IMG/VR virus record: IMGVR_UViG_3300044957_000763
Coordinates: 414,841 to 478,840 of that record
Length of the DNA stretch: 64,000 nt
Direction: 5' to 3' (one strand)
Part shown: positions 1-64,000 of the stretch, piece by piece
How positions within the stretch are numbered: the first letter of the stretch is position 1
Layout: every line of letters begins with the position of its first letter
The notes under the pieces: model-generated
What the model was told of the DNA's origin: nothing
Databases searched by the model: none
What the model saw: the letters and a program-made list of their open reading frames with translations, nothing else
Translations under genes and position numbers: made by a program

Positions 1-55
1 ACATTGTTTCTGTTGGAGTTCAAAATATTAGACAAGGTACAGAACAAATTCAGGA

Positions 56-820
56 ATGAACAAGCACTGGCCTATTGTTATCTACCCAGAGGTCGCTGCA
101 GCGGCGCTCAAAGCCAAAGTGCACGCCGCATATGCGGTATTCATAATTGTCAAAGTTTATGACTCACACAGAGGTGGTTCAGGTCTTGTATCTATCCGCG
201 AACTTGTCGAGATAGCGCAGAAAACACTTGGCGTTAGCAAAAGCCAGGCATATCGAGTCATTTCAGGTGGTATTGGTGTGTTTTGGAGGGAACCCAGGCA
301 CAAGACCGTGGGTTTGTTTTCTCACCTCAGGGCATATTACAATCTCGGTATTGAAATGTTTTCATCCAAGCCAATTCGTCTAACTGTTGCACAAATTGGA
401 TATGATTCAGAAAATTATAGTGGGTCTTACATTAAAGACCTGATGGTGAGTTGCGTGGCTTCTTGGGACAGCGGTTGTTCGGCAATTGCTGTTGAAACCA
501 TCGCGGAACTTACAGGGATTTCAACCAGAACAATACGGAGACAAATCAAGTATATGTCATGTCGCTCTAGTGGAATTGTCCTTGATGTTTCAACATGTTA
601 CAAAGTAAAGTGCGATAATATCAATCAGACAGAGGCCAACGCACGTGTTCAGCAATTGAATTCAAGCGGGATGGTTAAATATCATTCGGCCCCAAAAGAC
701 GGCAAGTTTGTAATACTTGAAAGAACTGGCAATCTATATAGTTTGAGTGGTGTGGAGCGACTTGGGAGGAGGCGCAGACACAGGCATCTGAAACATGTGT
801 CAAACTGGAGAAAAGACTAA
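56..820 (+). CDS. Putative DNA-binding protein with two HTH-like segments
   Basis: 254 aa ORF with two HTH-like stretches (SIRELVEIAQKTLGVSKSQAYRVI; AVETIAELTGISTRTIRRQIK) and a basic C-terminus; directly upstream of dnaE. Confidence 0.45.
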   Translation: MNKHWPIVIYPEVAAAALKAKVHAAYAVFIIVKVYDSHRGGSGLVSIRELVEIAQKTLGVSKSQAYRVISGGIGVFWREPRHKTVGLFSHLRAYYNLGIEMFSSKPIRLTVAQIGYDSENYSGSYIKDLMVSCVASWDSGCSAIAVETIAELTGISTRTIRRQIKYMSCRSSGIVLDVSTCYKVKCDNINQTEANARVQQLNSSGMVKYHSAPKDGKFVILERTGNLYSLSGVERLGRRRRHRHLKHVSNWRKD

Positions 821-821
821 C

Positions 822-3800
822 ATGTGTAACAGCAAACAGAATTTCGTACATCTGCACAACCACACTTGGTATTCAGTCCAGGACGCATTACCTTCACCGA
901 CTGACCTTGCAATGACCGCAAGAAAGGAGGGTTTTCCAGCCGTTGCTATCACAGACCATGGTCGAATGGGCGGATGTATTGAGTTCTTTGAGGCATGCAA
1001 CAAACCCGTTGACGGGTTAGACCCAATTAAGCCCATTCTTGGTTGTGAAATGTACGTTGTTCCAGACCGGTTTGATAAAGACATGGTCATTGATGAATAC
1101 GGTAACAAGCGAAGGAGAAAGACATGGCACTTGACCATGTTGGCCAAGAACCAAACTGGATACCGTAATCTACTAGCACTAAGCCGTCTTGGTGCAGAGC
1201 AAGACGCTTATCACTATTTTCCTCGAATTGACTGGGACATTATTACCCAGCACAGCGAGGGCGTTATATGCATGAGTGGATGCTTGGGTTCTGAGGTCAA
1301 TCAACAGTTATCTCGAGAAGATATTGATGGTGCAAGAGAGACGATGCGCCGATACAAAGAGGTATTTGGAGATGACTATTATGGTGAATTGCAGTATCAC
1401 GGTATTGATTTACAAAAACACAACTTGCCATTATTGCTTGATTTGTGCAAGGAATTAGACATCAAGACCGCATGCTCTAATGACATACACTATCTACAAA
1501 AAGAGCAGTGGGAACTGCACGATGTCTTGATTCATATGCGCGAATCGCTTACCAAGGATAATTCAGAGGTAAAGGAAAGCGGCAAGCGTGAAGCATACGG
1601 AAGCCACGAATTCTACATGAAAACAGAAGCACAAATGCGCAAGATGTTCGGCAAGGTAGAAGAATGCGTGGACAACACACTTGAAATTGCTGATAAAGTC
1701 GAGAATTTCATGCAAGCCAACGTGCCGCACATGTTGCCCAGTGCAGAGATTCCATTCAATGACCAAATGTTCAATGATTTCAAATCAAAGCACTATCCAT
1801 ACCACAGGCCAAACGAGGCATACTTGGCTTATCTTTCCATCACTGGACTAAAAGCACTTGGTTTAGCTGACAATCCTGTTTACAAGGCACGACTGAAGTA
1901 TGAGTTGACTACGGTCTGGAATATGGGTGTAACTGACTACTTCTTGATTCAGCGCGAGCTGGCTGAATTTATGAAACAGGCGCATATTCGATTTGGTATT
2001 CGTGGTTCTGGGGTCGCGAGCTTAATCAATTACTGCCTTGGAATCAGTGACATTGACCCGGTGCGCTGGAATCTTATGTTTGAGAGATTCCTCAATCCAG
2101 GTCGCGGCACTAAATACAAACTTGAATTCCCAGAAAAGCCAACAAAAGAATGGTTTGATGAACATGGCAAGCAACCTCAAGAAGAGGCGTGTGAAAGAAT
2201 CAAGACTGTTGCTAAGCAAGCAATAGCAGAAAACGCCGAACTCCGGCCGCTACAACCACAAATCCAAAAGGAAATCTGGGCGCTGGAAGGCCAAAAACTA
2301 GCCTCATATGTCTGCGACCTGGCCGATTCTGGTTTCAAAACCGACAAAAACACCCCGAATCTTTGGAGTGCGTATTTCTTGGGTATTACGCCAGAAAAAC
2401 CCAATGGTGATATGGTGGTTGGTCAGGTTGCGACGTTACCTGACGTTGATACTGACATTGATGACCGATATCGAGATACTGCCATTGAGTGGGCAAGAAG
2501 AAGGTTCGGAGACGAACATGTTGCCATTGTTGGTAACTGGGGTACATACGCAATCAAAGCCGCTGTTACTGCTTGTTTGAAGAGCTCGAAGAAGTTCCAG
2601 CAACGATATGGTGAAAAGTCGCATATTGTAGCACAATCAATCTCAAAATCTATTCCGGTTCAACCGGCTCACACGGAAGACCCAGAAGAGCCACTGGAGT
2701 TTGCGATTAAGCAAAACCCTGACTTGAACCAATATGTTAAGCAGTTCCCAGATGAGTTTGAGTCTGCCAGAAGATTGATAGGTGTAGTTTCCAATCTTGG
2801 CGTCCACGCTTCGGCTGTTGTTATTGCAAGCCAACCCATTAACTGGCACACACCACTTGAGCGCTCAAACAAAGGCGTGGTCACAGCCTACGACATGAAT
2901 GATGTTGAAAAGATAGGGATGGTCAAATACGACTTTCTGGGTTTGGCTATGCATCAAAAGATTGAACGTGCTTTGAAGTACATCAAGGAACGACACGGCA
3001 AAGACATTGACTTGCGCAACATTCCAATGGACGACAAAAAGGTCTTAAATCTCTTTAATGAAAAGAAAACCACCACGCTCTTCCAATTTGGCAGTGATGG
3101 CATGAAGGATTCTTTGAGCAAGGTACAAGTTAGCGATGTCGAAGACTTGATTGCCGTTGTGTCTTTGTTTAGACCAGGGCCACTTCAGTTTATTCCTGAC
3201 TATGCGTCATACAAGCGCAATCCTAATACTGTGCGCTATCCGCACGAAATCATCAAGCGACATCTTGGGGTTACATATGGCATTCCTGTATATCAAGAAC
3301 AAGTCATGCTTGTTTGCCGGGATATGGCAAATTTTGACCATGACGAGGTCGATAGCATGCGCAAAGCAGTGTCAAAGAAGAATCCTGTAGCTTTTGAAAA
3401 ATGCTGTAAGTTGTTTAAGGAAAAGGCCACCAAGGCAGGCATTGACGGAAAAATTGTTGACATGACACTGGAAAGCTGGAAGGGATTTGCAGGATACGCA
3501 TTTAACCGAGCGCATGCTGCGTCATATGCCATTTTGGCTTACCGTGGTGCATATCTAAGAGCGTACTATCCTGTTGAGTGGCTCGCAGCGTGTATACAGA
3601 CAGATATTACAGGAAACAAACAAGACAGGGTTGGAGACCATATTCATGAATGTGAATCAGAGCGACCACGAATTGTAGTATCTGGGCCAGATGTTAATAT
3701 ATCTAAACTCGAGGTATCAATTACTGAAAATGATGTCATAGTTCTACCACTCACATATATTAAGGGTATTGGTGCCAATGGATGTGAGTTCATGGACGGT

Positions 3801-4121
3801 GCTCCATACGAAGATGTCAAAGATTTCATCATACGTGGCGAACCGTCAAGAACGATGCTTCGCAACCTGGTAGAATCAGGTGCGCTCAGAAGTTTTCCTG
3901 ACTACAAAGGTGGCGACATTGATAGATTTATGGAACGTGTTGAGCCATATTATGTAGAACTAGACAGTATAAAACGTGAGGCAAAGAAGGCCGAGAAGCA
4001 ACGATACACCTCAATGTCACCATTGCAAAAAACCAGCACTGTAACCGCGAGGCCACTTCGGGCCGCCGGCAAGCCATTTAGGCCTAAGTCTAAGCCATCA
4101 ATTTTAGATAGTTTTGAGTGA
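822..4121 (+). CDS. dnaE: DNA polymerase III alpha subunit (family C), phage-encoded
   Basis: PHP motifs HLHNHTWYSVQD, AITDHG, GCEMY, CSNDIHY; IRGSGVAS; FERFLNP; catalytic PDVDTD; KYDFLGL; GIPVYQEQVM; YAFNRAHAASY. ORF track starts at 795; ATG 822 has GGAG at 807-810 and follows the stop at 820. Confidence 0.97.
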   Translation: MCNSKQNFVHLHNHTWYSVQDALPSPTDLAMTARKEGFPAVAITDHGRMGGCIEFFEACNKPVDGLDPIKPILGCEMYVVPDRFDKDMVIDEYGNKRRRKTWHLTMLAKNQTGYRNLLALSRLGAEQDAYHYFPRIDWDIITQHSEGVICMSGCLGSEVNQQLSREDIDGARETMRRYKEVFGDDYYGELQYHGIDLQKHNLPLLLDLCKELDIKTACSNDIHYLQKEQWELHDVLIHMRESLTKDNSEVKESGKREAYGSHEFYMKTEAQMRKMFGKVEECVDNTLEIADKVENFMQANVPHMLPSAEIPFNDQMFNDFKSKHYPYHRPNEAYLAYLSITGLKALGLADNPVYKARLKYELTTVWNMGVTDYFLIQRELAEFMKQAHIRFGIRGSGVASLINYCLGISDIDPVRWNLMFERFLNPGRGTKYKLEFPEKPTKEWFDEHGKQPQEEACERIKTVAKQAIAENAELRPLQPQIQKEIWALEGQKLASYVCDLADSGFKTDKNTPNLWSAYFLGITPEKPNGDMVVGQVATLPDVDTDIDDRYRDTAIEWARRRFGDEHVAIVGNWGTYAIKAAVTACLKSSKKFQQRYGEKSHIVAQSISKSIPVQPAHTEDPEEPLEFAIKQNPDLNQYVKQFPDEFESARRLIGVVSNLGVHASAVVIASQPINWHTPLERSNKGVVTAYDMNDVEKIGMVKYDFLGLAMHQKIERALKYIKERHGKDIDLRNIPMDDKKVLNLFNEKKTTTLFQFGSDGMKDSLSKVQVSDVEDLIAVVSLFRPGPLQFIPDYASYKRNPNTVRYPHEIIKRHLGVTYGIPVYQEQVMLVCRDMANFDHDEVDSMRKAVSKKNPVAFEKCCKLFKEKATKAGIDGKIVDMTLESWKGFAGYAFNRAHAASYAILAYRGAYLRAYYPVEWLAACIQTDITGNKQDRVGDHIHECESERPRIVVSGPDVNISKLEVSITENDVIVLPLTYIKGIGANGCEFMDGAPYEDVKDFIIRGEPSRTMLRNLVESGALRSFPDYKGGDIDRFMERVEPYYVELDSIKREAKKAEKQRYTSMSPLQKTSTVTARPLRAAGKPFRPKSKPSILDSFE

Positions 4122-4125
4122 TATT

Positions 4126-4806
4126 ATGAGCGAATTAGAAACAGAACCAGTTATTGAAGTTGAAATCCCACAAGATTTCAAATCATTGATTCATGTTGAC
4201 TCAACGGCTTTAATAGCTCATATTATGAGTCTGGATGGAGTTAAAGACTTCAATGAAGAGTTCATGATGTGGCAAGAGTATTTGTCGCGTTTGGAGCCAT
4301 ATGACGACGATACAATTAGTGAAAAATTAAGAAATGTAGACTTAACCAATCTTATGCCACCAGAGCGTAGCAACAGCGTAGACAACGCGTATCAAGCGTA
4401 TTACCGACTTGTTGAAACCCAAAGATACCTTTACAGTCTTCAAAAACCGGTATGGAATAGAGCCGAAATGCTCAAGGATGCCATCAAGTCACTAAGGTCT
4501 GCCGCGAGGGGAATGTTTAAGGGCACAGACAAAGACAAAGAGGCTCACTCAGACAGAATGGTTCGTAATTTTACAGCAGAACTAAGCAGAGCAAAATGTT
4601 TGCTTGGTGCAATCAATTCATCAATTGAAACCGTTGAGTTTGCGGCCATGCAAGCCTCCAGGGTTATCAAGGAAAAAGAATTTGAACTAAAGGTCAATGG
4701 CTCGTATGCTTCTCAGGGTCAGTCAAGTATCTACAATAGACATTTGCAAGCTGAAGAAGAAGACGATGACAGTCCGGTTCCATCAAAATATCGCAGACAA
4801 ACATGA
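4126..4806 (+). CDS. Helical/coiled-coil protein, possibly a UvsY-like recombination mediator
   Basis: Predicted all-helical with an acidic tail; sits just before the gp32-like SSB and RecA. Resemblance to UvsY is by pattern and context only. ATG 4126 preferred over TTG 4114. Confidence 0.35.
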   Translation: MSELETEPVIEVEIPQDFKSLIHVDSTALIAHIMSLDGVKDFNEEFMMWQEYLSRLEPYDDDTISEKLRNVDLTNLMPPERSNSVDNAYQAYYRLVETQRYLYSLQKPVWNRAEMLKDAIKSLRSAARGMFKGTDKDKEAHSDRMVRNFTAELSRAKCLLGAINSSIETVEFAAMQASRVIKEKEFELKVNGSYASQGQSSIYNRHLQAEEEDDDSPVPSKYRRQT

Positions 4807-4819
4807 ATTTCCTGATGCG

Positions 4820-4835
4820 ATGTGCGATAAGTAAA
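4820..4835 (+). promoter_or_regulatory. 16-bp element ATGTGCGATAAGTAAA, copy 1 (ssb leader)
   Basis: Identical copy at 11623-11638. Confidence 0.65.
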
Positions 4836-4982
4836 TTGTAGGCGAAAAAAGTCTACAAAGTCGGCAAGTCGAAGAGATTTCTTCAGAAAATCTTGTATAA
4901 GACTAACGGCACGAAATAGACAGATTAGGAAATGCGGATGAATTCCAAAAGCCATTTCCACTGCACATAGCCAGGAGAAAAC

Positions 4983-5984
4983 ATGTCATATAGCAACACA
5001 AACCAACGCATTGCCCAGGGTCAAATGGGCGGCAACAATCGCAACAGCCTAAAAGATGGCTACGTCGACCTTAAGGTCAGCAAGGATGCAACAGAAAAGG
5101 AAGTTTGCGTCCGTCTCATTGGTCTCCCCTACGCATTTACCCAACATCAGGCTAAGGTGTACAACGAGGAGCTCAAAAAGCGAGTGGATTTTCCATTCCC
5201 AGACCACGACGAAAAGCAAAAGTTCTCAAGAAACTGGCTCAGTCCAGACGCAAAAGATGACCGTTATCCAGACGTCAACCCATGGGCTGAGGCTGGGTAT
5301 CCTGGGTCTCTTCGGTATGCACAAAACGTGCTACTCAGGAATCCTGATGGTTCATTTAGTGTTAAGATTCTTGAGAAGGGCAAGATGCTCTTCGACCAAT
5401 TCACCGACATCGAAAAAATGAACATGCGTCGCAATGAGCAACGCAAGAACAACAACTTGGTCACATGTCTTGGTGGTGAAATCACTCACGACATCTACGT
5501 GCTGGCCCAGTTCAACCCAAAGAAGCCGTTGATTCCAGACCTCAAGGTGTCTCTTGAGACTGAAACCTGCGAAATCACAGATGAAGAAATCGAGGCATTA
5601 AAGAAAATCGGATACCCAACCGAAGAAGAACTCGAAGAGATGTTTGCTCGAGAGCCGTTTCTCGAAGAACTGCCTCGTTGGTTCTGGTATGGTTACCAGC
5701 TTCATCGCATCTACAAGCCAGACCTGTTCCCAGGTTCTGAAGAGGTAACTGGTCGCGCAACTACATCTCGCGGCGAGCTTGATATGAGCAATGCCACGAA
5801 TGATGACGAAGATGAAGAGGAAGCAAAGCCAGCGGCAAGGTCTACTCGTTCATCTTCGACAGCAACCGCCGTGGCTGCAAAACCAGTCTCCAAGCCAGCA
5901 ACCGCCAAGGCACCAAAGGTTGATGAAGAATCAGAGGACGAAAGCGCCTTTGAGTCCGAAGAACCCAGCGAAGACGACTGGTAA
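4983..5984 (+). CDS. gp32-like single-stranded DNA-binding protein
   Basis: 333 aa; YAQNVLLRNPDGSFSVKILEKGKMLFDQF core, Ala/Lys/Pro linker, very acidic tail ending EEPSEDDW; strong RBS (AGGAG); between dnaE and recA. Confidence 0.75.
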   Translation: MSYSNTNQRIAQGQMGGNNRNSLKDGYVDLKVSKDATEKEVCVRLIGLPYAFTQHQAKVYNEELKKRVDFPFPDHDEKQKFSRNWLSPDAKDDRYPDVNPWAEAGYPGSLRYAQNVLLRNPDGSFSVKILEKGKMLFDQFTDIEKMNMRRNEQRKNNNLVTCLGGEITHDIYVLAQFNPKKPLIPDLKVSLETETCEITDEEIEALKKIGYPTEEELEEMFAREPFLEELPRWFWYGYQLHRIYKPDLFPGSEEVTGRATTSRGELDMSNATNDDEDEEEAKPAARSTRSSSTATAVAAKPVSKPATAKAPKVDEESEDESAFESEEPSEDDW

Positions 5985-5998
5985 TCTCGACACAAATC

Positions 5999-6027
5999 TA
6001 AGGGTGCTGTTTCCAACAGCACCCTTA
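5999..6027 (+). terminator. Perfect 13-bp hairpin between ssb and recA (weak U-tract)
   Basis: taagggtgctgtt-tcc-aacagcaccctta. Confidence 0.6.
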
Positions 6028-6050
6028 CTTGCCCAAAATGCACCAAAATT

Positions 6051-7289
6051 ATGTCAAAAAATAACGAAAAGAAAGAAAGCCAAGACTTGGCACAGCGCAT
6101 AGAGGAGCGGAGAAAGGTCGTTGAGGCTCGCCAGAAGAAATTCGGAATCCCAAAGAGTACACTGTTGGTAGGCGGAGAGCACGAGAAGTATGATTTTGTA
6201 CCACTTGGTATTTCAGAAATCGACTCTAAACTCAAAACCAAAGCCATTACCGGAGAAGAGCAATTTGGACTATTGCGTGGCACTATAGTAGAGTTTTGCG
6301 GACCATCTATGTCTGGCAAAACATACGCCGCATATCATTTGGCCAAAGAGCATCAGAAACTTGGTCTTAGGGTACTCTTTGTAGATATTGAGCGCGGTTA
6401 CTATGAACCACGGGCTGTCCAGCTTGGGGTGAATATTGAAGACCCAGACCTTTGGGAAGTCCAGAAGGTTACATTTGCTGCAGGTACAGTTGGCGACTAT
6501 GTCGTTGAATGTGTCAATAGCGGCGATTACGGACTCATTATTGTTGACTCAATTGCCACTCTTATTCCAGATGCTGACTTTGAAAAGTCACTAGAAGACA
6601 ACGCTAAGGTGGGTGCTCACGCCATGTTCATGGGGCAGTTTTTGAGAAAACTTGTCTCGAGCAAAATGGAGGAGAACTTGACCACTGTAGTACTCATCAA
6701 CCAGTTCCGAACAGGTTCTGGTGCCATGCCAAACAGCTTTACAGACAAATCGTCTGGTGGCAAGGCTGTAGAATACTGGTCTCGTATCAGACTGTGGTTT
6801 GCCAGAATTGGCGGCAAAGATGGATGGGTAATAGACGGCAAGGGCAATCGCATTGGTGGTCGGTCTAGATGCACCATTTACAAAACAAAAACCGGAGGTC
6901 AGGACGAAATCGCAGAGTTCCCTGTGTATTTTGTGCCGGCTGACAATGATTTGGTAGGAGAGTTCCTTCACAGGACAATCAACAACAAGGACTTTGAGGG
7001 CATTGTAACACACACTGCACCTCGTGGCAGCCGCGAAAAGCTGTTCCGATATGTTGATGAGACTACTGGTGAACTTATTGCCACACCAAATAAGTATGAG
7101 TTCTGTATTGCGATGATGCACGCTAGTCCTCCCGAAAAGCGGCCGCGTACTGATAAATCAGATACTATGTTTGAGTACATGTGTGCTAGGCTGAAACTTA
7201 AAGAAGACCAGGTGGAAGCACTTGTAGAGCGCATCAAAAACCCGCCTGCTGATGACAATGACTCAGGTCTTGACAGTGAATCAGACTAA
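6051..7289 (+). CDS. recA: RecA/UvsX-family recombinase
   Basis: Walker A GPSMSGKT, Walker B LIIVDSIATL, VVLINQFR, SGGKAVEYWSRIRL. Confidence 0.93.
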   Translation: MSKNNEKKESQDLAQRIEERRKVVEARQKKFGIPKSTLLVGGEHEKYDFVPLGISEIDSKLKTKAITGEEQFGLLRGTIVEFCGPSMSGKTYAAYHLAKEHQKLGLRVLFVDIERGYYEPRAVQLGVNIEDPDLWEVQKVTFAAGTVGDYVVECVNSGDYGLIIVDSIATLIPDADFEKSLEDNAKVGAHAMFMGQFLRKLVSSKMEENLTTVVLINQFRTGSGAMPNSFTDKSSGGKAVEYWSRIRLWFARIGGKDGWVIDGKGNRIGGRSRCTIYKTKTGGQDEIAEFPVYFVPADNDLVGEFLHRTINNKDFEGIVTHTAPRGSREKLFRYVDETTGELIATPNKYEFCIAMMHASPPEKRPRTDKSDTMFEYMCARLKLKEDQVEALVERIKNPPADDNDSGLDSESD

Positions 7290-8037
7290 TGTCAATGGAC
7301 AGTCAATGATGGCATCTTTCTGCCAGTCGCTATCCCGTTCTCAGGGCGGGATGGCATATTTGGCAGAAAGAAACATTCCTGAATCGTTGGTTGAACAAGG
7401 AATGCTCGGATACATACCGCCATATTCCAGTCACTGGTTCCCATTATTGAAGGGCAGGCTAGTTACACCGATTTGCGATGCCACAGGCAACATCAAGGCA
7501 TTGGCAGGAAGACAGTTGCCGTTTGCAAGAGATTCTGTTGCCAAAGCATATCGAGAGTACAACTCAAGCAAACACGCGCAAGAACTGATTGACAAATGGG
7601 ACCGTGCAAAATGGATAAATGAACCATATCCAAAACGCAAACTGCTTTACAACCTGCACCGAGCCAAGAGTTTTGCGCGAGAGCGCGGATATATCAATCT
7701 GGTAGAGGGGTATCTAGACGCAGGGGTTTTGTCGTGTAAGCATATGGAAAACACAGCGGCTTTATGTGGCATCTCGTTAACAGAACATCATGCTGCGATA
7801 ATATCTAGATATTGCGATACCGTTGTGTTGCTTTATGATGGTGACCAAGCTGGTGTAGACGCCGGGGCTGAATCCAGAAGAGTTGCAGAACAATATGATT
7901 TGAAATGTCATGCAGTTTTGTTGCCAACTGGGTGGGACCCTGATGATTTTGTAGTGAAAAAGGGCGGCAAAAATTTACGCCGGGCTATTGAGGGGATGAT
8001 AGAAAGAAATGAGTATGAACTCGAAATCAAAATCTAA
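7252..8037 (+). CDS. dnaG: DnaG-type primase catalytic core (Toprim), lacking the zinc-binding domain
   Basis: YLAERNI, GRLVTPI..ALAGR, KWINEP, LYNLHRAK, LVEGYLD, AALCG, LLYDGDQAG, DPDDF; no CHC2 zinc ribbon. Start position uncertain. Confidence 0.88.
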   Translation: MTMTQVLTVNQTNVNGQSMMASFCQSLSRSQGGMAYLAERNIPESLVEQGMLGYIPPYSSHWFPLLKGRLVTPICDATGNIKALAGRQLPFARDSVAKAYREYNSSKHAQELIDKWDRAKWINEPYPKRKLLYNLHRAKSFARERGYINLVEGYLDAGVLSCKHMENTAALCGISLTEHHAAIISRYCDTVVLLYDGDQAGVDAGAESRRVAEQYDLKCHAVLLPTGWDPDDFVVKKGGKNLRRAIEGMIERNEYELEIKI

Positions 8038-9751
8038 AACAAAACTCCCGACCGAGTGGGTTTACAAAGATGCCGACTATGGCACCACGTTGCGACTTGC
8101 CAAAGACCTAAGAATGGTCAGGCCTGTGGCTGAAATCCTTGCTGGAAGGGGTTTTGAAGATGCGCACCAAGTGCGTGAATTCACCGAGTTTAACATTAGT
8201 CAGTTGCACAACCCGATGTTGCTACCAGACATGAAGCCTGCGCTCGATAGACTTGAGGCCGCTCTGGACGCAGAAGAAAGCATCTTTGTTTGGGGTGATT
8301 ATGATGTTGACGGAATCACATCAACTGCCATCATCATTCATGGAATCAGAATGCTAGGCGGAGAGGTTCATTATTACATACCACACCGCATTAAGGACGG
8401 CTATGACATTAAGCCAAAGGCAGTTGATATGGCATTAAGCAACAATTGTGGATTGTTGATGTCGGTTGATTGTGGGATTAAGGCATTAGAAGTTGGTGAA
8501 TATGCCAAAGAAAAAGGAATAGATTTGATTATTACTGACCACCACCACGCACGCACAGATGGGTTGATTCCTGAATGCATAGCAGTAATCAACCCAAATA
8601 GAATTGATGCAACATATCCTTTCAAGGGAATGGCTGGTTGTGGTATTGCGTTCAAGCTAATGGCTCAATTAGCCAAGAGAAGAAAGTTCAGTGTGCAAAA
8701 GATTTGCACTGAACTTTTAGAATATGTTGCACTAGGAACCATAGCAGACGTTGCTCCAATGTTAGATGAAAACCGATATATGGTTCATACAGGCTTGACG
8801 CTTATGGGTGATACGCAAAAAGCCGGCATGCGTGCTTTGTTAGATGAAGCCAATGTGAAGAACAGCGTCGACACAATGGCGGTGGGTTTCAGGCTTGGTC
8901 CGCGACTCAACGCAATGGGTCGAATTGGAGATGCCACAGATTCACTGCATTTAATTCTCGAACAAAACCCACATCATGCACGAAGACTTGCAGAACAGGC
9001 TAGTCGTCTAAACAAGAATCGCCAAAGCATGCAAGAGCAACAATTGCGCGAAGCTATTGCGCTAGTTGAAGAAGAACAGTTGGATAATGACATTATTGTT
9101 GTATCAAGCAACAATTGGCATCTTGGTGTTGTTGGTCTTATCGCGAGCCAACTAACACAAACATTTGGTCGACCGGCCATGGTTGGTGTTGATATGCCAA
9201 ATGGAGAAACGAAGGGTTCCTGTCGTTCATATAGAGATTTCCATATTCTCAATGCAATGGAGTCAGAAAATGTTCGAGGATTGTTTGTCAAGTACGGTGG
9301 CCACGCAATGGCTGCCGGATTTTCAATCAAGACTGACAAGATGCCAGAGCTTGTGGCTAATATCAATCAATATGCAAATGGTCAAGTCCCGGAAGAAAAA
9401 GCCAGAGTGATTGAAATTGACGCTGAAGTTATGTTCAATGAAGTTAACAACGCTTTGTACCTGGACTCCAAGAGGCTAGAACCATATGGCAACGGTCACT
9501 CATCTCCAATATTTGGGTGTGTTGAGGCATTGATTCACAAAATTGATACCATTGGTGAAAAACATTTGAAGTTGATATTCAAGGAACCCAATGGAAATCA
9601 AACCATTCAAGCAAGATGGTGGGGCAATGGGGCAAGAGTTAGTGAGTTTCCAGTAGGCAGTAAGGTCACAATTGCGTTCAAATTAGAGCATAGTGACTTC
9701 GGCGGTCAGGACTTTTTACAAATGACTGTTGAAGATATGAAATTGTTGTAG
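8009..9751 (+). CDS. recJ: ssDNA exonuclease RecJ (DHH family)
   Basis: GDYDVDG, SVDCGI, ITDHHH, LGTIADVAP, GPRLNAMGRI, KGSCRS, GGHAMAAG, LEPYGNG. Confidence 0.97.
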   Translation: MSMNSKSKSKTKLPTEWVYKDADYGTTLRLAKDLRMVRPVAEILAGRGFEDAHQVREFTEFNISQLHNPMLLPDMKPALDRLEAALDAEESIFVWGDYDVDGITSTAIIIHGIRMLGGEVHYYIPHRIKDGYDIKPKAVDMALSNNCGLLMSVDCGIKALEVGEYAKEKGIDLIITDHHHARTDGLIPECIAVINPNRIDATYPFKGMAGCGIAFKLMAQLAKRRKFSVQKICTELLEYVALGTIADVAPMLDENRYMVHTGLTLMGDTQKAGMRALLDEANVKNSVDTMAVGFRLGPRLNAMGRIGDATDSLHLILEQNPHHARRLAEQASRLNKNRQSMQEQQLREAIALVEEEQLDNDIIVVSSNNWHLGVVGLIASQLTQTFGRPAMVGVDMPNGETKGSCRSYRDFHILNAMESENVRGLFVKYGGHAMAAGFSIKTDKMPELVANINQYANGQVPEEKARVIEIDAEVMFNEVNNALYLDSKRLEPYGNGHSSPIFGCVEALIHKIDTIGEKHLKLIFKEPNGNQTIQARWWGNGARVSEFPVGSKVTIAFKLEHSDFGGQDFLQMTVEDMKLL

Positions 9752-9817
9752 TTTTTAGGTCTCTGTATAAACTATCTCCACAGACACTATTAAAGTGTAG
9801 GCGACGCACTGTAGCGT

Positions 9818-10789
9818 TTGGAGATATCAGTGGCAACAAAAACAAAAAGCAACAATGAGACCGTTGCTACGGCATACTATGACCATGCTGAGCTAGAGTC
9901 TAAAATCTTAGCATACCAACAATCTCTTGTGGACAAAGACACAGTTTCACAGGAGCATTATTTCAAGAGCGTTTGTGATATTTACAAACCACATGAGTAC
10001 ATATCTAAGTGGTATGCACATTACAAGCATCTCTATGATTCACTAGAGGACTTCGAACAAGATTACATGCGTGTATTTTGTACCACGCTTGCGGCATGGA
10101 AGCCACGTCATTTACGCAAGCCGTCAAGGTATGGCGGTAAGGGTCATTTTCAGAATTTCTTCTGGGGTGCATTGTCTCACGCATACATTAACGGAGTTAA
10201 GTCAGAGGCTGCTGCTAAACGAAATCTTCAACAACAATGTCCGATATGCGGTGATTGGTGTAATCCTTTATCAACCCACTTGCTCAACAACCACATAGAC
10301 CTTCTGTGGGAGCGATTGAATGAAATGGGATATTCAATGACAGAATTAACTGGATGTCCATTTTGTCGTTCGTTCAAATTACCAAAACGCCAAGGACTTA
10401 GTGATGCAGAGTATAGAGAAAAAATTACTTCAACTCTGCGGAAACATATGGCATCAATGCACAGTTCTGTATTGTTCGAGACATTTCATGAAAAATTTCC
10501 TGAACATCTTACAGTAAGTGCAAAGGCTGTTTCTGTTTATATTCATGACTCAGATAATGAAGAGGAATCAAATGCATATGATGGATTTGAGTCTAGACCA
10601 GGCATAGACAATCTGATGTCGCTAGATTTGACACCACTGCAGATATTGATTATTGAGCGCATTCTAAATGAGGGATTGGTGAATTTACACTATGATGCGC
10701 ATTATGAATGCACAGAAGAAGAATTTCAAGATGCATTGAGCGGTCTGCAAGATGCATTAGTTATAGCCGGCATTGACACGGGTGTATAA
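9818..10789 (+). CDS. Sigma-70 region 2-like protein with two C2H2-type zinc fingers
   Basis: EDFEQDYMRVFCTTLAAWKP...GHFQNFFWGALSHAYINGVK resembles sigma region 2.2-2.4; CPIC-x9-H-x4-H and CPFC...H-x4-H; C-terminal LTPLQILIIERILNEG resembles the start of region 4. Confidence 0.5.
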   Translation: MEISVATKTKSNNETVATAYYDHAELESKILAYQQSLVDKDTVSQEHYFKSVCDIYKPHEYISKWYAHYKHLYDSLEDFEQDYMRVFCTTLAAWKPRHLRKPSRYGGKGHFQNFFWGALSHAYINGVKSEAAAKRNLQQQCPICGDWCNPLSTHLLNNHIDLLWERLNEMGYSMTELTGCPFCRSFKLPKRQGLSDAEYREKITSTLRKHMASMHSSVLFETFHEKFPEHLTVSAKAVSVYIHDSDNEEESNAYDGFESRPGIDNLMSLDLTPLQILIIERILNEGLVNLHYDAHYECTEEEFQDALSGLQDALVIAGIDTGV

Positions 10790-10791
10790 AT

Positions 10792-11190
10792 ATGAAAATA
10801 ATGACAAATCCTGAAAACAGCATTTCAGAAATTGAAGAGACCCCGGCAGTTGAACCAGGGCCAGGAAAAGACCCACAGGTCATAAGGGTTCGCGCAGGTG
10901 ACCCAAGAAGTGATGACCCTGACAAAAGACCAACAAATCCAGAAGGTCTATCCAGAAGTATATTGCATGTATTGAAAAAACATGACTACGTGCAAGTTTA
11001 CTCGGTAGGCCCAAAGGCACTGAATATCACCATGGCTGGATATCGTGGGGCCAAGGAGCGATTTACCAAGGTCTTAGATGGTTGGGTTTTGGTTTGTTCA
11101 CAATCAGAATATGTTGCTGAAATTGGTGGCAAAACCACGCTCGGAATCTGCACTCGAATTTATCCAATTCCAATCAAATTTGCTCAATAA
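10792..11190 (+). CDS. spoVS: SpoVS-family (Alba-like fold) protein
   Basis: VIRVRA...TNPEGLSRSILHVLKKHDYVQVYSVGPKALN...LVCSQSEYVAEIGG matches the SpoVS pattern (vlkVs..snp.svAgaia.vl....veiqaiGagAlNq...lic.p.f..ieidg). Confidence 0.75.
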   Translation: MKIMTNPENSISEIEETPAVEPGPGKDPQVIRVRAGDPRSDDPDKRPTNPEGLSRSILHVLKKHDYVQVYSVGPKALNITMAGYRGAKERFTKVLDGWVLVCSQSEYVAEIGGKTTLGICTRIYPIPIKFAQ

Positions 11191-11265
11191 ATTGAGAGCA
11201 ATCAGAAGGATTACATTGCCAAACCGGATAAAAAGGTTGATAAGCCAATAGCCCGCTGAGAACCA

Positions 11266-11562
11266 TTGAGTGTATGCGGTCAAAATGGTGAAAACGTATT
11301 CTTCAGCCAATGGCTGAGGGTTATCGAGAGCACAAAAATGCGCCAGCTACCCAAAGAACTTCAAGCAATTGATTGCCCTGACTTGCAACGAGCAATCAAA
11401 GAGTGTGTCGAGGTAGCCGCTACTAATTGGGGCATGGATGCAAGTGAAGCATCTGATATAGTGATTGACCGCCTCAAAAGTAACTTAATGTCTCGAAAGT
11501 CCCTGGTTTCCGCACGTAGACATCTGAGAGAAATTCCAGAACAAGACTACGGAGACTATTAA
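11266..11562 (+). CDS. Hypothetical protein
   Basis: Short helical ORF filling the gap; start could be GTG 11266 or ATG 11338; followed by a terminator. Confidence 0.45.
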   Translation: MSVCGQNGENVFFSQWLRVIESTKMRQLPKELQAIDCPDLQRAIKECVEVAATNWGMDASEASDIVIDRLKSNLMSRKSLVSARRHLREIPEQDYGDY

Positions 11563-11564
11563 CC

Positions 11565-11604
11565 ATGGTCTGGATGCGCTAATGCGCGATTCAGGCCATT
11601 TTTC
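11565..11604 (+). terminator. Intrinsic terminator upstream of nrdJ
   Basis: atggtctggatgcgc-taat-gcgcgattcaggccat (imperfect stem) followed by ttttt. Confidence 0.6.
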
Positions 11605-11622
11605 ATATATCAAAGCGGCTTT

Positions 11623-11638
11623 ATGTGCGATAAGTAAA
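11623..11638 (+). promoter_or_regulatory. 16-bp element ATGTGCGATAAGTAAA, copy 2 (nrdJ leader)
   Basis: Identical copy at 4820-4835; lies just after a terminator. Confidence 0.65.
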
Positions 11639-11695
11639 AAGAACACAACGCAATAGCGAGCTCGCAATGGAGCAAAAAAAGAAGTGATAAAAACA

Positions 11696-14389
11696 ATGCC
11701 TACAGAATCTGAATCATCAACCCAGTCATATGCGCATCACCCTGTGCCGCAATTTACTATAGCGCAAGTACTTGCAAGTAGTATTGAGTATTTTGGTGGT
11801 GACGAAATGGCCGCCACCACATTCGCCAACAAATATGCACTACAGACCAGTCTTGGTGGTGCTACGCCATATTGTGAACTTAACCCCAACGATATGCATG
11901 ACCGAATTGCTCGAGAATTACATCGTGTAGAGAGCAAATATCCTAACCCAAGAAATTACAAAGAGTTTCGAGATGCCCTTCAGGGGTTTGAGAAAATTGT
12001 ACCTCAGGGTTCTCCAATGTACGGAATTGGCAACCCATACGCTATTGTGTCTTTATCAAACTGTGTTGTTGTAGAAAGCCCAGAAGACAACATGTCGTCA
12101 ATTTTTGAGGCCGGTAAGGAGCTGGCTAATCTCTATAAGCGACGTGCTGGTGTAGGCTTGTCGCTTGATACGTTGCGGCCGGAGAATGCGCCTGTTAGCA
12201 ATGCTGCTAAGGCGTCTACCGGTGCGTGGTCGTTTGCAGATTTCTATTCTAATGTCACAAGAATGGTTGGTCAAGCAGGCCGGCGCGGTGCGTTGATGTT
12301 AACGATGAACATGTTGCACCCAGACGTGCACAAGTTTATTGGCATGAAACAAGACATCAGTAATGTGACCGGCGCTAATGTTTCAGTAATGCTTGGCGAC
12401 TCATTCATGAATGCGGCGACTACGCCTGGTGCGGAATGGATTACCAGATGGTCTCAGGATAAAAATATCCAAATGACCGATGAAGAAGTTGAAGAATTGC
12501 TTGCTCTCGGAGGAGAGTGGGTTTATGCAGGGGTGTCAGTGCCGACATTGCGCGACACTGATGAGGCGCATCCAATCTTGAACACATGGACGTGGAAGTC
12601 ATCCAGTCCTGATTTTCCAAGACTCACTTCATTTAGAAAGTTTGTAGCTTCTGAACTGTGGGAGTTTCTCAATCGTTGTGCCAGAAATACTGCAGAACCA
12701 GGATTGCTTTTCTGGGACAACTATGGCAGAGAACTCCCTGCTAACTATTACCCAGGATTCAAGAGCACGTCTACCAATCCATGTAGTGAAATCGCCCTGA
12801 GCCCATACGACTCTTGTCGATTAACTTCTTTGAACCTTAAAGGATTTGTAAAGAATCCATTTACTCCAGATGCGTACTTTGATTTTGAGGAGTTTTCAAA
12901 TTACGTGCGACTTGGCATGAGGGTCATGGACAACATTGTTGACCTTGAAATTGAGTGCCTGCAGAATATCATTAACATGATATCTGAAGAGGATGAAAAG
13001 GTTCTATGGGGCAAGTTACTTAGTGCCGCAAAGAACGGTCGAAGAACTGGCCTTGGAACGCATGCACTTGGTGACACATTGGCCTGCCTTTGCTTGAGAT
13101 ATGACAGCGATGAGGCGATTGCACAAGTTAACAGCATTTACAATTGTTTGAGAGACAACGCGTATCGAGAAAGCGTAAATCTAGCCAAAGAGCGCGGGTG
13201 CTTCCCGGTTTATGATTGGGAGACAGAAAAGAACTGTCCGTTTATTCAAAGGTTGCCAAGTGACATCAATGAAGATATGAGACAACATGGCCGTCGAAAC
13301 ATTAGCTTGTTGACCAATGCGCCAACTGGTAGCGTGTCTATTGTTTCGCGCACAAGTTCTGGTATTGAGCCGACATTCAGGCACTTCTATGTGCGACGAC
13401 AGAAAATCAATCCAAACGACGCTGATGCTCGAGTGGATTTCAAGGACGCAAGCGGTGATTCTTGGCAACACTTTGATGTGTTTGAGCGCAATATGCAAGA
13501 ATTCTTTGAATTCAATCCAGAAATAAAGGCTAAGTGGAATGAAGTTTATCAGAAGTCACCGCACAAGGATTTTGCTGACAACATGCAGTTCTGGACGGAT
13601 GAACTGAACAAAATCTTGCCAGATTACTTTGTTTATGCAGAGATGATTGACCCGCTTCAGCGAGTTAGATTACAAGGCGTGCTCCAATCATATATTGACC
13701 ACGGTGTTTCATCTACAATCAATATGAACCAAGACGTAACATCAGACTACGTTCGTGGGATTTACGAAGAAGCGTGGCGATGTGGTCTGAAGGGGGTTAC
13801 TGTCTATAGAGACAAATCACGAAGCGGCGTTCTGGTTACCAGTACAGACAGCAAAGCACCAACCGGAATTGTGGAACATGATGCTCCGAAGCGACCGGAA
13901 ATTCTACCGTGTCACATTGAGCGCGCCACAGTAGAAGGTGAAAAATGGACTATCTTTGTTGGTTTACTTGATGGCAAGCCATATGAAATTTTTGGTGGAT
14001 TGGCAGAAAACATTGAGATTCCAAAGAAGTATACTACTGGCTACATTCGCAAACGCAAGTGTGAAAAACGAGAAAACACAGACGAAAATTCTAAGCGAAA
14101 AGCATGTTATGACCTTGTCGCCGGCGACGAAGACGACCCACTGGTTATCAAAGATGTAGTTGTCAACTTCAATGATGACAAATATGGTTGGGGCACCAGG
14201 ATGCTATCGACCATGTTGCGCCACGGTGTACCACTTAAGTACATTGTTGAACAACTACGGCGCAGTTATGCCACATCGTTGCATTCGTTTAACAAGGCCA
14301 TGGCAAGGGTATTGGCAAAATACGACGATGTTGGTGGTATTGGTGAAATCGAAAGACCAGACAACTGCAGAACAGGAAACTGCGAGTAA
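11696..14389 (+). CDS. nrdJ: Class II (adenosylcobalamin-dependent) ribonucleotide reductase
   Basis: SLSNCVV, RRGALM, GANVSV, TNPCSEI, RRTGLG, NAPTGSVS, SGIEP, HGVSSTIN; C-terminal KRPEILPC..GKPYEIF (TSCPD-like) domain; no NrdB-like gene in the window. Confidence 0.88.
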   Translation: MPTESESSTQSYAHHPVPQFTIAQVLASSIEYFGGDEMAATTFANKYALQTSLGGATPYCELNPNDMHDRIARELHRVESKYPNPRNYKEFRDALQGFEKIVPQGSPMYGIGNPYAIVSLSNCVVVESPEDNMSSIFEAGKELANLYKRRAGVGLSLDTLRPENAPVSNAAKASTGAWSFADFYSNVTRMVGQAGRRGALMLTMNMLHPDVHKFIGMKQDISNVTGANVSVMLGDSFMNAATTPGAEWITRWSQDKNIQMTDEEVEELLALGGEWVYAGVSVPTLRDTDEAHPILNTWTWKSSSPDFPRLTSFRKFVASELWEFLNRCARNTAEPGLLFWDNYGRELPANYYPGFKSTSTNPCSEIALSPYDSCRLTSLNLKGFVKNPFTPDAYFDFEEFSNYVRLGMRVMDNIVDLEIECLQNIINMISEEDEKVLWGKLLSAAKNGRRTGLGTHALGDTLACLCLRYDSDEAIAQVNSIYNCLRDNAYRESVNLAKERGCFPVYDWETEKNCPFIQRLPSDINEDMRQHGRRNISLLTNAPTGSVSIVSRTSSGIEPTFRHFYVRRQKINPNDADARVDFKDASGDSWQHFDVFERNMQEFFEFNPEIKAKWNEVYQKSPHKDFADNMQFWTDELNKILPDYFVYAEMIDPLQRVRLQGVLQSYIDHGVSSTINMNQDVTSDYVRGIYEEAWRCGLKGVTVYRDKSRSGVLVTSTDSKAPTGIVEHDAPKRPEILPCHIERATVEGEKWTIFVGLLDGKPYEIFGGLAENIEIPKKYTTGYIRKRKCEKRENTDENSKRKACYDLVAGDEDDPLVIKDVVVNFNDDKYGWGTRMLSTMLRHGVPLKYIVEQLRRSYATSLHSFNKAMARVLAKYDDVGGIGEIERPDNCRTGNCE

Positions 14390-14431
14390 TCAAAACAAGA
14401 GTGCCGGAGCAATCCGGCACTCTTGTTTTGA
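14390..14431. terminator. Bidirectional-type intrinsic terminator after nrdJ
   Basis: 19-bp perfect stem tcaaaacaagagtgccgga-gcaa-tccggcactcttgttttga with a GNRA loop. Confidence 0.85.
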
Positions 14432-14434
14432 ACT

Positions 14435-14441
14435 TGTATAA
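14435..14441 (+). promoter_or_regulatory. TGTATAA -10-like element
   Basis: Follows a terminator; TATAA starts 13 nt before the SD-less ATG 14450; also at 4894, 9764, 10783, 20085, 26655. Confidence 0.5.
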
Positions 14442-14449
14442 AACGCATC

Positions 14450-14890
14450 ATGGCTCATAAAACAATCAAGGCAGTCATTATAGACGCTATGTTCTCTGAA
14501 GCGTATGTAGAAACACCTAGTGGCGAACAATTTTTGGGTTCTATTGAACTACAAATTAGAGACATTGCATCAGATGATATTTATATCAAGAAGCTCACAG
14601 AGGCGGATTTGTGCGAAATTTCTGGCATTGACAAGGCATTCTCGCCACTTGAAATCATCAAAGTTGCCGAGCACTTGCGAAGATTTACTCAACCTATTGA
14701 ACTAGATGTAGATGACAGGACTCATTTGATTAGCAACGCTATGATTAAGGGCGATACTGTAACAAAAGAGCCGCCTGCGACTACGGTTCGCAAAAACCGA
14801 CCAGCAACGAAGTCAAATTTTGGATTCAGTCCAGAAAAAGCGGGGGAGGCAATGGCTTCTCGCAAACGAAAACCAAAACCTCAGGCATAA
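14450..14890 (+). CDS. Hypothetical protein
   Basis: 146 aa ORF after a terminator; no SD; TGTATAA immediately upstream. Confidence 0.6.
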   Translation: MAHKTIKAVIIDAMFSEAYVETPSGEQFLGSIELQIRDIASDDIYIKKLTEADLCEISGIDKAFSPLEIIKVAEHLRRFTQPIELDVDDRTHLISNAMIKGDTVTKEPPATTVRKNRPATKSNFGFSPEKAGEAMASRKRKPKPQA

Positions 14891-14896
14891 TAATGT

Positions 14897-15388
14897 ATGC
14901 CCAAATCTGAAACAACATATCGAGAATCTGTTAACCTATATACACTTGCTCGTCAATTACAAGAGCGGTATTACATGCATCTTGGATATATTGACATGGA
15001 CGCGATATATTTCGCTGATAAAATTGGGGATAAGCCTCAAAAATCTTCGATAATTGATTTAAGCGGAGTTCGAAGTCAATGGGTGCGTCAAGTTCTTAGC
15101 CACACGTCAAACAATAAATTGTATTGTATTGCGGCTTGGTTTACCGAATGGAGCGAGTTGCCATACAATCAGCAAGAGTGGTTGATGTTTGACACACTGT
15201 ATTCTATTGGTGTTGAAAACGACGGCAAGATGCGTGCTAAAGATGTGTTTGAGCATGGAATTATTGCAGACTTTCTTGGCGTATATTGGCGCAAAGACAA
15301 CGAAATTCCGTCATTGCTCAACTCCAAAGAACCACTGCCAATTCCACCACCGCCTTCGCTTCATGAAGATGAAGGCAGTACTCTATAG
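14897..15388 (+). CDS. Phage metallopeptidase-like protein, apparently lacking the HExxH motif
   Basis: Layout W..l...qq.wl.F-DTLYS-I......m..KDVFEH..I....G.yW matches small phage metallopeptidase-like proteins, but the HELxH position reads DTLYS. Confidence 0.45.
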   Translation: MPKSETTYRESVNLYTLARQLQERYYMHLGYIDMDAIYFADKIGDKPQKSSIIDLSGVRSQWVRQVLSHTSNNKLYCIAAWFTEWSELPYNQQEWLMFDTLYSIGVENDGKMRAKDVFEHGIIADFLGVYWRKDNEIPSLLNSKEPLPIPPPPSLHEDEGSTL

Positions 15389-15454
15389 TCAAGAAGGCAC
15401 AAGTCACTCAAGATATCTGGTATGATACACAGACTGGTATCTTGAGATTTTAAT

Positions 15455-16558
15455 ATGTCTACCACATCACTTTACAACAAATACAGACCATATCAGTTCG
15501 GTCAAGTCAAACAAAACTTCGTGTCGCGAGTACTGCGCTCACAAGTATCAGCAGACAAGTATCCGAATGCATATTTGCTTCAGGGCCCCGCCGGCACTGG
15601 AAAAACCACCCTGGCCAGGATTATGGCGGCCGCTATGCTGTGCGCCAGTCAAAATCAGGATGGTGAACCATGTGGCGAGTGTCAGTCTTGTAAATTAACG
15701 CGCAATGGGAAGAACCGTGATGTCATGGAAGAAAACTGTGCGGACAACAGTGGTATTGACGATATTCGTGCAATCATTGATGAACGATTGCGTATTGCGC
15801 CTTCGATTGGAAAGTACAGAATTTTCATCTTAGATGAAGTCCAGCGACTATCTCGAGATGCGCAGGGCGCAATGCTCAAACACTTGGAGGAACCTCCGGC
15901 ATATGTCAAGTTTTTCTTATGCACAACAGACCCTGAAAAATTGTTGCCTGCTTTGCAAACTCGTTGCCAGAGACATGTATTAAAACCGCTCTCTGAAGAC
16001 GACCTGGTTGATTTGCTCACAGATGTAAGTAACCAAGAAGGCATTGTGTATGACAACGATGGATTGCGCATGATTGCGGAATCATCTCAAGGAAGCGCAA
16101 GGCAAGCCTTGGTATATTTAGAACACGCCGCCACGATTGAGTCTGCCACAACAGATACAGTGGGGCAAGTTCTAGGCAGAGGGCCAGTTGGGTTTTGTCG
16201 AGATTTATTGAATCATGTGATTGATTGTGAAGATGTTGCTATTCTGCAAATGCTAGATGTGGTCAAGACAGAAGGGCTAGACCGGGTTGCAATTGCTTCT
16301 GAATGCCTAAGATTGCTAATGTCAGTACAGCGTGCTAAAACACTTGGTGAGTCTCTGGAAAGCAATCCAATTCTTGAACCATTAGCACAAAAATACAAAA
16401 AGGGTTCAATTAATGCGGTTGCACAATACTTAGTCGAATCTTTGACCCATATGCGTGGGGGTGGCGTTGTAGACGACGCCGTGTTGCAGATGAACTTGTT
16501 GCGTGCGTCTGAGTTTGTGCGTGTTAAACGCGCCGAAGCCGCAACGAAGAGCAAATAA
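15455..16558 (+). CDS. dnaX: Clamp loader ATPase, DNA polymerase III gamma/tau (short gamma-like form)
   Basis: SLYNKYRP, Walker A GPAGTGKTT, zinc module CASQ..PCGECQSC, DEVQ, TRCQ, GSARQAL; 367 aa. Confidence 0.95.
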   Translation: MSTTSLYNKYRPYQFGQVKQNFVSRVLRSQVSADKYPNAYLLQGPAGTGKTTLARIMAAAMLCASQNQDGEPCGECQSCKLTRNGKNRDVMEENCADNSGIDDIRAIIDERLRIAPSIGKYRIFILDEVQRLSRDAQGAMLKHLEEPPAYVKFFLCTTDPEKLLPALQTRCQRHVLKPLSEDDLVDLLTDVSNQEGIVYDNDGLRMIAESSQGSARQALVYLEHAATIESATTDTVGQVLGRGPVGFCRDLLNHVIDCEDVAILQMLDVVKTEGLDRVAIASECLRLLMSVQRAKTLGESLESNPILEPLAQKYKKGSINAVAQYLVESLTHMRGGGVVDDAVLQMNLLRASEFVRVKRAEAATKSK

Positions 16559-16575
16559 ACCTGCAAACAGGACAC

Positions 16576-16612
16576 AAGCACTCATGGTGAGAAAAACTCA
16601 TCATGAGTGCTT
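16576..16612 (+). promoter_or_regulatory. Hairpin covering the start codon of the GNAT gene
   Basis: aagcactcatggtgag-aaaaa-ctcatcatgagtgctt, 16 bp with one G-U pair; ATG 16603 lies in the 3' arm. Confidence 0.55.
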
Positions 16613-17043
16613 GTGATTTTATGAACGACCTTAGTAAGTCATACAACGTTACCAAAGCATACGCACAAACGATTGTATGGATGAATTCAGTTGAGATTAA
16701 CTTTCTTTATGGTCGAGCGCCCAATGTTGTTTATATTGACAGCATTATAGCCAAGCAACCAGGTCAGAAAATGGGCACAATGGCAATCAAAGAACTTACA
16801 TACTACGCAGATAAACATAACGTAGTACTTTGGCTTGAGGTCAAACCAATTCCACACATGTATGGCAATAAGCCGGCATTGACCGAAGACAAGCTAGTTG
16901 AGATATACAAACGATTTGGCTTTAATCAAATTAGTTTCGGGAATCGCACCGAACTAGGTGGATTTATAGACATGCTTAGACATCCAAAATCCGTACAAAC
17001 CCTAACTTTTGAAGTTTTGTGTACAAGTGTTATTACGCAGTAA
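16603..17043 (+). CDS. GNAT-family acetyltransferase-like protein
   Basis: VYIDSIIAKQPGQKMGTMAIKEL (motif A, Q/RxxGxG-like) and LVEIYKRFGF (motif B). Confidence 0.7.
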   Translation: MSACDFMNDLSKSYNVTKAYAQTIVWMNSVEINFLYGRAPNVVYIDSIIAKQPGQKMGTMAIKELTYYADKHNVVLWLEVKPIPHMYGNKPALTEDKLVEIYKRFGFNQISFGNRTELGGFIDMLRHPKSVQTLTFEVLCTSVITQ

Positions 17044-17135
17044 TGCGTATGACCCGAATAACACAGACGACGCCGCCTGCTCTGCGCAGCCGAAGATAAA
17101 TACTGAAGACACTCCGGGTCAAGAGTGGGGTTTAT

Positions 17136-17804
17136 TTGAATTACGACGAAACACGTCTGATGTTATTGGTAAATAGGGCTCGTGGTGGCGACGAAGCGGC
17201 TTTTAATGAATTAATGCGCATTTTTGAACCTGAACTGCGCATGATTGCACAGAGGCTTTATATTGCTGGGTCGGATATTAATGATGTATTGCAAGAAACA
17301 TACATAGGACTCTGGCGTGCCGTCCTTGATTATCGAGACGACGCAGGTACATCATTCCACAACTTCGCCATAAATGTTTGTTGTAAACGCAGGGTCTACA
17401 CTGCCATTAAGGCAAGTAACGGCAAAAAGTTCAAAATCCACAACACGGCTGAAAGTCTTGACAGGTCTATAGTCACAGACGATGACGACAGTGGCCAAAC
17501 CCTGGCAGATTTCATTGTTGACCATAGTCCATCGCCGTTAGATATGATTGTCAACAAGTTAGAATATACGGATAATGTTTCAGAACTGCATTCAAAGATG
17601 ACTGGCATGGAGCAAACTGTATTCGACAGTTTCACAAAAGACCACACTTACGAAGAAATTGGTAAAGAATTAGACATTAAACCCAAAGCAGCAGACAATG
17701 CACTTATGCGCATCAGAAAGAAGGCTGCAAAAATCTACACAGAGTACAATTCAGAAGAACCCAACCCTGTCAAAAAGCCGAGGCGAAAAAACAAGTCAAA
17801 ATAG
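17136..17804 (+). CDS. sigH: SigH (Spo0H)-like RNA polymerase sigma factor
   Basis: ARGGDEAAFNEL, DINDVLQETYIGLWRAVLDY, SFHNFA..CCKRRVYTAIKASNGKK..HNTAESLD, YEEIGKEL..KPKAADNALMRIRKK: close to the SigH pattern (incl. IDNALQRVKRK). TTG start. Confidence 0.85.
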   Translation: MNYDETRLMLLVNRARGGDEAAFNELMRIFEPELRMIAQRLYIAGSDINDVLQETYIGLWRAVLDYRDDAGTSFHNFAINVCCKRRVYTAIKASNGKKFKIHNTAESLDRSIVTDDDDSGQTLADFIVDHSPSPLDMIVNKLEYTDNVSELHSKMTGMEQTVFDSFTKDHTYEEIGKELDIKPKAADNALMRIRKKAAKIYTEYNSEEPNPVKKPRRKNKSK

Positions 17805-17814
17805 CTATTCGAGA

Positions 17815-17823
17815 TGCGATAAT
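17815..17823 (+). promoter_or_regulatory. TGCGATAAT element upstream of dnaN
   Basis: Same core as the 16-bp element; also at 611-619 upstream of dnaE. Confidence 0.5.
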
Positions 17824-17866
17824 CCATATTGGATATCAGGTATATTGAATCTCGGAGAAATCATCA

Positions 17867-19018
17867 GTGAAGTTTTTCATTCAACGTAGCATCGTTTTGC
17901 CACTATTGGCGCAAGCACTGGAAACATGCAGTGCCACAAGCAAGCAACATTCTTACACCGACTTCCTTATCGAACTTGGGGAAGGAAAGCTGCGCGTAAC
18001 TAGCATCAATAACTATGCGCAACAATCCATTGTTGTTGATGTCAAAAACATGGACGGAGATGCAACTGCGTCTTTTACGGTTATCGGAAAGAATTTAGTC
18101 GACCTGCTCCGACAGACGCAAGATGAAGAACTCGAGTGCACATACAGCGAAAAGAAACACGCCCTAAAAATTGCCTCGACCACTCGTAAAATGGAGTATG
18201 TTTTCGTAACCGGAAATCCTGAAGAGTTTCAGCCAATTACATTTCAGCCTGGCAAGAAGACGTTTTCTATGCCAGGCGTTGTTTTAGCACAGGCATTTGG
18301 GTACACATATCCTTCCACCAACAAAGAAAGTTCACAGAGACCTTTCACTGCGGTAAAGCTCATTATCAGTAATGACAAACTCGTTGCCGAGTCGACAGAC
18401 CGAAACCGAATCGCTATTTATGATTGCGAAATTCAAGACACAGGTACAGATAACTTTGAGGTTCTTATTCCAAGAGAAGTCGCAGAGTCTGTTTCAAAGA
18501 TTGTTTCTGGCATCGAAAGCGTAACGGTTCGTCCGTGTAATCGACATGTGGTGTTTGAATGGGAAGACACTGAGTTTGTTACATCGCTTGAAACCGATGA
18601 ACAAAATGAATTTATTTCACTGAAAGACTTCTTTGAAAATCCTGTAGTGGCCTCATGTCATATTAGTCGTGAAGACCTGATTCGCTCAATGAAGCTGGCT
18701 GCATTGCTAGATTCAGATGCTGAAATTTATGTTTCTTGTGGTGCAGATGGCCTTGAACTCAGGACAGTTGAGAACGAAATCGGGGCTGGTATTGACACCC
18801 TGCCTGCAAAGGACGTTGAGGGAGAGTCAATGTGCTGTCTGCCACTAAAGCATCTACAGAAGGCGGTAGAGTCATGCGATGAAGCATGGATTACCGTTCA
18901 TTGGTCTCAGCTTGAGAATGGTGAAATTGGTTGTGGAATTGAAGACGGCAATGGTTCTTTGAGATTCTACGTATTTCCTGTTAGAAGCAAGGATTATGAA
19001 GAAGAAATCGAAAACTGA
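17867..19018 (+). CDS. dnaN: DNA polymerase III beta sliding clamp
   Basis: 383 aa three-domain size; ESTDRNRIA (cf. ATDGHRLA), VLIPREV; between dnaX and holA-like genes. Confidence 0.85.
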   Translation: MKFFIQRSIVLPLLAQALETCSATSKQHSYTDFLIELGEGKLRVTSINNYAQQSIVVDVKNMDGDATASFTVIGKNLVDLLRQTQDEELECTYSEKKHALKIASTTRKMEYVFVTGNPEEFQPITFQPGKKTFSMPGVVLAQAFGYTYPSTNKESSQRPFTAVKLIISNDKLVAESTDRNRIAIYDCEIQDTGTDNFEVLIPREVAESVSKIVSGIESVTVRPCNRHVVFEWEDTEFVTSLETDEQNEFISLKDFFENPVVASCHISREDLIRSMKLAALLDSDAEIYVSCGADGLELRTVENEIGAGIDTLPAKDVEGESMCCLPLKHLQKAVESCDEAWITVHWSQLENGEIGCGIEDGNGSLRFYVFPVRSKDYEEEIEN

Positions 19019-20084
19019 TGTCATTGGCATATGGTCTAAAGTCTACGTTATTGAGGGCGAACCCACTGGGTGCGCCCTTGCTTTAGAAGAGCTCAAAGAC
19101 ACGCTTAACAGCAAAATAGTGCGTGTGTCTGATGCGGAAACACTCAGGGCTACATGTCAGGCATTTCAATTTGGTGGGACTGGTACTATTGTATTGGTTC
19201 AATCCCCTAAAGCCGAAATGCTTGCCTCAATGTTGGATATTTCTAATGCACCAGGAGCGCGTTGTACCGCACTGATAGCTTATTATCCTGGTGCATACGC
19301 CGACCGCAGAACGTCATTTGTTTCTGAGGCCAACAATCGAAATCGCATTTACGAATACGCTTATCACATTGTTAATGAGCCAGAAGAACTTCGCAAACAG
19401 TTAACAGACTGGGAGTCTCGGTCTGGTGTCAAGATTGCTGTAAAAGCCAAACCATGGCTTATAGAACACGCTCCAGTTAATAAAGCGAGTGTCAAAGGCC
19501 CAAAAGGCGCAAAAGAAGAACTTGTCTATGACATACCATCGCTAGAGTCAGACTTAAACAAGTTAGCGGAACTTGCAATCTCAGAAGGAAGAGATATCTT
19601 ATCTGTCGATGACTTGGAGATGGGTGTTTACACTACATCAATAGACAGTCAGTGGGATTATTGTGATGCCTTCATTATTGGAAATGAAGGCATTTTGAAC
19701 ATGGAACCACCAGAACAAAATTACGTTGGTGCCACCAGAATGCTTGCTTCACAGTGTCAGTTTGCTGCTCAAATAAAGGCGTATGGAGACAGTGCAATTA
19801 ACAACTCAGATTCGGTGGCGACGCACATTGGCGGTGCTGAAATGGCTGCCAAATATACGTTCCTTGGCGGGACTGGAGAAGGGTATAAAAAGGCACACCC
19901 ATTCAGGGTCAAAATGGCGGCTCGAAAATTCAAAAATGTTTCTTTGCAGCGCATAGTGAGTTTAATAGAATTGTGTGATGTCGCAACTAAAGATATGCTT
20001 AGTGGATACGCTCATCAAACGGTATACAATATGATGATATTGGCCTCTTTGAATCAAATGCAATACTGTAAGTTCACCAAATAA
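18996..20084 (+). CDS. holA: Clamp loader delta subunit-like protein
   Basis: VYVIEGEP N-terminus, LESDLNKL, C-terminal collar with HPFRVKMA; adjacent to dnaN. Confidence 0.6.
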   Translation: MKKKSKTDVIGIWSKVYVIEGEPTGCALALEELKDTLNSKIVRVSDAETLRATCQAFQFGGTGTIVLVQSPKAEMLASMLDISNAPGARCTALIAYYPGAYADRRTSFVSEANNRNRIYEYAYHIVNEPEELRKQLTDWESRSGVKIAVKAKPWLIEHAPVNKASVKGPKGAKEELVYDIPSLESDLNKLAELAISEGRDILSVDDLEMGVYTTSIDSQWDYCDAFIIGNEGILNMEPPEQNYVGATRMLASQCQFAAQIKAYGDSAINNSDSVATHIGGAEMAAKYTFLGGTGEGYKKAHPFRVKMAARKFKNVSLQRIVSLIELCDVATKDMLSGYAHQTVYNMMILASLNQMQYCKFTK

Positions 20085-20108
20085 TGTATAAGTTCACTGA
20101 GGCTTTCA

Positions 20109-20720
20109 GTGAGAACAAGGCACTACGAATACATAGATGAGTTAGTTGTACGCGCAAAAAATGGCGACGATAACGCCTTGTTGTTGATTATTGACTTCTA
20201 TCAACCGCTACTCAAAACATCCATAAAGTATTGTGTCTCTAGATACCCGCTCGCCGCGAGATACACTGAAGACATTGAGGCAGACCTATATCTCATAATG
20301 CGCGAATTAGTTCGGCAATATGATGCAGAACTGTCATTTTTTTCCTACTTCTTGTCAACTCGTATTGACTTCGTGCTTCAAACACATGTGCGTAAAAATT
20401 ATCTCGACAGCAGTGTTGGCGGAAGGAGGCCTAGTGAAATTTTCATCGAGGATATGCCAGAAGACTGGGAACCATTCGTAGACCAAGACCCGGTTGGCAA
20501 AATTATTGCAAGTGCTGATATTTCTTCAGCGCTTTTGAAACTTGAAGACAGGTATAGAACTGCGGTTCAGTTGTACTTTTTTGAGGGTATGAACCAGCAA
20601 CAAGCGGCTGAACACTTATCCATTACACAGTCTTCATTTTCAAAAAGGCTTAACAAGGCACTAGAGCAATTAAGAGATTTTATGACTGATTTCGAAAAAA
20701 CTCTTATCACAAAGGAATAA
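20109..20720 (+). CDS. Sigma-70 family RNA polymerase sigma factor (regions 2 and 4 only)
   Basis: LVVRAKNGDDNAL, EDIEADLYL...YDAELSFFSY; region 4 LEDRYRTAVQLYFFEGMNQQQAAEHLSITQSSFSKRLNKALEQLR. Confidence 0.88.
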   Translation: MRTRHYEYIDELVVRAKNGDDNALLLIIDFYQPLLKTSIKYCVSRYPLAARYTEDIEADLYLIMRELVRQYDAELSFFSYFLSTRIDFVLQTHVRKNYLDSSVGGRRPSEIFIEDMPEDWEPFVDQDPVGKIIASADISSALLKLEDRYRTAVQLYFFEGMNQQQAAEHLSITQSSFSKRLNKALEQLRDFMTDFEKTLITKE

Positions 20721-20811
20721 TATCAACATCTGCATAATACTATATAATTAGGCTTCTCATATGTGTCACTGTCGGCACTACTTAGTACGCGCGTGTATTA
20801 AGGTATTTTTG

Positions 20812-21552
20812 ATGAAGCCACACGAGGACAATAAAGTGGCCACTCAGTCTGAAGAATTTCTTTACAATTGGAACAATCAACTAGCTTCGGGTACCCAGCG
20901 TGAGCGACAAACTCTATTGATACGCGAGGCACAATCATTACGAAAGGCAGGCTATGAGCAACGAGAAGCCCTTGATATGCTCTTGGCTGACCATCAAGAT
21001 GTTGTTGCAGTCGAAGGTGCAATTGGGTATGTCTTTGCTGACGCAAAGACAGAAAATGTGAAAGAGGTTTCCGCAGAGGCGGTCGTACCGACTTCATACA
21101 AGGATATTGCATCCATTATTGAAAGCCGATTGGCAGAAATGGGCCCAGAAAAGTTCATTAAAACATTGTGTGATGCTGCATATCCGATTGTTCGCACGTC
21201 ACAGCATGGTCGAGAGTCATTAGTTCGCCTGGCTAATTCTGCACTGAATATGCGTCATGCAATGAGCCTGCTGCATGAAACACTGGCACCGTATTTTGAA
21301 ACCGCAATGCTTGATTCTGTATTGTTGGCAAACAAGTTGGAAACCAGGGTTGCTGAAAAGCAAGCAGGTGTTTACGATTGTGAAACCAATAAAGGTTCGG
21401 TAACTGTAGACATTCGACAAGCCTCTAGTACAAGCGATAGATTCGTAGGTGGAAACTTTGCTGAATTTGGATTGGCTTGCGAATACATGGTCAAAGTAGC
21501 GGATTGTATTTCTCCGCATGAGAGGCTGAGAAAAGCTGTAAATTCAAAGTAA
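20812..21552 (+). CDS. Hypothetical protein with a degenerate SWIM-like C-terminus
   Basis: ATG 20812 with AAGG preferred over 20761; C-terminal VTVDIRQASSTSDRF...LACEYMVKV resembles a SWIM finger with lost ligands. Confidence 0.45.
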   Translation: MKPHEDNKVATQSEEFLYNWNNQLASGTQRERQTLLIREAQSLRKAGYEQREALDMLLADHQDVVAVEGAIGYVFADAKTENVKEVSAEAVVPTSYKDIASIIESRLAEMGPEKFIKTLCDAAYPIVRTSQHGRESLVRLANSALNMRHAMSLLHETLAPYFETAMLDSVLLANKLETRVAEKQAGVYDCETNKGSVTVDIRQASSTSDRFVGGNFAEFGLACEYMVKVADCISPHERLRKAVNSK

Positions 21553-21582
21553 GTCGCTACCAGCTTACTTTATAAGTAACGT

Positions 21583-22290
21583 ATGGCCGAAAATAAAGAT
21601 AAACAGGTCGTTAGTTCAATAGTGGTTCCCGGAATGCGAAAGGCATTTCGTGACTTGCCAGTAGAACAGCGTAAATATATTCAGGATTTGAAAGGGGACG
21701 AGCAGCCTTTTTATCCTTTGCCACCTGACCCATATGATGGTGTCACTTATGTTACTTTTCATGAGCCAAAATGTTCTATTTGCTCGTCCCCTTACAAAAC
21801 CCAACTTGAACATGTGTTTCTAGCCAATGGAGAAAGTCCTAGTGCGGTTTCTCAGTATTTCTGGTATTACTATGGCGTAATGGTCAACCCCGCTGCAATT
21901 AAGCAGCACATGAACAAACACTGCGTACTCAATGAAATAACAACATCGGGTTTGGCACAACTTCAGAAACGTGCCGAGGAGTTTGACTGGTGGCGATTGC
22001 GCAGAAGCGAACTGGTAATCACAGGGTTATTGTCGCAAATTGACCGTATTGAAGGTATACGCACAAAGGGCAACCCAGACCTTGAACTAAAGAAATCATC
22101 AGAAATGCGCGCGTTGCTTGCATCATACTCTACAGCACAAAAACAATTTGAAGAAGAAGCCAATGAGGTCATTAGCGTTCGTCATGTCTTGGCAGACATT
22201 ATGAACCTATTGACTGATGAATCTAGTAAAGAAATCATTCGCAAATACGTCAATGACCTCAGAACCAAAATTCGAGGGGATATGTCGTAA
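21583..22290 (+). CDS. Putative terminase small subunit
   Basis: CSIC...HTH-like...HMNKH N-terminal region plus a helical C-terminus; its stop overlaps the terL start. Confidence 0.55.
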   Translation: MAENKDKQVVSSIVVPGMRKAFRDLPVEQRKYIQDLKGDEQPFYPLPPDPYDGVTYVTFHEPKCSICSSPYKTQLEHVFLANGESPSAVSQYFWYYYGVMVNPAAIKQHMNKHCVLNEITTSGLAQLQKRAEEFDWWRLRRSELVITGLLSQIDRIEGIRTKGNPDLELKKSSEMRALLASYSTAQKQFEEEANEVISVRHVLADIMNLLTDESSKEIIRKYVNDLRTKIRGDMS

Positions 22291-25200
22291 TGGCAAAAGA
22301 TAAAAAACAAGACAATTTGCAACAAAAAGAAGACCTGTTGCGAGAATTGACAGAATTCAGCCAAGTTTTTAATACCGATGCTGAGATTGCAGAAGAAGAG
22401 ACATTATTTACGTTTACTTCTCAAGCACGCAGCGAGACACCAGCACCACCTGAGCCTCCGAAATCTCCCAAGAATCCATATGGATTGCATGATATTATCA
22501 CATTTTGTGAGCACCCATATTTTCTTGGTCAAACCCTCACACCAATGCAGAAAATAATCCTAAAGGCATGGTGTATGGGTTCTGAGGGCAACCAACATTT
22601 GACACTGACCAATGAAGTCACGTCAGATTGTTCTGGATGTGCATGGGATTACGTCCGAACCAAAGAAGAAGAACTGTCCAAGATTACGCTTGGAGATGGT
22701 GTTTACAAGTTGCCACCTGGCAGAGTGCCGTCTGAAAATGCGCCGTGTCTAAATTGTACTAGATTCTGCCCTGTTACAAGAGCAAAGCGATTTGAGCAAC
22801 TCAAATACGAAACCATTAATGATTTTGAATTGGAAGATGTTAAACAACGAGAAGAGGCAGAATTAGTTGACCGTTTTGAAACGGAAATGATGATGCTCGA
22901 AAGAGAAGGCATCCCGGTTAAAACCAAAGACCAAATTGTAAGAAAACTCGGTCGTGCTTTCACAGAAATGATTTTGGTAATGGGGCGTCGTAGCGGAAAG
23001 GCACTTGAACTCAATACGCCGGTGTTGACAACTAATGGATGGTCGACCATGGGCGAGTTAAAAGTCGGTGATTATGTATACGGAGAAGACGGTAGACCAA
23101 CTAAGGTTATTGCAGTCAGTCCAGTGTGGGAAAATAGGGAGTGCTTTGAAGTTGAGTTTACAACTGGCGAAGTTATTATTGCAGATGCTGCTCATGAATG
23201 GACTGTATCAGATAAAAATGCCAGAAAACACAAAGACAGATACCATGGAGTTGTTAAAACCAAAACATTAGAAACTAGAGAACTGGCTCAAAAAGTTAAA
23301 ATTGGCAAAGAATACAACTGGGCAATTGATGTGGCAAAGCCGTTAGAAAAAGAGTCTGTTGAATTACCAATTAATCCATATACTATGGGTGTTTGGCTAG
23401 GAGATGGTACTTCTCAAAACGGTTTTATCACATGCCACGAACATGAAATCATGCAACGAATTCTTGCCACTGGTGAATTTGAAAAAGTAGAACAGCATGC
23501 AAGTAATCCAAATCTATGGACATGCTTCGGTCTCAAAATAAAACTAAGAGGACTAGATGTGCTTGAGAACAAGCATATCCCAGATGTGTATTTTTGCGGG
23601 TCTTTAGAGCAAAGGTTAGAATTGCTTCGTGGGTTGGTTGATACAGATGGACATGTAGATGCGCAAGGACATGTAGAAATTGTCAGTGTGAACGAGCGGC
23701 TTGCTAGTGATATATATGCACTAGTGGCATCTGTTGGTGCAAAAGTAAAACTTTACAAAGACCGAGCAATGCTCAATGGAGTAGATTGTGGTCCTCGATA
23801 TCGCGTGTCTTTTTGTCCTCGTGGCGATATAAAAATCGCGCACCTTAAACGCAAACAAAGTAATTGTAAACCAACAGTGCACACATTGCATTCATCTCAC
23901 AGAATTCGAGATATTAGACCGTGCAACGAAAAACACAATACTGTATGTATTGAAGTGGATAATCAATCACACCTATTTCTTGTTGGTCGCTCAATGATAC
24001 CAACACACAACAGCTATCTTGTTGCAATTTTGGCACTATATGCCGTATATCGCTTGATTAAAATGGAGCATCCGCAAAAGGCATATGGTCTGATGGATTT
24101 CGATATTATTACGGTGTTGAATGTTGCTAAATCAGAAGACCAGGCAAAAGGTGCGGTTTTTGAGAAAATCTTTTCTCTGGTTCTTACGTCTCCGTTTTTT
24201 GGACCGTTCGTAGCACACTACACTCAAACCACGCTACACTTTATGACCCCAAGAGACTTGGAGGAGCACGAACGCAGAAAGCGACGTGGAATCACAGAGA
24301 AAAAAGGAACAATCAATCTGATATCCGGTCACTCCAATTCTAGCTCTCTTGTTGGTAAAACAGTTATCGTTCTCATTATTGACGAGATGGCCGAAATGGC
24401 CGGTAAAAAGGGTGACGACGGCAAAGATAAAGAGCTTTACGAAAAGCTGAAGAAATCACTTGCGACATTCGGCTCTGATGGTAAAACAATCTTGCTGTCT
24501 AACCCACTGTACGAAACGGGGGAATTTTATCGTCTGTATGAAACTTCGTTTTCTCGAGAACATGTATTGATGTTTCAGGTTCCAACTGAAATATGTAACC
24601 CAACTGTTGAAAAGTCTTATCTCGAACAAGAGCGCAAAGATAGTCCAGAATCATATTCTATGCATTTTGAGGCCCAATTCGCATCAAGTAGTAAAGACCC
24701 ATTTTTGCCACCCGATATTGTGTCCGCTGCATTTTTCAGACTTGAAAATCAAGGCCGAACAGAAATAGGAAAGCCTGGAGTCAGTTATTTTGTTCATCTT
24801 GACCCTGCATATAACTCAGATATGTACGCTCTAGCCTTAGTACATGCAGAACCAATGAAAGACAAGAAAGACAAAGATGGTCGACCATTGATGGAAGTCA
24901 TTGTCGACCATATTCATATTTGGAAGCCAAAAGACAAACACAACCCAGTCAATCCAGAAATAGTAAATCAATATGTAATTGATTTATCAAAGCGATTCAA
25001 CATAGTTCAGGTTACATATGACCACTGGAATAGCGAGTCGTCTATTTGGATTCTCAAAAGCCATGGTATCAATGCCGAGAAACGCGTGTTCTCGCCTGGA
25101 TATCAAGATATGATTTTCCAAAATATCAAAGACTTAATGATGGGAGAGCGCATACACTTTTATGGCATAGATACATGGGCACAGGATAAAAATGGAGTTG

Positions 25201-25409
25201 TGTGTGTGCGGGAAATCACTGAGGCAAAGAAGCAGTTCACATATTTAGAAAGAGTCATCAAACACAACAGACCTAAAATACAAGCACCATATGGCATCAA
25301 TGATGACGTAGTTGATGCAGTTGTGGCCGCGGCTTTTGAGTGTATCAACACTAAACAATACAAAACAACAGCAAGGCCTCGCGGTGTCAGAATGCCAAGG
25401 GCATTTTAA
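22290..25409 (+). CDS. terL: Terminase large subunit, intein-containing
   Basis: Walker A GRRSGK/S split by an intein; Walker B LIIDEMA; coupling motif LLSNP; RNase H-like nuclease VHLDPA...DDVVDAV. Confidence 0.93.
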   Translation: MAKDKKQDNLQQKEDLLRELTEFSQVFNTDAEIAEEETLFTFTSQARSETPAPPEPPKSPKNPYGLHDIITFCEHPYFLGQTLTPMQKIILKAWCMGSEGNQHLTLTNEVTSDCSGCAWDYVRTKEEELSKITLGDGVYKLPPGRVPSENAPCLNCTRFCPVTRAKRFEQLKYETINDFELEDVKQREEAELVDRFETEMMMLEREGIPVKTKDQIVRKLGRAFTEMILVMGRRSGKALELNTPVLTTNGWSTMGELKVGDYVYGEDGRPTKVIAVSPVWENRECFEVEFTTGEVIIADAAHEWTVSDKNARKHKDRYHGVVKTKTLETRELAQKVKIGKEYNWAIDVAKPLEKESVELPINPYTMGVWLGDGTSQNGFITCHEHEIMQRILATGEFEKVEQHASNPNLWTCFGLKIKLRGLDVLENKHIPDVYFCGSLEQRLELLRGLVDTDGHVDAQGHVEIVSVNERLASDIYALVASVGAKVKLYKDRAMLNGVDCGPRYRVSFCPRGDIKIAHLKRKQSNCKPTVHTLHSSHRIRDIRPCNEKHNTVCIEVDNQSHLFLVGRSMIPTHNSYLVAILALYAVYRLIKMEHPQKAYGLMDFDIITVLNVAKSEDQAKGAVFEKIFSLVLTSPFFGPFVAHYTQTTLHFMTPRDLEEHERRKRRGITEKKGTINLISGHSNSSSLVGKTVIVLIIDEMAEMAGKKGDDGKDKELYEKLKKSLATFGSDGKTILLSNPLYETGEFYRLYETSFSREHVLMFQVPTEICNPTVEKSYLEQERKDSPESYSMHFEAQFASSSKDPFLPPDIVSAAFFRLENQGRTEIGKPGVSYFVHLDPAYNSDMYALALVHAEPMKDKKDKDGRPLMEVIVDHIHIWKPKDKHNPVNPEIVNQYVIDLSKRFNIVQVTYDHWNSESSIWILKSHGINAEKRVFSPGYQDMIFQNIKDLMMGERIHFYGIDTWAQDKNGVVCVREITEAKKQFTYLERVIKHNRPKIQAPYGINDDVVDAVVAAAFECINTKQYKTTARPRGVRMPRAF
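23001..24011 (+). mobile_element. Class 3 intein (337 aa) with LAGLIDADG homing endonuclease
   Basis: Starts Ala (ALELNTPVLT), ends IPTHN before Ser+1; block B AAHEW (Trp), block F TVCIEV (Cys), block G THN (Thr); endonuclease blocks GVWLGDG and LRGLVDTDG. Confidence 0.92.
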
Positions 25410-25412
25410 TCG

Positions 25413-25441
25413 TAGGTGTATCACGATGTCTTGCTTAAAAT
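25413..25441 (+). promoter_or_regulatory. Putative phage promoter TAGGTG-N17-TAAAAT
   Basis: Intergenic, upstream of 25450; same spacing as at 28372, 37596, 49375, 55015. Confidence 0.65.
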
Positions 25442-25449
25442 AGAGTCTG

Positions 25450-26652
25450 ATGAGTGAGTTTGCTCGATATCTGGATGCTGAGCTAAATCGCTTTTTGTCA
25501 CGAGAAGCGCAATTTGGTGGTCGAGGAGGCCATCCACAACCATGGATGACAGGTTTTGGTGTTGGCTCGCTTGGTCACGAGCGCCGCACAGGACCCGGCG
25601 GCCAGAATAATTTTGCGCCAAATATGAGTCTTGATAGTATCATGGGTCGAACTCGTCGCAATCTTGATGATGCAGATATTCCAGATATTAATATGGAAAG
25701 GTGGTTAGAAGGCTCACACAGTGACGTTGAGAGCGATAGAAGAGGATATGACCTAAGTCCAGAAGAAAGACAAATGCAGAACACTCGTGAGAAAATGCGT
25801 CGCAGAGAAATGTTCTTGGACTCAGAAAGAAATCCAGAAAAGCCAGTTGATGTTCCAAAGAAATTCAAAGACGGCAGCAATAAAGAACAGCATCAAACAC
25901 TTGAGTCTACGCTTGAGCACAGACATGAAAATGACGGCAAGGAATACAGTGACCAGGCTTCGCCACAAATACAGCCCACACGCACATTTGGTTATGCAAG
26001 CACGTATCAACGTATGCTGAGGCTTGCAACCAAGTCGATATTTGACCAAAACAAAAACTCCCGCGAAGTAAAACGCACACATACCAGTACAGAGGCTACG
26101 CCGGTTATCACATCAAACGAAGAAGCTGACCCAATGAGTGCAGAAGAAGTGTCTAAAAAGATGCCTGCGCTTGGCAAAATGACTACCACATTAAACCCAG
26201 GGGGGATTCCAACATCTAGGTCTGATTTTGAAAGGGCCATAGATGAATTAGCACTAGATGACGCTGGAAAATCAGACTTGGGTATGCATAATGAGGGCAA
26301 TACATGGGGTGAGCGAACTCTGACATTTGACTTGCCGGCGGCAGATGAAGTTGGCGACCATTCTGGTAGCAAGATTCTGCACAAAGACATGCTTGTTGAT
26401 ATGGATAGTGATTTGGATGCATTTCTTTCTAAAGAACCAGATGAATCAGCCACAACACTAGAGGAACAGCTTGAAAAAACGCGGCCGAAACGCAAGTTTA
26501 GATTGCAAGACACAGACCAGGTTGACGGTTTCAGTGAGACAGAAGCAAAGCACTTAACAGACCCCAATTTCCCACATGTTCCTTGGGGATTATCAGACTA
26601 CTACAACGGTGGTGCGTTTGCTGACCATGGCGTACCACTGCCTAAGATATAG
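25450..26652 (+). CDS. Hypothetical head-associated protein
   Basis: 400 aa, acidic and probably disordered; contains SREAQ, TLESTLEHRH and TLEEQLEKTR motifs shared with other head-region ORFs. Confidence 0.55.
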   Translation: MSEFARYLDAELNRFLSREAQFGGRGGHPQPWMTGFGVGSLGHERRTGPGGQNNFAPNMSLDSIMGRTRRNLDDADIPDINMERWLEGSHSDVESDRRGYDLSPEERQMQNTREKMRRREMFLDSERNPEKPVDVPKKFKDGSNKEQHQTLESTLEHRHENDGKEYSDQASPQIQPTRTFGYASTYQRMLRLATKSIFDQNKNSREVKRTHTSTEATPVITSNEEADPMSAEEVSKKMPALGKMTTTLNPGGIPTSRSDFERAIDELALDDAGKSDLGMHNEGNTWGERTLTFDLPAADEVGDHSGSKILHKDMLVDMDSDLDAFLSKEPDESATTLEEQLEKTRPKRKFRLQDTDQVDGFSETEAKHLTDPNFPHVPWGLSDYYNGGAFADHGVPLPKI

Positions 26653-26671
26653 CGTGTATAACCCGCTATAT
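26647..26671 (+). promoter_or_regulatory. TGTATAA in the loop of a hairpin overlapping the glf start codon
   Basis: atatagcg-tgtataacc-cgctatat; the 3' arm includes the AT of ATG 26670. Confidence 0.5.
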
Positions 26672-27797
26672 GGGACTAAAAAAGTACGACTTTCTAATTG
26701 TTGGTGCCGGACTTTTCGGTGCAACATTTGCAAGACACGCAAAAGACAGTGGCAAAAAGGTTCTCGTTATAGACAAGCGAGAACACATTGCCGGTAATTG
26801 TTACGATGAGAAAAAAGAGGAAGTGTATGTCGGATTGTATGGTCCTCATTTTTTACATTGCCCAGATAAAGAAACCTGGGGGTTTGTCAATCGGTTTAGT
26901 GAATTCAATAATGTCCGAGCCAGACCAAAAGTGAACTATCAAGGGCAAATTTACAGTTTCCCAATCAATTTGATGACATTTAGTCAAGTATGGGGTGTCA
27001 CAACACCGGCAGAAGCCAGGGCGAAGATTGAGGAAGAGCGGATTTTAATTGAAAACCCGGCTAATTTTGAGGAGTTTGTGCTTTCTAAAGTGGGTCGGCA
27101 AATCTACGAAATGTTCTTTGAGGGATATACAACAAAGCAATGGGGCAGACATCCGTCAGAACTACCGGCGTCTATTGCGAAAAGAATCCCAATTAGATTC
27201 ACCTATGATGATAACTACTTTCCAGACAGTCATGTCTACCAGGGAATTCCAACACAAGGATATACTAATATGTTCAAAAATATGCTAGACGGAATTGAAG
27301 TTGAACTAGGTGTTGATTATATTTCTAACAGAAAATCATTAAGTAAAATAGCCAAGCAAGTACTGTATACCGGCCCGCTTGATGCTTTGTATCATTACAG
27401 ATACGGCAAACTTGCATATCGCAGTTTAAGATTTGAAACCGAAAGAGTTAACGGTGATTTTCAAGGAAATAGTGTAATCAATTACACAGACATCAATGTT
27501 CCATACACCAGAATCACCGAATGGAAGCACAAATACAATATGGATTGTGAATATTCATATATCACACGTGAGTATCCGGCTTCTTATGAAGAGACCGGTG
27601 AAGCGTACTACCCAATAAATGACAGCGCAAATAATGCACTACACAAAAAATACCAACAACTAGCCGACGCAGACTTGTTGTTGACTGGCGGAAGAAATGC
27701 TGACTATAAGTACTATGATATGAACATGGTTATTCCGGCCGCCAGCCGGCTTGCGGAAAAAGCCATTGGGGTAGGTAAGCGCAGCTTAAGTGTGTAA
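26670..27797 (+). CDS. glf: UDP-galactopyranose mutase
   Basis: LIVGAGLFG FAD motif, HIAGNCYD, YGPHFLH, YTTKQWG, RIPIRFTYDDNYF, YQGIP, YRSLRFE, YTRITEWKH, YYPIND, GRNADYKYYDM. Confidence 0.95.
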   Translation: MGLKKYDFLIVGAGLFGATFARHAKDSGKKVLVIDKREHIAGNCYDEKKEEVYVGLYGPHFLHCPDKETWGFVNRFSEFNNVRARPKVNYQGQIYSFPINLMTFSQVWGVTTPAEARAKIEEERILIENPANFEEFVLSKVGRQIYEMFFEGYTTKQWGRHPSELPASIAKRIPIRFTYDDNYFPDSHVYQGIPTQGYTNMFKNMLDGIEVELGVDYISNRKSLSKIAKQVLYTGPLDALYHYRYGKLAYRSLRFETERVNGDFQGNSVINYTDINVPYTRITEWKHKYNMDCEYSYITREYPASYEETGEAYYPINDSANNALHKKYQQLADADLLLTGGRNADYKYYDMNMVIPAASRLAEKAIGVGKRSLSV

Positions 27798-27800
27798 AGA
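27772..27800 (+). promoter_or_regulatory. Putative phage promoter TAGGTA-N17-TAAAGA
   Basis: Upstream of 27801; predicted +1 falls on the in-frame GTG 27807. Confidence 0.5.
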
Positions 27801-28349
27801 ATGACTGTGAACGCGGAAATCCTGTCACAAATTACCAGACTAGCCAGCGCATATGATGCGCATGGTCAATTAGAGACTGCAGACATTTTAGACGCAGTTC
27901 TAATACGCGTTGCACAGGCCACCGGACCATTCAACATGAATACACCGATGGAAGGTCGTATGCAAAAATATGACCGTTATCACGAAAAAGAGCTTGATGG
28001 TGTTGAACAAGACCGTCAAAAACACCCGAGATTAAGACCCACAGATTATGTCGATGATGGCACTACAGACGAAGACATCGGCAAAGACGAGGTAGTTCCG
28101 ACTGTTCCAAAGCGCAAGAAATTCAAAAAACCTGACAGTGAAACAATTTTTAGCATGGATGATACAGACCCAAAGAAGGGCGGAAACCCGTTCAGAATGC
28201 ACGACAAGGGCACTGCTGGTTGGGGATTCATCACATATGCACCGGATAGTGCGGGTATGTCTGGATTAGACAAATTTACTTGGGAAAACAAGCGTGGAAT
28301 TTATGACAATGCATCTGACAGATATAAACTCTTGTTGCCGCAGACTTAA
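27801..28349 (+). CDS. Hypothetical head-associated protein (N-terminal AxxLDxxG..AD motif)
   Basis: RLASAYDAHGQLETADILDAVL followed by IRVAQ; start may be the in-frame GTG at 27807. Confidence 0.55.
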   Translation: MTVNAEILSQITRLASAYDAHGQLETADILDAVLIRVAQATGPFNMNTPMEGRMQKYDRYHEKELDGVEQDRQKHPRLRPTDYVDDGTTDEDIGKDEVVPTVPKRKKFKKPDSETIFSMDDTDPKKGGNPFRMHDKGTAGWGFITYAPDSAGMSGLDKFTWENKRGIYDNASDRYKLLLPQT

Positions 28350-28371
28350 TGTGGAAACTTTCAAAAAATCG

Positions 28372-28400
28372 TAGGTGTTGTAAACACAAATTCCTAAAGG
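28372..28400 (+). promoter_or_regulatory. Putative phage promoter TAGGTG-N17-TAAAGG
   Basis: Intergenic, upstream of 28430; shares AATCGTAGGTGT with 25408-25419. Confidence 0.65.
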
Positions 28401-28429
28401 CATAGCAACACCTAGCGAGGTAAAACATT

Positions 28430-28951
28430 ATGCCCACACCAATTGGTCTAGTATCACAACAATCATCTTGGGATTACTTGACTCAAGGCCACGACAACTT
28501 TAGTCTTTCTGACATTCAAAAGAACCTGCTTGAAATGAGTGGTGTTCCCATTCGAGAAGCGTCTAAAACTGACCCAAGAATTGTTGTTGCGCTTGAGATG
28601 ATTCTCAAGAATGAATCACAGGATTTGACCGCTCTGGCAGAAGCGGTTGGTAAACCGCGACACGTATATAGCGTGCCGAGCGAAATTAGCGACTATGAAT
28701 TGATTAGCCTCAAGACTGCTGGATTAGTCCAGGGTCATGGTCGCGCAGTCAGTATTACTGACAAAGGCAAAGAAGCCATTCGTATTTATTGGCTTAACTC
28801 AAGCAATAAATACAAGGATTCTAAGTCCGCTGAGTTTGTACATCCATGGAGCAAGCAAGCGTCAAATACTGACGAAAACATTAGGACTGCATCTGTGCGC
28901 CGGCGAAAATTTGCCGATAGCAATTATCGCAAATTCCAAAACGAGGAATAA
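28430..28951 (+). CDS. Hypothetical protein with a winged-helix-like segment
   Basis: ELISLKTAGLVQGHGRAVSITDKGKEAI resembles a wHTH recognition helix plus wing; C-terminal IRTAS and RKFAD. Confidence 0.5.
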   Translation: MPTPIGLVSQQSSWDYLTQGHDNFSLSDIQKNLLEMSGVPIREASKTDPRIVVALEMILKNESQDLTALAEAVGKPRHVYSVPSEISDYELISLKTAGLVQGHGRAVSITDKGKEAIRIYWLNSSNKYKDSKSAEFVHPWSKQASNTDENIRTASVRRRKFADSNYRKFQNEE

Positions 28952-28952
28952 C

Positions 28953-29726
28953 ATGAAGTCTACACTCCATGCGCAAGCAAAAGAAATTGCTAAGGTAATG
29001 CATCGCATTGCTGCGTGGAGTAACGACTATCCAGAGCGCAAAAAGAAGAGTGCCAACCTTATCAAGCTGCCACCAGTGTTTCTTGGCGGAGACAGTGGTG
29101 AGCCGATTGATGGAAGAAAAAACCTTGAGGCTATGATAAAGGTTTTGGCAGATTATCAGGTTAGCGGTCTAACACTCAACGAATTGCCCCAACGATACGC
29201 GTCTTATGGTGGAACTGTTAAAGGCGAAGAAATAGGAACCAGACGAATTCATAACTGGATGCATCAAGTTGCATTCGGAATTCGCGCGGCGATGATTGAA
29301 ATGAACGATGACGAAGGCGACGAGGCCATACGGGTGGCATCAAACGTCGTTGAAGTTCTCGAGCAGTATCCGCTTGTATTTGTGGCAAGAGAGGGCAATG
29401 AATACCGGCCACTGAGATACGCTTCTAGAGATGCCAAAGAACGATGGTTATGCGAAGAAGTAGTACAACAAAGACTCGGTACAAACTACAACAGTTATGG
29501 CGCACAAATCACTGATGATGAATGGTGTCAAAACGGAGTTGGTATGCAGTACCGAGTGGCACACTCGTCACTCAAAAGTAGCATTGAAAAATTGGTGAAA
29601 CAGGCCCAAAAACTAGACCAACTTGGTCAGTATACAGAAGCTGACACCATAGATGAGGCTTTGTCTAAGATTCAACGAGGAAGCAACGTCTTAGATACAT
29701 TTAACAACACACAGGAAGCGAATTAA
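28953..29726 (+). CDS. Hypothetical protein (C-terminal AxxLDxxG..AD motif)
   Basis: ATG 28953 with GAGG at 28943 (the track start 28737 overlaps the previous gene); KLVKQAQKLDQLGQYTEADTIDEAL near the C-terminus. Confidence 0.6.
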   Translation: MKSTLHAQAKEIAKVMHRIAAWSNDYPERKKKSANLIKLPPVFLGGDSGEPIDGRKNLEAMIKVLADYQVSGLTLNELPQRYASYGGTVKGEEIGTRRIHNWMHQVAFGIRAAMIEMNDDEGDEAIRVASNVVEVLEQYPLVFVAREGNEYRPLRYASRDAKERWLCEEVVQQRLGTNYNSYGAQITDDEWCQNGVGMQYRVAHSSLKSSIEKLVKQAQKLDQLGQYTEADTIDEALSKIQRGSNVLDTFNNTQEAN

Positions 29727-29727
29727 C

Positions 29728-32700
29728 GTGAATATTAAGAATCTGCTTGGTAAGTTAAGCATTGGTCGTGCTGGGGTATCCACCAGCACAGGTAACATTG
29801 TGCGCACAGGTGCGCCAGAAGATGCATTTCGTTCTGGTGCTTATGAGTTTATTCGCAAAGCACAAACTGAATCCGTTGAACCCACAAAATCCAATATTGC
29901 CAAAAAGCGCATGACACATCCGGTTGTACTTGTGTCTCGATTCAAATACCCATATGTCAAAACCAAGAAAGTACCAGGCGCTGAAGAGGGCGACAAAGAT
30001 ACCAGAGTTGAAACTGGAGAAATTGGCTGGAAGACGACCGTAAACAAAGATGTTGCAGATGAAGCAGTTAATCAATTGTATGCATATGAATTGTATCTGT
30101 ATCATGACACACAAACTGGTCAAGACCTAATTATTGGACAACCAATTGAAGAATATCTTGCAAAATCACAAGCCAAGAGTCAGCAACCAGCGTTTGACTT
30201 AAATGCACCAAGTACTCCAATGGAAGAGCCTGAGTGGCGCACAGAACAAAAAGCAAAGGCAAAGGCAAAGGCAAAGCGTGCAAATAAAGCAGATATTGAT
30301 GCACTAATGCGAAGATTCTCTGCTGGAGAAGCTGCAGAAATGGATATTCCAACTGGAGATTTTTCACAAGATAGAGAAAATGAGCCAGAAAGATACCAAT
30401 TCAAAGGCAAGATTACAAGGTTTACTACACAGCCCAATGACCCAGAGGGTCAAGCTGCTAAACTGGGTGCCAAAGTCGTGCCAGCTTCTGAATTTGGTTA
30501 TCGCGCATATGAAGTAATGCCAAGTCCGGTCGCGGGCGATTTATACACAGAGCCAAACGGCGAAGATGAATCAAAAATACCAACTTGGACAAAGGGTATT
30601 CATATACCAACTGAAGAGTCTCCGTCCGCATATGGGACAAGTTTCAGATATCGGTTCTCTAATGGCGAACCGGTCCCAACACTTAACGGTGCGAAACACG
30701 TGTTGTCTGAGTTATTAAGTGTTAATGGAGAGAAGGCCGCGAAAGACCCAGGTATGAATGCAGATTTCAATATTTATGAATTCATGACTGCAAACAATCT
30801 TTGGGACCAAATGGATAATTCCGGCCGCTTGCCAGAAGGCACAAAAGCCCAAATTGATAATACCGAAGCACAAATTGAATCAATACCAGAGCTAGAACAC
30901 TTCACGCTTGGCGGCGGCTCGCTGGTAAATCTTGGTGGCAAGAAAGATTCTATTATGTCAGAAGAGAATCTTTTGGCAAGAGCACTGTGGCGATTGACGA
31001 ATCCATCTGTTTTCACTTACATCAACAATGATGGAACCGCTGCATTTAGCCCCAAGAACCCAGATGACAAAAACATTAGTCCATTGGTTGCGCTCGACAA
31101 GCAACTCCATGCTGCGCGTCAGGCGTATGTTGAACTGTTTGATTCACTTAGTCCGGCAGAAAGAAAGGTAAGTCCAGAGCTTATTGAGGCGGCAGACAAG
31201 GCCAACAAACTTGGTATCAAGTTTGTTGACACAATGGCAGCCAAATACCCGTCTAAGTTGCGCGAATTTGTACTTAAACAACCATTTGTGGGTCACGCGC
31301 CCGCTGGTCGATATGGCAAACCTGGTGAAAAAGTAGAGAGCGAATATGCGCTCAGCACTACATCACACTTATCAGACAATGGTCGAACTATTGCTACATA
31401 TGAATCAGGTGGCGGACTTCAAAAACTGAATGACGATGACAGAAAGCTGTATGCTCTTGTCAAGGCATTTGAGCGCAATGCAGACACTGCATTAAACAAT
31501 CAGGCAAGAACGCTCCATAGTCAACATCATGCCAAGTTGGAAGATTTTACATCTAAAGACGATAAATCATACAAAATTCCCACACCAAGGTCGGCTGACG
31601 GAGAGTGGTCTGAACCAGCCGGTAAGTCTATTGACTTTATTGAGCAACACTGGCTTGCAAATCACTTGTTAAGTACGGAAGACAAAAATGCAATTTCAGA
31701 ACTTCGGAAAAGCCTAGCTGCTACAGGTAAGAAATATACCTGGGGACAGGCAGCAATGGCGTATCTCAAAAATCAAGACAGATTAAAAGTAAAGAAATAC
31801 ACACAAGGTGCTGGTATGTTGGGTTCAACAGACCACTTCTTGTCGCAAGGACCTTTTACGTTTGAGATTCCTTCGTCCAATGAAGACGAAGGCGAAAATG
31901 AGCTCATAACACTAAACAGGTTTACACCACAGTCTGAAACCGCAGAAAAACTCAAGCATGAAGTGCTCAAACAGCATTTGTTTAATAAACAAGAAGTAGA
32001 ACTTGCAGAGTATTTGGCCGGTAGAGTGCCGTTTGAAAATGAAGACGATGCGCTATTTTCAATTTGGGCCAACTGGTTAATAAAGGCCAAACGCACTGAG
32101 TCAGCCAATAGGGCTGAAAAAGCTCTTGCCGCTCAAGAAGCCAAAGAAAAGTCTAAATCAGAAAATGCCAGGGGTAAACCAAGTGGCTGGCCTTATGCTT
32201 TGACATCTCAAAAATTTAGCGATGAAGAGCGCGAACAATTTGCTGGCAATCTAGAAGATTTTGTCAATACGATTAAAAACCAAGCCGGTGCGGTAATAGA
32301 CCACCATCGAAAAATGGTCTATATCAACCCAGATGGTTCTCAAGTTGAGTTGCCAAGTGCCTTGCCAGTGCAACTACCGGAAGGCGCAAGAGTTCCAATG
32401 CCAGTAAGTATGCTGAAGAGAATCAAGGACGATGATGTATTGGCACAATATGGTTTTGTGAGAATTAAAAACGCTCTATACAGTGCTGTAAACAGCCAGC
32501 CTGTAACAATGCAAGATGGCGTATTGGCTATTGGCGATGAATTGGTTCCTGTTGAATCACTGAACAATATGACGCCTAGCGACATTGTCAAAAACTACAA
32601 TATTTTCATGCGAGATGGTAAGTACTATCACGTATCTGAAAAAAATAGGGTGAGCAGTCCTGTTGTAGAGGTTATTGCACGCGGTGGTGAAAAAATTTCA

Positions 32701-35700
32701 TTGCCATCTGAGAACCTGGGTGAAAGCGGGTTGCAATTGCTTGTTAAATACGTCGAACAAACAACTCGTCAAAAGCTCGCCGGAGGACAAGTGCACGCAT
32801 TCGAATCTGATGATGACAAAATCAAGATGAATGATGTATATACTGCGATGCTTGAGAATGGAGCGTCCCCAAAAAATGCGTATCTGGAATCTAAAAAGGC
32901 TGTAATGCACGAAAAACTCAATAGTGTTGCGGTGCAGTGCTTGTCTAACGGCAAGGATGCAAGTCCACAACATATGAAAGCTGCGGAGGTTTGGATACCA
33001 AAAATAATTGAGACACTTCTCAAGGATGGTAACAAACAGTCAGTCGAAATTATCGCAGATAACTACGATGGATTGGATAATTTGATGAATGCTGCTCGGG
33101 CTGGCCGCCTAGATGTTGATGATGCTCAATATCTAGTAAATACCTACAATAATTTAACCGGAACAACCCCGCAACAAGGCGCATACATCAAACCAATAAT
33201 GCAAGCTGTTTTACTGCATGGATATCAAAAAGAATCTGTTCCTGGTTTGCCGAACAACAAATTCTGGCACATGCTAATGTCCAACGCAGGTAAGAGATTT
33301 GTAGACCGCGCGATTGATACTGAATCTGGAAATGACTTAAGTGCCCAGGCAATGTTACACTTAATGGAAAAACCGGAGTCTCCACTTGAGGGTTATGATT
33401 TGGGCAGAATTTTGCCCAAATCCACAGTATCATTGCTTGAAAAAACACTTAAGGCCGATGAGCGAAGAATGCAACGCGCAAATGGTCGATACAAGACAGG
33501 GAAAAGAACCGTTGTCGAAGAATGGCAGGCTATGCCTTTGCCAAAACTGTTGGCTAATCATATGGATTGGATTACTAATCCACAGATTTTTGGTCAAGAA
33601 ATGATTGACAATGCACACGAACTTGCTGATACAGAACTGGTTAATCAAGAACGCAAAAGACTATTCCCAGCATCATTAGAACATTTGTCTCCTGCTGATG
33701 CCAAACGATTGGAGAATATACAAAGAAATGCCACTGCAATGTATATTCTATTACAACGCCAGGCTTCTAAGCTAGAAAAGTATCCTCAACAAGACGTATG
33801 GGATATTATCATGAGCGAACCCGGCCTTGATACAAGTTCACCTGAGTGGCATGCAAAACACAAGCTAGCTCAACATGAAGCTCGTATAGAAAAAACTTCT
33901 GACTCTTTGCAAGAACAAGCCAAATTAAGAGAGCAACTATCAATCAGAAGCATGTTCGATGTTCCTGAAAATGAGCCAGTTATTAAACTTAGTAACAAAG
34001 ATGCCGAGTCTATTATTGACCAACCCATGGTTAATGCCCTGGCGTCTTCGTTAATGCATGCGCAAGATAGAGACAGGGTTAGTATTTGGGGCAGAGTTAA
34101 TCGTGCCTTTGTAGAAGAGGCAAAAAGCCAAAAGAGCAATCATGCCAAAGGGGTTGTTTATCCTAAGCATTCCGTAGCACTCACAGACACTTCGCCAATC
34201 ATGATAACAGACGACGATGGCAAAGAGCGAGATGTAACTGGATATACGCCTGAAGAGTACGAAAACATTAATAACACAGATACCAAATCGCTTTACAGTG
34301 ATGACAAGGTGTTGCCTGCTGAAATATTGGCTCGAATTAACAAAAACACACGTAGCATATTGTCTGGCAGTAGTGATGGCAATTCAAAAACTCTATTGGG
34401 CGAATTCAGACAGAAGCTAAACGAAGACCTTATGGGAGAAAACCAGGGTCAGATTACTCGTGCACAACGAGCAGAAGCCATGTACACAAAAATCTACACT
34501 ATGGTGTCCAGGCTGAGACGAAGTGTGTTAGAAGACAAAGAAACTCTGGCACACATGGATGCACGTGGTGCCAAGAAGGCATTGCTCAATAAATTGAAAT
34601 CAAATATTGAGAACGACACCAATATCTTGGCAATGGTCGAATCATATAACGTGTTTGAACACCTGGCCAAGATGATTCATTTTGGTAAGGAATTTGGCAA
34701 GAACATTGACAGGCTTACAAAATTAGACTTAGAAGAAAAATCCATTGTAGACAGACTAAAAGACATATACCCAAGTGCGCAACAATCTCCGATGGCTTCT
34801 GCAAAAATGTATGAGCCGGAAATTGCAGATAGACTTATAGAGATAGGCAAAATAAGAACTGGACTTTGCTATATGGCACAAAATAATGCAATGTCTTATG
34901 ATGAAAGTGCTAAAGAATTGTGGAACTTTGTTACTAGAACCACATACATGGACAAACGCAATATTGTGAAAGGAGAAGCCAATGATTTTGGCGTTAATAT
35001 CAGTAACGAAATCGCCAAAAATGAATCCAGGCTTTCTCAAGATGACCGAGACGAGGTTGCTAACATGGTGTTTGACAAACTTGATAAACATGCAAGATGG
35101 TTCGAAGCACCTAGTAACGAAGTGCCGGCATACGAAAGCAGTGCTATAAGGGTTAGAAACCTGAAAAACATTGAGCCACTTACCAGCGAAGACAAAGAAA
35201 TAACCAGTGATATTGATGCTGATGAATTAGCAAGATTCTTGGGTAGGCGCGGTGTGTTGTTTGCTTTAGAAATGGGCAAATTGGACGCAATTTCTGGCAG
35301 ACAAAAGACAGCCAATGTTGATTTTGGGGACGATAGCAAAGCCAGGGTTAAATACACCCAGGACTTCACGCAACCAAAAGACATGTCTTGGTTTATTCAC
35401 AACTGGCTGGAGAATGCATCGGTTTCAGATGAAGCCACTGTGCCGGGAAGAAACGGGTTAAGTGCACTTGACACTGCAATGTGCGAACTCGAAAGGAAGT
35501 TCGCCAAGCCAGGTGGTATTTATTGGACTACTAATGGAGCAGAAAACCCGCTTATTCAATACGCAAATCCGCATGCAATGGGTTACAGTTTGTTCGCAAA
35601 GTATGTTGATATGACGTCTCGTGTAACCCCTGCACCTTTAGAACAATTAATGACAGATGCGTGTAATAAGATTTCACAAGATGTTGACAGCATTCGAGCA

Positions 35701-37236
35701 AGCATTAATTACGACCAGTTGCCAGATAATTCAAAACAAAAGGTTGATGAAGCAATTTTGATTGCATCTAACGCTTACAAAAACCAAGGAATGAAATCTG
35801 CATTAATAGCAGACTACACTAAAAAGAACAATCCAACAAAGTTTGTAGGAACAGACCCACAAGTCTTTACAGATGCTAAAAATGCAGTATCTATACAAAT
35901 GGCTAATCATTATGTGATTGATGACTTAGTGCGACGGGCCTCTGAAAATCAATTGTTTGTTAACAATGGCTCCGAATGGAGGTTCTCAGAAAAGGAAACG
36001 ATAGCTTATATTGCGCACACCGTTGCATCAGAAGTTGTTTCATCAATCAAACATCTTGAGACTCCTGGCCATTGGGAATTAGCGCCGCTATCACCAGTTC
36101 AACTGTACACAGGTATTAAGCCTGGTGAAGTACTTAATACAGATGAAATTCAAGGATATATGTCGCATAGACTACTTGAATTCAAAAAAATGTTGACAGA
36201 GCAATGGAAAGTGGAAACGGTTAGTGACTTAAGCGGAACAAGTTCACATATGATAAAAATTGACCGCATTATCAATACGGCTCAAGATATACTTGATGGC
36301 TTATTGCACTCGAGCATGGGCGGAGATGGTAATGATATTGAATTACCAATGGCACAAGCCATGCAGTCGCTACATGCCAAGTCACAAACCGTTAACACTG
36401 CGTTTCAAGAAGACCTTGATGAAAAAATCAATGACCCAAGAACAAACCTAACGCAGTTCCATGATACACATGTGTTGCCGGCATTGCTTAATTCCGGGCA
36501 AGGAAATATTGAACTTGCGGCGGCAAGGGCTATGCGTCAATTGTCATCTGGTGAATCGACATGGCCAATTGTGTCAATTGGAGTCAAGTCTAAGGTCAGA
36601 CAGCGCAAGGCTGACGAGACACAAGAAGATTATGATGCGTTTCTCAATGCAGAGGCTAAGAAGGCTAAGAAAAGCGTTTCATCCTTGACTTCATACGGTC
36701 CAAAGGACATCAAGCGTATAAATTCTGATGCACTTCGAGACAATGTTATGTCTCAGAGAGTTCATGCCGTGCTTTCAAAGCAAATCTTTGATAGACTAGG
36801 GAGCTTGAAAAATGGTGGCGATTACAATTCTGCCGTTAAGAACAGTGACAGGGCGCACTTCGATAAATTGAAATCCAAAGGATATTATGGTCATTTGGAC
36901 GAGGCACCCACTGGCACTGCTGACTTCGTTCATGGAAATATTGGTGTGCTAAACCTTGATGTTTTGCATCCATTATATGAGCGACTGACTGTCGGACATC
37001 AAGTGGGAATTAGAGGTCTTACACAAGAGCAAAAAAATCAAAGAAAGCCGATAACCGAAAATGCGCCAGAGCCTTTGGCACAACCTGAAACTGTTGTAGA
37101 CGCGCAGACCCCCAGCACGCAGGCGGCAGTTATTGATAAACTAGTGCGCTATGCGACCAGGTTAGACGCAAGAGGCAGATTTGCAGAGGCCGATTTGGTT
37201 GATTCATTAATCCATAAGCTAGAGGTGGGTGTGTGA
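29728..37236 (+). CDS. Giant 2502-aa helical protein, putative internal head/ejection protein
   Basis: 7.5 kb uninterrupted ORF in the head cluster; charged and helix-rich; N-terminal IRKAQ, C-terminal RYATRLDARGRFAEADLVDSL. Confidence 0.6.
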   Translation: MNIKNLLGKLSIGRAGVSTSTGNIVRTGAPEDAFRSGAYEFIRKAQTESVEPTKSNIAKKRMTHPVVLVSRFKYPYVKTKKVPGAEEGDKDTRVETGEIGWKTTVNKDVADEAVNQLYAYELYLYHDTQTGQDLIIGQPIEEYLAKSQAKSQQPAFDLNAPSTPMEEPEWRTEQKAKAKAKAKRANKADIDALMRRFSAGEAAEMDIPTGDFSQDRENEPERYQFKGKITRFTTQPNDPEGQAAKLGAKVVPASEFGYRAYEVMPSPVAGDLYTEPNGEDESKIPTWTKGIHIPTEESPSAYGTSFRYRFSNGEPVPTLNGAKHVLSELLSVNGEKAAKDPGMNADFNIYEFMTANNLWDQMDNSGRLPEGTKAQIDNTEAQIESIPELEHFTLGGGSLVNLGGKKDSIMSEENLLARALWRLTNPSVFTYINNDGTAAFSPKNPDDKNISPLVALDKQLHAARQAYVELFDSLSPAERKVSPELIEAADKANKLGIKFVDTMAAKYPSKLREFVLKQPFVGHAPAGRYGKPGEKVESEYALSTTSHLSDNGRTIATYESGGGLQKLNDDDRKLYALVKAFERNADTALNNQARTLHSQHHAKLEDFTSKDDKSYKIPTPRSADGEWSEPAGKSIDFIEQHWLANHLLSTEDKNAISELRKSLAATGKKYTWGQAAMAYLKNQDRLKVKKYTQGAGMLGSTDHFLSQGPFTFEIPSSNEDEGENELITLNRFTPQSETAEKLKHEVLKQHLFNKQEVELAEYLAGRVPFENEDDALFSIWANWLIKAKRTESANRAEKALAAQEAKEKSKSENARGKPSGWPYALTSQKFSDEEREQFAGNLEDFVNTIKNQAGAVIDHHRKMVYINPDGSQVELPSALPVQLPEGARVPMPVSMLKRIKDDDVLAQYGFVRIKNALYSAVNSQPVTMQDGVLAIGDELVPVESLNNMTPSDIVKNYNIFMRDGKYYHVSEKNRVSSPVVEVIARGGEKISLPSENLGESGLQLLVKYVEQTTRQKLAGGQVHAFESDDDKIKMNDVYTAMLENGASPKNAYLESKKAVMHEKLNSVAVQCLSNGKDASPQHMKAAEVWIPKIIETLLKDGNKQSVEIIADNYDGLDNLMNAARAGRLDVDDAQYLVNTYNNLTGTTPQQGAYIKPIMQAVLLHGYQKESVPGLPNNKFWHMLMSNAGKRFVDRAIDTESGNDLSAQAMLHLMEKPESPLEGYDLGRILPKSTVSLLEKTLKADERRMQRANGRYKTGKRTVVEEWQAMPLPKLLANHMDWITNPQIFGQEMIDNAHELADTELVNQERKRLFPASLEHLSPADAKRLENIQRNATAMYILLQRQASKLEKYPQQDVWDIIMSEPGLDTSSPEWHAKHKLAQHEARIEKTSDSLQEQAKLREQLSIRSMFDVPENEPVIKLSNKDAESIIDQPMVNALASSLMHAQDRDRVSIWGRVNRAFVEEAKSQKSNHAKGVVYPKHSVALTDTSPIMITDDDGKERDVTGYTPEEYENINNTDTKSLYSDDKVLPAEILARINKNTRSILSGSSDGNSKTLLGEFRQKLNEDLMGENQGQITRAQRAEAMYTKIYTMVSRLRRSVLEDKETLAHMDARGAKKALLNKLKSNIENDTNILAMVESYNVFEHLAKMIHFGKEFGKNIDRLTKLDLEEKSIVDRLKDIYPSAQQSPMASAKMYEPEIADRLIEIGKIRTGLCYMAQNNAMSYDESAKELWNFVTRTTYMDKRNIVKGEANDFGVNISNEIAKNESRLSQDDRDEVANMVFDKLDKHARWFEAPSNEVPAYESSAIRVRNLKNIEPLTSEDKEITSDIDADELARFLGRRGVLFALEMGKLDAISGRQKTANVDFGDDSKARVKYTQDFTQPKDMSWFIHNWLENASVSDEATVPGRNGLSALDTAMCELERKFAKPGGIYWTTNGAENPLIQYANPHAMGYSLFAKYVDMTSRVTPAPLEQLMTDACNKISQDVDSIRASINYDQLPDNSKQKVDEAILIASNAYKNQGMKSALIADYTKKNNPTKFVGTDPQVFTDAKNAVSIQMANHYVIDDLVRRASENQLFVNNGSEWRFSEKETIAYIAHTVASEVVSSIKHLETPGHWELAPLSPVQLYTGIKPGEVLNTDEIQGYMSHRLLEFKKMLTEQWKVETVSDLSGTSSHMIKIDRIINTAQDILDGLLHSSMGGDGNDIELPMAQAMQSLHAKSQTVNTAFQEDLDEKINDPRTNLTQFHDTHVLPALLNSGQGNIELAAARAMRQLSSGESTWPIVSIGVKSKVRQRKADETQEDYDAFLNAEAKKAKKSVSSLTSYGPKDIKRINSDALRDNVMSQRVHAVLSKQIFDRLGSLKNGGDYNSAVKNSDRAHFDKLKSKGYYGHLDEAPTGTADFVHGNIGVLNLDVLHPLYERLTVGHQVGIRGLTQEQKNQRKPITENAPEPLAQPETVVDAQTPSTQAAVIDKLVRYATRLDARGRFAEADLVDSLIHKLEVGV

Positions 37237-37634
37237 GCCATAGACTAGCAGTTAGATTTGTCGCAGATTGCGATGAAACACGAACTCGAGGACTGATGTT
37301 CGCGAGTCCACTTGACCAAAACGAAATTGCTCTATTCGTGTTCCCACGAGCTGAGCGACACGCGTTTTGGAATAAGAACGTCGAGTTCCCATTGGACTTG
37401 GCGTTCCTCGATGAGAATGGCAAGGTCGTAGACTTCAAACATTTGGACGCACAGTCCGAATCAAGTGTACGGCCTGCTAGTCCGGCGCGTTTCGTAGTAG
37501 AGGCCGCCAAGGGCACATTCGACCGTTTGAACGTTGCTATGGGCGACTATCTTCTCTATGAAGGTTCAAACATGACAGTTGTGCGTACTAATCAGCAGGT
37601 GAATGCTAGGCAGGCGTATAAGATAATCAATTAA
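37233..37634 (+). CDS. DUF192 family protein
   Basis: RTRGLMF...LFVF...FWNKNVEFPLDLAFLDENGKV...RFVVE pattern. Confidence 0.85.
   Translation: MSHRLAVRFVADCDETRTRGLMFASPLDQNEIALFVFPRAERHAFWNKNVEFPLDLAFLDENGKVVDFKHLDAQSESSVRPASPARFVVEAAKGTFDRLNVAMGDYLLYEGSNMTVVRTNQQVNARQAYKIIN
37596..37624 (+). promoter_or_regulatory. Putative phage promoter CAGGTG-N17-TAAGAT
   Basis: In the 3' end of the DUF192 gene, upstream of 37660. Confidence 0.6.
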
Positions 37635-37659
37635 GCATCCGTGGAGGATACATAGAAAA

Positions 37660-38907
37660 ATGGCAGACCGCATATTTATCAACAAAGACTCAGGTCAATA
37701 CAGTGAGCGAGAACTCAATCGTATTGACTGGAGCCAGGTTCGAGACGGCATGGTCAAGGCTCGAAAGGCTGCGAATGCTGGCAAAAACCTAAACCCGTTC
37801 GGTATGGTTACCGGACTACTTGACACTAGGCTGGCACAGCTTGAGGGAGGCAAAGTTTTCGAGTCTCCTGTAATGGACATGCCAGAAGAACCAGGCGATG
37901 AATCACGCATTCAAATGATTGCTGATGCAGTTGCAACTGGTCAAGACCTTGACACAGAGGACGCACAATTTGGTCTCGACAATGTTGAGTCTGTTGCAGC
38001 TAAAGCTGGCTTGGAGCCAGAAGAGGTTGCAGCTACGCTTCAAGATTATGTTGGGCTAAACATAGACGAGGTTCCTGCGGAAGAGGGTGGCATAGAGGAT
38101 TCAACTTCGGAAGATGGGTCTGCTATGGAAACCTTCGCCTCTCGCATAGCTAAGAAAAAGCTACCTGCTGCTTTGGAAAAATTCAAATTCAAGCAAAAAG
38201 GCGGCGACAACCCAGAGAAGCACAAGGGTAAAGACAAAGAAGAAAAGGACGATGACGAAGATGGAGCAGAGGCTATGCTTCGCAAGGGCAATGAACACTC
38301 TGATGAAAAAGTAAAGGTCAGCCGCAAAATCGTATTCACCAGTCCTGCTCAATTGAGCGCGGCCGCTGTTGAGGCCGCTCGCGCTGCTGGTGACGAAGAG
38401 TTGGTTCGTGCAACATTGGCTGCACGTGCAGAACGACGAGTTGCCATTGGTCAACTTGCCGCTGAAGCAACTCTTGAGCAAATCACTCGAGAGGCAAAAA
38501 GCAGACGCCGAGCCGCCACTGCGACCAAGGTGGAAAAACCAAAAGAGGTAAAAGCTAACGTGAAAACAGACAAAACAACAACCGGCGAAGACTTTGTCAA
38601 GCCCACAGAACTTAGCACAGGTCAAAAATCGGCATTTGCAAGCAAGGCTCGTGAACTCGGTTTCCCTGAGAGGTACATCACCGCATTGTTAGGCACTCGC
38701 AACGCGAACACTGTCACAGAAGACGACGTTCGCAATATTGCAGAAGGTCCTGGCAAATACCAAGAAAAGGTAGAGCGTGTGGCCGCGATGATTCGCGAAG
38801 CAAAGCTCGATGAAGCTAATCGAAACCGAATCGTCAAGTTCTGGGTTGAAGAACTCGGATACCCGGCTGACTACATCAGCAAGATGGTTGAAGATTACCA
38901 AGCGTAA
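37660..38907 (+). CDS. Hypothetical head structural protein
   Basis: 415 aa, acidic and Ala-rich; GGAGG RBS; several R-x-A motifs (TRLAQ, SRIAK, TREAK, IREAK); followed by a hairpin. Confidence 0.6.
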   Translation: MADRIFINKDSGQYSERELNRIDWSQVRDGMVKARKAANAGKNLNPFGMVTGLLDTRLAQLEGGKVFESPVMDMPEEPGDESRIQMIADAVATGQDLDTEDAQFGLDNVESVAAKAGLEPEEVAATLQDYVGLNIDEVPAEEGGIEDSTSEDGSAMETFASRIAKKKLPAALEKFKFKQKGGDNPEKHKGKDKEEKDDDEDGAEAMLRKGNEHSDEKVKVSRKIVFTSPAQLSAAAVEAARAAGDEELVRATLAARAERRVAIGQLAAEATLEQITREAKSRRRAATATKVEKPKEVKANVKTDKTTTGEDFVKPTELSTGQKSAFASKARELGFPERYITALLGTRNANTVTEDDVRNIAEGPGKYQEKVERVAAMIREAKLDEANRNRIVKFWVEELGYPADYISKMVEDYQA

Positions 38908-38927
38908 CCTTTAACTCCACGATGCTA

Positions 38928-38959
38928 TCTGGGCACAGATTCTGTCAACTGTGCCCAGA
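38928..38959 (+). terminator. 11-bp hairpin after 37660..38907
   Basis: tctgggcacag-attctgtcaa-ctgtgcccaga; no clear U-tract. Confidence 0.45.
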
Positions 38960-38986
38960 ACCAAACCAGACAGGCAGTAAAACAAA

Positions 38987-39202
38987 ATGTTGAAAACAAA
39001 CAGAGTACAAAGGGTTGACGCAGGCGATATGAGCGCATTGGTTGAGGCTGTCAAAAAACAGATGAGCAACCAAGGCGATGCTTTGAGCAAAGACGCCTCT
39101 AAGTTATTAGATGGGCGAAATGGCTGTAATGGCTATAGTGCCGATGGCACATCGCAACCCGCCACAATGACTGGTAACGGCATTGTAATTTCAGAATTGT
39201 AA
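38987..39202 (+). CDS. Small hypothetical protein
   Basis: 71 aa ORF filling the gap between 38907 and 39215. Confidence 0.45.
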   Translation: MLKTNRVQRVDAGDMSALVEAVKKQMSNQGDALSKDASKLLDGRNGCNGYSADGTSQPATMTGNGIVISEL

Positions 39203-39214
39203 GAGGACAGAACA

Positions 39215-40084
39215 ATGAGAAGAGCATTCCAAAAAGTATCGGAGCAAAATCAAGCACCTGATTATGTGTTGAAGCGTTTTGCTGCCACTGAAGACAATCT
39301 TGAAGTAGACCCATATGAGGGCCTGCGACAACGTGCTGCCGAGAACCAACAAAGAATTGCACATGATGAATTGGTGTACGGTCGACCTGAAGCACCAAAG
39401 CCGGCGCGAGAGTGGGAACAGGAAAGAATTGCAGACACTTATCGACCACGACAAATGAGCCGGACTGCAGACAGTTTTGAGCCAGAAGACCTTAGTAGAC
39501 GTTCTGTGAGGCGTGTTGAAACCGCAGAATCACACAATACTGGCTATCGCCCAATGGAAAGCTATAATAGCGGCGGCAACGAACTTTACGTTACACGAAT
39601 GGACGCTGAACGAATGCTATACAATGGCGAGTCGTTCTTTGACCCACAGTTGGCAGAAATCACGTCAACAATTGCAGAACGAGACATGCGAAGGAAAGCA
39701 GAACAGGCAATGCGCGACAAGCAGTCATTGGTTGGAAGCAAATGGGAAAGCCAGGCATCTGGTCGCGCTAAACGCGAGCACAAGCGTGTACTCGACAGGT
39801 GGAGCAATTTCGACGCAGTAAATGGCGGATTTACTCGAGTGGCCAACGAACGAGAGACCGCGAGCCGATTTGGCATGACAGACCCAACTGCAGCATTACA
39901 GCGAGATATGCTTCGGCAAGAGGCTGTTCAAGAGCGAATGCAAAGAAAGGCGGCAATCAAGGGAATTGACCATGAAACACCGGCACAACGAAATTCATGG
40001 GAAGACGAAGTACAACTGATGGCAGGCACAGTGCAACAAGACCACTCAATGTCTTGGATTAGTGACTTCTTCAAAGGTAAGTAA
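39215..40084 (+). CDS. Hypothetical head-associated protein
   Basis: 289 aa, Arg/Glu-rich; GAGG RBS; LKRFAA motif. Confidence 0.6.
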   Translation: MRRAFQKVSEQNQAPDYVLKRFAATEDNLEVDPYEGLRQRAAENQQRIAHDELVYGRPEAPKPAREWEQERIADTYRPRQMSRTADSFEPEDLSRRSVRRVETAESHNTGYRPMESYNSGGNELYVTRMDAERMLYNGESFFDPQLAEITSTIAERDMRRKAEQAMRDKQSLVGSKWESQASGRAKREHKRVLDRWSNFDAVNGGFTRVANERETASRFGMTDPTAALQRDMLRQEAVQERMQRKAAIKGIDHETPAQRNSWEDEVQLMAGTVQQDHSMSWISDFFKGK

Positions 40085-40086
40085 GA

Positions 40087-41025
40087 ATGGACGGGATGCT
40101 TTTGAATTCGCCTGGTGGTTCCGACGGGCTTGTTGATTACGACAAGCTCAAAGCCACTTTGCGCGATGTACAAAATGCGCCCAGCGAGAATGTTGCTGTT
40201 GTAATACAACAGCTTCCACAAAGTACTGGAGATGAATTCCTAGATTCTAAGATTGAGGTAGTCAAATATTTGGCGGGGCCAACCGGAAAAGTTAAGAGTG
40301 ATGGCGATGGCAACATGAGCGATGTTATCAATGAAATACAGATGTACATTGATAATAAGTCTCAAGAGTCAAAATCACAAAATGGAGTAGCTATGGCAGA
40401 TAATGCGTTTAATTGGGTTAGATATTGCCAACAGAAGAAAGAAACTGAAACAAGTCCTTCTGCTAAGAAAAAGAAGAAGACTAAAGCAAATCCGTTTCGA
40501 GTTTTAATGGGTATGGTTGGAAAATTGCTTGACCATGGTGTACCCAAGCCCACTGTTGTCCGACACGTAACAAAGAATACTAGCTTTGATGAACCAACAG
40601 TTGACCGGGCTGTGGACATTGTGCGTGAATATAACCGAAAACAACAGCGACGTGACGATGTTGAGCCAGAAATTGATATGGAACAAGGCGAAAAGCCAGA
40701 AAAGCGCGACGTTGATGCAACTTTTAACTATGTTAAGTACGTCAAAGCACAGAAAGCATCGTCTGCAGGTGAAAGCAGAGAACTATACAACGCAGAACCT
40801 CAATGGGAGAAGCGTTCTACTGCTGAGTTGTTCTCGCGTCTTGGATGGTTAAATTCGCTTATGGGCTATGACAGCGGCATGCCAATGGGAGACGGCAAAA
40901 AAGCAGCAGATAAGCAGGGCGCTAATGGGCAGATAGACAAAATTACATCAGAACTGCAACGTCGTGGGTTTAATCAAGAAGAGATTGACTCCCTGTTGCA
41001 GGTTAGGGGCGCAACCAAGGGATAG
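40087..41025 (+). CDS. Hypothetical head-associated protein
   Basis: 312 aa; internally repeated FNWVRYCQ / FNYVKYVKAQ segments. Confidence 0.6.
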   Translation: MDGMLLNSPGGSDGLVDYDKLKATLRDVQNAPSENVAVVIQQLPQSTGDEFLDSKIEVVKYLAGPTGKVKSDGDGNMSDVINEIQMYIDNKSQESKSQNGVAMADNAFNWVRYCQQKKETETSPSAKKKKKTKANPFRVLMGMVGKLLDHGVPKPTVVRHVTKNTSFDEPTVDRAVDIVREYNRKQQRRDDVEPEIDMEQGEKPEKRDVDATFNYVKYVKAQKASSAGESRELYNAEPQWEKRSTAELFSRLGWLNSLMGYDSGMPMGDGKKAADKQGANGQIDKITSELQRRGFNQEEIDSLLQVRGATKG

Positions 41026-41027
41026 TC

Positions 41028-42179
41028 ATGAGCAAAGAGCATAAGAAGACTGATAAAGAAAAGGCGCCAAAGAAAACAAACATTGAAGATTTTGTTTGCG
41101 AGATGCTGGAAAGGCTTCACGGCACACTGAAGCAAATGAAAAAATCGGTTGAGCACGAACCGATAGATTTGCCCGATGCGATTGGTCCGGCTACCGATGG
41201 TGTACTCAAGGATATTGCCGATAGCGGGCCTGTGACCAGGGTGCGTAAGCTCATTATCATTCCTGGTGGCGACAAGAGCAAAGTAGAAGAACTCATGGGT
41301 AAATTGATGTCAGCGCGAGAGGCTGATATCAATAACGGATTGCGCACCGTATTTGCTCAGGTGCACAAGGCAAAAACAAGCGGAGAAGTTGCGTATCAAA
41401 TGCACGCCGTTCGCAATCTGGATACCTTGATTAGAGAAGCAAACGGCGATACAAGAGAAGCATTAACCAAAGTGCGAAGCCTGGTGTTGTCGGGAGACCA
41501 AGCACAACTTGACGCTGCTAATTTTAGATTGCGCAATGTATTCGCGTCTATAGTTAGCACAGAACCCAATACTCGACTTGCATACACATCATTGTCGACT
41601 CAATTTGGAGAAGGCTATCAACTATGTCCAAAATCTGTACACCAAATTGGGAAAGCTATTCCTATGGAGATATCTAAGTGTCGCGACAACTGTATAGATT
41701 GTCGTGTTACACGTGATGGTGCAGTAACTTGTGCATATGCAGATTGGCTTAGAAAGTCTGCTGACAATCACGAATTAGTCGAAGCTCGTTTGGAACGAGT
41801 AAAGCACAACCTAAATGGAACAACACTCAATAAAATTGGTGCTCCAGACCCAATTAAGAACTGGGAAGGGCAATTAGAAGAAATTCATGACAGGTACCCA
41901 GAGGTTAAAGAAACATCAATGGAAACTGCACTTGGTGACACAGACAAGGGCCTGTTCGGTCACCAAGGAGAGACCATCAAGCGAATACAAGAACTGCTAG
42001 AATCCAAGAAAGATTCAGGCAAGACTCGAGAAGAATCACTTGAAAATGACCGCACCAATGCAGATTATGATGATGAGACGCTTGAACAGATGCTTGATGA
42101 CGAACGAGAGCCGTTCAACGAGCAAGAGCTCGACATGATGATTGAAGAGCTGCTATCAGACTCAAGAAACAAGGAGTAA
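41028..42179 (+). CDS. Hypothetical head-associated protein with a Cys-rich domain
   Basis: Cys cluster CP..C..C..C...C; C-terminal repeats of ExxLE helices. Confidence 0.6.
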   Translation: MSKEHKKTDKEKAPKKTNIEDFVCEMLERLHGTLKQMKKSVEHEPIDLPDAIGPATDGVLKDIADSGPVTRVRKLIIIPGGDKSKVEELMGKLMSAREADINNGLRTVFAQVHKAKTSGEVAYQMHAVRNLDTLIREANGDTREALTKVRSLVLSGDQAQLDAANFRLRNVFASIVSTEPNTRLAYTSLSTQFGEGYQLCPKSVHQIGKAIPMEISKCRDNCIDCRVTRDGAVTCAYADWLRKSADNHELVEARLERVKHNLNGTTLNKIGAPDPIKNWEGQLEEIHDRYPEVKETSMETALGDTDKGLFGHQGETIKRIQELLESKKDSGKTREESLENDRTNADYDDETLEQMLDDEREPFNEQELDMMIEELLSDSRNKE

Positions 42180-42185
42180 GTAGCA

Positions 42186-42518
42186 GTGTGGTACAAATTC
42201 GCCAACCAATACGGTGAACCAACGCCATTTATTCCAGAACCAACTCGTGAATTGGGTTCTAATGAGCAAGAGGCCTTGGCTGACGACACACCTGCATTAG
42301 ATAAGCGAATCAAAGAGTTAGCAAATCCAAAGAAAGACCCATACCAGCAAACAATTGAAGGTCAGCTTACTTCTTTGCATCACGAGAATAAAAACATGCT
42401 AGACCCTAACGGAGAGGAGCCAGATGCCTTGTGGCGTGGTTGGGGGATTAAGGCGCAAAGTGATGCAACATCGCCAGATAAGAACTGGCCAGCGGCTTTG
42501 AGCAAGGTACAAGTTTAA
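42186..42518 (+). CDS. Small hypothetical head-associated protein
   Basis: AAGGAG RBS, GTG start; N-terminal WYKFAN; TIEGQLTSLH. Confidence 0.55.
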   Translation: MWYKFANQYGEPTPFIPEPTRELGSNEQEALADDTPALDKRIKELANPKKDPYQQTIEGQLTSLHHENKNMLDPNGEEPDALWRGWGIKAQSDATSPDKNWPAALSKVQV

Positions 42519-42539
42519 TCTTGCTGTACAAGTTGTATC

Positions 42540-44939
42540 ATGAGGAAAGACGGACAAAATGCACCGCGCCTACAGAGTGTTATTACTGAAGCTGTAGAAA
42601 GAGTCAGCAACATACAACCGAGAAACACCGTTGGTGCTCGAGAACACCCTACTATTCGCAGTGCTCGCTCATCATCAGATGTAAAGAGAGACATTCGTGC
42701 GAGATATGCATTTGTTAGTGGTAGCCAAAACACCATTACAACAGCGCCTAATTTTTACACTCCGTTCACGACACCAAGTTCTTTTCAGATTCCCACAAAC
42801 AGAATTGAAGAGTATTTGTGGGCGCAATGGTTTTTTGATAATGAACCTGCCGTTGCGGCATCTATTGAGTTTTACACAGACTTTCCGCTTTCTGGTTTCG
42901 AACTAGAATGTGGGAACTCTAAGGTTCTTGAGTTTTATCAGCAAATGGTCAAAGATTTGGATTTTGCCAGATTGCTTCCGTTGATTAGTCAAGAATACCA
43001 TCTTCGCGGCGATGTATTTGTTTATGCCTCTCTTGATTGCGAGCATTGCGGAGGAACAGGCGTCGACCAAGACACTCATGAGCCTTGCGAACACCTAGGT
43101 GCTAAATGGAAAAGCATCACGCTGCTAAACCCCACACAGGTAGAACTTAGTCCATCAATGATGGACATGCAACCAATTTACTATTACATGCCAGACGAAG
43201 GCATGAAAAAGGTTGTTCAAGAAAGAAAGCCAATTGCAACATACAAGTCAATTCCAGATGCAATTAAGGCTTATATCATGAAAAATGAGCCAATTCCGCT
43301 AGACCCAGTGTGTATCCACCACTTTAAGAGAGGTGCGGCGCCTTGGCAACCATTCGGCCGAAGTATGGTACGAAGGCTTTTTCCCACGCTTGTATACAAG
43401 GATAAGTTACGACAAGCACAGTATTTGGTTGCAGAAAGGCATATTTTACCATTCAAGATTGCCAAGTTAGGCAATGACGACCGACCAGCCAGCGAACAAG
43501 ACCTTCAAATGATTGCGGAAGAAATCGCTAATGTCGCAAACGACCCTTTGATGACAATGATTGCACCGCATACATTTGAAATTGATTATGTTGGCGCAAG
43601 TGGAAAAGTACTACAACTCACAAACGAATTCGAACTTATCAACCAAGATATTTTCGATGGATTCATGCTTAACAAAGCATTGCTCAACGGAGAAGGTCCT
43701 TCCTATGCCAATGCACAAGTTGGTCTGCTTAGTATGGGCCAGCGCCTCAATAAATTGCGCGGAGAAATCGCGCACTGGATTGAAGAAAATCTATTCAAAC
43801 CAGTTGCTGAATGGAATGGATTTGAGGTTGATAATAAGCGTGGTGGAACTAAGTTGGTTTACCCAACAGTGAAATGGGATGATTTGCAATTGCGTGATAA
43901 CACCAATCTGCTGCAAATTGCCATGCAAGCGCGACAAGCCGGAGACCTTTCCTCACAGACAATGCTCGGACTCATGGATATCAACTACGACCAAGAAATT
44001 GAAAGACTACGTATGGAAAACAGCTATGCCGTATCTACGTCTCCAATGTTGCCTGCTGGCGAAATGGGCAATGGATATCGTGGACCAATGGGTGGCGGAA
44101 TGCCGCCGATGGGTGGCGGAATGCCACCAATGGGTGGCGGAATGCCACCAATGGGTGGTGGAATGCCGCCAATGGACGGAGGAATGGGCATGCCGCCAGC
44201 ACCTGGCGGCATGCCACCGATGCCAATGGCTTCAAATAATACCCCAGAAGAAAACTATCGAGAAGCCGTGTCGTTTACCAACGCAGTACATGACAGTGTG
44301 CGCACAAGTTTCTACAATCACACACGTCAGGTTTATGCCAGCAAGTACAAATCTGAAGCACATCGGAACTTTGTTGAATCACAGTGTCCAATTGATGGAA
44401 CTGGATTCCGGGGTGTATTGGCCTCAGAAATGAGTCCATTGATTGACCCGCTAGATGATTATGGACAATATCATGGCGGAGATGAGTCTGTTCCTATGAA
44501 CCCGCTTGCAATGCAAGAACGGCAAAGTGATGTGTCAAACGGTTGGGTTCGCGAAGCAAGAAAGCCATCAAAAGATGAGGACATCAGACCAAGTCCATAT
44601 CAGAAGTTTACAAGTTGGGAAAACAAACTGTACGGAATTGTTCTGAGCATTAACCCTCCATTGCCATTCTATGCACAATACGCGGCAGGGCCTGATGACC
44701 AGTACAGGCTCGATGGTGCGTTCCCTGATATTCAACTGGGTGTTGAGGCAGATAGTGAAACCTATCATTCAACTCCAGAATATATTGAAAGAGACCGTTA
44801 CCGGGATTCACAACTAGCGGCCCAAGGATGGACTTTGTTGCGATTTACAGAAAATGAACTTAAAGAAAGACCGGACGAGGTCCAGACGTTGATTATGCGT
44901 ACAATCCAACATCTAATCAAACGCAAACTCGGGAACTAA
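42540..44939 (+). CDS. Portal protein with a Pro/Met/Gly linker and C-terminal DUF559-like nuclease-fold domain
   Basis: WFFDNEPAVAASIEFYTDFP, PFGRSMVRRLF, AERHILP.KIAKLG, WIEENLFKPVAE, VKWDDLQL portal-type pattern directly before the protease; C-terminal YRLDGAF...VEADSETYH...RDSQLAAQGWTLLRFTE. Confidence 0.75.
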   Translation: MRKDGQNAPRLQSVITEAVERVSNIQPRNTVGAREHPTIRSARSSSDVKRDIRARYAFVSGSQNTITTAPNFYTPFTTPSSFQIPTNRIEEYLWAQWFFDNEPAVAASIEFYTDFPLSGFELECGNSKVLEFYQQMVKDLDFARLLPLISQEYHLRGDVFVYASLDCEHCGGTGVDQDTHEPCEHLGAKWKSITLLNPTQVELSPSMMDMQPIYYYMPDEGMKKVVQERKPIATYKSIPDAIKAYIMKNEPIPLDPVCIHHFKRGAAPWQPFGRSMVRRLFPTLVYKDKLRQAQYLVAERHILPFKIAKLGNDDRPASEQDLQMIAEEIANVANDPLMTMIAPHTFEIDYVGASGKVLQLTNEFELINQDIFDGFMLNKALLNGEGPSYANAQVGLLSMGQRLNKLRGEIAHWIEENLFKPVAEWNGFEVDNKRGGTKLVYPTVKWDDLQLRDNTNLLQIAMQARQAGDLSSQTMLGLMDINYDQEIERLRMENSYAVSTSPMLPAGEMGNGYRGPMGGGMPPMGGGMPPMGGGMPPMGGGMPPMDGGMGMPPAPGGMPPMPMASNNTPEENYREAVSFTNAVHDSVRTSFYNHTRQVYASKYKSEAHRNFVESQCPIDGTGFRGVLASEMSPLIDPLDDYGQYHGGDESVPMNPLAMQERQSDVSNGWVREARKPSKDEDIRPSPYQKFTSWENKLYGIVLSINPPLPFYAQYAAGPDDQYRLDGAFPDIQLGVEADSETYHSTPEYIERDRYRDSQLAAQGWTLLRFTENELKERPDEVQTLIMRTIQHLIKRKLGN
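44085..44186 (+). repeat. 21-bp coding tandem repeat (PMGGGMP)n in the portal gene
   Basis: About 4.5 near-identical units of ccaatgggtggcggaatgccN. Confidence 0.9.
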
Positions 44940-44940
44940 T

Positions 44941-44972
44941 AAATTGGCGACAGAAGTCGCCAATTTCATTTA
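44941..44972 (+). terminator. Terminator-like hairpin after the portal gene
   Basis: aaattggcgac-agaa-gtcgccaattt followed by cattta. Confidence 0.7.
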
Positions 44973-45069
44973 TTCCAGACGATTTTTTGAAAACAAGTAG
45001 GTCTAAGGGCAAACATTGCCGAACGCACATATAGACGTTAACTTTTCAAAAAGTTGTTTTGGAGCGAGC

Positions 45070-48000
45070 ATGTTACGAAAGGGTATATCAGGAAACCTAA
45101 TTGGGCGCAATCAAATAGAGTTCATTGACCCGGCCGAAGCTCGGCGGGTCATCATTGCTGCCAAAAATGGCAAACAAAGCCTATATGCAGACCCAGCAGA
45201 TGTGCTCAATCGAGACGTTGAAGGCGATTTTGATTTATTGAAAGAAATGAATGACCGCCAGGGATACAATCTCTTGTGGGTCAGATGTCGTGCTATTGAC
45301 GCTGATACGATTAATGCCAATGGTGATTATTTCTCAGCAGAAGAGCTTCTTAAAGAAGTCATTCACCATGGAAAAAAGGTTCCGGCTTATAAAACCTTTG
45401 AAGGTTGTCCAATCCACACTAATCACGATAACAAAGACATCACCAAGGCTAAAGGCGAGGTCGTATATGCAGAGTGGGATGATAAAAACCAGTGCGTGTG
45501 GTGCACGTTCTATATATCAGAAGACGCATACCCAGAAATTGCCAATGGTATTCGCATTGGTATGATGAGCGATGTCTCAATGGGATGTACTGTTGAGAGC
45601 GGCTTGTGTTCTGTTTGTGGAAAAGAGGCCGTTCGTGTTGATGACTACTGCGAACACCTTAAAAAATACAAAGGCAAGAAATTGCCTGGTGCGAACAGTA
45701 AGGTGTATGAAAAAAACAAGGGTATCAAGTTCATTGAACTGTCTCTGGTTAATGATGGTGCATTTGACAGTTGTGCAATTAGCGAACTCTATGACCAAGA
45801 CGAACTAACTCAAAAAGCACTTGAATTCAACCGAAGAGTTGCTGAGATTCGAAATCATGTTTTGACAGCGGGTCACCTTACTGCTGAAATGACGCCTTCT
45901 GTGCGCAATGCATATGAGGGCATGCTAAGAACTGTTGTGAGCACAACCACAACTGCTGTTAGAGTGGCGCAGACCCAAGTAGACAATCCACAGTTACTTG
46001 CAACTAATGGTGCAAATGCCAATTCTACCGTTGCTGGAATTTTGAAGGCACTTGGAATGGACGCAAGACAACAACTTAACGTGCTTGACTTGCTAAATGT
46101 TGCGCTTAACTTCCTTGAAGTCGCAATTATGCAGATGTTCACTCGCAAAGATAATGTTGATTTACAACACGTATCAAAGATTGCCAAAGCTATGTCTGAC
46201 CTTCAAGGAACCATGCAAGACTTAATTGACGATGGTGTTGATTCACCAGTAGGTGCCATTGCCGGTACTGGTGGTGCTGCAGGAACATTGCTAAATCCAG
46301 GCGGCGGACAAACAGGACAAACCTCTGTAGCACAGGCACCAGGCCAAGCACAAGCACCCGTACAACCATATAATCCGGCAGAAGGCGGAGTCGGACAAAT
46401 GATGTCACCTGTTCAAGTAAGTGAAAGGTCATTTACTACTGAAAAACCACTCAACCCATTATTAGGCGAAAGCAATAGACGCCAATTGGTATGGGCAAAC
46501 AAAGATAGTTCAGAGGAGCGAGAAGTATACGCATCGCGCAAATCTAGAGCCAATAACATAGAACGATTTGGTCAAAGCCTATTAGCTTTGGCTGAAAGCG
46601 TTGGGGCTGGCCCACTGGCGGCACCAATGTCTACACGTGCCGCTAATAACGAGCAACCAGTGAGAAGTACTAAAACAGTGCAAAATAACGGAGACACAAC
46701 CAAGATGAAAAACCCATTCCAGAGAATCGCAAGTAAATTGCGTGAAAGGAAGCCACTCGAGGTCTCATTCTCAGCAGAGGCTCACAGTCCTGATACAAAC
46801 CACAGAATTGTAGTTTCAACGAAAGGAGACATCGAAGGCTACTATATGAACCGGCTTGCCAATTGGCAACCGCAACTCAACGACCACCTTATTAGTGCAA
46901 TCGAGCAAGAGAACCTTGATTATGCGCTTCCTGTTTTAATGGAAGACTTTCAAAATCATGTTCGAAACGCACAGACTAAAAACATTGACATTTGGTCAGA
47001 TATTGACCTTGAACCAGAGGGTGAAAAGGATGTCAAGGAAAATGCACTTGAGGGTGAACGACACCCGGTAAAGGGCGATGGTGAAATCATTGACAGCTAT
47101 GTCAAGACAAAGCGAACAAACCCTGCTGGTGACACAACCATAGAGGACGAACTTGAAGCCAAAAGAACAGGCACGGATTCTAAGGCTAAAGAAGAGTTGC
47201 TCGAAAATGCTGGTCTGTATGCACGTCGAGATAATGGTCAGGAAGTACATGACTTCCTGGTTGACGATGCACGTTGTGGATGCCCTGACGAACATATTGA
47301 AGAGAGGCTCAAGGGTCGACACGGTCGCAATGACAAGGTGGAAACACGCAAACTTGCAAGCAATATCGCCACCGAACTCGGCCGCGCTGCTTATGCTGCT
47401 CGTGTGACACCAGAAGAGATTATCGAAGTCTCTACAAAAATTGCACAACGAGAAGACCTTGAGGAACTTATCGCTCTGGCATCTCTGGGTACAGATACCA
47501 GAGAGCGAACTGCACAAAGACACGCTTTCTTTAACAACTCATCTGTAATGTTGGGTGCTGAAAATGCTATCTATCACGGTCTTGGCAAAATCGTCAGCGA
47601 TGACATTAAAGCCGGTGACGTTGTAGACGGTCTTCGTGCTGTAATTAGCGAGCGAGAACTTGCTGGAAAATTGATTACTCGAATTGCAAAAACAATGGTT
47701 GAGAATGCACCAACAACTTATGCTGATGTTGTGGTTAAAGCATCTCGCGAAGAACAACTGCGAACTGCTTTGAATTCTCTTGCAGATGGCGAGACTGAAA
47801 CCAGTCGGGGTCATCTCAAGGCTGTGCTTTGCGCTCTAGCAGGAGCTGCAGATGAGTGCCAAGCCGCGCCTGAAGAGGTTATCAATGTAATTGCATCACG
47901 CAATTCTGGTGAAATCTTCGAAACACTCGGCATGTACAACAGCGCAAGTGCACGAGAGGCCAGAAATACTCTTAGACAAAGAGAAGAGTTCTATGGCAAG

Positions 48001-49302
48001 CGAATGGCATCTAAGAAAGATGTCGAGCACACCGTGTTCGGCTGGATGTCAGATTTTGTCCACGATGGTCAAATCGACAGCTACGCGCTTGCCGAAGCGG
48101 CAAGCCTTCTCGGAGCTCGACCTGTTGCTGCGACTAATTTACTTGGTCGACTGCTCGAACGCCAGGCGGCAATTTCGGTTACAGATGAAAAGTGCACAAC
48201 CAAGAGACTGACAGCAACTGTTAGTGACTTTGAAGACCTAGACCCCAAGTCAAATGACTTCGACCAACAGTTTAGAATGCGTGCAATGGACATCTTCCGA
48301 CAAGCTGGTTACGATGTTGACGATGGCACATTCAACCTAACTAGTTTGAGTGTTGACCAGTCTGGAAACATTCAAGCTGAAGTCTCCGCACGACTCACCA
48401 AGACATTCTGTGTCGAAGGAAGTAAAGTTGGCGCGGGCATGGATGCGGTAAACGAACTTCCAGTTGAAGCCACACTTGCAGAAAACACACCAATGGAAGA
48501 TGAATCTGGAAATCTCTACACTGTTTCGGCCATGGATGTGCTTGGAATGGAGCGAACTGCTCAAGCCGCACCAGGAATGGGTGGCGGAATGGGAATGGGA
48601 ATGCCGCCGGCTGCACCAGCGGGTGGTGGTGTTGACCCGTTGGCCGGGGCTACCGACCCAATGGGCGGAGGCTTTGCTTCAATGACAGTACCTAGTGAAT
48701 CAGGGGCGCCAGGAACTGAACCAGTTACCGACACTGTAAACGCAGACGATATGTCAGAACCGGGCACAAAACAACCATGGGGGACAGTGTGTCCTGTCTG
48801 TGGTTCAAAGGACGTTAGCATTGCTAACGGCGAAGGTGAGTGCCAGAGCTGTGGTACACAATTGAAATTCAAGCTGATGGTCGAGGCCGCTCCGAGCACC
48901 GATGATGCTGGCGGCGGAGACGAGGGTGCCGATGCTGGAGTGGATGACATGGGTGCAATGCCTGGTGGTGACATGGGCGCTGCACCAGCCATGCCTGCGG
49001 CTGGGGCACCAACAGACCCAATGATGATGCAAGCAAGTTGGACAAGTTCGCCGCTGGTATGGCAACGATTTGCTGCGGCTGGTCAAGGCGTTTCTGAAAA
49101 AGAAGCAACCAAAGCCAGACAAGCAATGAAACAATTACCAGTCGGACATGTTTGCCCTGGCTGTGGCGACCGTGAACAAATCGAGAAGATTCGAAATAAG
49201 ACTATTTGTACTGCTTGCGGTACGGTGGCTGTTTCCAAGGTTGCGGCAGTAGAAGGACAGCCTAATCTGTTGTCCAATACCATCTACTGGATACTCGAAT
49301 AA
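45070..49302 (+). CDS. Prohead (capsid maturation) protease with a ~1150-aa C-terminal extension
   Basis: N-terminal NANGDYF..EEL, HTNHD (His), VSMGC (Ser), FIELSLV HK97/assemblin-type pattern; C-terminal CPVCG..CQSCG and CPGCG..CTACG zinc ribbons; ATG 45070 with GGAG at 45061. Confidence 0.75.
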   Translation: MLRKGISGNLIGRNQIEFIDPAEARRVIIAAKNGKQSLYADPADVLNRDVEGDFDLLKEMNDRQGYNLLWVRCRAIDADTINANGDYFSAEELLKEVIHHGKKVPAYKTFEGCPIHTNHDNKDITKAKGEVVYAEWDDKNQCVWCTFYISEDAYPEIANGIRIGMMSDVSMGCTVESGLCSVCGKEAVRVDDYCEHLKKYKGKKLPGANSKVYEKNKGIKFIELSLVNDGAFDSCAISELYDQDELTQKALEFNRRVAEIRNHVLTAGHLTAEMTPSVRNAYEGMLRTVVSTTTTAVRVAQTQVDNPQLLATNGANANSTVAGILKALGMDARQQLNVLDLLNVALNFLEVAIMQMFTRKDNVDLQHVSKIAKAMSDLQGTMQDLIDDGVDSPVGAIAGTGGAAGTLLNPGGGQTGQTSVAQAPGQAQAPVQPYNPAEGGVGQMMSPVQVSERSFTTEKPLNPLLGESNRRQLVWANKDSSEEREVYASRKSRANNIERFGQSLLALAESVGAGPLAAPMSTRAANNEQPVRSTKTVQNNGDTTKMKNPFQRIASKLRERKPLEVSFSAEAHSPDTNHRIVVSTKGDIEGYYMNRLANWQPQLNDHLISAIEQENLDYALPVLMEDFQNHVRNAQTKNIDIWSDIDLEPEGEKDVKENALEGERHPVKGDGEIIDSYVKTKRTNPAGDTTIEDELEAKRTGTDSKAKEELLENAGLYARRDNGQEVHDFLVDDARCGCPDEHIEERLKGRHGRNDKVETRKLASNIATELGRAAYAARVTPEEIIEVSTKIAQREDLEELIALASLGTDTRERTAQRHAFFNNSSVMLGAENAIYHGLGKIVSDDIKAGDVVDGLRAVISERELAGKLITRIAKTMVENAPTTYADVVVKASREEQLRTALNSLADGETETSRGHLKAVLCALAGAADECQAAPEEVINVIASRNSGEIFETLGMYNSASAREARNTLRQREEFYGKRMASKKDVEHTVFGWMSDFVHDGQIDSYALAEAASLLGARPVAATNLLGRLLERQAAISVTDEKCTTKRLTATVSDFEDLDPKSNDFDQQFRMRAMDIFRQAGYDVDDGTFNLTSLSVDQSGNIQAEVSARLTKTFCVEGSKVGAGMDAVNELPVEATLAENTPMEDESGNLYTVSAMDVLGMERTAQAAPGMGGGMGMGMPPAAPAGGGVDPLAGATDPMGGGFASMTVPSESGAPGTEPVTDTVNADDMSEPGTKQPWGTVCPVCGSKDVSIANGEGECQSCGTQLKFKLMVEAAPSTDDAGGGDEGADAGVDDMGAMPGGDMGAAPAMPAAGAPTDPMMMQASWTSSPLVWQRFAAAGQGVSEKEATKARQAMKQLPVGHVCPGCGDREQIEKIRNKTICTACGTVAVSKVAAVEGQPNLLSNTIYWILE

Positions 49303-49304
49303 GG

Positions 49305-49395
49305 TTTGCCGCGAACCCATCGCGGCAAATTATTCCCTCTTAAGGGACTTTTTTAAGAATCTCGCTCACTTTCGTAGGTGAGCGAGATTCTTTTT
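49305..49395 (+). terminator. Three consecutive hairpins between protease and scaffold genes
   Basis: tttgccgcga/tcgcggcaaa (49305-49329); tccct/aggga plus T6 (49334-49354); aagaatctcgctcac/gtgagcgagattctt plus T-run (49355-49395). Confidence 0.75.
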
Positions 49396-49403
49396 CATAA
49401 GAA
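49375..49403 (+). promoter_or_regulatory. Putative phage promoter TAGGTG-N17-TAAGAA
   Basis: Overlaps the third terminator hairpin; upstream of the scaffold-decoration-capsid operon. Confidence 0.65.
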
Positions 49404-49473
49404 GCCAGATAGACGAAGTGTTGGCAAAAGCCGATACCCCACCCAAATCATAAATTAGGGAGCAAATCTGACT

Positions 49474-51384
49474 ATGGCTACAACAAAACAAGAAGGAGGA
49501 CTGGACGCACGCACCAAAGCGGTTCGCTTGGCAATGCTACAGGAATCCGACGCGGACGATTTTCGACAATGCGTTCGTGAAGTGCAAGCCAGCACAGGAC
49601 TTTCCGCAGCGGAAGCTCGGATTGTTGCTGGAGCACTTAGAAGTGAAATGCTTCCCAAAGTTGCTGAATCTCTCGGACTAGAGGAGGATGACATTGCAGA
49701 TTTTGCAAACAAACTTCCAGACGAAGAAGATGATGTAGACGGGGAGCAACCGACCACAGATTTCGCTGACGACAAGGTTGAAGACGAAGATGACTTCGTT
49801 GAAGAACCACAAGATGATACAGCCGCCATTCGAGGGGATGCTCTCGATATGGGTGGTGAAGACGCCATCGAAGACGACATGAGCGATGAAGACGACTTGG
49901 GTACAGAACAGACCCTTGAGATTCAGGTGCCTACGGGCAAGGTAGACGAGATTCAAGAAGCGATTCGTTCGATTCTTGGAGACGATGCTTTTGGCCTTGG
50001 CGGAGATTCTGAATTCAATTTCGAAGATGACGAAGAGGGAGATTTTGGAGATGAAAATTTCGAAGATAAACCTTGGGGAGACGACGACGATTTGAATTTA
50101 GAAGATGAAAACATTGGGGAAGAAGCCCCGAACATAGGAAAACAGGTGATTAGCATGTCCAACAAGCAAAAGGCTGGCCGTGAAGTCAGGGCTGCTGATG
50201 AGCAGGTGAAACCAAAAGACCGAGGTCTTGGAAGTGACACTAGCCACGGAGGCAAACCTTTCCAATATGCGGCAGATGCCCAATATCAGGGTGAAGACAC
50301 ACGACCTGGCATGACTCTTGAGGACAGTGCCGGCAATTCACTCCGCGACCAAAACCCGACTTTCGCAGATGCGACAGTCCCCGCCAAAAACCCCGAGAGA
50401 CTTCAGTTGAAGAATTCGTACAAAACCTTCACATACGAAGGTGCCGATGGTGACATCGAGTACGACATGAGCAGCGAAGTTTTCGAAGTCCCCTCTGCTG
50501 GCGAAAAAGCCGGCGGCGAATTTGAAGTTCCGACTCAAATGACCAGTACTCTTGACCGCAAGACTACTGTGGCCACTTTGAACAGTAACGTCGAAAGAGT
50601 AGCTGGGGAAAAAGCAACCGACGACAGTGATTATGTCACTGCAAACAACGAAGAGCTTTATGTTACTTCTGACAATCGCACCGTAGGTCGCGATGAATTC
50701 GAAGAGCATGTCATTGACACCTTGGTGGCAAGTGGCATGACTGAGAAAGAAGTACTTGCAATGTCATTCGCAGAAGGGCTCGAGCTATACGGCAATATTG
50801 TCGAACAGCGCACTGCTGCAAGCAATGCAATGGGAGAAATTACCCGCGCACATGCCGAAAGGCAGGCTCGTATCAACAAACTGGCAGCCGACCTTACGGT
50901 CGAGATTACTGGTGGAACTGAAGAGCCAGATGGTACAGAAGAGACACTTGAGGAAGCCCTTAAGGAATCTCGAGAGGCCATGAGAGACACATTCATCCGC
51001 GAGGCTGAATTGTTCAAAAAGCGCGTTAAAGCCGCTTATGGCGTAACTACTCGACTCGTAATCGCTGGAATTATCAACGATAACGAGGTCGACAATCACG
51101 TAGACACTTGGCTCAAGGACAACCTGAGCGTGGGTGCCATGCTTAAGCAAGGCAACTTCATGCTGAGGGCTGCGTCCAAGACGACCGACCGAACCGTACA
51201 AAGTGGCAACAGTGGCAACACTCGAACTGCTGGAGTATCGGTAAACCCTGCCCTTGTAACACCGAATCTCGGTAGCACACAGGAGGTTAAGGACCGTCTC
51301 GCCAATCTTTTCACTGTTGGTGGTATCCCACGTAATGCATTTGATGCTTACAAAGATAACGACAACAACAGCAGGGACTTTTAA
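49474..51384 (+). CDS. Putative capsid scaffold protein
   Basis: 636 aa, very acidic, coiled-coil C-terminal third; between the protease and the decoration/capsid genes. Confidence 0.6.
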   Translation: MATTKQEGGLDARTKAVRLAMLQESDADDFRQCVREVQASTGLSAAEARIVAGALRSEMLPKVAESLGLEEDDIADFANKLPDEEDDVDGEQPTTDFADDKVEDEDDFVEEPQDDTAAIRGDALDMGGEDAIEDDMSDEDDLGTEQTLEIQVPTGKVDEIQEAIRSILGDDAFGLGGDSEFNFEDDEEGDFGDENFEDKPWGDDDDLNLEDENIGEEAPNIGKQVISMSNKQKAGREVRAADEQVKPKDRGLGSDTSHGGKPFQYAADAQYQGEDTRPGMTLEDSAGNSLRDQNPTFADATVPAKNPERLQLKNSYKTFTYEGADGDIEYDMSSEVFEVPSAGEKAGGEFEVPTQMTSTLDRKTTVATLNSNVERVAGEKATDDSDYVTANNEELYVTSDNRTVGRDEFEEHVIDTLVASGMTEKEVLAMSFAEGLELYGNIVEQRTAASNAMGEITRAHAERQARINKLAADLTVEITGGTEEPDGTEETLEEALKESREAMRDTFIREAELFKKRVKAAYGVTTRLVIAGIINDNEVDNHVDTWLKDNLSVGAMLKQGNFMLRAASKTTDRTVQSGNSGNTRTAGVSVNPALVTPNLGSTQEVKDRLANLFTVGGIPRNAFDAYKDNDNNSRDF

Positions 51385-51403
51385 GCAAACAGGAGAAATA
51401 GCA

Positions 51404-52150
51404 ATGGCAATTTACGAGCTTCAAAGCGTAGTCCACCTTCAATATGATAGCAAAGCCGACGCAAACGTCCAGAATCTCTGGCACGCAGGTCAGGTCCTCG
51501 CTATGGAATGGGCGGCTTCCGCTAATAACACAACACAAGGCTTGGTCCGCCTCGCAAACCGTGGTGACAGTTGGACAGGAAACTCGTCCGGTGTACTTGA
51601 CAACCCCGGTACCGAGGTCCGAGCTAACATCGTAGGTCTTTCTGCCGACGACACGTCGAGAACTGGCAACACCGGCATTTATGTCGACCCAGTCGGTTCA
51701 ACATTTGTCGGCACAGGTGTGGGTTCTGCCGCAACATTTACTGACAACACCAATGGCTTCTATTCAGCAGCCAAGCGTGCTCTCGGTGACTATCAGGACG
51801 AGCGCATCACCAATGTCACAAACTTGACTGACTCGAATTCCGGTTACGCCGGACCGAGACGAGAAGTCGCCGTTTATGCAACACCGTCTGCGCAGTTCAT
51901 CGTGGATAACACAGCATTCGTGTCAGCACAAACAGCCACAACCAACGGTACGTATCTGGACCAATCTCTTGGTACAGCGTTCGCCCCTGGCGACATTCTT
52001 ACAGTTGGAGCAGGCGTGTTTGCGAGCGTAAGTAACTTCGGTTGCTTGGTTCGACGCACAGCGGCTGCCGATGGTACTGCTATCGCCCGATTGGACGAGT
52101 ACAACAGCACAAGCGGCCTGATGAAAATTACACTCTTGATGAGTCTGTAA
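51404..52150 (+). CDS. Putative capsid decoration/cement protein
   Basis: AGGAG RBS at 51391; Gly/Thr/Ala-rich beta-type sequence; immediately before the capsid gene. Confidence 0.55.
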   Translation: MAIYELQSVVHLQYDSKADANVQNLWHAGQVLAMEWAASANNTTQGLVRLANRGDSWTGNSSGVLDNPGTEVRANIVGLSADDTSRTGNTGIYVDPVGSTFVGTGVGSAATFTDNTNGFYSAAKRALGDYQDERITNVTNLTDSNSGYAGPRREVAVYATPSAQFIVDNTAFVSAQTATTNGTYLDQSLGTAFAPGDILTVGAGVFASVSNFGCLVRRTAAADGTAIARLDEYNSTSGLMKITLLMSL

Positions 52151-52174
52151 ACAGGGGTATAGGAGATAACTAAT

Positions 52175-53035
52175 ATGAGCAACATCCGAAACGTATATGG
52201 CATTGACGAGCAAAACGAAGAGTTTCTCGCAGCCGCTATGGACACCCCCGAAGGTCGCGTCGCACTTGCGCAGGCAATGGTTGAGCCCATCAAAACATCT
52301 TTGATGTACCAGGGCGTTGGCCGAAAACTGCTGATGGTTGACGAACTACCGCAGGGTGCCCTTCCTCGCTACGAGCGAGACATCGCAGTTAAGTCTTACG
52401 TAATGAGTAAGCGTGGCTCAGTTCCAACGTCTATCGTTGAAGCTGAAGAGTTGATGGTGCCGGTTCTTGAAATCGCTTGTAACCCAACCGTTAAACTCAA
52501 CGAAATCCGTGCACGACGATTCTACATTGTAGACCGAGCACAGGTTCGTGCGAAGGACTCATTGCAACGACAAGAGGATGCAGAAGTCTTCCGTGTTATT
52601 AACGCGGCTGTACCTGCGGCACACAACATCACGGTTACTGGTTCACTCCAGCCCGAGAACATCAACCTCGCTCTGTCTCTCATTGAGGAACACGAGTTGA
52701 TTGGTGCGAAGATTGTTGTGCACCCTCAGCGCTACAAGGACATCCGAACATGGGGTAAGGAATTCTATGATGAAGCGACAACTCGCGACATCTTGATGAC
52801 CGGTCTCTTCGGCCACCTGTACTCTGCAGACATCCACGTCAGCACAATCGTTCCAAAGAACGCTGTCTACGTACTGGCACCTGCCGCCTTCGTTGGCGCG
52901 ATGCCTGTTCGCCAGGACATCACCGTTCTTCCGAGCGACGACCCTCGACGACTCCGCCTCGGCTGGGTCATCTTCGAGGAACTTGGCTTCGCCGTTATCA
53001 ACGACTACGCCACCGCTCGAATCATCGTTAGCTAA
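52175..53035 (+). CDS. Major capsid protein (HK97 fold, 286 aa)
   Basis: GRVALAQAMVEPI...GVGRKLLMVDELPQG...EIACNP.V...QEDAEVF...IVVHP..YKDI...GLFGHLYSADI; strong RBS; follows protease-scaffold-decoration genes; strong terminator after it. Confidence 0.85.
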   Translation: MSNIRNVYGIDEQNEEFLAAAMDTPEGRVALAQAMVEPIKTSLMYQGVGRKLLMVDELPQGALPRYERDIAVKSYVMSKRGSVPTSIVEAEELMVPVLEIACNPTVKLNEIRARRFYIVDRAQVRAKDSLQRQEDAEVFRVINAAVPAAHNITVTGSLQPENINLALSLIEEHELIGAKIVVHPQRYKDIRTWGKEFYDEATTRDILMTGLFGHLYSADIHVSTIVPKNAVYVLAPAAFVGAMPVRQDITVLPSDDPRRLRLGWVIFEELGFAVINDYATARIIVS

Positions 53036-53054
53036 GGTTAACGCTGAAAGACTT

Positions 53055-53089
53055 ACAAGCCCCGCCATCGGCGGGGCTTGTTTGTTTGT
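53055..53089 (+). terminator. Intrinsic terminator after the capsid gene
   Basis: acaagccccgcc-atc-ggcggggcttgt followed by ttgtttgt; also faces the convergent minus-strand island. Confidence 0.88.
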
Positions 53090-53187
53090 ACAAGGTCATG
53101 CAGGTATAAAGATATTCAGAAAATGGAAAGAGACTACGTCAACACAATACGAGAAAATTGCATCAATTACATGCGTAGTTATCTAGG

Positions 53188-53745
53188 TCATGACATCAAG
53201 TAATATTCAGAGACGTCTTGACCCATGGCCGCCTCACACTTGTCAACAATCTGAACGATATAATCAGCGATACTCTTGTGCGCGACCGAAGGCAATTTAG
53301 ACATTTCGCTTAACGTGTATGTCATTTCCTTAAATGACTCCATTCTGCGCTCATCCTGTGCCAATATTTGCTGACCAATTAGCACACCAAACATTTGAGG
53401 GTCTTGAACTCCAAAATCTTTACTGTGATATTTGATAGAGTGAATTGCACGGACTGCATGTAATGCATGCTCGAACTCTGTCAAACACCGAATCAAAGAA
53501 GTGTACAGGGCTGCCAATTCGCCAGTCATTTGAATTTCTCCAGACACCAATACAGGCAACAGACTGTATTGGACTGTTCTAATACACGCACTCATTTCTG
53601 CGTTTGGTTCAAATACCATATTGGATGGCATTTGGTCTGGCGACTCATTGAGTTGTTGTTGAATATTCGACGTGCTATTGTCGATTTTGCTCCGCTCAAT
53701 TTCGTTAATATCGTCTGGAATACTGGCCTTGCGGAATCGTCTCAT
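53188..53745 (-). CDS. Hypothetical protein
   Basis: 185 aa helical ORF; start overlaps the stop of 53742..54098; N-terminal RRFRKAS. Confidence 0.55.
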   Translation of the reverse strand: MRRFRKASIPDDINEIERSKIDNSTSNIQQQLNESPDQMPSNMVFEPNAEMSACIRTVQYSLLPVLVSGEIQMTGELAALYTSLIRCLTEFEHALHAVRAIHSIKYHSKDFGVQDPQMFGVLIGQQILAQDERRMESFKEMTYTLSEMSKLPSVAHKSIADYIVQIVDKCEAAMGQDVSEYYLMS

Positions 53746-54098
53746 TGTAGCGTCAATAGATACTTGAGTTTATTCATTGCAGCAAGCATCTCATCCCTAA
53801 GATTTAGTAAGTCTGAATCAGACTGCTCGAATACGTTGTTGAACTCTATCAGATATTCAATGCAGTGACCTATGAATTCGATAGGTTCAACATTGACAGA
53901 AAGCGATATGTTCAATTTGTCTTCGCGGATTCTGCCTTGGGATTTGCCTAAATACACTTCAACAAACTCATCAACAAGTTCATCTAGTGCCTCATAGGTT
54001 TTTCCAAACGCTTCGTGTTGCGCGAAACTTTGGGTCTGCCAGTGGAACACGCGAATTTGTTGTTGAATCGTGATTAGATTTCCAATTAGCTGACTCAT
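53742..54098 (-). CDS. Ferritin/Dps-like four-helix protein (DUF5856-like)
   Basis: QIRVFHWQT.SFAQHEAF...YEALDELVDEFVE...DLLNLRDEML..MNKLKYLL pattern. Confidence 0.75.
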   Translation of the reverse strand: MSQLIGNLITIQQQIRVFHWQTQSFAQHEAFGKTYEALDELVDEFVEVYLGKSQGRIREDKLNISLSVNVEPIEFIGHCIEYLIEFNNVFEQSDSDLLNLRDEMLAAMNKLKYLLTLQ

Positions 54099-54104
54099 AG
54101 TATA

Positions 54105-54133
54105 TTGTTAGTCATGAATTCAGCTATGTCCTT
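54105..54133 (-). promoter_or_regulatory. Putative phage promoter AAGGAC-N17-TAACAA (relaxed match)
   Basis: Minus strand; predicted +1 coincides with the ATG at 54098, which has no SD. Confidence 0.4.
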
Positions 54134-54162
54134 TTATTGGAGAATAAGTTCTTAATAGCTTG

Positions 54163-54459
54163 TTAGCCTTCGGTAGTGCTTGTGTGTGTGGTCTGAACAT
54201 TGGGCAAAAATATAATCTTGCCTGATTGTGGGTCAAATTCTGGCATCTCGCTTTCTTCCAATCCAAATGGGTCTACATAATATGCTTTGAAACCATCTGT
54301 CAGCTTTTTCTCAAAAAACTGTTTGGCGCGGTCTACATCATATTCATCACCGATGTTAAACTCAAATAAAGTGTCTCTACTCTCATTCAATTCGCGCATA
54401 ATCAGCCTACTGGTCACCTGTATGGATTCCATACATATTATAGCATAAGTTGGCGCCAA
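54163..54459 (-). CDS. Hypothetical protein
   Basis: Acidic ORF in the minus-strand island; true start probably internal. Confidence 0.45.
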   Translation of the reverse strand: MAPTYAIICMESIQVTSRLIMRELNESRDTLFEFNIGDEYDVDRAKQFFEKKLTDGFKAYYVDPFGLEESEMPEFDPQSGKIIFLPNVQTTHTSTTEG

Positions 54460-54998
54460 TCAGATGCAAACATAGCCCCAAGTAACCCAGCGGTATTCCA
54501 CGCGTCCCAGTCTGCACTGTGCTCTTGGCCCTCCCATACTAGCCCGAAAGCCTCTACAGCGCGTCGAAGACCTATATTTTTGTAGCTATTAAACGCCAAC
54601 TTTGTTAACGTTGCAACATCAATACACTCGTCAGACAGAAACATTTCGCAGTTTGCAAATTCGCATTCCTTTTTTACACATGCCCAGTCGTCTCCGTACA
54701 CAGCAGTAGCGTACTGCTTCATACCCATATTTGTCATACGAGCAGCAGTGGTTGCAAGCGACTGGCCACGGCGGAGAAGTGCCGGTGTAATACCAGTCAG
54801 GTCTGTACAATACGCACTGATGGTAGAGTTCTCTGGCTTGACGTACAATGCATCACGACCAGAGCGCTCGCCTGTTTTTGGGTTCAAAAAACACCATCCA
54901 ATTTGAATGATTTCAGGAAACATTCCATCTGGAGATGGCCCGTCCCAGCAAGTGAGTTCTAGGTCGAATACCAGCATTTTATCGGCACGACGAATCAT
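54438..54998 (-). CDS. DEDDh 3'-5' exonuclease (ERI1/KapD-like)
   Basis: VFDLELTCW (ExoI), EIIQIG, CTDLTGIT, EHSADWDAWNT (ExoIII); ATG 54998 preferred over 55034. Confidence 0.85.
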   Translation of the reverse strand: MIRRADKMLVFDLELTCWDGPSPDGMFPEIIQIGWCFLNPKTGERSGRDALYVKPENSTISAYCTDLTGITPALLRRGQSLATTAARMTNMGMKQYATAVYGDDWACVKKECEFANCEMFLSDECIDVATLTKLAFNSYKNIGLRRAVEAFGLVWEGQEHSADWDAWNTAGLLGAMFASDWRQLML

Positions 54999-55014
54999 TT
55001 TATTAAGATACCAG

Positions 55015-55043
55015 AAGGTGCGACAACAATGCAACCCTAAATA
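55015..55043 (+). promoter_or_regulatory. Putative phage promoter AAGGTG-N17-TAAATA
   Basis: In the divergent gap upstream of the tail operon (55077). Confidence 0.6.
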
Positions 55044-55076
55044 AAAAAACAGAGCTTATACTCGAGGCAATACAAC

Positions 55077-55472
55077 ATGGCAAACACTCTTTATGACAAA
55101 GGACGCGAAGCATTTCTAGCCGGCGATGCTGACTGGGATGCCAACACTATTAAGGTGAGCTTATTAAGCTCTTCTTACTCTTTTTCTCAAGCACATGACT
55201 TTTTTAACGACATTACTGGCGTTGTGGCCACGTCATCTGCACTTGCAAGCAAGACGGTAACTGACGGGGTAGCCGATGCTGCGGATATTACTTTTTCTGC
55301 TGTTAGCGGTTCTCAAGTTACTCAATTTATCATATGGGCAGATACTGGAACTCCAAGTACTAGTCGACTGCTGGTGTATTTTGATTCTGCAACCAACTTG
55401 CCGGTGACACCAAATGGTGGCGACATTACTATTCAGTGGTCAAACGGCTCAGATAAAATCTTCAAACTTTAA
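55077..55472 (+). CDS. Virion (tail-associated) structural protein
   Basis: MANTLYDKGREAFL..DWDANTIKV...SKTVTDGVADAADITFSAVSG...LPVTPNGGDITIQWSNG..KIFKL, a pattern common in phage tail regions; recognised by eye. Confidence 0.55.
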   Translation: MANTLYDKGREAFLAGDADWDANTIKVSLLSSSYSFSQAHDFFNDITGVVATSSALASKTVTDGVADAADITFSAVSGSQVTQFIIWADTGTPSTSRLLVYFDSATNLPVTPNGGDITIQWSNGSDKIFKL

Positions 55473-55482
55473 GGTGAAACAT

Positions 55483-55758
55483 ATGGCAGACTATAGTAAT
55501 TGGACAATGGAGCAAATTTTAGAGCTTAAGCGCAGCAAAGAGATTGAGGCGCAGGCATTGCGTGAAGAGATTCGCGCGCTTGCTCGAGCAGAAGAAAGAA
55601 TTGTAAGATACGAGGAACTAAGGCGTCGTATGGGAGACACGGTTACACCCGAAGACCTTGAAATGCTCTCGGAAATAATCAACACTCCTTCTGGACAAAG
55701 CGTCAGCGTTGATGGTGTTGGCTCCTCTGAGTCAATTGGAGAACCAGGTAAGGATTAA
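55483..55758 (+). CDS. Small coiled-coil protein
   Basis: ATG 55483 with AAGGTG RBS; LKRSKEIEAQALREEIRALAR. Confidence 0.55.
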   Translation: MADYSNWTMEQILELKRSKEIEAQALREEIRALARAEERIVRYEELRRRMGDTVTPEDLEMLSEIINTPSGQSVSVDGVGSSESIGEPGKD

Positions 55759-55761
55759 AGC

Positions 55762-55956
55762 ATGTTAGCTATTCATGCGGACACATTGGTAGAAACTGGT
55801 GGTGTACGGTATTACACAATCACAGGCGGTGATTACGAAGATACCGACTTAGTAGAGGTGTATCGAGAAGGCGATGAACAAAAAACATCAATTGGTGCTT
55901 TTCATGCACACTATATTGTACACGGATATCACATCGGAGAAACACCAACAGACTAA
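55762..55956 (+). CDS. Small hypothetical protein
   Basis: 64 aa ORF tiling between its neighbours, AAGGA upstream. Confidence 0.5.
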   Translation: MLAIHADTLVETGGVRYYTITGGDYEDTDLVEVYREGDEQKTSIGAFHAHYIVHGYHIGETPTD

Positions 55957-55968
55957 AGAGAGAGCAAT

Positions 55969-58407
55969 ATGGCTAGAGTTTCAGTAGAGCACAGATTTAC
56001 GGGAACCACGGGTCCAATTGATAGTTTATCTGCTCCAACAGTTAGTGTTACAAATATTGGTGTAACGGGTGCTACCACTTATGGATATAGGGTTTCTGCC
56101 ATTAATAGTGTCGGTGAAACCCTCGCTTCTAGTACAGTTACCACAACTACAGGTAACGCTGCTTTAACTGGCTCGAACTTTAACCGCATCTCTTGGACAC
56201 GTGTTCTCGGGGCAACCGGATACAAAGTTTATGGCAGAACTGCCAGTAGTGAGTTGCTGATGGCGACTCTTACTACTGCTAATCATTATGATGACACAGG
56301 CGCTGTCTCCCCTTCTGGTGCTTTACCCTCCACAAACACTACTGGTTATTCGTCAACGCGCACATCTATTGGCACTTTAATGAAACAGCAGACTGGTTCT
56401 GCTGATATTGACAAGTGGATTGGGCCGATGCCTGTTGGCATCAGCCGTCCGATGGAGGGCAGTACGGCTATTCCTGGTATTATGCCCCACGTCATTCGTT
56501 GGAGTACGGATATTGACTGGTTGTTTTTGGTTGATAATGCCGCCGCCACCACGAGCCGAAGAATTATTTTCTATGTCTATAACCGCGCAACCAATGTATT
56601 GGCATGGGAGGGGTTTATCACTGTCACTCACCCGTCTCTCACGAACGCCACGGTTCGTGGATTTAAGATGACATATGATACCTATACCACTGGTACTGCC
56701 AGTGCATCTGGTACATCAGTTACCGGAAGTGGAACAGCTTGGTCTGCCAACCGTATTGCTGTTGGTAGTCGTATAGGTTTTGGTTCGACAGACCCCAATT
56801 TTATCACTCGATGGTATGAAATTTCCGCAATTGGTAGCGACACGGGTATTACTCTTGCCGCTGCGGTGGATGCAACTGTTGCTGCAAACACCCCTTATGT
56901 AATTGAGGAGTTACGTGCTGTCATGGCACAAACAAACAGCACTGCTGCCTCTGGCGGACTTTTTGTTGCAAAAGGCTTAAGACCAGAGTTATTCATTACT
57001 TCTGGCACAACAATTGCCGCAGCAACCACTACTGACAGCCAACGCGCTTGTTATTGGCTTGCAGATGCGGCATCTGTTCTTAACCAAACTTCTCTTGGAT
57101 TAGCACTTCAAGCAAAAACATCATACACAGACCAAAATGTGTATGTGTTAGATGGGACTACTTCTTGTAGGGTTTATGTTTATAACATTCGCGCCGCGCT
57201 GTCGGGTTTGGCGTCAGGAAAATCAACATCTGCTATTAGATATTGGACAGGTACGCAGACCTTAACAGGTACTGCAAGTCAGGTGAATAATGCAAGGTTA
57301 GCAACTCTGAACCACGGACCTGGTGCTGGTGTTGAATGTTTGTATTTTAGCACAACCACACGTATTTATAGGGCTAGATTAACAGATATTGTTAACTTGT
57401 CTACTGTGTGGGTAGCCGACTGCATGGTTGAAATTCCACCTGGCAGCACGAACACGACTGCTTCTGCCAGCGTTATGAACACACCAGACTACATTGACAA
57501 TCTTGATAGATTGATTATTTCTAGTACAGGCGGTACTGCATCAAGACATTATGTAACTAGATATCAAACCAATGTAGAACAGTTCGATTTGATTTGGGGA
57601 GTTGATACTAGACAGCTTGACTCAACACTGGCCGATGTCAACGCGCCCATTTTGCCAGGTAACATCTTAGCTACCCCATTTACATTTTGGACTGAAAGTG
57701 GTTTAACATATATTGCTAGAGTGGGCGCTGCTACCACCTCAAACCATGTCTATGTGGTGCCATTCGGCGCTCACTGGGGGTTGCAAACCAACCAAAGAGT
57801 AATTACTCCAGAAATTAGCACACCAAACTGTGTATCATATCATAGAGCGTGCATGTCTTTTGTTAGAAAAGTAGGTGCTGATAAGTTTTCAGTATCACCC
57901 GAATCTATCAAAATGTATTATAGAACTAATGGTATCACTGATAATACTGGTACATGGTATGAGTTGGATGATTATGCAAGTTTATCAGGTGTAGCCCCCA
58001 GTTCAAGCATTCAGTTTATGTTTGAATTCAAAACTATTGGTACTTTTTGTTTACCAGGAAGGCTTTTGGATTGCGAGGTTATGTACGAAACGGAAGATAC
58101 TCTTCCATCTCATCTTCAATGGAATTTTGCAGATTCTAATAACTCAAATGGAACGATTGGTTTTATTCAAAAATCAACCTATGGTAGTGTTCCAAATTTG
58201 CAAATTGACTACTATCGAGCAGATAATGACATTAATCTTCTAACACAAGCCAGCACAGGTACCACAAATGGTACTTTTGAATATTGGACAGGAGCGGCAT
58301 GGGCGGCTGGTTTGGGTTCTGATGCGGTTGGACAAAGACGTAGATTCGTTCCGTCTGCCGGACTGCCAGCAAGCACAAATGTTTACGCGAAAATACAGGT
58401 GATTTAA
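55969..58407 (+). CDS. Tail/receptor-binding-like beta-rich protein, paralog 1 of 3
   Basis: 812 aa, Thr/Ser/Gly-rich; N-terminal FN3-like YRVSAINSVGETLAS; colinear with the next two ORFs. Confidence 0.6.
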   Translation: MARVSVEHRFTGTTGPIDSLSAPTVSVTNIGVTGATTYGYRVSAINSVGETLASSTVTTTTGNAALTGSNFNRISWTRVLGATGYKVYGRTASSELLMATLTTANHYDDTGAVSPSGALPSTNTTGYSSTRTSIGTLMKQQTGSADIDKWIGPMPVGISRPMEGSTAIPGIMPHVIRWSTDIDWLFLVDNAAATTSRRIIFYVYNRATNVLAWEGFITVTHPSLTNATVRGFKMTYDTYTTGTASASGTSVTGSGTAWSANRIAVGSRIGFGSTDPNFITRWYEISAIGSDTGITLAAAVDATVAANTPYVIEELRAVMAQTNSTAASGGLFVAKGLRPELFITSGTTIAAATTTDSQRACYWLADAASVLNQTSLGLALQAKTSYTDQNVYVLDGTTSCRVYVYNIRAALSGLASGKSTSAIRYWTGTQTLTGTASQVNNARLATLNHGPGAGVECLYFSTTTRIYRARLTDIVNLSTVWVADCMVEIPPGSTNTTASASVMNTPDYIDNLDRLIISSTGGTASRHYVTRYQTNVEQFDLIWGVDTRQLDSTLADVNAPILPGNILATPFTFWTESGLTYIARVGAATTSNHVYVVPFGAHWGLQTNQRVITPEISTPNCVSYHRACMSFVRKVGADKFSVSPESIKMYYRTNGITDNTGTWYELDDYASLSGVAPSSSIQFMFEFKTIGTFCLPGRLLDCEVMYETEDTLPSHLQWNFADSNNSNGTIGFIQKSTYGSVPNLQIDYYRADNDINLLTQASTGTTNGTFEYWTGAAWAAGLGSDAVGQRRRFVPSAGLPASTNVYAKIQVI

Positions 58408-60860
58408 TGAGCAAGGTGGTAGTAGAATCGTTATTCAATACCGCATCTAGAGTGCCTATTAACACCATAGGCACTCCATCTGGTGTAGTTGTCACAAACG
58501 TTGGCACTACTGGTGGCACAACATATGGTTATCGTATTTCTGCGGTTAATAACGCAGGTGAAACACTCGCGTCTTCAAGCACAGCCACCGCTACTGGCAA
58601 TGCGGCTTTAACGACATCTAACTTTAATCGCATCACTTGGAATAGGGTGGTGGAGGCTTCATCTTATAAAATTTACGGACGAACCAATGGTGCCGAATTA
58701 TATATGACTTCCACCACTGGACTTCATTTTGATGACACAGGTGCTATTTCTCCGTCAGGCGCTCTTCCCGGTTCTGATACCTCAGAATACGATTCAACAA
58801 AAGTGTCTATAGGCACAGCAATGAAATATGTTGCAGACGGAGGCATTGGTCCTTGGCCTGTCGCCATATCGCGTCCAGGCGAAACAAGCACGGTAGTTCC
58901 GGTTAACATGGTGCATGCAGTGACTTGGAGTGGAGACATCGACTGGATTTTTGCGGCCGATGCTGCTTCCGCCGCTGCTACTCGCAGAGTTGTAATGTAC
59001 GAATTCAACAAACGAACTGGTATTTTAATCTGGAAAGGATTTATTACGCTTACGTATCCGCCTAACACTAACCACACCATTCGAGGAATAGCCGCAGGAT
59101 ATGATGTTTACACCACAGGTAGCGTGGCAGTTTCGGGTACTGCAGTTACTGGCACTGGTACTACGTGGTTAGCCGACAGATTAGCGGTAGGTTCTCGTAT
59201 AGGCTTTGGCTCGACAGACCCATCTCAAATCACTCGATGGTATGAAATTTCCGCAATTGGTAGTGACACAAGTATTACTCTTGCTGTGACAGTGGATGCA
59301 ACTATTTCCGCTGGCTCTGCATATTGTATCGAAGACCTACGTATTTATACCGCAACCACTAATGCCACTGCCGCAAATGGAGGGCTGTTTGTGGCAAAAG
59401 GCTTAAGAGCAGAAATTTTTTCATTTGCGGGCACAACAATCACCAACGCAGTGTCGACAGACAATATCCGAGCGGTGATGTGGCTTGCTGATGCCTCAGT
59501 CGTAACTAACACTACCGCTTGTGGTGCGGTGCTGGTGGGAAAGAGTAGTTGGACATCCCAATTTTTATATGTGTTGAATGGTGGCGGTACTACAACAGCT
59601 AGATTTTTCAAGTACAACGTTCGAGCAGCATTAACTTTGGCTAGTGGAAAAGACACGACATCATTAAACTTGCAAACTGGAAACCAAGCAGTCAGTAACA
59701 ACTTGCAACAATTAGGCAGCACTGTTATAGCTACAACATCTCACGGTCCAGGAAGTGGTGCAGAGTGTATTTATTTCACAACTACGACCAGGGTACATCG
59801 TGCAGCAACCAGTGGTATTACAGCAGCAAGTACAACATTTATAAACGACAACATGACCGAGGTGCCACCAGGTGGCACAAACACATATGCCGCTACAAAT
59901 GCGCTACAGGGCATAGACTATATTCCTGGTATTGACAGGTTCGCTATATACACCACCAACACAGGCTCCACAAGACATTATGTTACTCAATATCAAACGG
60001 GCGGCAGTAACTACGATAGCATTTTTTGCGTAGATACCAAGCAAGTTGACCAGACATTAGCGAATCCAGAAATAGCACCACCATCCATTGTGAATAATAC
60101 AACATCGGGTCTTACTGTTACATCTTTTTCGCTCTACAATACGACCTATTTGATTAGAGGAAGTGCTACTGCTAATATTTGCTGGTTGCACGCTTGTAAT
60201 TTTGGTTCAGATTACACATTCTCAAGCATTACAGGCAATGACCAGTCTATTATAACTCCAGAAATGACATGCACTGATAATGTCATGTTTTATCGCGTTT
60301 ATGTAAACTATTTGCGAACACATGGTTCGGACAGGTATAATCATTATCCAGTAGAACCATATAAAATTTGGTATCGTACATCTGGTATTTCTGACAACAG
60401 TGGTGGTTGGACCGTTGTTCCAACTGGTGGTGTTTTAACTGCGGTTACTCCCACTTCATCAATACAATTTAGAATCAGATTCAAAACTATTGGCACTCAC
60501 TCGTTGCCAACTAGAATTTATAATGTATGTGTAGTGTACGAAAATTCTATAGATATTCCGGCACATCTAAAATGGAACTTCAATGATACGAATAATTCGA
60601 GCGGAAACGTCGGTTTTATTCAATGTTGTTATTATGGAAGTGTGCCAAATTTACAAATCGACTATTATCGGTCAGATACTGATGCCAATGTGTTGTCTCA
60701 AGCAAGCACGAGCAGTACAAATGGTGTTTTTGAGTATTGGGATGGCAGTACGTGGACATCTGGTTTGGGAACTGATACAATAGATATTAGACGAAGGTTT
60801 CGACCAACTGCGTCCCTGCCATCAGGTGTTAATTTATATACGAGGCTAAAGGTAATCTAA
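58407..60860 (+). CDS. Tail/receptor-binding-like beta-rich protein, paralog 2 of 3
   Basis: 817 aa; shared blocks SNFNRITW, GSRIGFGSTDP, GGLFVAKGL, EVPPGGT, YGSVPNLQIDYYR, GVFEYW; TAATG coupling. Confidence 0.6.
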   Translation: MSKVVVESLFNTASRVPINTIGTPSGVVVTNVGTTGGTTYGYRISAVNNAGETLASSSTATATGNAALTTSNFNRITWNRVVEASSYKIYGRTNGAELYMTSTTGLHFDDTGAISPSGALPGSDTSEYDSTKVSIGTAMKYVADGGIGPWPVAISRPGETSTVVPVNMVHAVTWSGDIDWIFAADAASAAATRRVVMYEFNKRTGILIWKGFITLTYPPNTNHTIRGIAAGYDVYTTGSVAVSGTAVTGTGTTWLADRLAVGSRIGFGSTDPSQITRWYEISAIGSDTSITLAVTVDATISAGSAYCIEDLRIYTATTNATAANGGLFVAKGLRAEIFSFAGTTITNAVSTDNIRAVMWLADASVVTNTTACGAVLVGKSSWTSQFLYVLNGGGTTTARFFKYNVRAALTLASGKDTTSLNLQTGNQAVSNNLQQLGSTVIATTSHGPGSGAECIYFTTTTRVHRAATSGITAASTTFINDNMTEVPPGGTNTYAATNALQGIDYIPGIDRFAIYTTNTGSTRHYVTQYQTGGSNYDSIFCVDTKQVDQTLANPEIAPPSIVNNTTSGLTVTSFSLYNTTYLIRGSATANICWLHACNFGSDYTFSSITGNDQSIITPEMTCTDNVMFYRVYVNYLRTHGSDRYNHYPVEPYKIWYRTSGISDNSGGWTVVPTGGVLTAVTPTSSIQFRIRFKTIGTHSLPTRIYNVCVVYENSIDIPAHLKWNFNDTNNSSGNVGFIQCCYYGSVPNLQIDYYRSDTDANVLSQASTSSTNGVFEYWDGSTWTSGLGTDTIDIRRRFRPTASLPSGVNLYTRLKVI

Positions 60861-63274
60861 TGGCTAAAATTGCAGTTGAACACGTATTTGGAAGCGAGAC
60901 AGTGCCGCTCGTGGCATTAGAAGAACCATCAGGTGTTTCGGTGGCTAATTTTGGCACACCTGGCGCTACAACATATACGTACTATGTTTCGGCTTACAAT
61001 GCCAGAGGAGAAACCCTCACCACAACCGCAGTTACAACCACGGGTAACTCAACTCTTTCATCGACAAATTTCAATCGCATTACATGGAACAAAGTGTGGG
61101 GCGCAACTGGATACTATGTTTATAACGCAACTGGTGCATGGGCTCCAACATCCAACCTACATCTTGATGATACTGGCACAAGTAGCACAGCTAGAAGCCA
61201 ACAGATAGAAAACACTACAGGATACAATCCACTGTATACCTCTATTGGCACGCTGATGTATCAATCGGGAGGTTCCATTGGACCGATGCCAGTAAAAGTT
61301 GCGCGACCAATGCAGGAATCAACAGCGTTTCAGTGTGCGTTTCCTGCTGTTATACCGTGGAGTCCAACAGTCGATTGGATATTCTTAATCGAGGGTTCCG
61401 CCGCTGCGCCCACACGGCGTGTCATGTTATATGAGTTTAACAGAGGCACAGATGCCTTTACCTGGAAAGGCTTTATTACGGTTACATTTCCACCAAACAC
61501 CAACCATACTGTTCGTGGTTTTTCGATGGCTTACGATGTGTACACCACTGGGACAGTAAGTGTGTCAGGCACAGCAGTTACTGGTACTGGTACTACATGG
61601 ACAACAGACCGATTAGCTGCTGGAAGTAGAATAGGTTTTGGTTCAACTGACCCAAATCAAATTAGTACATGGTATGAAATTTCAGCCATTGGAAGCAACA
61701 CCAGCATCACTTTAACCGGCAGTGCTGGAACAATTAATGCAAATTCAGTATATTGTATCGAGGAATTGAGGGCAGTGGTTGCAACGACTAACGTAACAGC
61801 TACTAACGGTGGACTGTTTGTTGCCAAAGGATTGAAATATGAAAATTTTGTATCTGGTGGAACAACAATTTCTGCTGCAACAACTACAGACAATATCCGA
61901 GCCGTATATTGGCTCGCAGATGCTGGCAGTGTGACAAATACTGTCGCCTGTGGTAATGCGCTTGATGACAAAGAAAGTTGGTTGACTCAATATTGTTATG
62001 TCATAGATACAGTCGCCACCCCAAAAGTTTATAGATACAACATTCGTGCATCTTTGTCTGGATTGGCGTCAGGGAAGTCCACATCAGCATTTACATTTGT
62101 TACAGGTACTCAATCTGTAACAGGAACAACATCACAGCAAAATAACGGCGAACTTATTACAGCCAATCATGGACCCGGTAAAGATAATAAATGTTTGTAT
62201 TTTGTTACTACTACACGAATTTATAGAGCAGATTTAGCTAATGTTGTAAACGCAAGTACGGTTTGGATATCTGATTGTGCTGTTGAAATTCCACCAGGTG
62301 GAACGACTACTTTTCCAGCTACTTCTGCTATGGCTTATGTTGAGCATGCAGATTTTATAGATTCGTTTATTGTCTACACAACTGGAGCAACATCATTTAG
62401 AAGTTATTTCACGAACTACAGCACCAATGTTGCTCCTTTGAACTCTATTATTGGTTATGATTCAAAACAACTAGACCAATCAACAGCAGATGTGAACTCT
62501 GCACCACACCCTTCGATTGGTGTCTCTCAGTTGATATCTTGGAATGAGGAAGGAATGCACTATGTATTAAGACAAAATTCATCCTCAACATTAAACCAAT
62601 TATATGCAGTGCCTCTTTCTGCTTGCTACACATATGGATGGGGAAGCGGATATGAACAATACGTTGTGACACCAGCATTGCCAACTCCAAATGGAGCAAC
62701 TTTATACAGAGCGTATGTTAACAATTTACTTGCGCATGGAGGAAGTGACGCCTTTGCCATATTACCAGAGAGTATACGAACTTGGTATCGAATCGAGGGA
62801 ATCTCAGACAACACGGGCACGTGGTATTTGTTGCCAGACAACGGTAGTTTGGCCGGTGTTGAGACTGGTAAAGACATTCAATTTAGATTGGATTTTAAGG
62901 TTATTGGCGGATATCAGTTGCCATCAAAAGCATATTCAGTCTGTGTCGTTTATGAAACAGACACAGATATTCCATCGCATTTGCAGTGGAATGTTGGAGA
63001 TTCAAGTTCTTCTACTGGTATTGTTGGATTTATTCAAAAAGGCACATACGGCAGTGTTCCCAATTTGCAAATTTCTTATTATCGCACAGACACAGACGAG
63101 CTTGTTTTAACACAGGCCAGTACAGGAAGTACTTACGGCACATTTGAGTACTGGAACGGCTCTATATGGACTTCTGGTCTTGGAACTGACACTAACGGAC
63201 TACGCCGAAGGTTCAACCCAACCATAGGTGTATTGACCGGAATTAACGTATATTGTAAATTGAAAGTGGTGTAA
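60860..63274 (+). CDS. Tail/receptor-binding-like beta-rich protein, paralog 3 of 3
   Basis: 804 aa; same blocks as paralogs 1 and 2; TAATG coupling. Confidence 0.6.
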   Translation: MAKIAVEHVFGSETVPLVALEEPSGVSVANFGTPGATTYTYYVSAYNARGETLTTTAVTTTGNSTLSSTNFNRITWNKVWGATGYYVYNATGAWAPTSNLHLDDTGTSSTARSQQIENTTGYNPLYTSIGTLMYQSGGSIGPMPVKVARPMQESTAFQCAFPAVIPWSPTVDWIFLIEGSAAAPTRRVMLYEFNRGTDAFTWKGFITVTFPPNTNHTVRGFSMAYDVYTTGTVSVSGTAVTGTGTTWTTDRLAAGSRIGFGSTDPNQISTWYEISAIGSNTSITLTGSAGTINANSVYCIEELRAVVATTNVTATNGGLFVAKGLKYENFVSGGTTISAATTTDNIRAVYWLADAGSVTNTVACGNALDDKESWLTQYCYVIDTVATPKVYRYNIRASLSGLASGKSTSAFTFVTGTQSVTGTTSQQNNGELITANHGPGKDNKCLYFVTTTRIYRADLANVVNASTVWISDCAVEIPPGGTTTFPATSAMAYVEHADFIDSFIVYTTGATSFRSYFTNYSTNVAPLNSIIGYDSKQLDQSTADVNSAPHPSIGVSQLISWNEEGMHYVLRQNSSSTLNQLYAVPLSACYTYGWGSGYEQYVVTPALPTPNGATLYRAYVNNLLAHGGSDAFAILPESIRTWYRIEGISDNTGTWYLLPDNGSLAGVETGKDIQFRLDFKVIGGYQLPSKAYSVCVVYETDTDIPSHLQWNVGDSSSSTGIVGFIQKGTYGSVPNLQISYYRTDTDELVLTQASTGSTYGTFEYWNGSIWTSGLGTDTNGLRRRFNPTIGVLTGINVYCKLKVV

Positions 63275-63290
63275 TTCACTGGGAAAATAA

Positions 63291-64000
63291 ATGGCAGATG
63301 GAGTTCAGCTAGGCGGAGGACCACTGCTTCTGGCCCCATCAATCACACTTGCGTTTAACGGTACGGTCACCAGCCCCGATGGCGCAGATACTATTGTTGG
63401 AACCGGGAGTCAGTCTGGAATTTCAGGAATCGTAACGATTCCTGAAGAATCGTTTAACATTGCTGGTGGTTCTGGAACCATATCGTTTCAGCCAGTATTT
63501 AGCAGTGGTTCAATCGTTCTAACCGGCATTGGAAGTGCAAACCAAACCATCACTCACACGAGTTTGGCCTCTGCTGCGGCCTATGGTACGCACACGTTGT
63601 CAGCAACTGCGACTATCACTCATACAAGTTTGCCATCTGCTGCGGCTTACGGTACTCACACGCTGGTTGCTGGAGCAGTGACTATCACTCATACGAGTTT
63701 GGGAACAAGCGCTGCTTATGGTACGCATACGTTGGTTCGTGGAGCAGTGACTATAACTCATACGAGTTTGGGTACAAGCGCTGCTTATGGTACTCACACA
63801 CTGGTTCGTGGAGCAGTGACTATAACTCATACGAGTTTGCCATCTGCTGCTGCTTATAGTACACATACGTTGGTTGCTGGAGCAGTGACTATCACTCATA
63901 CGAGTTTGGGAACAAGCGCTGCTTATGGTACGCATACGTTGGTTCGTGGAGCAGTGACTATAACTCATACGAGTTTGGGTACAAGCGCTGCTTATGGTAC
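63291..64000 (+). CDS. Repeat-containing tail fibre/surface protein, truncated by the window end
   Basis: Frame open from ATG 63291 to the window end (MADGVQLGGG...), ending in 22-23 aa repeats TITHTSLGTSAAYGTHTLVRGAV; not in the ORF track because it has no stop. Confidence 0.7.
   Translation, partial: MADGVQLGGGPLLLAPSITLAFNGTVTSPDGADTIVGTGSQSGISGIVTIPEESFNIAGGSGTISFQPVFSSGSIVLTGIGSANQTITHTSLASAAAYGTHTLSATATITHTSLPSAAAYGTHTLVAGAVTITHTSLGTSAAYGTHTLVRGAVTITHTSLGTSAAYGTHTLVRGAVTITHTSLPSAAAYSTHTLVAGAVTITHTSLGTSAAYGTHTLVRGAVTITHTSLGTSAAYG
63546..64000 (+). repeat. 69-bp coding tandem repeat with a 207-bp higher-order duplication
   Basis: gcagtgact at 63675, 63744, 63813, 63882, 63951 (period 69); first unit is 66 bp; unit 6 is identical to unit 3. 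Confidence 0.95.

What the first reader, a model, noticed from the sequence alone, without database searches (positions are those of the whole stretch)
25450..51384. Shared R/K-x-A|(Q/A/S) motif across about a dozen unrelated head proteins: candidate new prohead-protease cleavage code
Seen: the motif recurs, often after hydrophobic or aromatic residues and at low-complexity/domain borders: LSREAQ (25450), LIRVAQ (27801), NIRTAS and RRKFAD (28430), FIRKAQ (29728), DTRLAQ and MIREAK (37660), LKRFAA (39215), YVKAQ (40087), WYKFAN (42186), WVREAR (portal), AVRVAQ, HVRNAQ, LERQAA, MERTAQ, WQRFAA (protease), EVRAAD, EQRTAA, MLRAAS, NTRTAG (scaffold). Established: T4 gp21 and phiKZ gp175 cleave many internal head proteins at short consensus sites ending in Glu. 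Inference: the protease at 45070 cleaves after Ala with a basic P3 residue, a specificity I do not know from any characterised phage, and processes itself, the scaffold, the portal tail and the cargo. The 286-aa capsid protein has no such N-terminal site.
Basis: partly seen in the sequence, partly recalled or inferred. Interest (0 to 1): 0.85.

Follow-up and report, generated by a model that had tools for sequence, protein, structure and literature searches.

The report
Megaphage head-protease cleavage motif candidate
A three-residue pattern (Arg/Lys, any residue, Ala) is strongly and specifically over-represented in the head-assembly proteins of this ~480-kb phage and its relatives, including cultured phage G; it most likely marks where the head-maturation protease cuts, which would be a new, herpesvirus-like specificity that no experiment has yet tested.

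Summary
An unbiased scan of every gapped residue pair puts R-x-A far ahead of all others in the head module (105 seen, 48 expected, p about 1e-12). RA, RxxA, AxR and KxA sit at expectation, and replication and tail genes show no excess. The signal is in the protein, not the DNA.

It recurs in relatives that are only 25-50% identical, at aligned positions and with R/K swaps:
- just after the protease domain;
- near the scaffold C-terminus;
- in the portal tail;
- at the N-termini of several cargo families.

It also holds across 107 diverse protease-fusion proteins (KxA z = 25.6) and in cultured phage G (KxA 53 against 26). The same scan on T4 recovers its known I/L-x-E code.

The protease domain models onto the T4 gp21 (assemblin-type) fold, with invariant His and Ser.

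The best reading is a prohead-protease code, hydrophobic-[R/K]-x-Ala, cut before Ser/Gln/Ala, acting on a 1,410-aa protease-led polyprotein, the scaffold, the portal tail and cargo leaders. This is inferred only: no cleavage data exist, and neither the scissile bond nor the enzyme is shown. I found no prior report. I rate it a new variant of a known kind, directly testable in phage G.

The parts
45070..45969 (+). Prohead serine protease domain (aa 1-300 of the 1,410-aa fusion protein), with invariant His119, Ser170 (VSMG) and Glu214 and a four-Cys insert.
   Evidence: PHROG head maturation protease, 3.5e-20. AF2 pLDDT 90.4. Foldseek to T4 gp21 5JBL: probability 1.0, TM 0.58. Phage G gp19 at 2.7e-20 plus COG3740 proteases. 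Invariant columns in A3. The ATG at 45070 is supported by homologous N-termini.
45970..49302 (+). C-terminal 1,110-aa extension of the protease, a putative polyprotein: helical domains, two zinc ribbons and long low-confidence linkers.
   Evidence: RxA 19 against 8.2 over the whole fusion. AF2 on A4 gives alternating confident domains and segments with pLDDT below 50. The family consists of 1,100-2,600-aa fusions.
45961..45969 (+). RVA|Q, aa 298-300: candidate release site after the protease domain.
   Evidence: [RK]xA in 20 of 20 non-redundant homologues and Ala in 33 of 33. It lies in a segment with pLDDT below 50.
46636..46644 (+). RAA|N, aa 523-525: candidate internal site.
   Evidence: R in 24 of 33 and A in 23 of 33 (VIR[SILV]A in relatives). 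Inside a low-pLDDT segment.
46723..46731 (+). RIA|S, aa 552-554: candidate internal site.
   Evidence: [RK]-[IVL]-A-[SQ] in 16 of 20. At the edge of a low-pLDDT segment.
46963..46971 (+). RNA|Q, aa 632-634: candidate internal site.
   Evidence: Ala in 32 of 33 and [RK]xA in 17 of 20. At the end of a helix, 12 aa before a disordered segment.
48001..48009 (+). RMA|S, aa 978-980: candidate internal site.
   Evidence: Ala in 32 of 33 and [RK]xA|S in 19 of 20. In an inter-helix loop of the model.
48160..48168 (+). RQA|A, aa 1031-1033: candidate internal site.
   Evidence: [RK]-T/Q-A in 13 of 20. At the junction between a helical domain and a low-pLDDT segment.
48553..48561 (+). RTA|Q, aa 1162-1164: candidate internal site.
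   Evidence: [RK]xAQ in 20 of 20 and Ala in 33 of 33. In the long disordered Gly/Pro/Met-rich linker. Highest flank score in the fusion, 4.0.
49066..49074 (+). RFA|A, aa 1333-1335: candidate C-proximal site.
   Evidence: [RK]xA in 17 of 20 and Ala in 30 of 33. Predicted helical, so the structural context does not favour it.
49474..51384 (+). Very acidic 636-aa protein between the protease and the capsid genes: putative scaffold.
   Evidence: Assigned by position and composition only; no family hit. RxA 11 against 3.3.
49525..49533 (+). RLA|M, aa 18-20 of the scaffold.
   Evidence: [RK]-[LI]-A in 18 of 22 homologues.
50188..50196 (+). RAA|D, aa 239-241 of the scaffold.
   Evidence: An RxA lies within +-8 residues in 33 of 33. 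Relatives read [RK]-[ILF]-A-[SAQ]-EEE.
51166..51174 (+). RAA|S, aa 565-567 of the scaffold: candidate maturation site about 70 aa from the C-terminus.
   Evidence: L-[RK]-[SA]-A-[QS], with Ala in 31 of 33. Best flank score in the window, 4.4.
51223..51231 (+). RTA|G, aa 584-586 of the scaffold: second C-proximal site.
   Evidence: R in 29 of 33 and Ala in 31 of 33. Relatives carry a third site between the two.
42540..44939 (+). Portal protein with a variable N-terminal extension, a Gly/Pro-rich linker and a C-terminal DUF559/Vsr-like nuclease domain.
   Evidence: PHROG portal, 2e-37. Pfam Portal_Mu, DUF559 and REase_MTES_1575.
44259..44267 (+). REA|V, aa 574-576: candidate site that would detach the portal C-terminal tail.
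   Evidence: Y-[RK]-x-A-S in 13 of 13 non-redundant homologues and Ala in 25 of 25.
42657..42710 (+). RSA (aa 40-42) and RYA (aa 55-57) in the divergent portal N-terminal extension.
   Evidence: Relatives keep one or two [RK]xA sites here in otherwise unalignable sequence. An RxA lies within +-8 residues of aa 55 in 18 of 25.
25501..25509 (+). REA|QFGG, aa 18-20 of the 400-aa protein at 25450: candidate leader cleavage site.
   Evidence: 20 of 22 distinct homologous N-termini read M-x(2-10)-[RK]-[TIL]-A-(Q/AG/N)-FGGVGG. The two exceptions have Ser or Gly in place of Ala.
27837..27914 (+). RLA|S (aa 13-15) and RVA|Q (aa 36-38) flanking a 30-aa hairpin motif in the 182-aa protein at 27801.
   Evidence: Both positions carry [RK]xA in most of the relatives inspected (L103, L118, L128, L141); L115 has lost the second site. 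The motif recurs at 28953 aa 216 and 29728 aa 2474.
28553..28561 (+). REA|S, aa 42-44 of the 173-aa protein at 28430.
   Evidence: [RK]-[EKT]-A follows the conserved LSDIQIQLLG block in 5 of 8 relatives inspected.
29854..29862 (+). RKA|Q, aa 43-45 of the 2,502-aa protein.
   Evidence: Flank score 2.7. No homologue is available to test conservation. Over its whole length the protein is not enriched (11 against 10.8).
37762..37836 (+). RKA|A (aa 35-37) and RLA|Q (aa 57-59) after the conserved MADRIF... leader of the 415-aa protein at 37660.
   Evidence: 35 of 37 distinct homologous N-termini have [RK]-[LFYV]-A at aa 31-37, followed by divergent acidic sequence.
39275..39283 (+). RFA|A, aa 21-23 of the 289-aa protein at 39215.
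   Evidence: Kept in the two closest relatives. It is replaced by K-F-V-G-A in most others, which instead keep K-[ET]-A near aa 55.
20923..20931 (+).
   Evidence: This protein has the highest RxA excess of all, 9 against 1.8. Flank score 3.4.
52256..52264 (+). RVA|L, aa 28-30 of the major capsid protein. It is conserved, and whether it is cut is unknown.
   Evidence: E-G-[RK]-x-A-L-A-Q is invariant from this phage to phage G, with Lys in L036 and L037.

Best explanation
[Arg/Lys]-x-Ala is the recognition code of this phage's head-maturation protease. The fuller consensus is (Met/Leu)-(Ile/Val/Leu)-[Arg/Lys]-(Thr/Leu/Val/Ile)-Ala followed by Ser/Gln/Ala. The protease is the N-terminal 300 aa of the 1,410-aa protein at 45070-49302.

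Proposed mechanism:
- The protease is built into the prohead as part of a polyprotein.
- It frees itself at RVA|Q (aa 300) and dices its own C-terminal extension at about seven further conserved sites.
- It trims or degrades the acidic scaffold, including two sites 50-70 aa from its C-terminus.
- It detaches the portal's C-terminal tail at aa 576.
- It removes short N-terminal leaders from several internal ('cargo') proteins.

Shown: the enrichment, its specificity to head genes, its conservation at aligned positions across relatives and across the whole protease-fusion family, and the protease fold with its catalytic residues.

Inferred: that the motif is cleaved, that the scissile bond follows Ala (by analogy with the P3-x-P1 codes of T4 and phiKZ and the Ala|Ser bond of herpesvirus assemblin), and that this protease is the enzyme.
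For: 1. Unbiased scan. RxA is the top gapped dipeptide in head proteins (105 against 48.3, z = 8.2, p = 1e-12). RA, RxxA, AxR and KxA are at expectation, and early and late genes show no excess.

2. Protein-level signal. Codons at the sites are as varied as elsewhere in these genes.

3. Close-clade relatives. Their protease fusions are 35-41% identical and their scaffolds 24-35%. Upstream of the capsid gene [RK]xA is 1512 against 892, the control [RK]xxA is 840 against 891, and downstream [RK]xA is 297 against 278.

4. Conserved sites. There are 32 [RK]xA sites conserved in at least 60% of non-redundant homologues, against 9-15 for [RK]A, [RK]xxA and [RK]xxxA. R and K interchange at these sites. 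Ala is kept in 33 of 33 at protease sites 300 and 1164 and in 25 of 25 at portal 576.

5. Cargo leaders. 20 of 22 N-termini of the 25450 family read ...[RK]xA-QFGGVGG, and 35 of 37 of the 37660 family have [RK]xA at aa 31-37. In the window, RxA[QSA] lies within the first 60 aa in 8 of 18 head proteins against 1 of 26 others (p = 0.0017).

6. Whole family. Over 107 cluster representatives of protease fusions (excluding the window's own), KxA is 2361 against 1403 (z = 25.6, second only to CxxC) and RxA is 941 against 582. Ser is 2.8-fold and Gln 1.9-fold enriched at the next position. A flank-only matrix learned from those proteins picks out head sites in the window: 3.74 per 1000 aa against 0.91 and 0.62.

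7. Flanking sites. The protease domain has an [RK]xA on its N-terminal side in 44 of 47 family members and on its C-terminal side in 42 of 47.

8. Phage G. In gp4-gp21 KxA is 53 against 26.0; in its other genes it is 18 against 17.7.

9. Positive control. The same scan on T4 gp67, gp68, gp21 and gp22 returns IxE and LxE as the top two patterns, which is T4's established code (code as described in PMC5694885).

10. The enzyme. The AF2 model (pLDDT 90.4) matches T4 gp21 (probability 1.0) and phage prohead proteases, and His119, Ser170 and Glu214 are invariant.
Against: - No proteomic or biochemical data exist for this phage or, as far as I could find, for phage G.
- The scissile bond cannot be read from sequence. 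At conserved sites Ala (85% kept) is no more invariant than the basic residue (89%).
- Sites are not preferentially in disordered or indel-rich regions. Only 5 of 17 RxA in the polyprotein touch segments with pLDDT below 50, which make up 37% of residues, and flanks of conserved sites are about as conserved as average.
- Several conserved sites are predicted helical (aa 873, 900, 1335).
- The 2,502-aa protein has RxA at the chance rate, so context must decide which sites count.
- A distant cultured relative, mycobacteriophage Rizal, gives only a weak and unspecific signal.
- Only 64 kb of a 479-kb genome was visible, so a second protease cannot be excluded.
Confidence: 0.6

Rival explanations
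1. The motif is recognised by the same protease, but the cut falls after the basic residue (P1 = Arg/Lys, with Ala at P2') or at another nearby bond.
For: The basic residue is kept as often as Ala at conserved sites (89% against 85%). From my own knowledge, not checked here, the HK97-type protease matures its capsid protein at a Lys|Ser bond.
Against: Enriched positions run from five residues before Ala to one residue after it. That fits a P5-P1' footprint with P1 = Ala, as in herpesvirus assemblin, and the P3-x-P1 format of T4 and phiKZ. Replacements of Ala are mostly Ser, Val and Thr, and in the 25450 family Ser or Gly, as expected for a small S1 pocket. The Ala-Ser dipeptide is itself enriched 1.53-fold.
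Confidence: 0.13
2. The motif is cleaved, but by a different enzyme: another phage-encoded protease (for example an M16 zinc peptidase such as phage G gp2, or ClpP) or a host protease.
For: Phage G encodes an M16 peptidase (HxxEH) next to its terminase, and also ClpP. From my own knowledge, M16 mitochondrial processing peptidases favour Arg at P2 or P3. Only 64 kb of the 479-kb genome could be inspected.
Against: No M16 homologue or HxxEH motif occurs in the window or in close-clade loci; it is found only in the phage-G-like loci L155 and L156. The enrichment follows the protease-fusion family itself, inside its own polypeptide and flanking its own domain, across 107 diverse members.
Confidence: 0.1
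3. The motif is a binding or capsid-targeting element, for example docking onto the scaffold, portal or shell, and is not cleaved.
For: Many sites are N-terminal, like capsid-targeting sequences. Three copies of a 30-aa hairpin motif begin with [RK]xA. Several conserved sites are predicted helical. The capsid protein's own R-V-A lies in a strongly conserved block.
Against: Targeting alone does not explain 19 copies inside one polyprotein, tandem clusters of two or three sites in Ser/Ala-rich stretches (scaffold C-terminus, protease N-flank), or sites bracketing the protease domain. In T4, targeting leaders and cleavage sites coincide (PMC5694885), so this reading would add to cleavage rather than replace it.
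Confidence: 0.12
4. The pattern is chance or a by-product of composition or secondary structure in Arg/Ala-rich helical proteins.
For: The proteins are rich in charged residues and Ala, and many sites lie in predicted helices.
Against: Per-protein shuffles never reach the observed count (0 of 2000). The neighbouring patterns RA, RxxA, AxR and KxA are flat. The signal repeats in independent relatives and in 107 family representatives at z = 25.6. Flank preferences learned elsewhere transfer to the window.
Confidence: 0.02

Closest known systems
T4 gp21 prohead protease and its (Leu/Ile)-x-Glu| code
   Same: Same fold (Foldseek probability 1.0). Same P3-x-P1 format. Many head proteins are processed, N-terminal leaders are removed from internal proteins, and the scaffold is degraded. 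The code is detectable by the same enrichment scan.
   Different: P1 would be Ala rather than Glu, and P3 basic rather than aliphatic. Here the protease is fused to 1,100 further residues. Sequence similarity is undetectable by Pfam or PDB searches.
phiKZ gp175 / SPN3US gp245 giant-phage proteases ((Ser/Ala/Gly)-x-Glu|)
   Same: A giant phage with many internal head proteins. Propeptides carry several motif copies, and the protease cuts itself (PMC5694885 and PMC10052503).
   Different: A different code (no Glu at P1). A different, phage-G-like lineage with a small 286-aa capsid protein. The protease is an N-terminal domain of a polyprotein rather than a 260-aa protein trimmed at its C-terminus.
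Herpesvirus assemblin (pUL26) with release and maturation sites
   Same: The protease is at the N-terminus of a long assembly polypeptide, with one site releasing the protease and one near the scaffold C-terminus (architecture from PMC4498786). The inferred scissile bond Ala|Ser matches the (Val/Leu/Ile)-x-Ala|Ser consensus, which I give from my own knowledge and did not check here. Same fold superfamily, as stated in PMC5694885.
   Different: P3 is basic here and hydrophobic in herpesviruses. The third catalytic residue is probably Glu, not His. There are many more sites. The scaffold is a separate gene and shares no C-terminus with the protease protein.
HK97-type prohead proteases (Peptidase_S78, COG3740, XkdF, DUF2213)
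   Same: Structure search finds these as the next-best viral matches. The gene lies between portal and capsid genes.
   Different: No Pfam model reaches threshold; 1 of 47 family members hits S78 at E = 0.003. A four-Cys insert is present. A separate scaffold takes the place of a capsid delta domain.
Bacillus phage G gp19 (annotated head maturation protease)
   Same: Closest cultured homologue (29% identity, BFVD E = 2.7e-20). Its head module shows the same excess in the Lys form (KxA 53 against 26), and sites flank its protease core (GLVKTA|AKVVKIA|PKEDD).
   Different: gp19 is a free-standing 300-aa protein. Phage G's small head proteins carry a distinct N-terminal (K/S)RL(I/V)KK tag. No cleavage data were found.

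Membership tests
Prohead (capsid-maturation) serine proteases of the assemblin / T4 gp21 / HK97 fold superfamily | Assemblin-like protease fold | tested here: met
   AF2 model with pLDDT 90.4 and pTM 0.82. T4 gp21 (5JBL) is the only PDB match with a low rmsd (3.5 A, TM 0.58, probability 1.0). 137 BFVD matches at E <= 1e-3, including annotated prohead proteases.
Prohead (capsid-maturation) serine proteases of the assemblin / T4 gp21 / HK97 fold superfamily | Conserved catalytic His and Ser, in that order, plus a third residue | tested here: met
   His119, Ser170 (V-S-M-G) and Glu214 are invariant in 47 sequences with a mean column identity of 34%. Taking Glu214 as the third member is inferred from its order and invariance, not from geometry.
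Prohead (capsid-maturation) serine proteases of the assemblin / T4 gp21 / HK97 fold superfamily | Match to a curated family model (Peptidase_S78, S78_2 and the like) | tested here: not met
   No Pfam hit for the window protein. Among 47 family members there is one hit each to S78 and S78_2 and two to DUF2213, all at E of about 0.003 and below the cut-off. A PDB profile search found nothing.
Prohead (capsid-maturation) serine proteases of the assemblin / T4 gp21 / HK97 fold superfamily | Gene placed between portal and scaffold/capsid genes | tested here: met
   The order portal 42540, protease 45070, acidic protein 49474, 51401, capsid 52175 is syntenic in all close relatives.
Prohead (capsid-maturation) serine proteases of the assemblin / T4 gp21 / HK97 fold superfamily | Demonstrated cleavage of head proteins | not testable with these tools
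   Needs proteomics or biochemistry.
Glu-specific giant-phage/T4 cleavage code (x-x-Glu|) | Glu at P1, visible as an enriched [LIASG]-x-E pattern in head proteins | tested here: not met
   No x-Glu pattern is among the twelve most enriched pairs listed for the head set, whose scores run down to z = 2.8; the top is RxA at z = 8.2. The same scan does find IxE and LxE in T4.
Herpesvirus assemblin-type processing (release and maturation sites, Ala|Ser) | Protease fused upstream of an assembly polypeptide, with a conserved site just after the protease domain | tested here: met
   Site 298-300 is conserved in 20 of 20 non-redundant homologues (33 of 33 for Ala). A C-flank site is present in 42 of 47 family members.
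Herpesvirus assemblin-type processing (release and maturation sites, Ala|Ser) | Site near the scaffold C-terminus | tested here: met
   Scaffold sites 565-567 and 584-586 lie 50-70 aa from the end, with Ala in 31 of 33 at each. Whether they are cut was not tested.
Herpesvirus assemblin-type processing (release and maturation sites, Ala|Ser) | Small P1 (Ala) with Ser at P1' | tested here: inconclusive
   Ala is the fixed residue, and Ser is 2.8-fold enriched after it across 3,248 family sites. The position of the scissile bond is inferred.
Herpesvirus assemblin-type processing (release and maturation sites, Ala|Ser) | Hydrophobic P3 (Val/Leu/Ile) and a Ser-His-His triad | tested here: not met
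   P3 is Arg/Lys. The third invariant residue is Glu214, not His.
M16 (pitrilysin / mitochondrial-processing-peptidase-like) leader removal | An HxxEH zinc peptidase encoded with the head genes | tested here: not met
   tblastn of phage G gp2 and a search for the HxxEH motif on the + strand, where all the head genes lie, find nothing in the window or close-clade loci. The other 415 kb of the genome could not be searched.

The most novel reading that the evidence does not exclude
A whole, largely uncultured lineage shares a prohead-protease code [Lys/Arg]-x-Ala| followed by Ser/Gln. The lineage comprises phage-G-like megaphages and kin, more than 2,500 sequence clusters of this protease, most of the best-matching clusters being 1,100-2,600-aa fusions. 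These phages would deliver much of their internal head content as a protease-led polyprotein that dices itself inside the prohead. That is herpesvirus-style Ala|Ser chemistry and release/maturation-site logic operating in bacteriophages.
Probability: 0.5. Interest if true: 0.7.

Novelty: new variant of a known kind. Interest (0 to 1): 0.6.

Why it matters
Processing of many head proteins at a short consensus by the prohead protease is established for T4 and for phiKZ-like phages, and all characterised cases of that type cut after Glu. A basic-P3, Ala-P1 code would be a third specificity class.

What it would allow:
- prediction of mature protein boundaries, and so of the real internal or ejected proteins, for hundreds of huge-phage genomes known only from metagenomes;
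- an explanation for why their proteases come as giant fusions, namely as polyproteins;
- a closer functional link between phage and herpesvirus capsid maturation, through the Ala|Ser bond and the release and maturation sites.

Cultured phage G carries the same signal, so the idea can be tested at once, possibly by re-searching existing virion mass-spectrometry data.

Tried and rejected
- **DNA-level motif.** Rejected: Arg and Ala codons at the sites mirror overall usage.
- **Local composition or helix periodicity.** Rejected: RA, RxxA, AxR and KxA are flat.
- **Sites in indel-rich, poorly conserved linkers.** Not supported: flanks of conserved sites are about as conserved and as gap-free as random positions. 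The test is biased towards regions that align well.
- **Sites in AF2 low-confidence segments.** Mixed: 5 of 10 conserved sites, including the two invariant ones, lie in or beside such segments, but overall RxA is not enriched there (5 of 17 against 37% of residues).
- **Which residue is P1.** Comparing the invariance of Ala and of the basic residue did not decide it.
- **Sequence searches for the protease family.** Pfam, a PDB profile search and nucleotide search of the phage collection gave nothing usable.
- **Terminase as an anchor for relatives.** Only the contig itself was found. The cargo genes near the terminase were reached through portal-anchored loci instead.
- **Literature.** The phage G capsid paper (Gonzalez 2020) is not held. 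The 2025 phage G multi-omics paper used a trypsin-specific search and reports no cleavage sites. The phage G tail paper and the P1 paper gave nothing relevant. No paper linking megaphages to a prohead-protease code turned up.
- **Mycobacteriophage Rizal as a cultured test case.** The signal is weak and not specific: RxxA and AxR are also raised.
- **M16 peptidase as the enzyme.** It is absent from the window and from close relatives.

Full report
**What the window is.** The window is the last 64 kb of a 478,840-bp IMG/VR contig. Its nearest cultured relative is Bacillus phage G: the portal is 28% identical and the capsid protein 49%.

Profile searches identify four head genes:
- the large terminase, 22290-25409;
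- the portal, 42540-44939;
- a 1,410-aa protein whose first ~260 residues match head-maturation proteases, 45070-49302;
- a 286-aa major capsid protein, 52175-53035.

Between protease and capsid lie a very acidic 636-aa protein with no family hit, which I take as the scaffold on position and composition alone, and a 249-aa protein. The stretch 25450-42518 holds proteins without recognisable families. The exceptions are a UDP-galactopyranose mutase and a DUF192 protein.

[RK]xA[QAS] occurs 44 times in the head ORFs against 20.5 expected from composition-preserving shuffles of each protein, and none of 2000 shuffles reaches 44. Replication genes give 13 against 10.4, and capsid/tail genes 3 against 4.4.

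To avoid testing a pattern chosen after the fact, I scored all 400 residue pairs at gaps of 0 to 4. R-x-A is the top pattern in the head set by a wide margin: 105 against 48.3, z = 8.2, Poisson p = 1e-12. The next pattern reaches z = 4.4. RA (45), RxxA (48), AxR (62) and KxA (52 against 56) are ordinary, and RxA is at expectation in the other two gene sets. So this is not a side effect of Arg/Ala-rich stretches.

Arg and Ala codons at the sites are as varied as elsewhere, so the signal is in the protein. The excess is spread over at least seven proteins:

| Protein | RxA seen | Expected |
|---|---|---|
| 20812 | 9 | 1.8 |
| 28953 | 7 | 1.4 |
| 37660 | 11 | 3.6 |
| 39215 | 9 | 3.5 |
| portal | 8 | 3.1 |
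| protease fusion | 19 | 8.2 |
| scaffold | 11 | 3.3 |

In this genome the Lys form is not enriched.

**Relatives.** Anchoring on the capsid and portal proteins brought in about 160 loci. In the close clade the capsid protein is 70-78% identical, but the protease fusion is only 35-41% identical, the scaffold 24-35% and the portal 42-49%.

| Region | [RK]xA seen | Expected |
|---|---|---|
| Close clade, upstream of capsid gene | 1512 | 892 |
| Same, control [RK]xxA | 840 | 891 |
| Close clade, downstream | 297 | 278 |
| Phage-G-like loci, upstream | 762 | 563 |

At the level of single sites, 32 alignment columns carry [RK]xA in at least 60% of non-redundant homologues. The neighbouring patterns give 9-15 such columns. 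Arg and Lys interchange freely at these sites.

The best-conserved sites in the window's proteins are these:
- protease fusion aa 298-300 (Ala 33 of 33), then 523, 552, 632, 978, 1031, 1162 (Ala 33 of 33) and 1333;
- scaffold aa 18, 239, 565 and 584, the last two being 50-70 residues from the C-terminus, with a third site between them in relatives;
- portal aa 574-576 (Ala 25 of 25), which lies between a Gly/Pro-rich linker and the C-terminal nuclease-like domain.

**Cargo leaders.**
- The 25450 family reads M-x(2-10)-[RK]-[TIL]-A-(Q/AG/N)-FGGVGG in 20 of 22 distinct N-termini. The two exceptions have Ser or Gly in place of Ala. The window's copy has a longer, 17-residue leader before the same REA|QFGG junction.
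- The 37660 family has a conserved MADRIFPN... leader ending in [RK]-[LFYV]-A at aa 31-37 in 35 of 37, followed by unalignable acidic sequence.
- The 27801 and 28430 families keep their sites in most relatives.

Not everything holds. The 28953 site reads H-E-L-A-Q in relatives. The 39215 site is kept only in the two closest relatives. The 42186 family keeps A-[QS]-(F)GGG better than it keeps the basic residue. The 40087 family has no site.

Within the window, RxA[QSA] falls in the first 60 residues of 8 of 18 head proteins against 1 of 26 others (p = 0.0017).

**The whole protease family.** An exhaustive profile-free search with the protease domain finds 2,522 cluster representatives. Most of the 150 best matches listed are 1,100-2,600-aa proteins with the protease at the N-terminus.

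Over 107 of them (excluding the window's own cluster), KxA is 2361 against 1403 (z = 25.6) and RxA is 941 against 582 (z = 14.9). Among all gapped pairs, KxA is second only to the CxxC of their zinc ribbons. KA, KxxA, AxK, RA and AxR stay at 0.92-1.05 of expectation, and RxxA at 1.21. Ser (2.8-fold) and Gln (1.9-fold) are favoured after the Ala, and Met/Leu and Ile/Val/Leu at the two residues before the basic one.

A scoring matrix built only from those flanks, and so independent of the window, finds 3.74 good sites per 1000 residues in the window's head proteins, against 0.91 in early genes and 0.62 in late genes. The protease domain itself is bracketed by a site on its N side in 44 of 47 family members and on its C side in 42 of 47.

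Cultured phage G shows the same feature in the Lys form. KxA is 53 against 26.0 in gp4-gp21, and 18 against 17.7 in its other genes. Sites lie near the N-termini of gp9, gp13, gp20, gp21 and the portal, and on both sides of the gp19 protease core.

**Does such an excess mean cleavage?** As a positive control I ran the identical scan on T4 gp67, gp68, gp21 and gp22. The two top patterns are IxE (15 against 5.9) and LxE (16 against 7.0). That is the code T4 gp21 is known to use, cutting C-terminal to Glu as described in PMC5694885. So the method recovers a known prohead-protease code from sequence alone.

**The enzyme.** The enzyme fits the role:
- The AF2 model of aa 1-300 is confident (pLDDT 90.4).
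- Its only geometrically sound PDB match is T4 gp21 (probability 1.0, rmsd 3.5 A).
- Among viral models it matches phage G gp19 and then annotated prohead proteases of the HK97, XkdF and DUF2213 kinds.
- No curated sequence model reaches threshold, so this is a distant branch of the superfamily.

**Weak points.**
- Nothing shows that a bond is cut.
- Placing the cut after Ala rests on analogy: the P3-x-P1 codes of T4 and phiKZ, the Ala|Ser bond of herpesvirus assemblin (my own knowledge), the footprint of enriched positions, and small-residue replacements of Ala. Ala is not more invariant than the basic residue (85% against 89%).
- The structural context is mixed. In the AF2 model of aa 290-1410, five of ten conserved sites, including both invariant ones, lie in or beside segments with pLDDT below 50. 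Others sit in helices, and RxA overall is not enriched in disordered parts.
- An alignment-based linker test was negative.
- The 2,502-aa protein carries RxA at the chance rate, so flanks or accessibility must matter.
- A second protease cannot be excluded. Phage G has an M16 zinc peptidase beside its terminase. No homologue occurs in the window or close-clade loci, but 415 kb of this genome was not visible.

**Comparison with known systems.** The system works like the T4 and phiKZ/SPN3US systems: one protease, a short code, many substrates, leader removal and self-cleavage. The difference is the code.

Its layout most resembles herpesvirus pUL26. There the protease sits at the N-terminus of an assembly polypeptide, with a release site after the protease and a maturation site near the scaffold C-terminus (PMC4498786). 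It differs from that system in its basic P3, in a probable Glu as third catalytic residue, and in having many more sites.

I found no description of this specificity or of phage G processing sites in the held literature. The key phage G capsid paper is not held.

**Verdict.** It is a new variant of a known kind, of solid interest to people who work on phage assembly, and can be tested at once in phage G.

Noticed in passing
window 44700-44906 (portal aa 721-789): The portal carries a C-terminal DUF559 / REase_MTES_1575 (Vsr-like endonuclease) domain after a Gly/Pro-rich linker. It is conserved in relatives and lies downstream of the conserved Y-[RK]-x-A-S site, so it could be released inside the head.
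   Followed up: partly
window 27837-27914; 29598-29690 (28953 protein from aa 216); 37147-37233 (29728 protein aa 2474-2502): [quoted passage not shown] It may be a shared docking module.
   Followed up: partly
window 26670-27797: A UDP-galactopyranose mutase (Pfam GLF, 1.6e-68) sits inside the head module and is syntenic in relatives (L115, L128, L141). It has no RxA excess.
   Followed up: no
window 29728-37236: The 2,502-aa protein has no family hit, and the 900-residue C-terminal part tested found no homologue in relatives, which carry 550-820-aa proteins at the same position.
   Followed up: partly
window 52256-52264 (capsid aa 28-30): The capsid protein has an invariant E-G-[RK]-x-A-L-A-Q block right after a variable N-terminus. 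It is conserved through to phage G, with Lys in L036 and L037. Whether about 30 N-terminal residues are removed is open.
   Followed up: partly
L002 (phage G) gp5, gp9, gp10, gp13, gp17, gp20, gp38; L057 small ORFs: Many small head-module proteins of the phage-G-like clade begin with a shared tag, M(K/S)RL(I/V)(K/R)K..., often running straight into K-x-A. It looks like a common N-terminal targeting-plus-cleavage leader.
   Followed up: partly
L002:1980-3212 (phage G gp2); L155:960-2174: An M16-type zinc peptidase (HFIEH) is encoded next to the terminase in phage-G-like phages but is absent from the window and the close clade.
   Followed up: yes
L163:13992-18104 (mycobacteriophage Rizal gp94): The gene annotated 'tape measure' in the record is a 1,370-aa protease fusion of this family, lying between the portal and capsid genes. 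209 Mycobacterium phage records match the protease domain.
   Followed up: partly
window 55969-58407, 58407-60860, 60860-63274: Three tandem paralogues of about 810 aa share the block TGTGTTW..DRLAVGSRIGFGST. They are probably fibre or receptor-binding proteins.
   Followed up: no
window 22290-25409: The large terminase is 1,039 aa, but only aa ~190-640 match terminase models. It has long unexplained N- and C-terminal extensions.
   Followed up: no
window 48700-49300 (fusion aa ~1240-1390): [quoted passage not shown] CxxC is the most enriched pair across the whole family (678 against 41).
   Followed up: no

What the first reader, a model, noticed from the sequence alone, without database searches (positions are those of the whole stretch)
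25897..50973. Repeated T-L-E-x-x-L-E-x-x-R helix in five head proteins: candidate capsid-interior binding peptide
Seen: TLESTLEHRH (~25897) and TLEEQLEKTR (~26455) in the 25450 ORF; WEGQLEEIH, TREESLENDR and TLEQMLDDER in the 41028 ORF; TIEGQLTSLH in the 42186 ORF; four spaced copies in the protease (KENALEGER, TIEDELEAKR, KEELLENAG, HIEERLKGRH, ~47035-47325); TLEEALKESR in the scaffold. Established: HK97-fold shells recruit cargo through short peptides (scaffold C-terminal helices, encapsulin cargo-loading peptides). Inference: this is a multivalent head-loading tag and could be useful for engineering cargo into this small-subunit shell.
Basis: partly seen in the sequence, partly recalled or inferred. 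Interest (0 to 1): 0.75.

Follow-up and report, generated by a model that had tools for sequence, protein, structure and literature searches.

The report
Shared helix motif in megaphage head-module proteins
A 10-12-residue helix motif recurs in four otherwise unrelated proteins encoded beside the portal, protease and capsid genes of a 479-kb phage and is conserved across its clade; it is most likely a common docking or processing signal for head assembly, but neither its partner nor its function has been shown.

Summary
All 11 strings sit at the stated coordinates, and I found three more copies. The window is the end of a 478,840-bp phage genome.

**Specificity.** Across its 602 ORFs, the strict pattern occurs 4 times against 0.1 expected, always in these proteins. 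A weight matrix built only from distant homologues gives 14 hits against about 2 expected, 11 of them in the five named ORFs. It finds none in 39 other acidic ORFs.

**Conservation.** The copies hold their alignment columns in relatives of 27-40% identity, while the flanking sequence is not conserved. The consensus is (T/V/S/N)-(hydrophobic or K/R)-E-x-x-L-(E/D)-x-x-(R/H)-x-G. AlphaFold2 places a short isolated helix on each copy, inside low-confidence linkers.

**Carriers.** There are four conserved families: the ORFs at 25450, 41028 and 42186, and the 1428-aa protease fusion. The putative scaffold copy is kept only in close relatives. Portal and capsid protein have none.

**Function.** It is unproven. 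A shared prohead-docking helix is the best reading (about 0.5). A protease cleavage signal (x-x-E) is the main rival, and the two could coexist. The one complex prediction allowed gave no answer.

The parts
25690..25719 (+). Motif copy NMERWLEGSH (ORF 25450-26652, aa 81-90).
   Evidence: Among 37 distant homologues in unanchored alignment columns, E3 is kept in 36, L6 in 35 and H10 in 37. PWM score 13.2.
25897..25926 (+). Motif copy TLESTLEHRH (ORF 25450, aa 150-159).
   Evidence: Found. E3 is kept in 34/37, L6 in 35/37 and R/H10 in 35/37.
26455..26484 (+). Motif copy TLEEQLEKTR (ORF 25450, aa 336-345).
   Evidence: Found. E3 is kept in 31/37 and L6 in 29/37; position 10 is not conserved in the family.
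41859..41888 (+). Motif copy NWEGQLEEIH (ORF 41028-42179, aa 278-287).
   Evidence: Found. PWM score 15.4. AF2 helix 279-289 in a low-pLDDT tail. Conserved in homologues.
42024..42053 (+). Motif copy TREESLENDR (ORF 41028, aa 333-342).
   Evidence: Found. PWM score 19.6. AF2 helix 334-343.
42078..42107 (+). Motif copy TLEQMLDDER (ORF 41028, aa 351-360).
   Evidence: Found. PWM score 18.8. AF2 helix 349-359.
42138..42167 (+). Motif copy MIEELLSDSR (ORF 41028, aa 371-380).
   Evidence: PWM score 13.3. AF2 helix 365-380. Conserved in homologues.
42351..42380 (+). Motif copy TIEGQLTSLH (ORF 42186-42518, aa 56-65).
   Evidence: Found. PWM score 13.3. Conserved in the orthologues of L003, L005, L002 and L006.
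45163..45795 (+). Prohead-protease domain (aa 50-260) of the 1428-aa fusion protein ORF 45016-49302.
   Evidence: phrog_18299 head maturation protease, E 3.5e-20. 37% identity to phage G gp19, E 1e-35. Invariant H137 and S188 in 64 homologues. AF2 pLDDT 65-89.
47032..47061 (+). Motif unit VKENALEGER (protease fusion, aa 673-682).
   Evidence: Found. The alignment column carries the motif in 61 of 121 family members. AF2 helix 674-680.
47137..47166 (+). Motif unit TIEDELEAKR (aa 708-717).
   Evidence: PWM score 23.0. Conserved column. AF2 helix 709-717.
47185..47226 (+). Variant unit AKEELLENAGLYAR (aa 724-737), the 'GLY' variant.
   Evidence: G733, L734 and Y735 are invariant in 64 homologues. 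The same variant occurs in distant ORF 41028 homologues (TREEQLEDGLY). AF2 helix 723-731.
47245..47274 (+). Degenerate unit VHDFLVDDAR (aa 744-753). It is a full motif (VKEALLEDAR-type) in many homologues.
   Evidence: The column at about aa 744 carries the motif in 32 family members. AF2 helix 741-753.
47293..47322 (+). Motif unit HIEERLKGRH (aa 760-769).
   Evidence: The column carries the motif in 74 of 121 family members. AF2 helix 761-768, pLDDT about 75, at the edge of the folded helical domain.
50944..50973 (+). Motif copy TLEEALKESR (putative scaffold ORF 49474-51384, aa 491-500). Lineage-specific.
   Evidence: Found. PWM score 14.2. Kept in L003 (67%-identity clade) but absent from the orthologues of L005, L002 and L006.
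42540..44939 (+). Portal protein (Mu-like) with a C-terminal DUF559/REase-like domain. No motif copy; a candidate partner.
   Evidence: No PWM hit in it or its orthologues.
52175..53035 (+). Major capsid protein (286 aa). No motif copy; a candidate partner.
   Evidence: phrog_2522, E 7.8e-69. 49% identity to phage G gp27. 0 PWM hits in 120 family members, 34,152 aa.

Best explanation
The motif is a short linear recognition element.

Anatomy (shown):
- It is one amphipathic alpha-helix of about three turns, bounded by an N-cap-like T/S/N/V and often a C-terminal Gly.
- It has a hydrophobic stripe at positions 2, 6 and 9, and next to it a conserved charged stripe of E3, E/D7 and R/H10.
- It lies in disordered, acidic segments of four protein families in the head-morphogenesis block of a megaphage clade.

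Carriers (shown):
- The ORF 25450 family, with three scattered copies.
- The ORF 41028 family, with a C-terminal array of 3-6 units.
- The ORF 42186 family, with one copy.
- The 1428-aa protease fusion, with an array of 4-6 units at a spacing of 16-20 residues, lying between a small beta domain and a helical domain.

Function (inferred): all carriers, the maturation protease included, use this helix to dock onto one conserved component of the assembling prohead, whether shell interior, scaffold core or portal. That would co-assemble them inside the procapsid, and tandem copies would add avidity. Processing by the protease at or near the motif may follow.

Status: the motif's existence, specificity, conservation and predicted helicity are shown. 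Docking, the identity of the partner and any cleavage are inferred.
For: **Specificity and significance.**: 4 against 0.1; 14 against 1.95; Fisher 1.6e-11 for the families not used in training; 0 hits in 39 other acidic ORFs.

**Conservation at fixed columns in distant relatives while flanks drift.**
- Protease family: 1.7 strict motifs per protein against 0.065 expected, at four columns.
- ORF 25450 family: E3 34-36/37, L6 35/37 and R/H10 35-37/37 at two copies, measured without anchoring.
- ORF 41028 family: 53 hits in 20 proteins against 1.14 in shuffles, all in the C-terminal half.

**Same carriers in syntenic loci of 37-67% identity.**

**Selection at the protein level only.**

**Predicted structure.** AF2 puts short isolated helices exactly on the motif units, within low-pLDDT linkers and tails.

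**Periodicity.** The conserved positions are spaced 3, 6, 10 and 2, 6, 9. That is helical periodicity, not the alternation of an extended protease substrate (geometry, inference).

**The protease carries the motif itself.** This fits a common docking site better than enzyme-substrate recognition alone. HK97 protease and the herpesvirus protease and scaffold are targeted in this way (established knowledge).
Against: - No binding partner is identified, and no experiment or model shows an interface.
- The putative scaffold, and other cargo-like proteins in the genome, do not conservedly carry the motif.
- Phage G keeps a homologous capsid protein and protease, but its head-gene region (the first 30 kb of the record, the only part I scanned) holds no copy.
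- The invariant Glu preceded by V/T/I two residues earlier also fits the P3-x-P1(Glu) rule of T4-type and giant-phage prohead proteases (PMC10052503).
- That the carriers are virion or prohead proteins is inferred from gene order only.
Confidence: 0.5

Rival explanations
1. The motif is the recognition and cleavage site of the prohead protease. In this reading the cut falls after the invariant Glu, with P3 = V/T/I/S/N and P1 = E. The arrays would be linkers or propeptides that are chopped into peptides of about 18 residues during maturation. This would separate the protease and beta-domain half of the fusion from its C-terminal half and trim the tails of the other carriers. It could coexist with docking, as in the T4 capsid targeting sequence, which both targets and is then cleaved.
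For: - Glu is nearly invariant, and a beta-branched or small residue sits two positions before it.
- T4 cleaves after L/I-x-E (my own knowledge), and SPN3US cleaves after A-x-E. SPN3US has several motif-conforming sites within single propeptides, and at least three are shown cleaved in gp53 (PMC10052503).
- The copies lie in accessible, disordered segments between or after folded domains.
- A protease domain with invariant His and Ser is encoded in the same block.
Against: - The strongest conservation extends to +3 (Leu) and +7 (Arg/His) after the Glu with helical periodicity, and the units are predicted as helices. Herpes-type proteases bind extended substrates.
- The residue after the Glu is usually large or charged (E/K/Q), not small.
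- The usual substrates lack it. There is none in the portal or capsid protein, and none conserved in the putative scaffold.
- In phage G, whose protease is 37% identical, the scanned head-gene region shows no such motif.
Confidence: 0.28
2. The units are structural repeats rather than recognition peptides. The arrays in the protease fusion and in ORF 41028 would fold, alone or on oligomerisation, into a helical-hairpin or solenoid spacer. The resemblance between families would then reflect a shared or exchanged repeat module.
For: - Spacing is regular at 16-20 residues, with up to six units arranged as three pairs.
- Profile-profile similarity between the protease linker and the ORF 41028 tail is 92.8% probability.
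- A weak, non-significant resemblance to a designed helical-repeat protein appeared.
Against: - AF2 gives the arrays low confidence and no compact fold, even with 64 sequences.
- The ORF 25450 family has copies 70 and 186 residues apart, and ORF 42186 has a single copy, so no repeat fold is possible there.
- Block-shuffled controls score almost as high as the real alignment (30-37 against 42). The similarity comes from the units themselves, not from collinear homology.
Confidence: 0.1
3. It is a chance or compositional effect: E/L/R-rich acidic helical proteins give such strings without selection.
For: The carriers are rich in D+E (14-22%).
Against: - Composition-preserving shuffles give 0.086 hits where 6 are seen.
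- There are 0 hits in 39 other acidic ORFs.
- The motif is conserved at fixed columns across more than 100 homologues.
Confidence: 0.01

Closest known systems
T4 capsid targeting sequence (CTS) of the internal proteins IPI-III and Alt (Mullaney and Black 1996; reviewed in PMC3012670), and the P1 DarB N-terminal packaging signal (PMC9024508).
   Same: A short peptide shared by otherwise unrelated proteins directs them into the prohead. It is linked to the maturation protease and can be exploited to load foreign proteins.
   Different: - The CTS is a single N-terminal copy of about 10 residues that ends in the L/I-x-E cleavage site.
- Here the copies are internal or C-terminal and often tandem (3-6). 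The Glu is at the start of the conserved stretch.
- The protease itself carries copies.
- No targeting has been shown here.
Prohead-protease cleavage motifs of T4 (L/I-x-E) and of giant phages phiKZ and SPN3US (S/A/G-x-E or A-x-E; PMC10052503).
   Same: An invariant Glu follows a constrained residue two positions upstream. SPN3US propeptides hold several motif-conforming sites each (at least three shown cleaved in gp53), and the genes lie in a head block with a protease.
   Different: - The conservation reaches seven residues past the Glu, with helical periodicity.
- It is absent from capsid protein and portal.
- The protease is a relative of phage G gp19 and actinophage proteases. It reaches no Pfam family, neither Peptidase_S77 nor S78.
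- Cleavage has not been demonstrated.
HK97 protease C-terminal targeting tail, and the herpesvirus scaffold and protease C-terminal amphipathic helix that binds the major capsid protein (own knowledge; see also PMC10275583 and PMC12474303 for context).
   Same: An amphipathic helix or tail recruits the protease and scaffold-like proteins to the inside of an HK97-fold shell, and the protease carries the same signal as its co-assembling partners.
   Different: Those signals are single and strictly C-terminal, and they bind a known site. Here the motif is multi-copy, mostly internal, with no known partner, and the putative scaffold mostly lacks it.
Encapsulin cargo-loading peptides (own knowledge).
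   Same: A short conserved peptide loads diverse cargo into an HK97-fold shell.
   Different: Those peptides are C-terminal, extended and Gly/Ser/Leu-rich, and they bind a pocket on the P-domain. This motif is a charged helix, and there is no sequence similarity.

Membership tests
T4-type capsid targeting sequence | Shared by otherwise unrelated prohead-internal proteins. | tested here: met
   Four families carry it. Profile-profile comparison finds no similarity between the regions compared beyond the motif units themselves.
T4-type capsid targeting sequence | A single copy at the extreme N-terminus, removed by cleavage at its C-terminal L/I-x-E. | tested here: not met
   The copies are internal or C-terminal and often tandem, and the Glu is at motif position 3.
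T4-type capsid targeting sequence | Sufficient to load a foreign protein into proheads. | not testable with these tools
   Needs a reporter-fusion co-assembly experiment.
Giant-phage / T4 prohead-protease cleavage motif (P3-x-Glu) | Invariant Glu at P1 with a constrained P3. | tested here: met
   E3 is kept in 31-36 of 37. Position 1 is V/T/N/S/I in most copies.
Giant-phage / T4 prohead-protease cleavage motif (P3-x-Glu) | Present in the canonical substrates (capsid protein, portal, scaffold). | tested here: not met
   0 hits in 120 capsid proteins. None in the portal or its orthologues. The scaffold copy occurs only in the closest relatives.
Giant-phage / T4 prohead-protease cleavage motif (P3-x-Glu) | New termini at the motif in mature particles. 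| not testable with these tools
   No cultured member of the clade and no proteome is available. The scanned head-gene region of phage G lacks the motif.
C-terminal capsid-binding helix of scaffold and protease (herpesvirus / HK97 type) | An amphipathic helix in an otherwise flexible segment. | tested here: met
   AF2 helices coincide with the motif units in low-pLDDT regions. Conserved positions 2/6/9 and 3/7/10 form helix faces.
C-terminal capsid-binding helix of scaffold and protease (herpesvirus / HK97 type) | Located at the extreme C-terminus of both scaffold and protease. | tested here: not met
   In the protease fusion the units are at aa 673-769 of 1428. The scaffold lacks a conserved copy. 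Only ORF 41028 has them at its C-terminal end.
C-terminal capsid-binding helix of scaffold and protease (herpesvirus / HK97 type) | Binds the inner surface of the major capsid protein. | not testable with these tools
   Needs pull-down, co-assembly or cryo-EM.
Encapsulin cargo-loading peptide | A C-terminal, extended, Gly/Ser/Leu-rich consensus. | tested here: not met
   The consensus here is a charged helix, (T/V)-x-E-x-x-L-E-x-x-R.

The most novel reading that the evidence does not exclude
The motif would be the address label of a previously undescribed head-loading system of a widespread megaphage clade, one with a phage-G-like small-subunit shell. In this reading, tandem arrays of up to six helices act as multivalent clamps on a symmetric receptor such as a capsid hexamer or the portal ring. 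They would bring in the protease fusion and at least three internal proteins. A single ~18-residue unit, or the ~100-residue array, would then work as a portable tag for packing foreign proteins into very large capsids.
Probability: 0.25. Interest if true: 0.75.

Novelty: new variant of a known kind. Interest (0 to 1): 0.55.

Why it matters
Megaphages of 400-500 kb are almost all uncultured, and how their very large heads are built is unknown. Phage G, whose capsid protein is homologous, has a T=52 shell (my own recollection of the published structure; I did not check it here).

A short, conserved motif shared by the protease and three neighbouring proteins gives a concrete, testable handle on that assembly pathway:
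- It predicts which proteins enter the prohead.
- It defines the residues to mutate: E3, L6 and R/H10.
- If docking is confirmed, it offers a small tag for loading cargo into a very large protein shell.
- If it turns out to be the cleavage signal instead, it defines the specificity of a large, uncharacterised branch of prohead proteases (more than 180 full-length homologues).

Tried and rejected
**Complex prediction.** I ran one job with capsid protein, protease domain (aa 45-262) and motif linker (aa 660-775). It returned 'no answer' (score 0.00, controls not run). It is neither support nor evidence against binding.

**Fold and family searches that led nowhere.**
- Foldseek of the protease-fusion model against PDB: nothing below E 0.07.
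- Foldseek (viral library) and VIA-align (PDB) of the ORF 41028 model: only generic four-helix-bundle matches, Z of 10.8 or less, below the level that means anything for helical bundles.
- ESM Atlas look-ups of ORFs 41028 and 25450: no usable hit.
- PDB profile search with the protease-fusion alignment: nothing significant.
- Pfam on the protease domain alone: no family.

**Searches for relatives.**
- Megablast against phage records and a peptide-pattern scan of viral contigs found no close relative.
- Cultured relatives do not carry the motif in the regions I scanned. These were the first 30 kb of phage G (its head genes) and about 18.5 kb around the protease gene of Rhodococcus phage E3 and of Gordonia phage Stormageddon. 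Their proteomics therefore cannot settle cleavage.

**Ideas considered and dropped.**
- Bacteroidetes-type O-glycosylation sequon D-(S/T)-(A/I/L/M/T/V): position 0 is not consistently Asp and position 1 is often Val.
- EF-hand-like loop between units: the spacing does not fit.
- Whole-cassette homology between the protease linker and the ORF 41028 tail: the HHalign probability is 92.8%, but block-shuffled controls reach 63-87%.
- Extra carriers elsewhere in the genome: the 131-aa ORF at genome 215,904-216,299, the 230-aa ORF at 112,375-113,067, and TerL aa 124. These three hits are at chance level, and two of them, judged by eye from the sequence, look like parts of folded domains.

The gene between the putative scaffold and the capsid protein (51317-52150) shows no sequence similarity to phage G decoration protein gp26.

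Full report
**Where the window lies.** The window is bases 414,841-478,840 of a 478,840-bp virus record with direct terminal repeats. The standard genetic code fits: 94% of the genome is coding in 602 ORFs.

**Gene map of the region.** All genes here are on the + strand.
- Large terminase with a LAGLIDADG insert, 22290-25409.
- ORF 25450-26652: 400 aa, no family hit.
- UDP-galactopyranose mutase, 26670-27797.
- A 2502-aa ORF, then a DUF192 protein.
- Three unannotated ORFs, at 37660, 39215 and 40087.
- ORF 41028-42179 (383 aa) and ORF 42186-42518 (110 aa).
- A Mu-like portal with a C-terminal DUF559/REase-like domain, 42540-44939.
- A 1428-aa protein whose aa 60-257 match head-maturation proteases, 45016-49302.
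- An acidic 636-aa protein in the scaffold position, 49474-51384.
- A 286-aa major capsid protein, 52175-53035, which matches phrog_2522 and is 49% identical to Bacillus phage G gp27.

The protease domain is 37% identical to phage G gp19. It has invariant H137 and S188 in 64 homologues.

**The observation.** The strict pattern T[LI]E..L[ED]..[RH] occurs 4 times in the whole proteome against 0.1 expected from shuffles. The looser T[LI]E..L...[RH] occurs 7 times against 0.5, with 6 of the 7 in the named ORFs.

To avoid circularity, I built a 16-column weight matrix only from homologues of the protease fusion and of ORF 25450, leaving out the query and its closest kin. The training sequences are 27-41% identical to the query.
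- In the phage's own proteome it gives 14 hits at 12 or more, against 1.95 expected. Eleven lie in the five ORFs.
- For the three ORFs whose families played no part in training, there are 6 hits in 1,129 aa against 3 in 147,262 aa (Fisher 1.6e-11). Shuffles of those three proteins give 0.086.
- Thirty-nine other ORFs with at least 17% Asp+Glu have none.

The copies are only 46% identical on average at the DNA level and use different synonymous codons. They are kept by selection on the protein, not by recent duplication.

**Conservation in relatives.**
- The 1428-aa protein has more than 180 full-length homologues in metagenomes, most at 36-41% identity. In 121 aligned members, [VTI].E..L...[RH] occurs 1.7 times per protein against 0.065 expected. 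It is concentrated at four alignment columns equivalent to query aa 673, 708, 744 and 760.
- The ORF 25450 family has 41 representatives. Two copies keep E3 in 34-36 of 37 sequences, L6 in 35 of 37 and R/H10 in 35-37 of 37, in columns read without anchoring. The surrounding sequence is poorly alignable. A third copy is weaker.
- The ORF 41028 family is independent of the matrix. It has 53 hits in 20 proteins against 1.14 in shuffles, all in the C-terminal half.
- Four syntenic loci of 37-67% identity (L002, L006, L005, L003) carry the motif in the same orthologues: ORF 25450, 41028 (3-4 copies), 42186 (1 copy) and the protease fusion (3-4 copies). It never appears in the portal, the capsid protein, the gene before the capsid protein, or the three ORFs upstream of ORF 41028.
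- The copy in the putative scaffold is kept only in the closest locus, L003. It is absent from the aligned position in the others.
- 120 capsid-protein homologues (34,152 aa) have no hit.

**Anatomy.** The family-wide consensus is (D/E)-(V/T/S/N)-(L/I/M or K/R)-E-x-(Q/L/R)-L-(E/D/S)-x-(V/F/K/L)-(R/H)-x-G.
- Positions 2, 6 and 9 are hydrophobic, and positions 3, 7 and 10 are charged. Both sets have i, i+4, i+7 spacing. They form two adjacent stripes on one helix, with a cap-like residue before it and often a glycine after it.
- AlphaFold2 of aa 1-1200 of the protease fusion (64-sequence alignment) gives:
  - a protease domain at 50-260 and long helices at 261-405;
  - a disordered stretch at 409-583 and a small beta domain at 586-655;
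  - a low-confidence linker in which short isolated helices fall on the units (674-680, 709-717, 723-731, 741-753, 761-768);
  - then a confident helical domain from 777.
- AlphaFold2 of ORF 41028 gives a helical bundle at 80-175, a Cys-rich module at 197-245 and a low-confidence tail. Helices in the tail again coincide with the units (279-289, 334-343, 349-359, 365-380).
- In the protease family the units form arrays of mostly 4-5 recognisable copies, and up to 6-7. The dominant spacing is 16-18 residues. In the best-preserved members they appear as three pairs.
- A variant, E-x-x-L-E-x-x-G-L-Y-x-R, has an invariant G-L-Y in the protease family. It also occurs in distant ORF 41028 homologues.
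- The linker and the ORF 41028 tail resemble each other in profile-profile comparison (92.8% probability). Block-shuffled controls score nearly as well, so this reflects the shared units rather than proven collinear homology.

**Interpretation.** These are the hallmarks of a short linear motif that folds on binding and is read by one conserved partner. I favour a docking role, at a confidence of about 0.5, for these reasons:
- The conserved residues follow helical rather than extended periodicity.
- The units are predicted as helices.
- The protease itself carries them, as HK97 protease and the herpesvirus protease and scaffold carry their capsid-binding tails.
- The classical protease substrates here do not carry the motif.

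The partner is unknown. Capsid interior, scaffold, portal and the helical domain of the fusion are all open. The main rival, at about 0.28, is a prohead-protease recognition site with cleavage after the invariant Glu. This follows the P3-x-Glu rule known from T4 and from SPN3US (A-x-E, with several motif-conforming sites in one propeptide; PMC10052503). The two readings could coexist, as in the T4 capsid targeting sequence, which both targets and is cleaved (PMC3012670, PMC9024508). A purely structural repeat is unlikely, because ORF 25450 has widely spaced copies and ORF 42186 has one. A chance origin is excluded.

**Limits.**
- The carriers are called head proteins only because of gene order. 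No family, fold or atlas search identified them.
- Phage G shares the capsid protein and protease, but its head-gene region, the only part I scanned, lacks the motif. The two actinophages with related proteases also lack it in the regions scanned. No existing virion proteome can therefore decide between docking and cleavage.
- The tools returned no model coordinates, so I could not inspect what unit 5 packs against.

**Comparison and novelty.** I found no description of this motif or of this protease-fusion family in the papers searched. In concept it belongs with capsid-targeting and maturation signals (T4 CTS, P1 DarB signal, HK97 and herpesvirus tails, encapsulin peptides). It fails the defining positional and sequence features of each one. 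I file it as a new variant of a known kind, with its function still to be shown.

Noticed in passing
window 22290-25409: The large terminase (1039 aa) carries a LAGLIDADG homing-endonuclease or intein-like insert (Pfam LAGLIDADG_3 and Hom_end, aa 431-506). Several ~1800-aa homologues of the protease fusion (P0015, P0025, P0030, P0035, P0041) also carry LAGLIDADG_3.
   Followed up: no
window 42540-44939: The portal protein has a C-terminal DUF559/MTES_1575 restriction-endonuclease-like domain (aa 721-789). The fusion is conserved in most syntenic relatives, but no such hit is on record for the portal-position gene of the P0028 contig.
   Followed up: partly
window 26670-27797: A UDP-galactopyranose mutase gene (Pfam GLF, E 1.6e-68) sits inside the head-morphogenesis block, next to ORF 25450. 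Relatives carry sugar-modification genes just downstream of the capsid gene (L002, L006).
   Followed up: no
window 29728-37236: A 2502-aa ORF of unknown function lies between the terminase and portal blocks. In L002 and L006 the ORF 25450 homologue lies much closer to the portal, with no giant gene in the 10 kb between them.
   Followed up: no
window 55969-63274: Three tandem ORFs of similar length and composition (812, 817 and 804 aa), Thr-rich (about 14%) and poor in Glu and Lys, so probably paralogues. Two of them have a weak tail-fibre PHROG match.
   Followed up: no
L003 (GCA_018268375.1, contig JAFDWS010000002.1, 131,007-155,239): A syntenic head module, 67% identical in the protease fusion, lies in a 1.36-Mb contig of a MAG labelled Armatimonadetes. 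An IS605 OrfB/TnpB gene sits next to the capsid gene. This could be a prophage, an assembly chimera or misbinning; I did not resolve which.
   Followed up: no
window 25450-25530 and 42186-42230; L002, L005, L006 orthologues: A second short shared element, A-Q-(F/Y)-G-G, lies near the N-terminus of both the ORF 25450 family and the ORF 42186 family (which begins MWYK...AQFGG). ORF 42186 may be a short paralogue of the N-terminal part of ORF 25450.
   Followed up: partly
window 41600-41770 (ORF 41028 aa 183-254): A strongly conserved Cys-rich module (invariant C200, C222 and C235, nearly invariant C218, within RLAYTSLSTQ..EGYQLCPK...SKCRDNCID...CAYADW). It is possibly metal-binding and has no known family.
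   Followed up: no
L005 8026-9924; the P0028 contig: In some relatives a reverse-strand gene is inserted between the portal and the protease fusion: an NAD synthase in L005 and an SNF2 helicase in the P0028 contig. This breaks an otherwise strictly conserved gene order.
   Followed up: no

What the first reader, a model, noticed from the sequence alone, without database searches (positions are those of the whole stretch)
27819..37220. The same helix-hairpin module A-x-x-L-D-x-x-G-x4-A-D-x-x-D at termini of three unrelated neighbouring proteins
Seen: ITRLASAYDAHGQLETADILDAVL (N-terminus of 27801), KLVKQAQKLDQLGQYTEADTIDEAL (C-terminus of 28953, ~29590-29665) and KLVRYATRLDARGRFAEADLVDSLI (C-terminus of the 2502-aa protein, ~37138-37212). 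The host proteins are otherwise dissimilar in size and sequence. In 27801 the module is followed at once by the RVAQ motif, as expected for a removable targeting tag. Inference: a portable oligomerisation or head-targeting module. I know no functional characterisation of it.
Basis: partly seen in the sequence, partly recalled or inferred. Interest (0 to 1): 0.75.

Follow-up and report, generated by a model that had tools for sequence, protein, structure and literature searches.

The report
Portable docking tag of megaphage proteins
A conserved 32-residue helix-turn-helix tag, absent from every domain library searched, sits at the very end of eight unrelated proteins of this 479-kb phage and of about a hundred metagenomic protein clusters; it most likely docks them onto a shared partner, probably to load them into the phage head.

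Summary
The window is the end of a 478,840-bp IMG/VR phage genome whose capsid protein is 49% identical to that of Bacillus phage G.

**What is shown**
- The module (consensus h-x-x-L-h-[KR]-L-A-x-x-L-D-x-x-G-x-[HYF]-x-E-A-D-x-h-D-x-h-h) occurs in the three window proteins named.
- It also occurs in five more proteins elsewhere in the genome. All eight copies lie at an extreme N- or C-terminus.
- The pattern is found 8 times against 0.01 expected by chance.
- A profile search of 1.84 billion proteins finds 151 hits. Of these, 95 carry a full-length module, mostly terminal, on unrelated bodies.
- Pfam, PHROGs and PDB sequences hold no such family.
- AlphaFold2 models it as a helix-turn-helix hairpin.
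- Orthologues keep the module at the same terminus.
- Module genes lie inside or beside head-assembly gene clusters in several lineages.

**What is inferred**
- It is a cargo tag for the prohead.
- The R-h-A-Q motif is a protease site.

**Evidence against or missing**
- Phage G and more distant relatives lack the module.
- A capsid-protein co-fold gave no verdict.
- No proteomics exists.

Homotypic oligomerisation remains a live rival.

Verdict: a new sequence family, probably a new variant of the known kind "capsid or compartment targeting tag".

The parts
27801..28349 (+). Gene P0001 (182 aa), carrier of an N-terminal module. The rest is charged and probably disordered, followed by a conserved C-terminal domain.
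   Evidence: orthologues and alignment A7; no Pfam or PHROG hit
27816..27911 (+). Module copy 1 (P0001 residues 6-37), the most divergent copy.
   Evidence: HMM E 2.6e-7 per genome; alignment A1; canonical in the L114 orthologue
27906..27917 (+). RVAQ (residues 36-39), at the junction of module and body. Candidate processing site, or the end of helix 2.
   Evidence: conserved as R-[VIL]-A-Q-[AS]-T-G-P in the five orthologues that cover it; R-h-A-Q occurs 22 times against 8.3 expected in ORFs of 100 aa or more; [KR]-h-A at a fixed +7 spacing from the last Asp
28953..29726 (+). Gene P0010 (257 aa), a conserved head-cluster protein of unknown fold with a C-terminal module.
   Evidence: no significant Foldseek match
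29577..29672 (+). Module copy 2 (P0010 residues 209-240).
   Evidence: E 4.4e-13; D, G, A and D invariant in 11 orthologues down to 36% identity; modelled as a helix-turn-helix
29728..37236 (+). Gene P0004 (2502 aa), a giant protein with no recognisable domain and a C-terminal module on a Pro/Gln-rich linker.
   Evidence: 2390-aa orthologue in L114 at 43% identity, with the module retained
37126..37221 (+). Module copy 3 (P0004 residues 2467-2498).
   Evidence: E 9e-13. It is the only region shared with P0156, a large C-terminally tagged protein of another lineage encoded between portal and protease.
22290..25409 (+). Context: terminase large subunit interrupted by a LAGLIDADG intein or endonuclease.
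   Evidence: the 702-aa version in L114 lacks the insert
42540..44939 (+). Context: portal protein.
   Evidence: phrog_16240, E 2e-37
45016..49302 (+). Context: prohead protease domain (about residues 60-260) fused to a long scaffold-like region with C-terminal zinc ribbons. A conserved R-V-A-Q-T lies at about residue 318.
49474..51384 (+). Context: acidic 636-aa protein (P0027), detected only in the module-bearing subclade among the genomes compared. Untested candidate scaffold or partner.
52175..53035 (+). Context: major capsid protein, 49% identical to Bacillus phage G gp27.

Best explanation
The module is a self-contained helix-turn-helix hairpin of about 32 residues. It is tethered by a flexible linker to the extreme N- or C-terminus of many otherwise unrelated proteins in a clade of uncultured megaphages related to phage G.

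It works as a portable docking tag. Its buried residues (L6, L9, A10, L13, G17, A22, h25, h29) hold the two helices together. An invariant acidic face (D14, D23, D26, usually E21) binds one common partner.

The most likely partner is a component of the assembling prohead, such as the scaffold or core, or the portal-proximal interior. Tagged proteins would then be built into the head as internal or ejected proteins. These include a 2502-aa giant, a possible ADP-ribosyltransferase and, in relatives, a ferritin-like protein.

In N-terminally tagged proteins the tag may afterwards be cut off by the prohead protease at the R/K-h-A-Q junction.

Shown:
- the module exists;
- it is terminal and portable;
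- it is conserved under selection;
- it is hairpin-shaped in the models;
- it is associated with head-gene clusters.

Inferred:
- the partner;
- encapsidation;
- cleavage.
For: **Reality and portability**
- Eight terminal copies in this genome.
- Carrier bodies are unrelated.
- 151 hits among 1.84 billion representatives, 95 with a full-length module. Of 107 modules, 51 start within the first 5 residues or so and 18 end within 23 residues of the C-terminus.
- Linkers next to the module are Pro/Gln/charge-rich.

**Selection**
- Orthologues of all three window carriers keep the module at the same terminus.
- Between P0004 and P0156 only the tag is alignable.

**Fold**
- Hairpin in the P0010 model.
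- Two hairpins in the 67-aa two-module protein P0049.

**Head association**
- Three carriers sit between terminase and portal here, and likewise in L114.
- A 600-1100-aa protein with a C-terminal module lies between portal and prohead protease in L008, L078, L074 and L059.
- 7-9 module genes lie within about 20 kb beside the terminase region in L009 and L090.

**Cargo types**
- The few recognisable bodies include ART-PolyVal and PcfJ. PMC7824862 describes ART domains in polyvalent proteins that phages inject with their DNA.
- A ferritin-like body also occurs, echoing encapsulin cargo.

**Junction motif**
- R-h-A-Q follows 3 of 5 N-terminal modules here and several in G002.
- It is conserved directly after the protease domain of P0026 orthologues.
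- The Ala lies exactly 7 residues after D26 in 21 of 27 cases.
Against: - No proteomic or experimental evidence places any carrier in a virion.
- Phage G, the only cultured relative, carries no module. Neither do LR745208, Tunturi_5 or three complete relatives with 57-60% capsid-protein identity. The highly conserved capsid protein itself is therefore unlikely to be the receptor.
- Five of the 8 copies in G000, and most in G002, lie outside the head cluster.
- About a third of modules in the wider set are internal or duplicated. Some proteins consist of modules only (P0049), which fits a cargo tag poorly.
- One R-h-A-Q-bearing N-terminus belongs to a gene lying among replication genes (w4983-5984). 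The motif overlaps the natural end of helix 2, so it need not be a cleavage site.
- The ART-PolyVal match is below Pfam's threshold.
Confidence: 0.45

Rival explanations
1. Homotypic or heterotypic oligomerisation hairpin. Modules bind one another, two hairpins forming a four-helix unit, and knit the tagged proteins into one multiprotein assembly. That assembly could be an inner body or a cytoplasmic factory. No separate receptor is involved. This could coexist with encapsidation.
For: - The hairpin resembles a single TPR-like repeat. The profile cross-hits TPR arrays over positions 9-22.
- At least 12 representatives carry two modules, and P0049 is nothing but two modules. AlphaFold2 models P0049 as a compact four-helix protein from its single sequence (pLDDT 84, pTM 0.65). 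Its weak Foldseek neighbours are designed helical bundles and consensus TPRs.
Against: - No oligomer prediction or experiment was run.
- Invariant exposed acidic residues on every copy would repel each other in a purely homotypic interface unless a cation or a basic partner bridges them.
- All Foldseek matches are non-significant (E > 0.5).
Confidence: 0.25
2. Common host-target or chaperone-binding tag. The hairpin directs diverse phage effectors to one host hub, or to a phage chaperone or protease acting as an adaptor or degron. Candidate hubs include RNA polymerase, a chaperone or ClpXP.
For: - Terminal position at either end is typical of degrons and adaptor-binding tags.
- Carriers are dispersed through the genome.
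- Possible effector-like bodies occur, such as the weak ART match.
Against: - Module genes concentrate in head-assembly cassettes in several lineages.
- The module is conserved across phages from varied metagenomic sources, where hosts are likely to differ.
- No host partner can be named.
Confidence: 0.12
3. No shared function: a chance or convergent amphipathic, TPR-like helical fragment.
For: Short helical motifs recur by chance. Fifty-five of the 150 listed profile hits are unrelated TPR proteins.
Against: - 8 copies observed against 0.01 expected.
- Strict terminal placement.
- Invariant G and A, and nearly invariant A10, D14 and D26, across 89 diverse copies (column frequencies).
- Retention in orthologues whose bodies diverge to 36-43% identity.
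Confidence: 0.03

Closest known systems
T4 capsid targeting sequence (CTS) of the internal proteins IPI-III and Alt
   Same: A short terminal tag shared by unrelated proteins directs them into the prohead, and the prohead protease then removes it. The proposed logic here is the same, including a candidate junction site.
   Different: The CTS is about 10 residues, N-terminal only, and ends in the L/I-x-E site. This module is a 32-residue hairpin with a different sequence, sits at either terminus, and has a candidate R-h-A-Q site. Neither encapsidation nor cleavage is shown here.
P22 scaffolding protein C-terminal coat-binding helix-loop-helix (my recollection of the literature)
   Same: A terminal helix-turn-helix of about 30-40 residues docks onto the procapsid interior through an electrostatic interface.
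   Different: The P22 hairpin is basic and belongs to one protein, the scaffold. This one is acidic and is spread over many proteins. A profile search of PDB sequences found no related chain.
Encapsulin cargo-loading peptides and bacterial-microcompartment encapsulation peptides
   Same: Portable tags at the N- or C-terminus, joined by flexible linkers, load varied cargo into an HK97-fold or protein shell. A ferritin-like cargo occurs here in a relative, as in encapsulins.
   Different: Those tags are about 10-18 residues, a single strand or helix, with unrelated consensus sequences. There is no sequence relationship.
Tetratricopeptide repeat (TPR)
   Same: Helix-turn-helix with small residues (A, G, A) at the packing positions and an aromatic after the turn. 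The profile cross-hits TPR arrays over positions 9-22.
   Different: The module is solitary and terminal, not in arrays. Its conserved D14, D23 and D26 are not part of the TPR consensus. No Pfam TPR model matches, even at E up to 10.

Membership tests
TPR repeat (Pfam TPR clan) | Matches a TPR profile | tested here: not met
   hmmscan of 10 module-bearing pieces at E up to 10 gave no TPR family, only sub-threshold MIT and YscG hits. No family was shared among the 92 carriers.
TPR repeat (Pfam TPR clan) | Occurs as tandem arrays of three or more repeats forming a superhelix | tested here: not met
   One copy per protein in all 8 genome carriers. At most 2, usually far apart, in the representatives.
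T4-type capsid targeting sequence | N-terminal peptide of about 10 residues ending in the L/I-x-E prohead protease site | tested here: not met
   The module is 32 residues, sits at the N- or C-terminus, and has no L/I-x-E consensus at the junction.
T4-type capsid targeting sequence | Directs fused proteins into proheads and is removed on maturation | not testable with these tools
   This needs virion proteomics or encapsidation assays. Only circumstantial gene-context evidence is available.
Encapsulin cargo-loading peptide | Short C-terminal motif of the G-S-L or L-T-V-G-S-L type that binds the shell's inner surface | tested here: not met
   The consensus is L-A-x-x-L-D-x-x-G-x-h-x-E-A-D-x-h-D and has no such motif. 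The motif definition comes from my own knowledge.
P22-like scaffold coat-binding helix-loop-helix | Sequence relationship to a solved coat-binding domain | tested here: not met
   The module profile against all PDB chain sequences gave a best E of 1.3, and only over 10 residues.
P22-like scaffold coat-binding helix-loop-helix | Binds the major capsid protein | tested here: inconclusive
   The co-fold of the capsid protein with P0010 residues 200-250 returned no verdict. This is evidence neither for nor against binding.
ART-PolyVal (PF18760), for the body of P0005 | Score above Pfam's gathering threshold | tested here: not met
   18.9 bits against a cut-off of 31.2, E 0.0026, residues 40-77. 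One carrier among the 92 representatives hits at E 4.6e-4. This is a lead only.
Any curated domain family (Pfam-A, PHROGs v4) | A model that covers the module | tested here: not met
   None. Where a carrier has a Pfam domain (DUF6582, DUF5661, Ferritin), the domain lies outside the module.

The most novel reading that the evidence does not exclude
The hairpin is a universal cargo-loading "zip code" of a megaphage clade. Any protein carrying it at either end is built into the giant capsid through one receptor in the scaffold or core. N-terminal tags are clipped off at R-h-A-Q by the prohead protease, and the cargo is delivered into the host with the DNA. This would be a natural, programmable protein-packaging system. 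Its interchangeable arsenal would include a 2500-aa giant, an ADP-ribosyltransferase-like enzyme and ferritin-like proteins.
Probability: 0.35. Interest if true: 0.8.

Novelty: new variant of a known kind. Interest (0 to 1): 0.62.

Why it matters
Megaphages of about 0.5 Mb are almost entirely uncultured, and how they fill their very large heads with proteins is unknown.

A short, sharply conserved, transferable tag would give three things:
- a sequence handle for predicting the packaged or injected proteome of such phages from metagenomes alone;
- a directly testable hypothesis (tag-GFP encapsidation, receptor pull-down, protease mapping);
- possibly a tool for loading proteins into large capsids.

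Even if the function turns out to be oligomerisation, this is an unannotated domain family seen in about a hundred protein clusters. It deserves a profile in the domain databases.

Tried and rejected
- **Co-fold of the capsid protein (alignment A6) with P0010 residues 200-250.** Score 0.00, no verdict, so it is evidence neither way.
- **Foldseek of the P0010 model against PDB and BFVD, and of the P0049 model against PDB.** Nothing at E <= 0.001.
- **Module profile against PDB sequences.** Nothing.
- **Pfam and PHROGs on carriers and on isolated modules.** No family.
- **ESM Atlas look-alikes of the module.** Uninformative.
- **Megablast of the region against GenBank phages.** No match.
- **tblastn of two modules against GenBank phages.** No real hit, although the low-complexity filter may hide some.
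- **Module profile against whole records of phage G, LR745208, Tunturi_5 and G003-G005.** No match. The tool's first-look filter could miss divergent copies.
- **The search for related loci with the module alignment.** With the portal alone it returned one partial locus.
- **P0004 homologues in G002, G003, G006 and phage G.** None by the genome search, but a 43%-identical orthologue exists in L114.
- **Idea that the putative scaffold P0027 ends in a degenerate module.** Not detected by the HMM, and P0027 is unrelated to the 600-aa C-terminally tagged protein of L078. Dropped.
- **Idea of a shared late-promoter motif.** GTAGGTG is not enriched genome-wide. TCGTAGGTG occurs 5 times against 1.6 expected on the + strand, 4 of them in the window. 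These are too few to use.
- **Orientation test of the [KR]-h-A junction motif (N 19/56, C 0/21).** Confounded, because most C-terminal modules end within a few residues.
- **Literature.** Searches found no description of the module.
Full report
**Setting.** The window is bases 414,841-478,840 of a 478,840-bp IMG/VR virus record with direct terminal repeats.
- Its first 20 kb encode replication proteins: DNA polymerase, a UvsX-like recombinase, RecJ, ribonucleotide reductase, clamp loader and clamp.
- From w22290 a head-assembly block follows. It holds the terminase large subunit with a LAGLIDADG insert, UDP-galactopyranose mutase and the three genes of the finding. Then come DUF192, several unknowns, and the portal (w42540-44939).
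- Next is a 1428-aa protein whose N-terminal part is a prohead protease (w45016-49302), then an acidic 636-aa protein, a 277-aa ORF (w51317-52150) and the major capsid protein (w52175-53035).
- The capsid protein is 49% identical to gp27 of Bacillus phage G.
- At least 148 IMG/VR stretches encode relatives of it, and the 80 kept lie on contigs up to 548 kb. This is an uncultured megaphage of the phage G lineage.

**The observation.**
- A six-frame scan of the whole genome with a regular expression and then an HMM found five more copies. Four are N-terminal: P0005 (482 aa), P0006 (200 aa), P0007 (148 aa) and P0009 (490 aa). One is C-terminal: P0008 (217 aa).
- Every copy starts within 6 residues of the start codon or ends within 17 residues of the stop.
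- The pattern occurs 8 times against 0.01 expected in shuffled ORFs.
- Apart from the module the eight proteins share nothing detectable, with two weak exceptions listed under the observation check.
- Consensus from 89 diverse copies:
  - G17 and A22 are invariant.
  - D14 97%, D26 94%, A10 92%, L13 88%, D23 86%, L6 82%, L9 78%.
  - Position 19 is H, Y or F in 84% of copies, and E21 is present in 53%.
  - Positions 25, 28 and 29 are aliphatic.
- AlphaFold2 models the P0010 copy as helix, three-residue turn, helix.
- The 67-aa protein P0049, which is simply two modules, is modelled as four helices with pTM 0.65 from its single sequence.

**Spread.**
- A profile of the eight copies, searched against 1.84 billion cluster representatives, gave 151 hits at E <= 0.001.
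- Of the 150 listed, 55 are NB-ARC/TPR-type repeat proteins that match only profile positions 9-22 many times over. These are analogues, not members.
- The other 95 carry one or two full-length modules.
- Of 107 modules, 51 begin at about residues 1-5 and 18 end within 23 residues of the C-terminus.
- Of the 38 internal ones, 22 have a Met just upstream, against 28% expected. Many "internal" copies may therefore be mis-called starts.
- The bodies are unrelated. The few Pfam hits are single cases: Ferritin, ART-PolyVal, PcfJ, zinc ribbons and EF-hand in the family scan, and DUF6582 and DUF5661 on carriers in L007. Where a carrier has a Pfam domain, it lies outside the module.
- No Pfam, PHROG or PDB entry covers the module, and paper searches found no description.
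- Within the capsid-defined clade the module is not universal.
  - Present: 8 copies in G000; 10 in G002 by the genome search and about 12 by my own scan (78% capsid identity); 3 in G006 (70%).
  - Absent: three complete genomes at 57-60% identity, phage G, LR745208 and Tunturi_5.

**Selection on the module.**
- Orthologues of P0010 down to 36% identity keep D, G, A and D.
- A syntenic locus in an NCBI assembly (L114) keeps all three window modules at the same termini. Its 2390-aa orthologue of the giant protein is 43% identical overall. In its P0001 orthologue the annotated start had cut the module off.
- P0004 and P0156, a large tagged protein of another lineage, align only over the linker and module.

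**Head association.**
- Here, and in L114, three carriers lie between terminase and portal.
- In L008, L078, L074 and L059 a 600-1100-aa protein with a C-terminal module, or a variant of it (…AEEVH…), lies immediately upstream of the prohead protease fusion. In L008 and L078 the portal was identified just before it. The 1493-aa gene upstream in L008 is the portal with an inserted endonuclease, not a terminase.
- In L009 nine genes within 19 kb each carry a module, one of them ferritin-like. In L090, from a 481-kb contig, at least seven module copies flank the terminase.
- Against this, five of eight carriers in G000 and most in G002 are dispersed.

**The R-h-A-Q motif.**
- R-[LIVMF]-A-Q occurs 22 times against 8.3 expected in ORFs of 100 aa or more.
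- It directly follows three of the five N-terminal modules and lies at the extreme N-terminus of several other proteins (for example MRRFAQT).
- It sits about 60 residues after the protease domain of P0026, where [RK]-h-A-Q-x-A-G-T is conserved among close relatives.
- In P0001 it is conserved in the orthologues that cover that region.
- Across the wider family a [KR]-h-A triplet lies at a fixed spacing, with the Ala 7 residues after D26, in 21 of 27 cases.
- This fits a processing site at the tag-cargo junction. It could equally be the end of helix 2. One such N-terminus belongs to a gene among replication genes. It remains a hypothesis.

**Mechanism.**
- The architecture is a terminal hairpin on a flexible linker, present on many unrelated proteins, with an invariant exposed acidic face. 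That is the architecture of targeting or docking tags: the T4 CTS, encapsulin and microcompartment peptides, and the P22 scaffold hairpin.
- Gene context points to the prohead as the destination.
- Several phages that share the capsid protein lack the module, so the receptor is more likely a lineage-specific scaffold or core protein than the capsid protein. P0027 and P0028 were detected only in the module-bearing G002 and G006 among the genomes compared. This was not tested further.
- The single complex prediction allowed (capsid protein plus tag) gave no verdict.
- Homotypic pairing of hairpins is the main rival. Two-module and module-only proteins favour it. It is compatible with co-assembly into an inner body.

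**Verdict.** The module is a new, unannotated sequence family. In function it is most likely a new variant of the known class of capsid or compartment targeting tags.

Noticed in passing
window 22290-25409 (+): The terminase large subunit (1039 aa) is interrupted by a LAGLIDADG homing-endonuclease or intein-like insert at about residues 430-510. The orthologue in L114 is 702 aa without it. In L008 the portal gene carries an analogous insert (1493 aa, with DUF559 and LAGLIDADG hits).
   Followed up: partly
window 26670-27797 (+): A UDP-galactopyranose mutase gene (GLF, E 1.6e-68) sits inside the head-assembly block, between the terminase and the first module gene. It is conserved in that position in G002 and L114.
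   Followed up: partly
window 45016-49302 (+), about residue 318; genome-wide: An R/K-h-A-Q motif is over-represented (22 against 8.3 expected). It lies at several extreme N-termini (MRRFAQT, MKRIAQT) and is conserved just after the prohead protease domain. It is a candidate protease recognition site.
   Followed up: partly
window 52175-53035 (+), residues 26-39: The capsid-protein N-arm carries EGR[VT]ALAQAM, conserved as far as Bacillus phage G (the following residues vary slightly in phage G). It contains the same L-A-Q core as helix 1 of the module and as the R-h-A-Q motif. The meaning is unknown.
   Followed up: no
window 48900-49300 (+), C-terminus of the 1428-aa protease fusion: Two CxxC…CxxC zinc-ribbon-like motifs, separated by Gly/Ala/Met/Pro-rich low-complexity sequence, end the protease-scaffold fusion protein.
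   Followed up: no
window 21445, 25412, 28371, 49374 (+): TCGTAGGTG occurs 5 times on the + strand of the genome (1.6 expected), 4 of them in the head block. At least three of these (25412, 28371, 49374) lie just upstream of gene starts. It may be a promoter element.
   Followed up: partly
genome 253,305-254,079 (outside the window; G000:C1): Four copies of a repeat of about 70 bp or more (…TTTTGGACAACC…CCTTGTAGGTGG…TTTGCTCAAAATCGCCATGCTTCTTGC) are spaced about 190-390 bp apart.
   Followed up: no
L002:5815-7263 (P0005) and L005:6401-7873 (P0009): Two N-terminally tagged proteins also share a short C-terminal motif (LET[AT]YP..EN…[KR].[LM]Y, pairwise E 0.003-0.009). It is repeated once inside P0009, which itself looks internally duplicated.
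   Followed up: no
L114 (NCBI GCA_018268375.1, contig JAFDWS010000002.1, 1.36 Mb): A locus syntenic with the window lies on a 1.36-Mb contig of a MAG labelled Armatimonadetes, and IMG/VR flags the related G006 as a provirus. These could be integrated megaphages, a host clue or a binning artefact. In that record the start of the P0001 orthologue is annotated too far downstream, which cuts off the module.
   Followed up: partly
L009:1626-6596 and L090:14169-19211: Related module-rich phages encode a 1650-1680-aa protein with a type IB topoisomerase domain a few kb downstream of the terminase, within the module-rich region.
   Followed up: no
L004:7733-12850 (genome about 93.7-98.8 kb): A 1705-aa protein with many PD40/WD40 beta-propeller repeats lies two genes from the C-terminally tagged, proline-rich P0008. 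Type II topoisomerase subunit genes flank P0008 on the other side.
   Followed up: no
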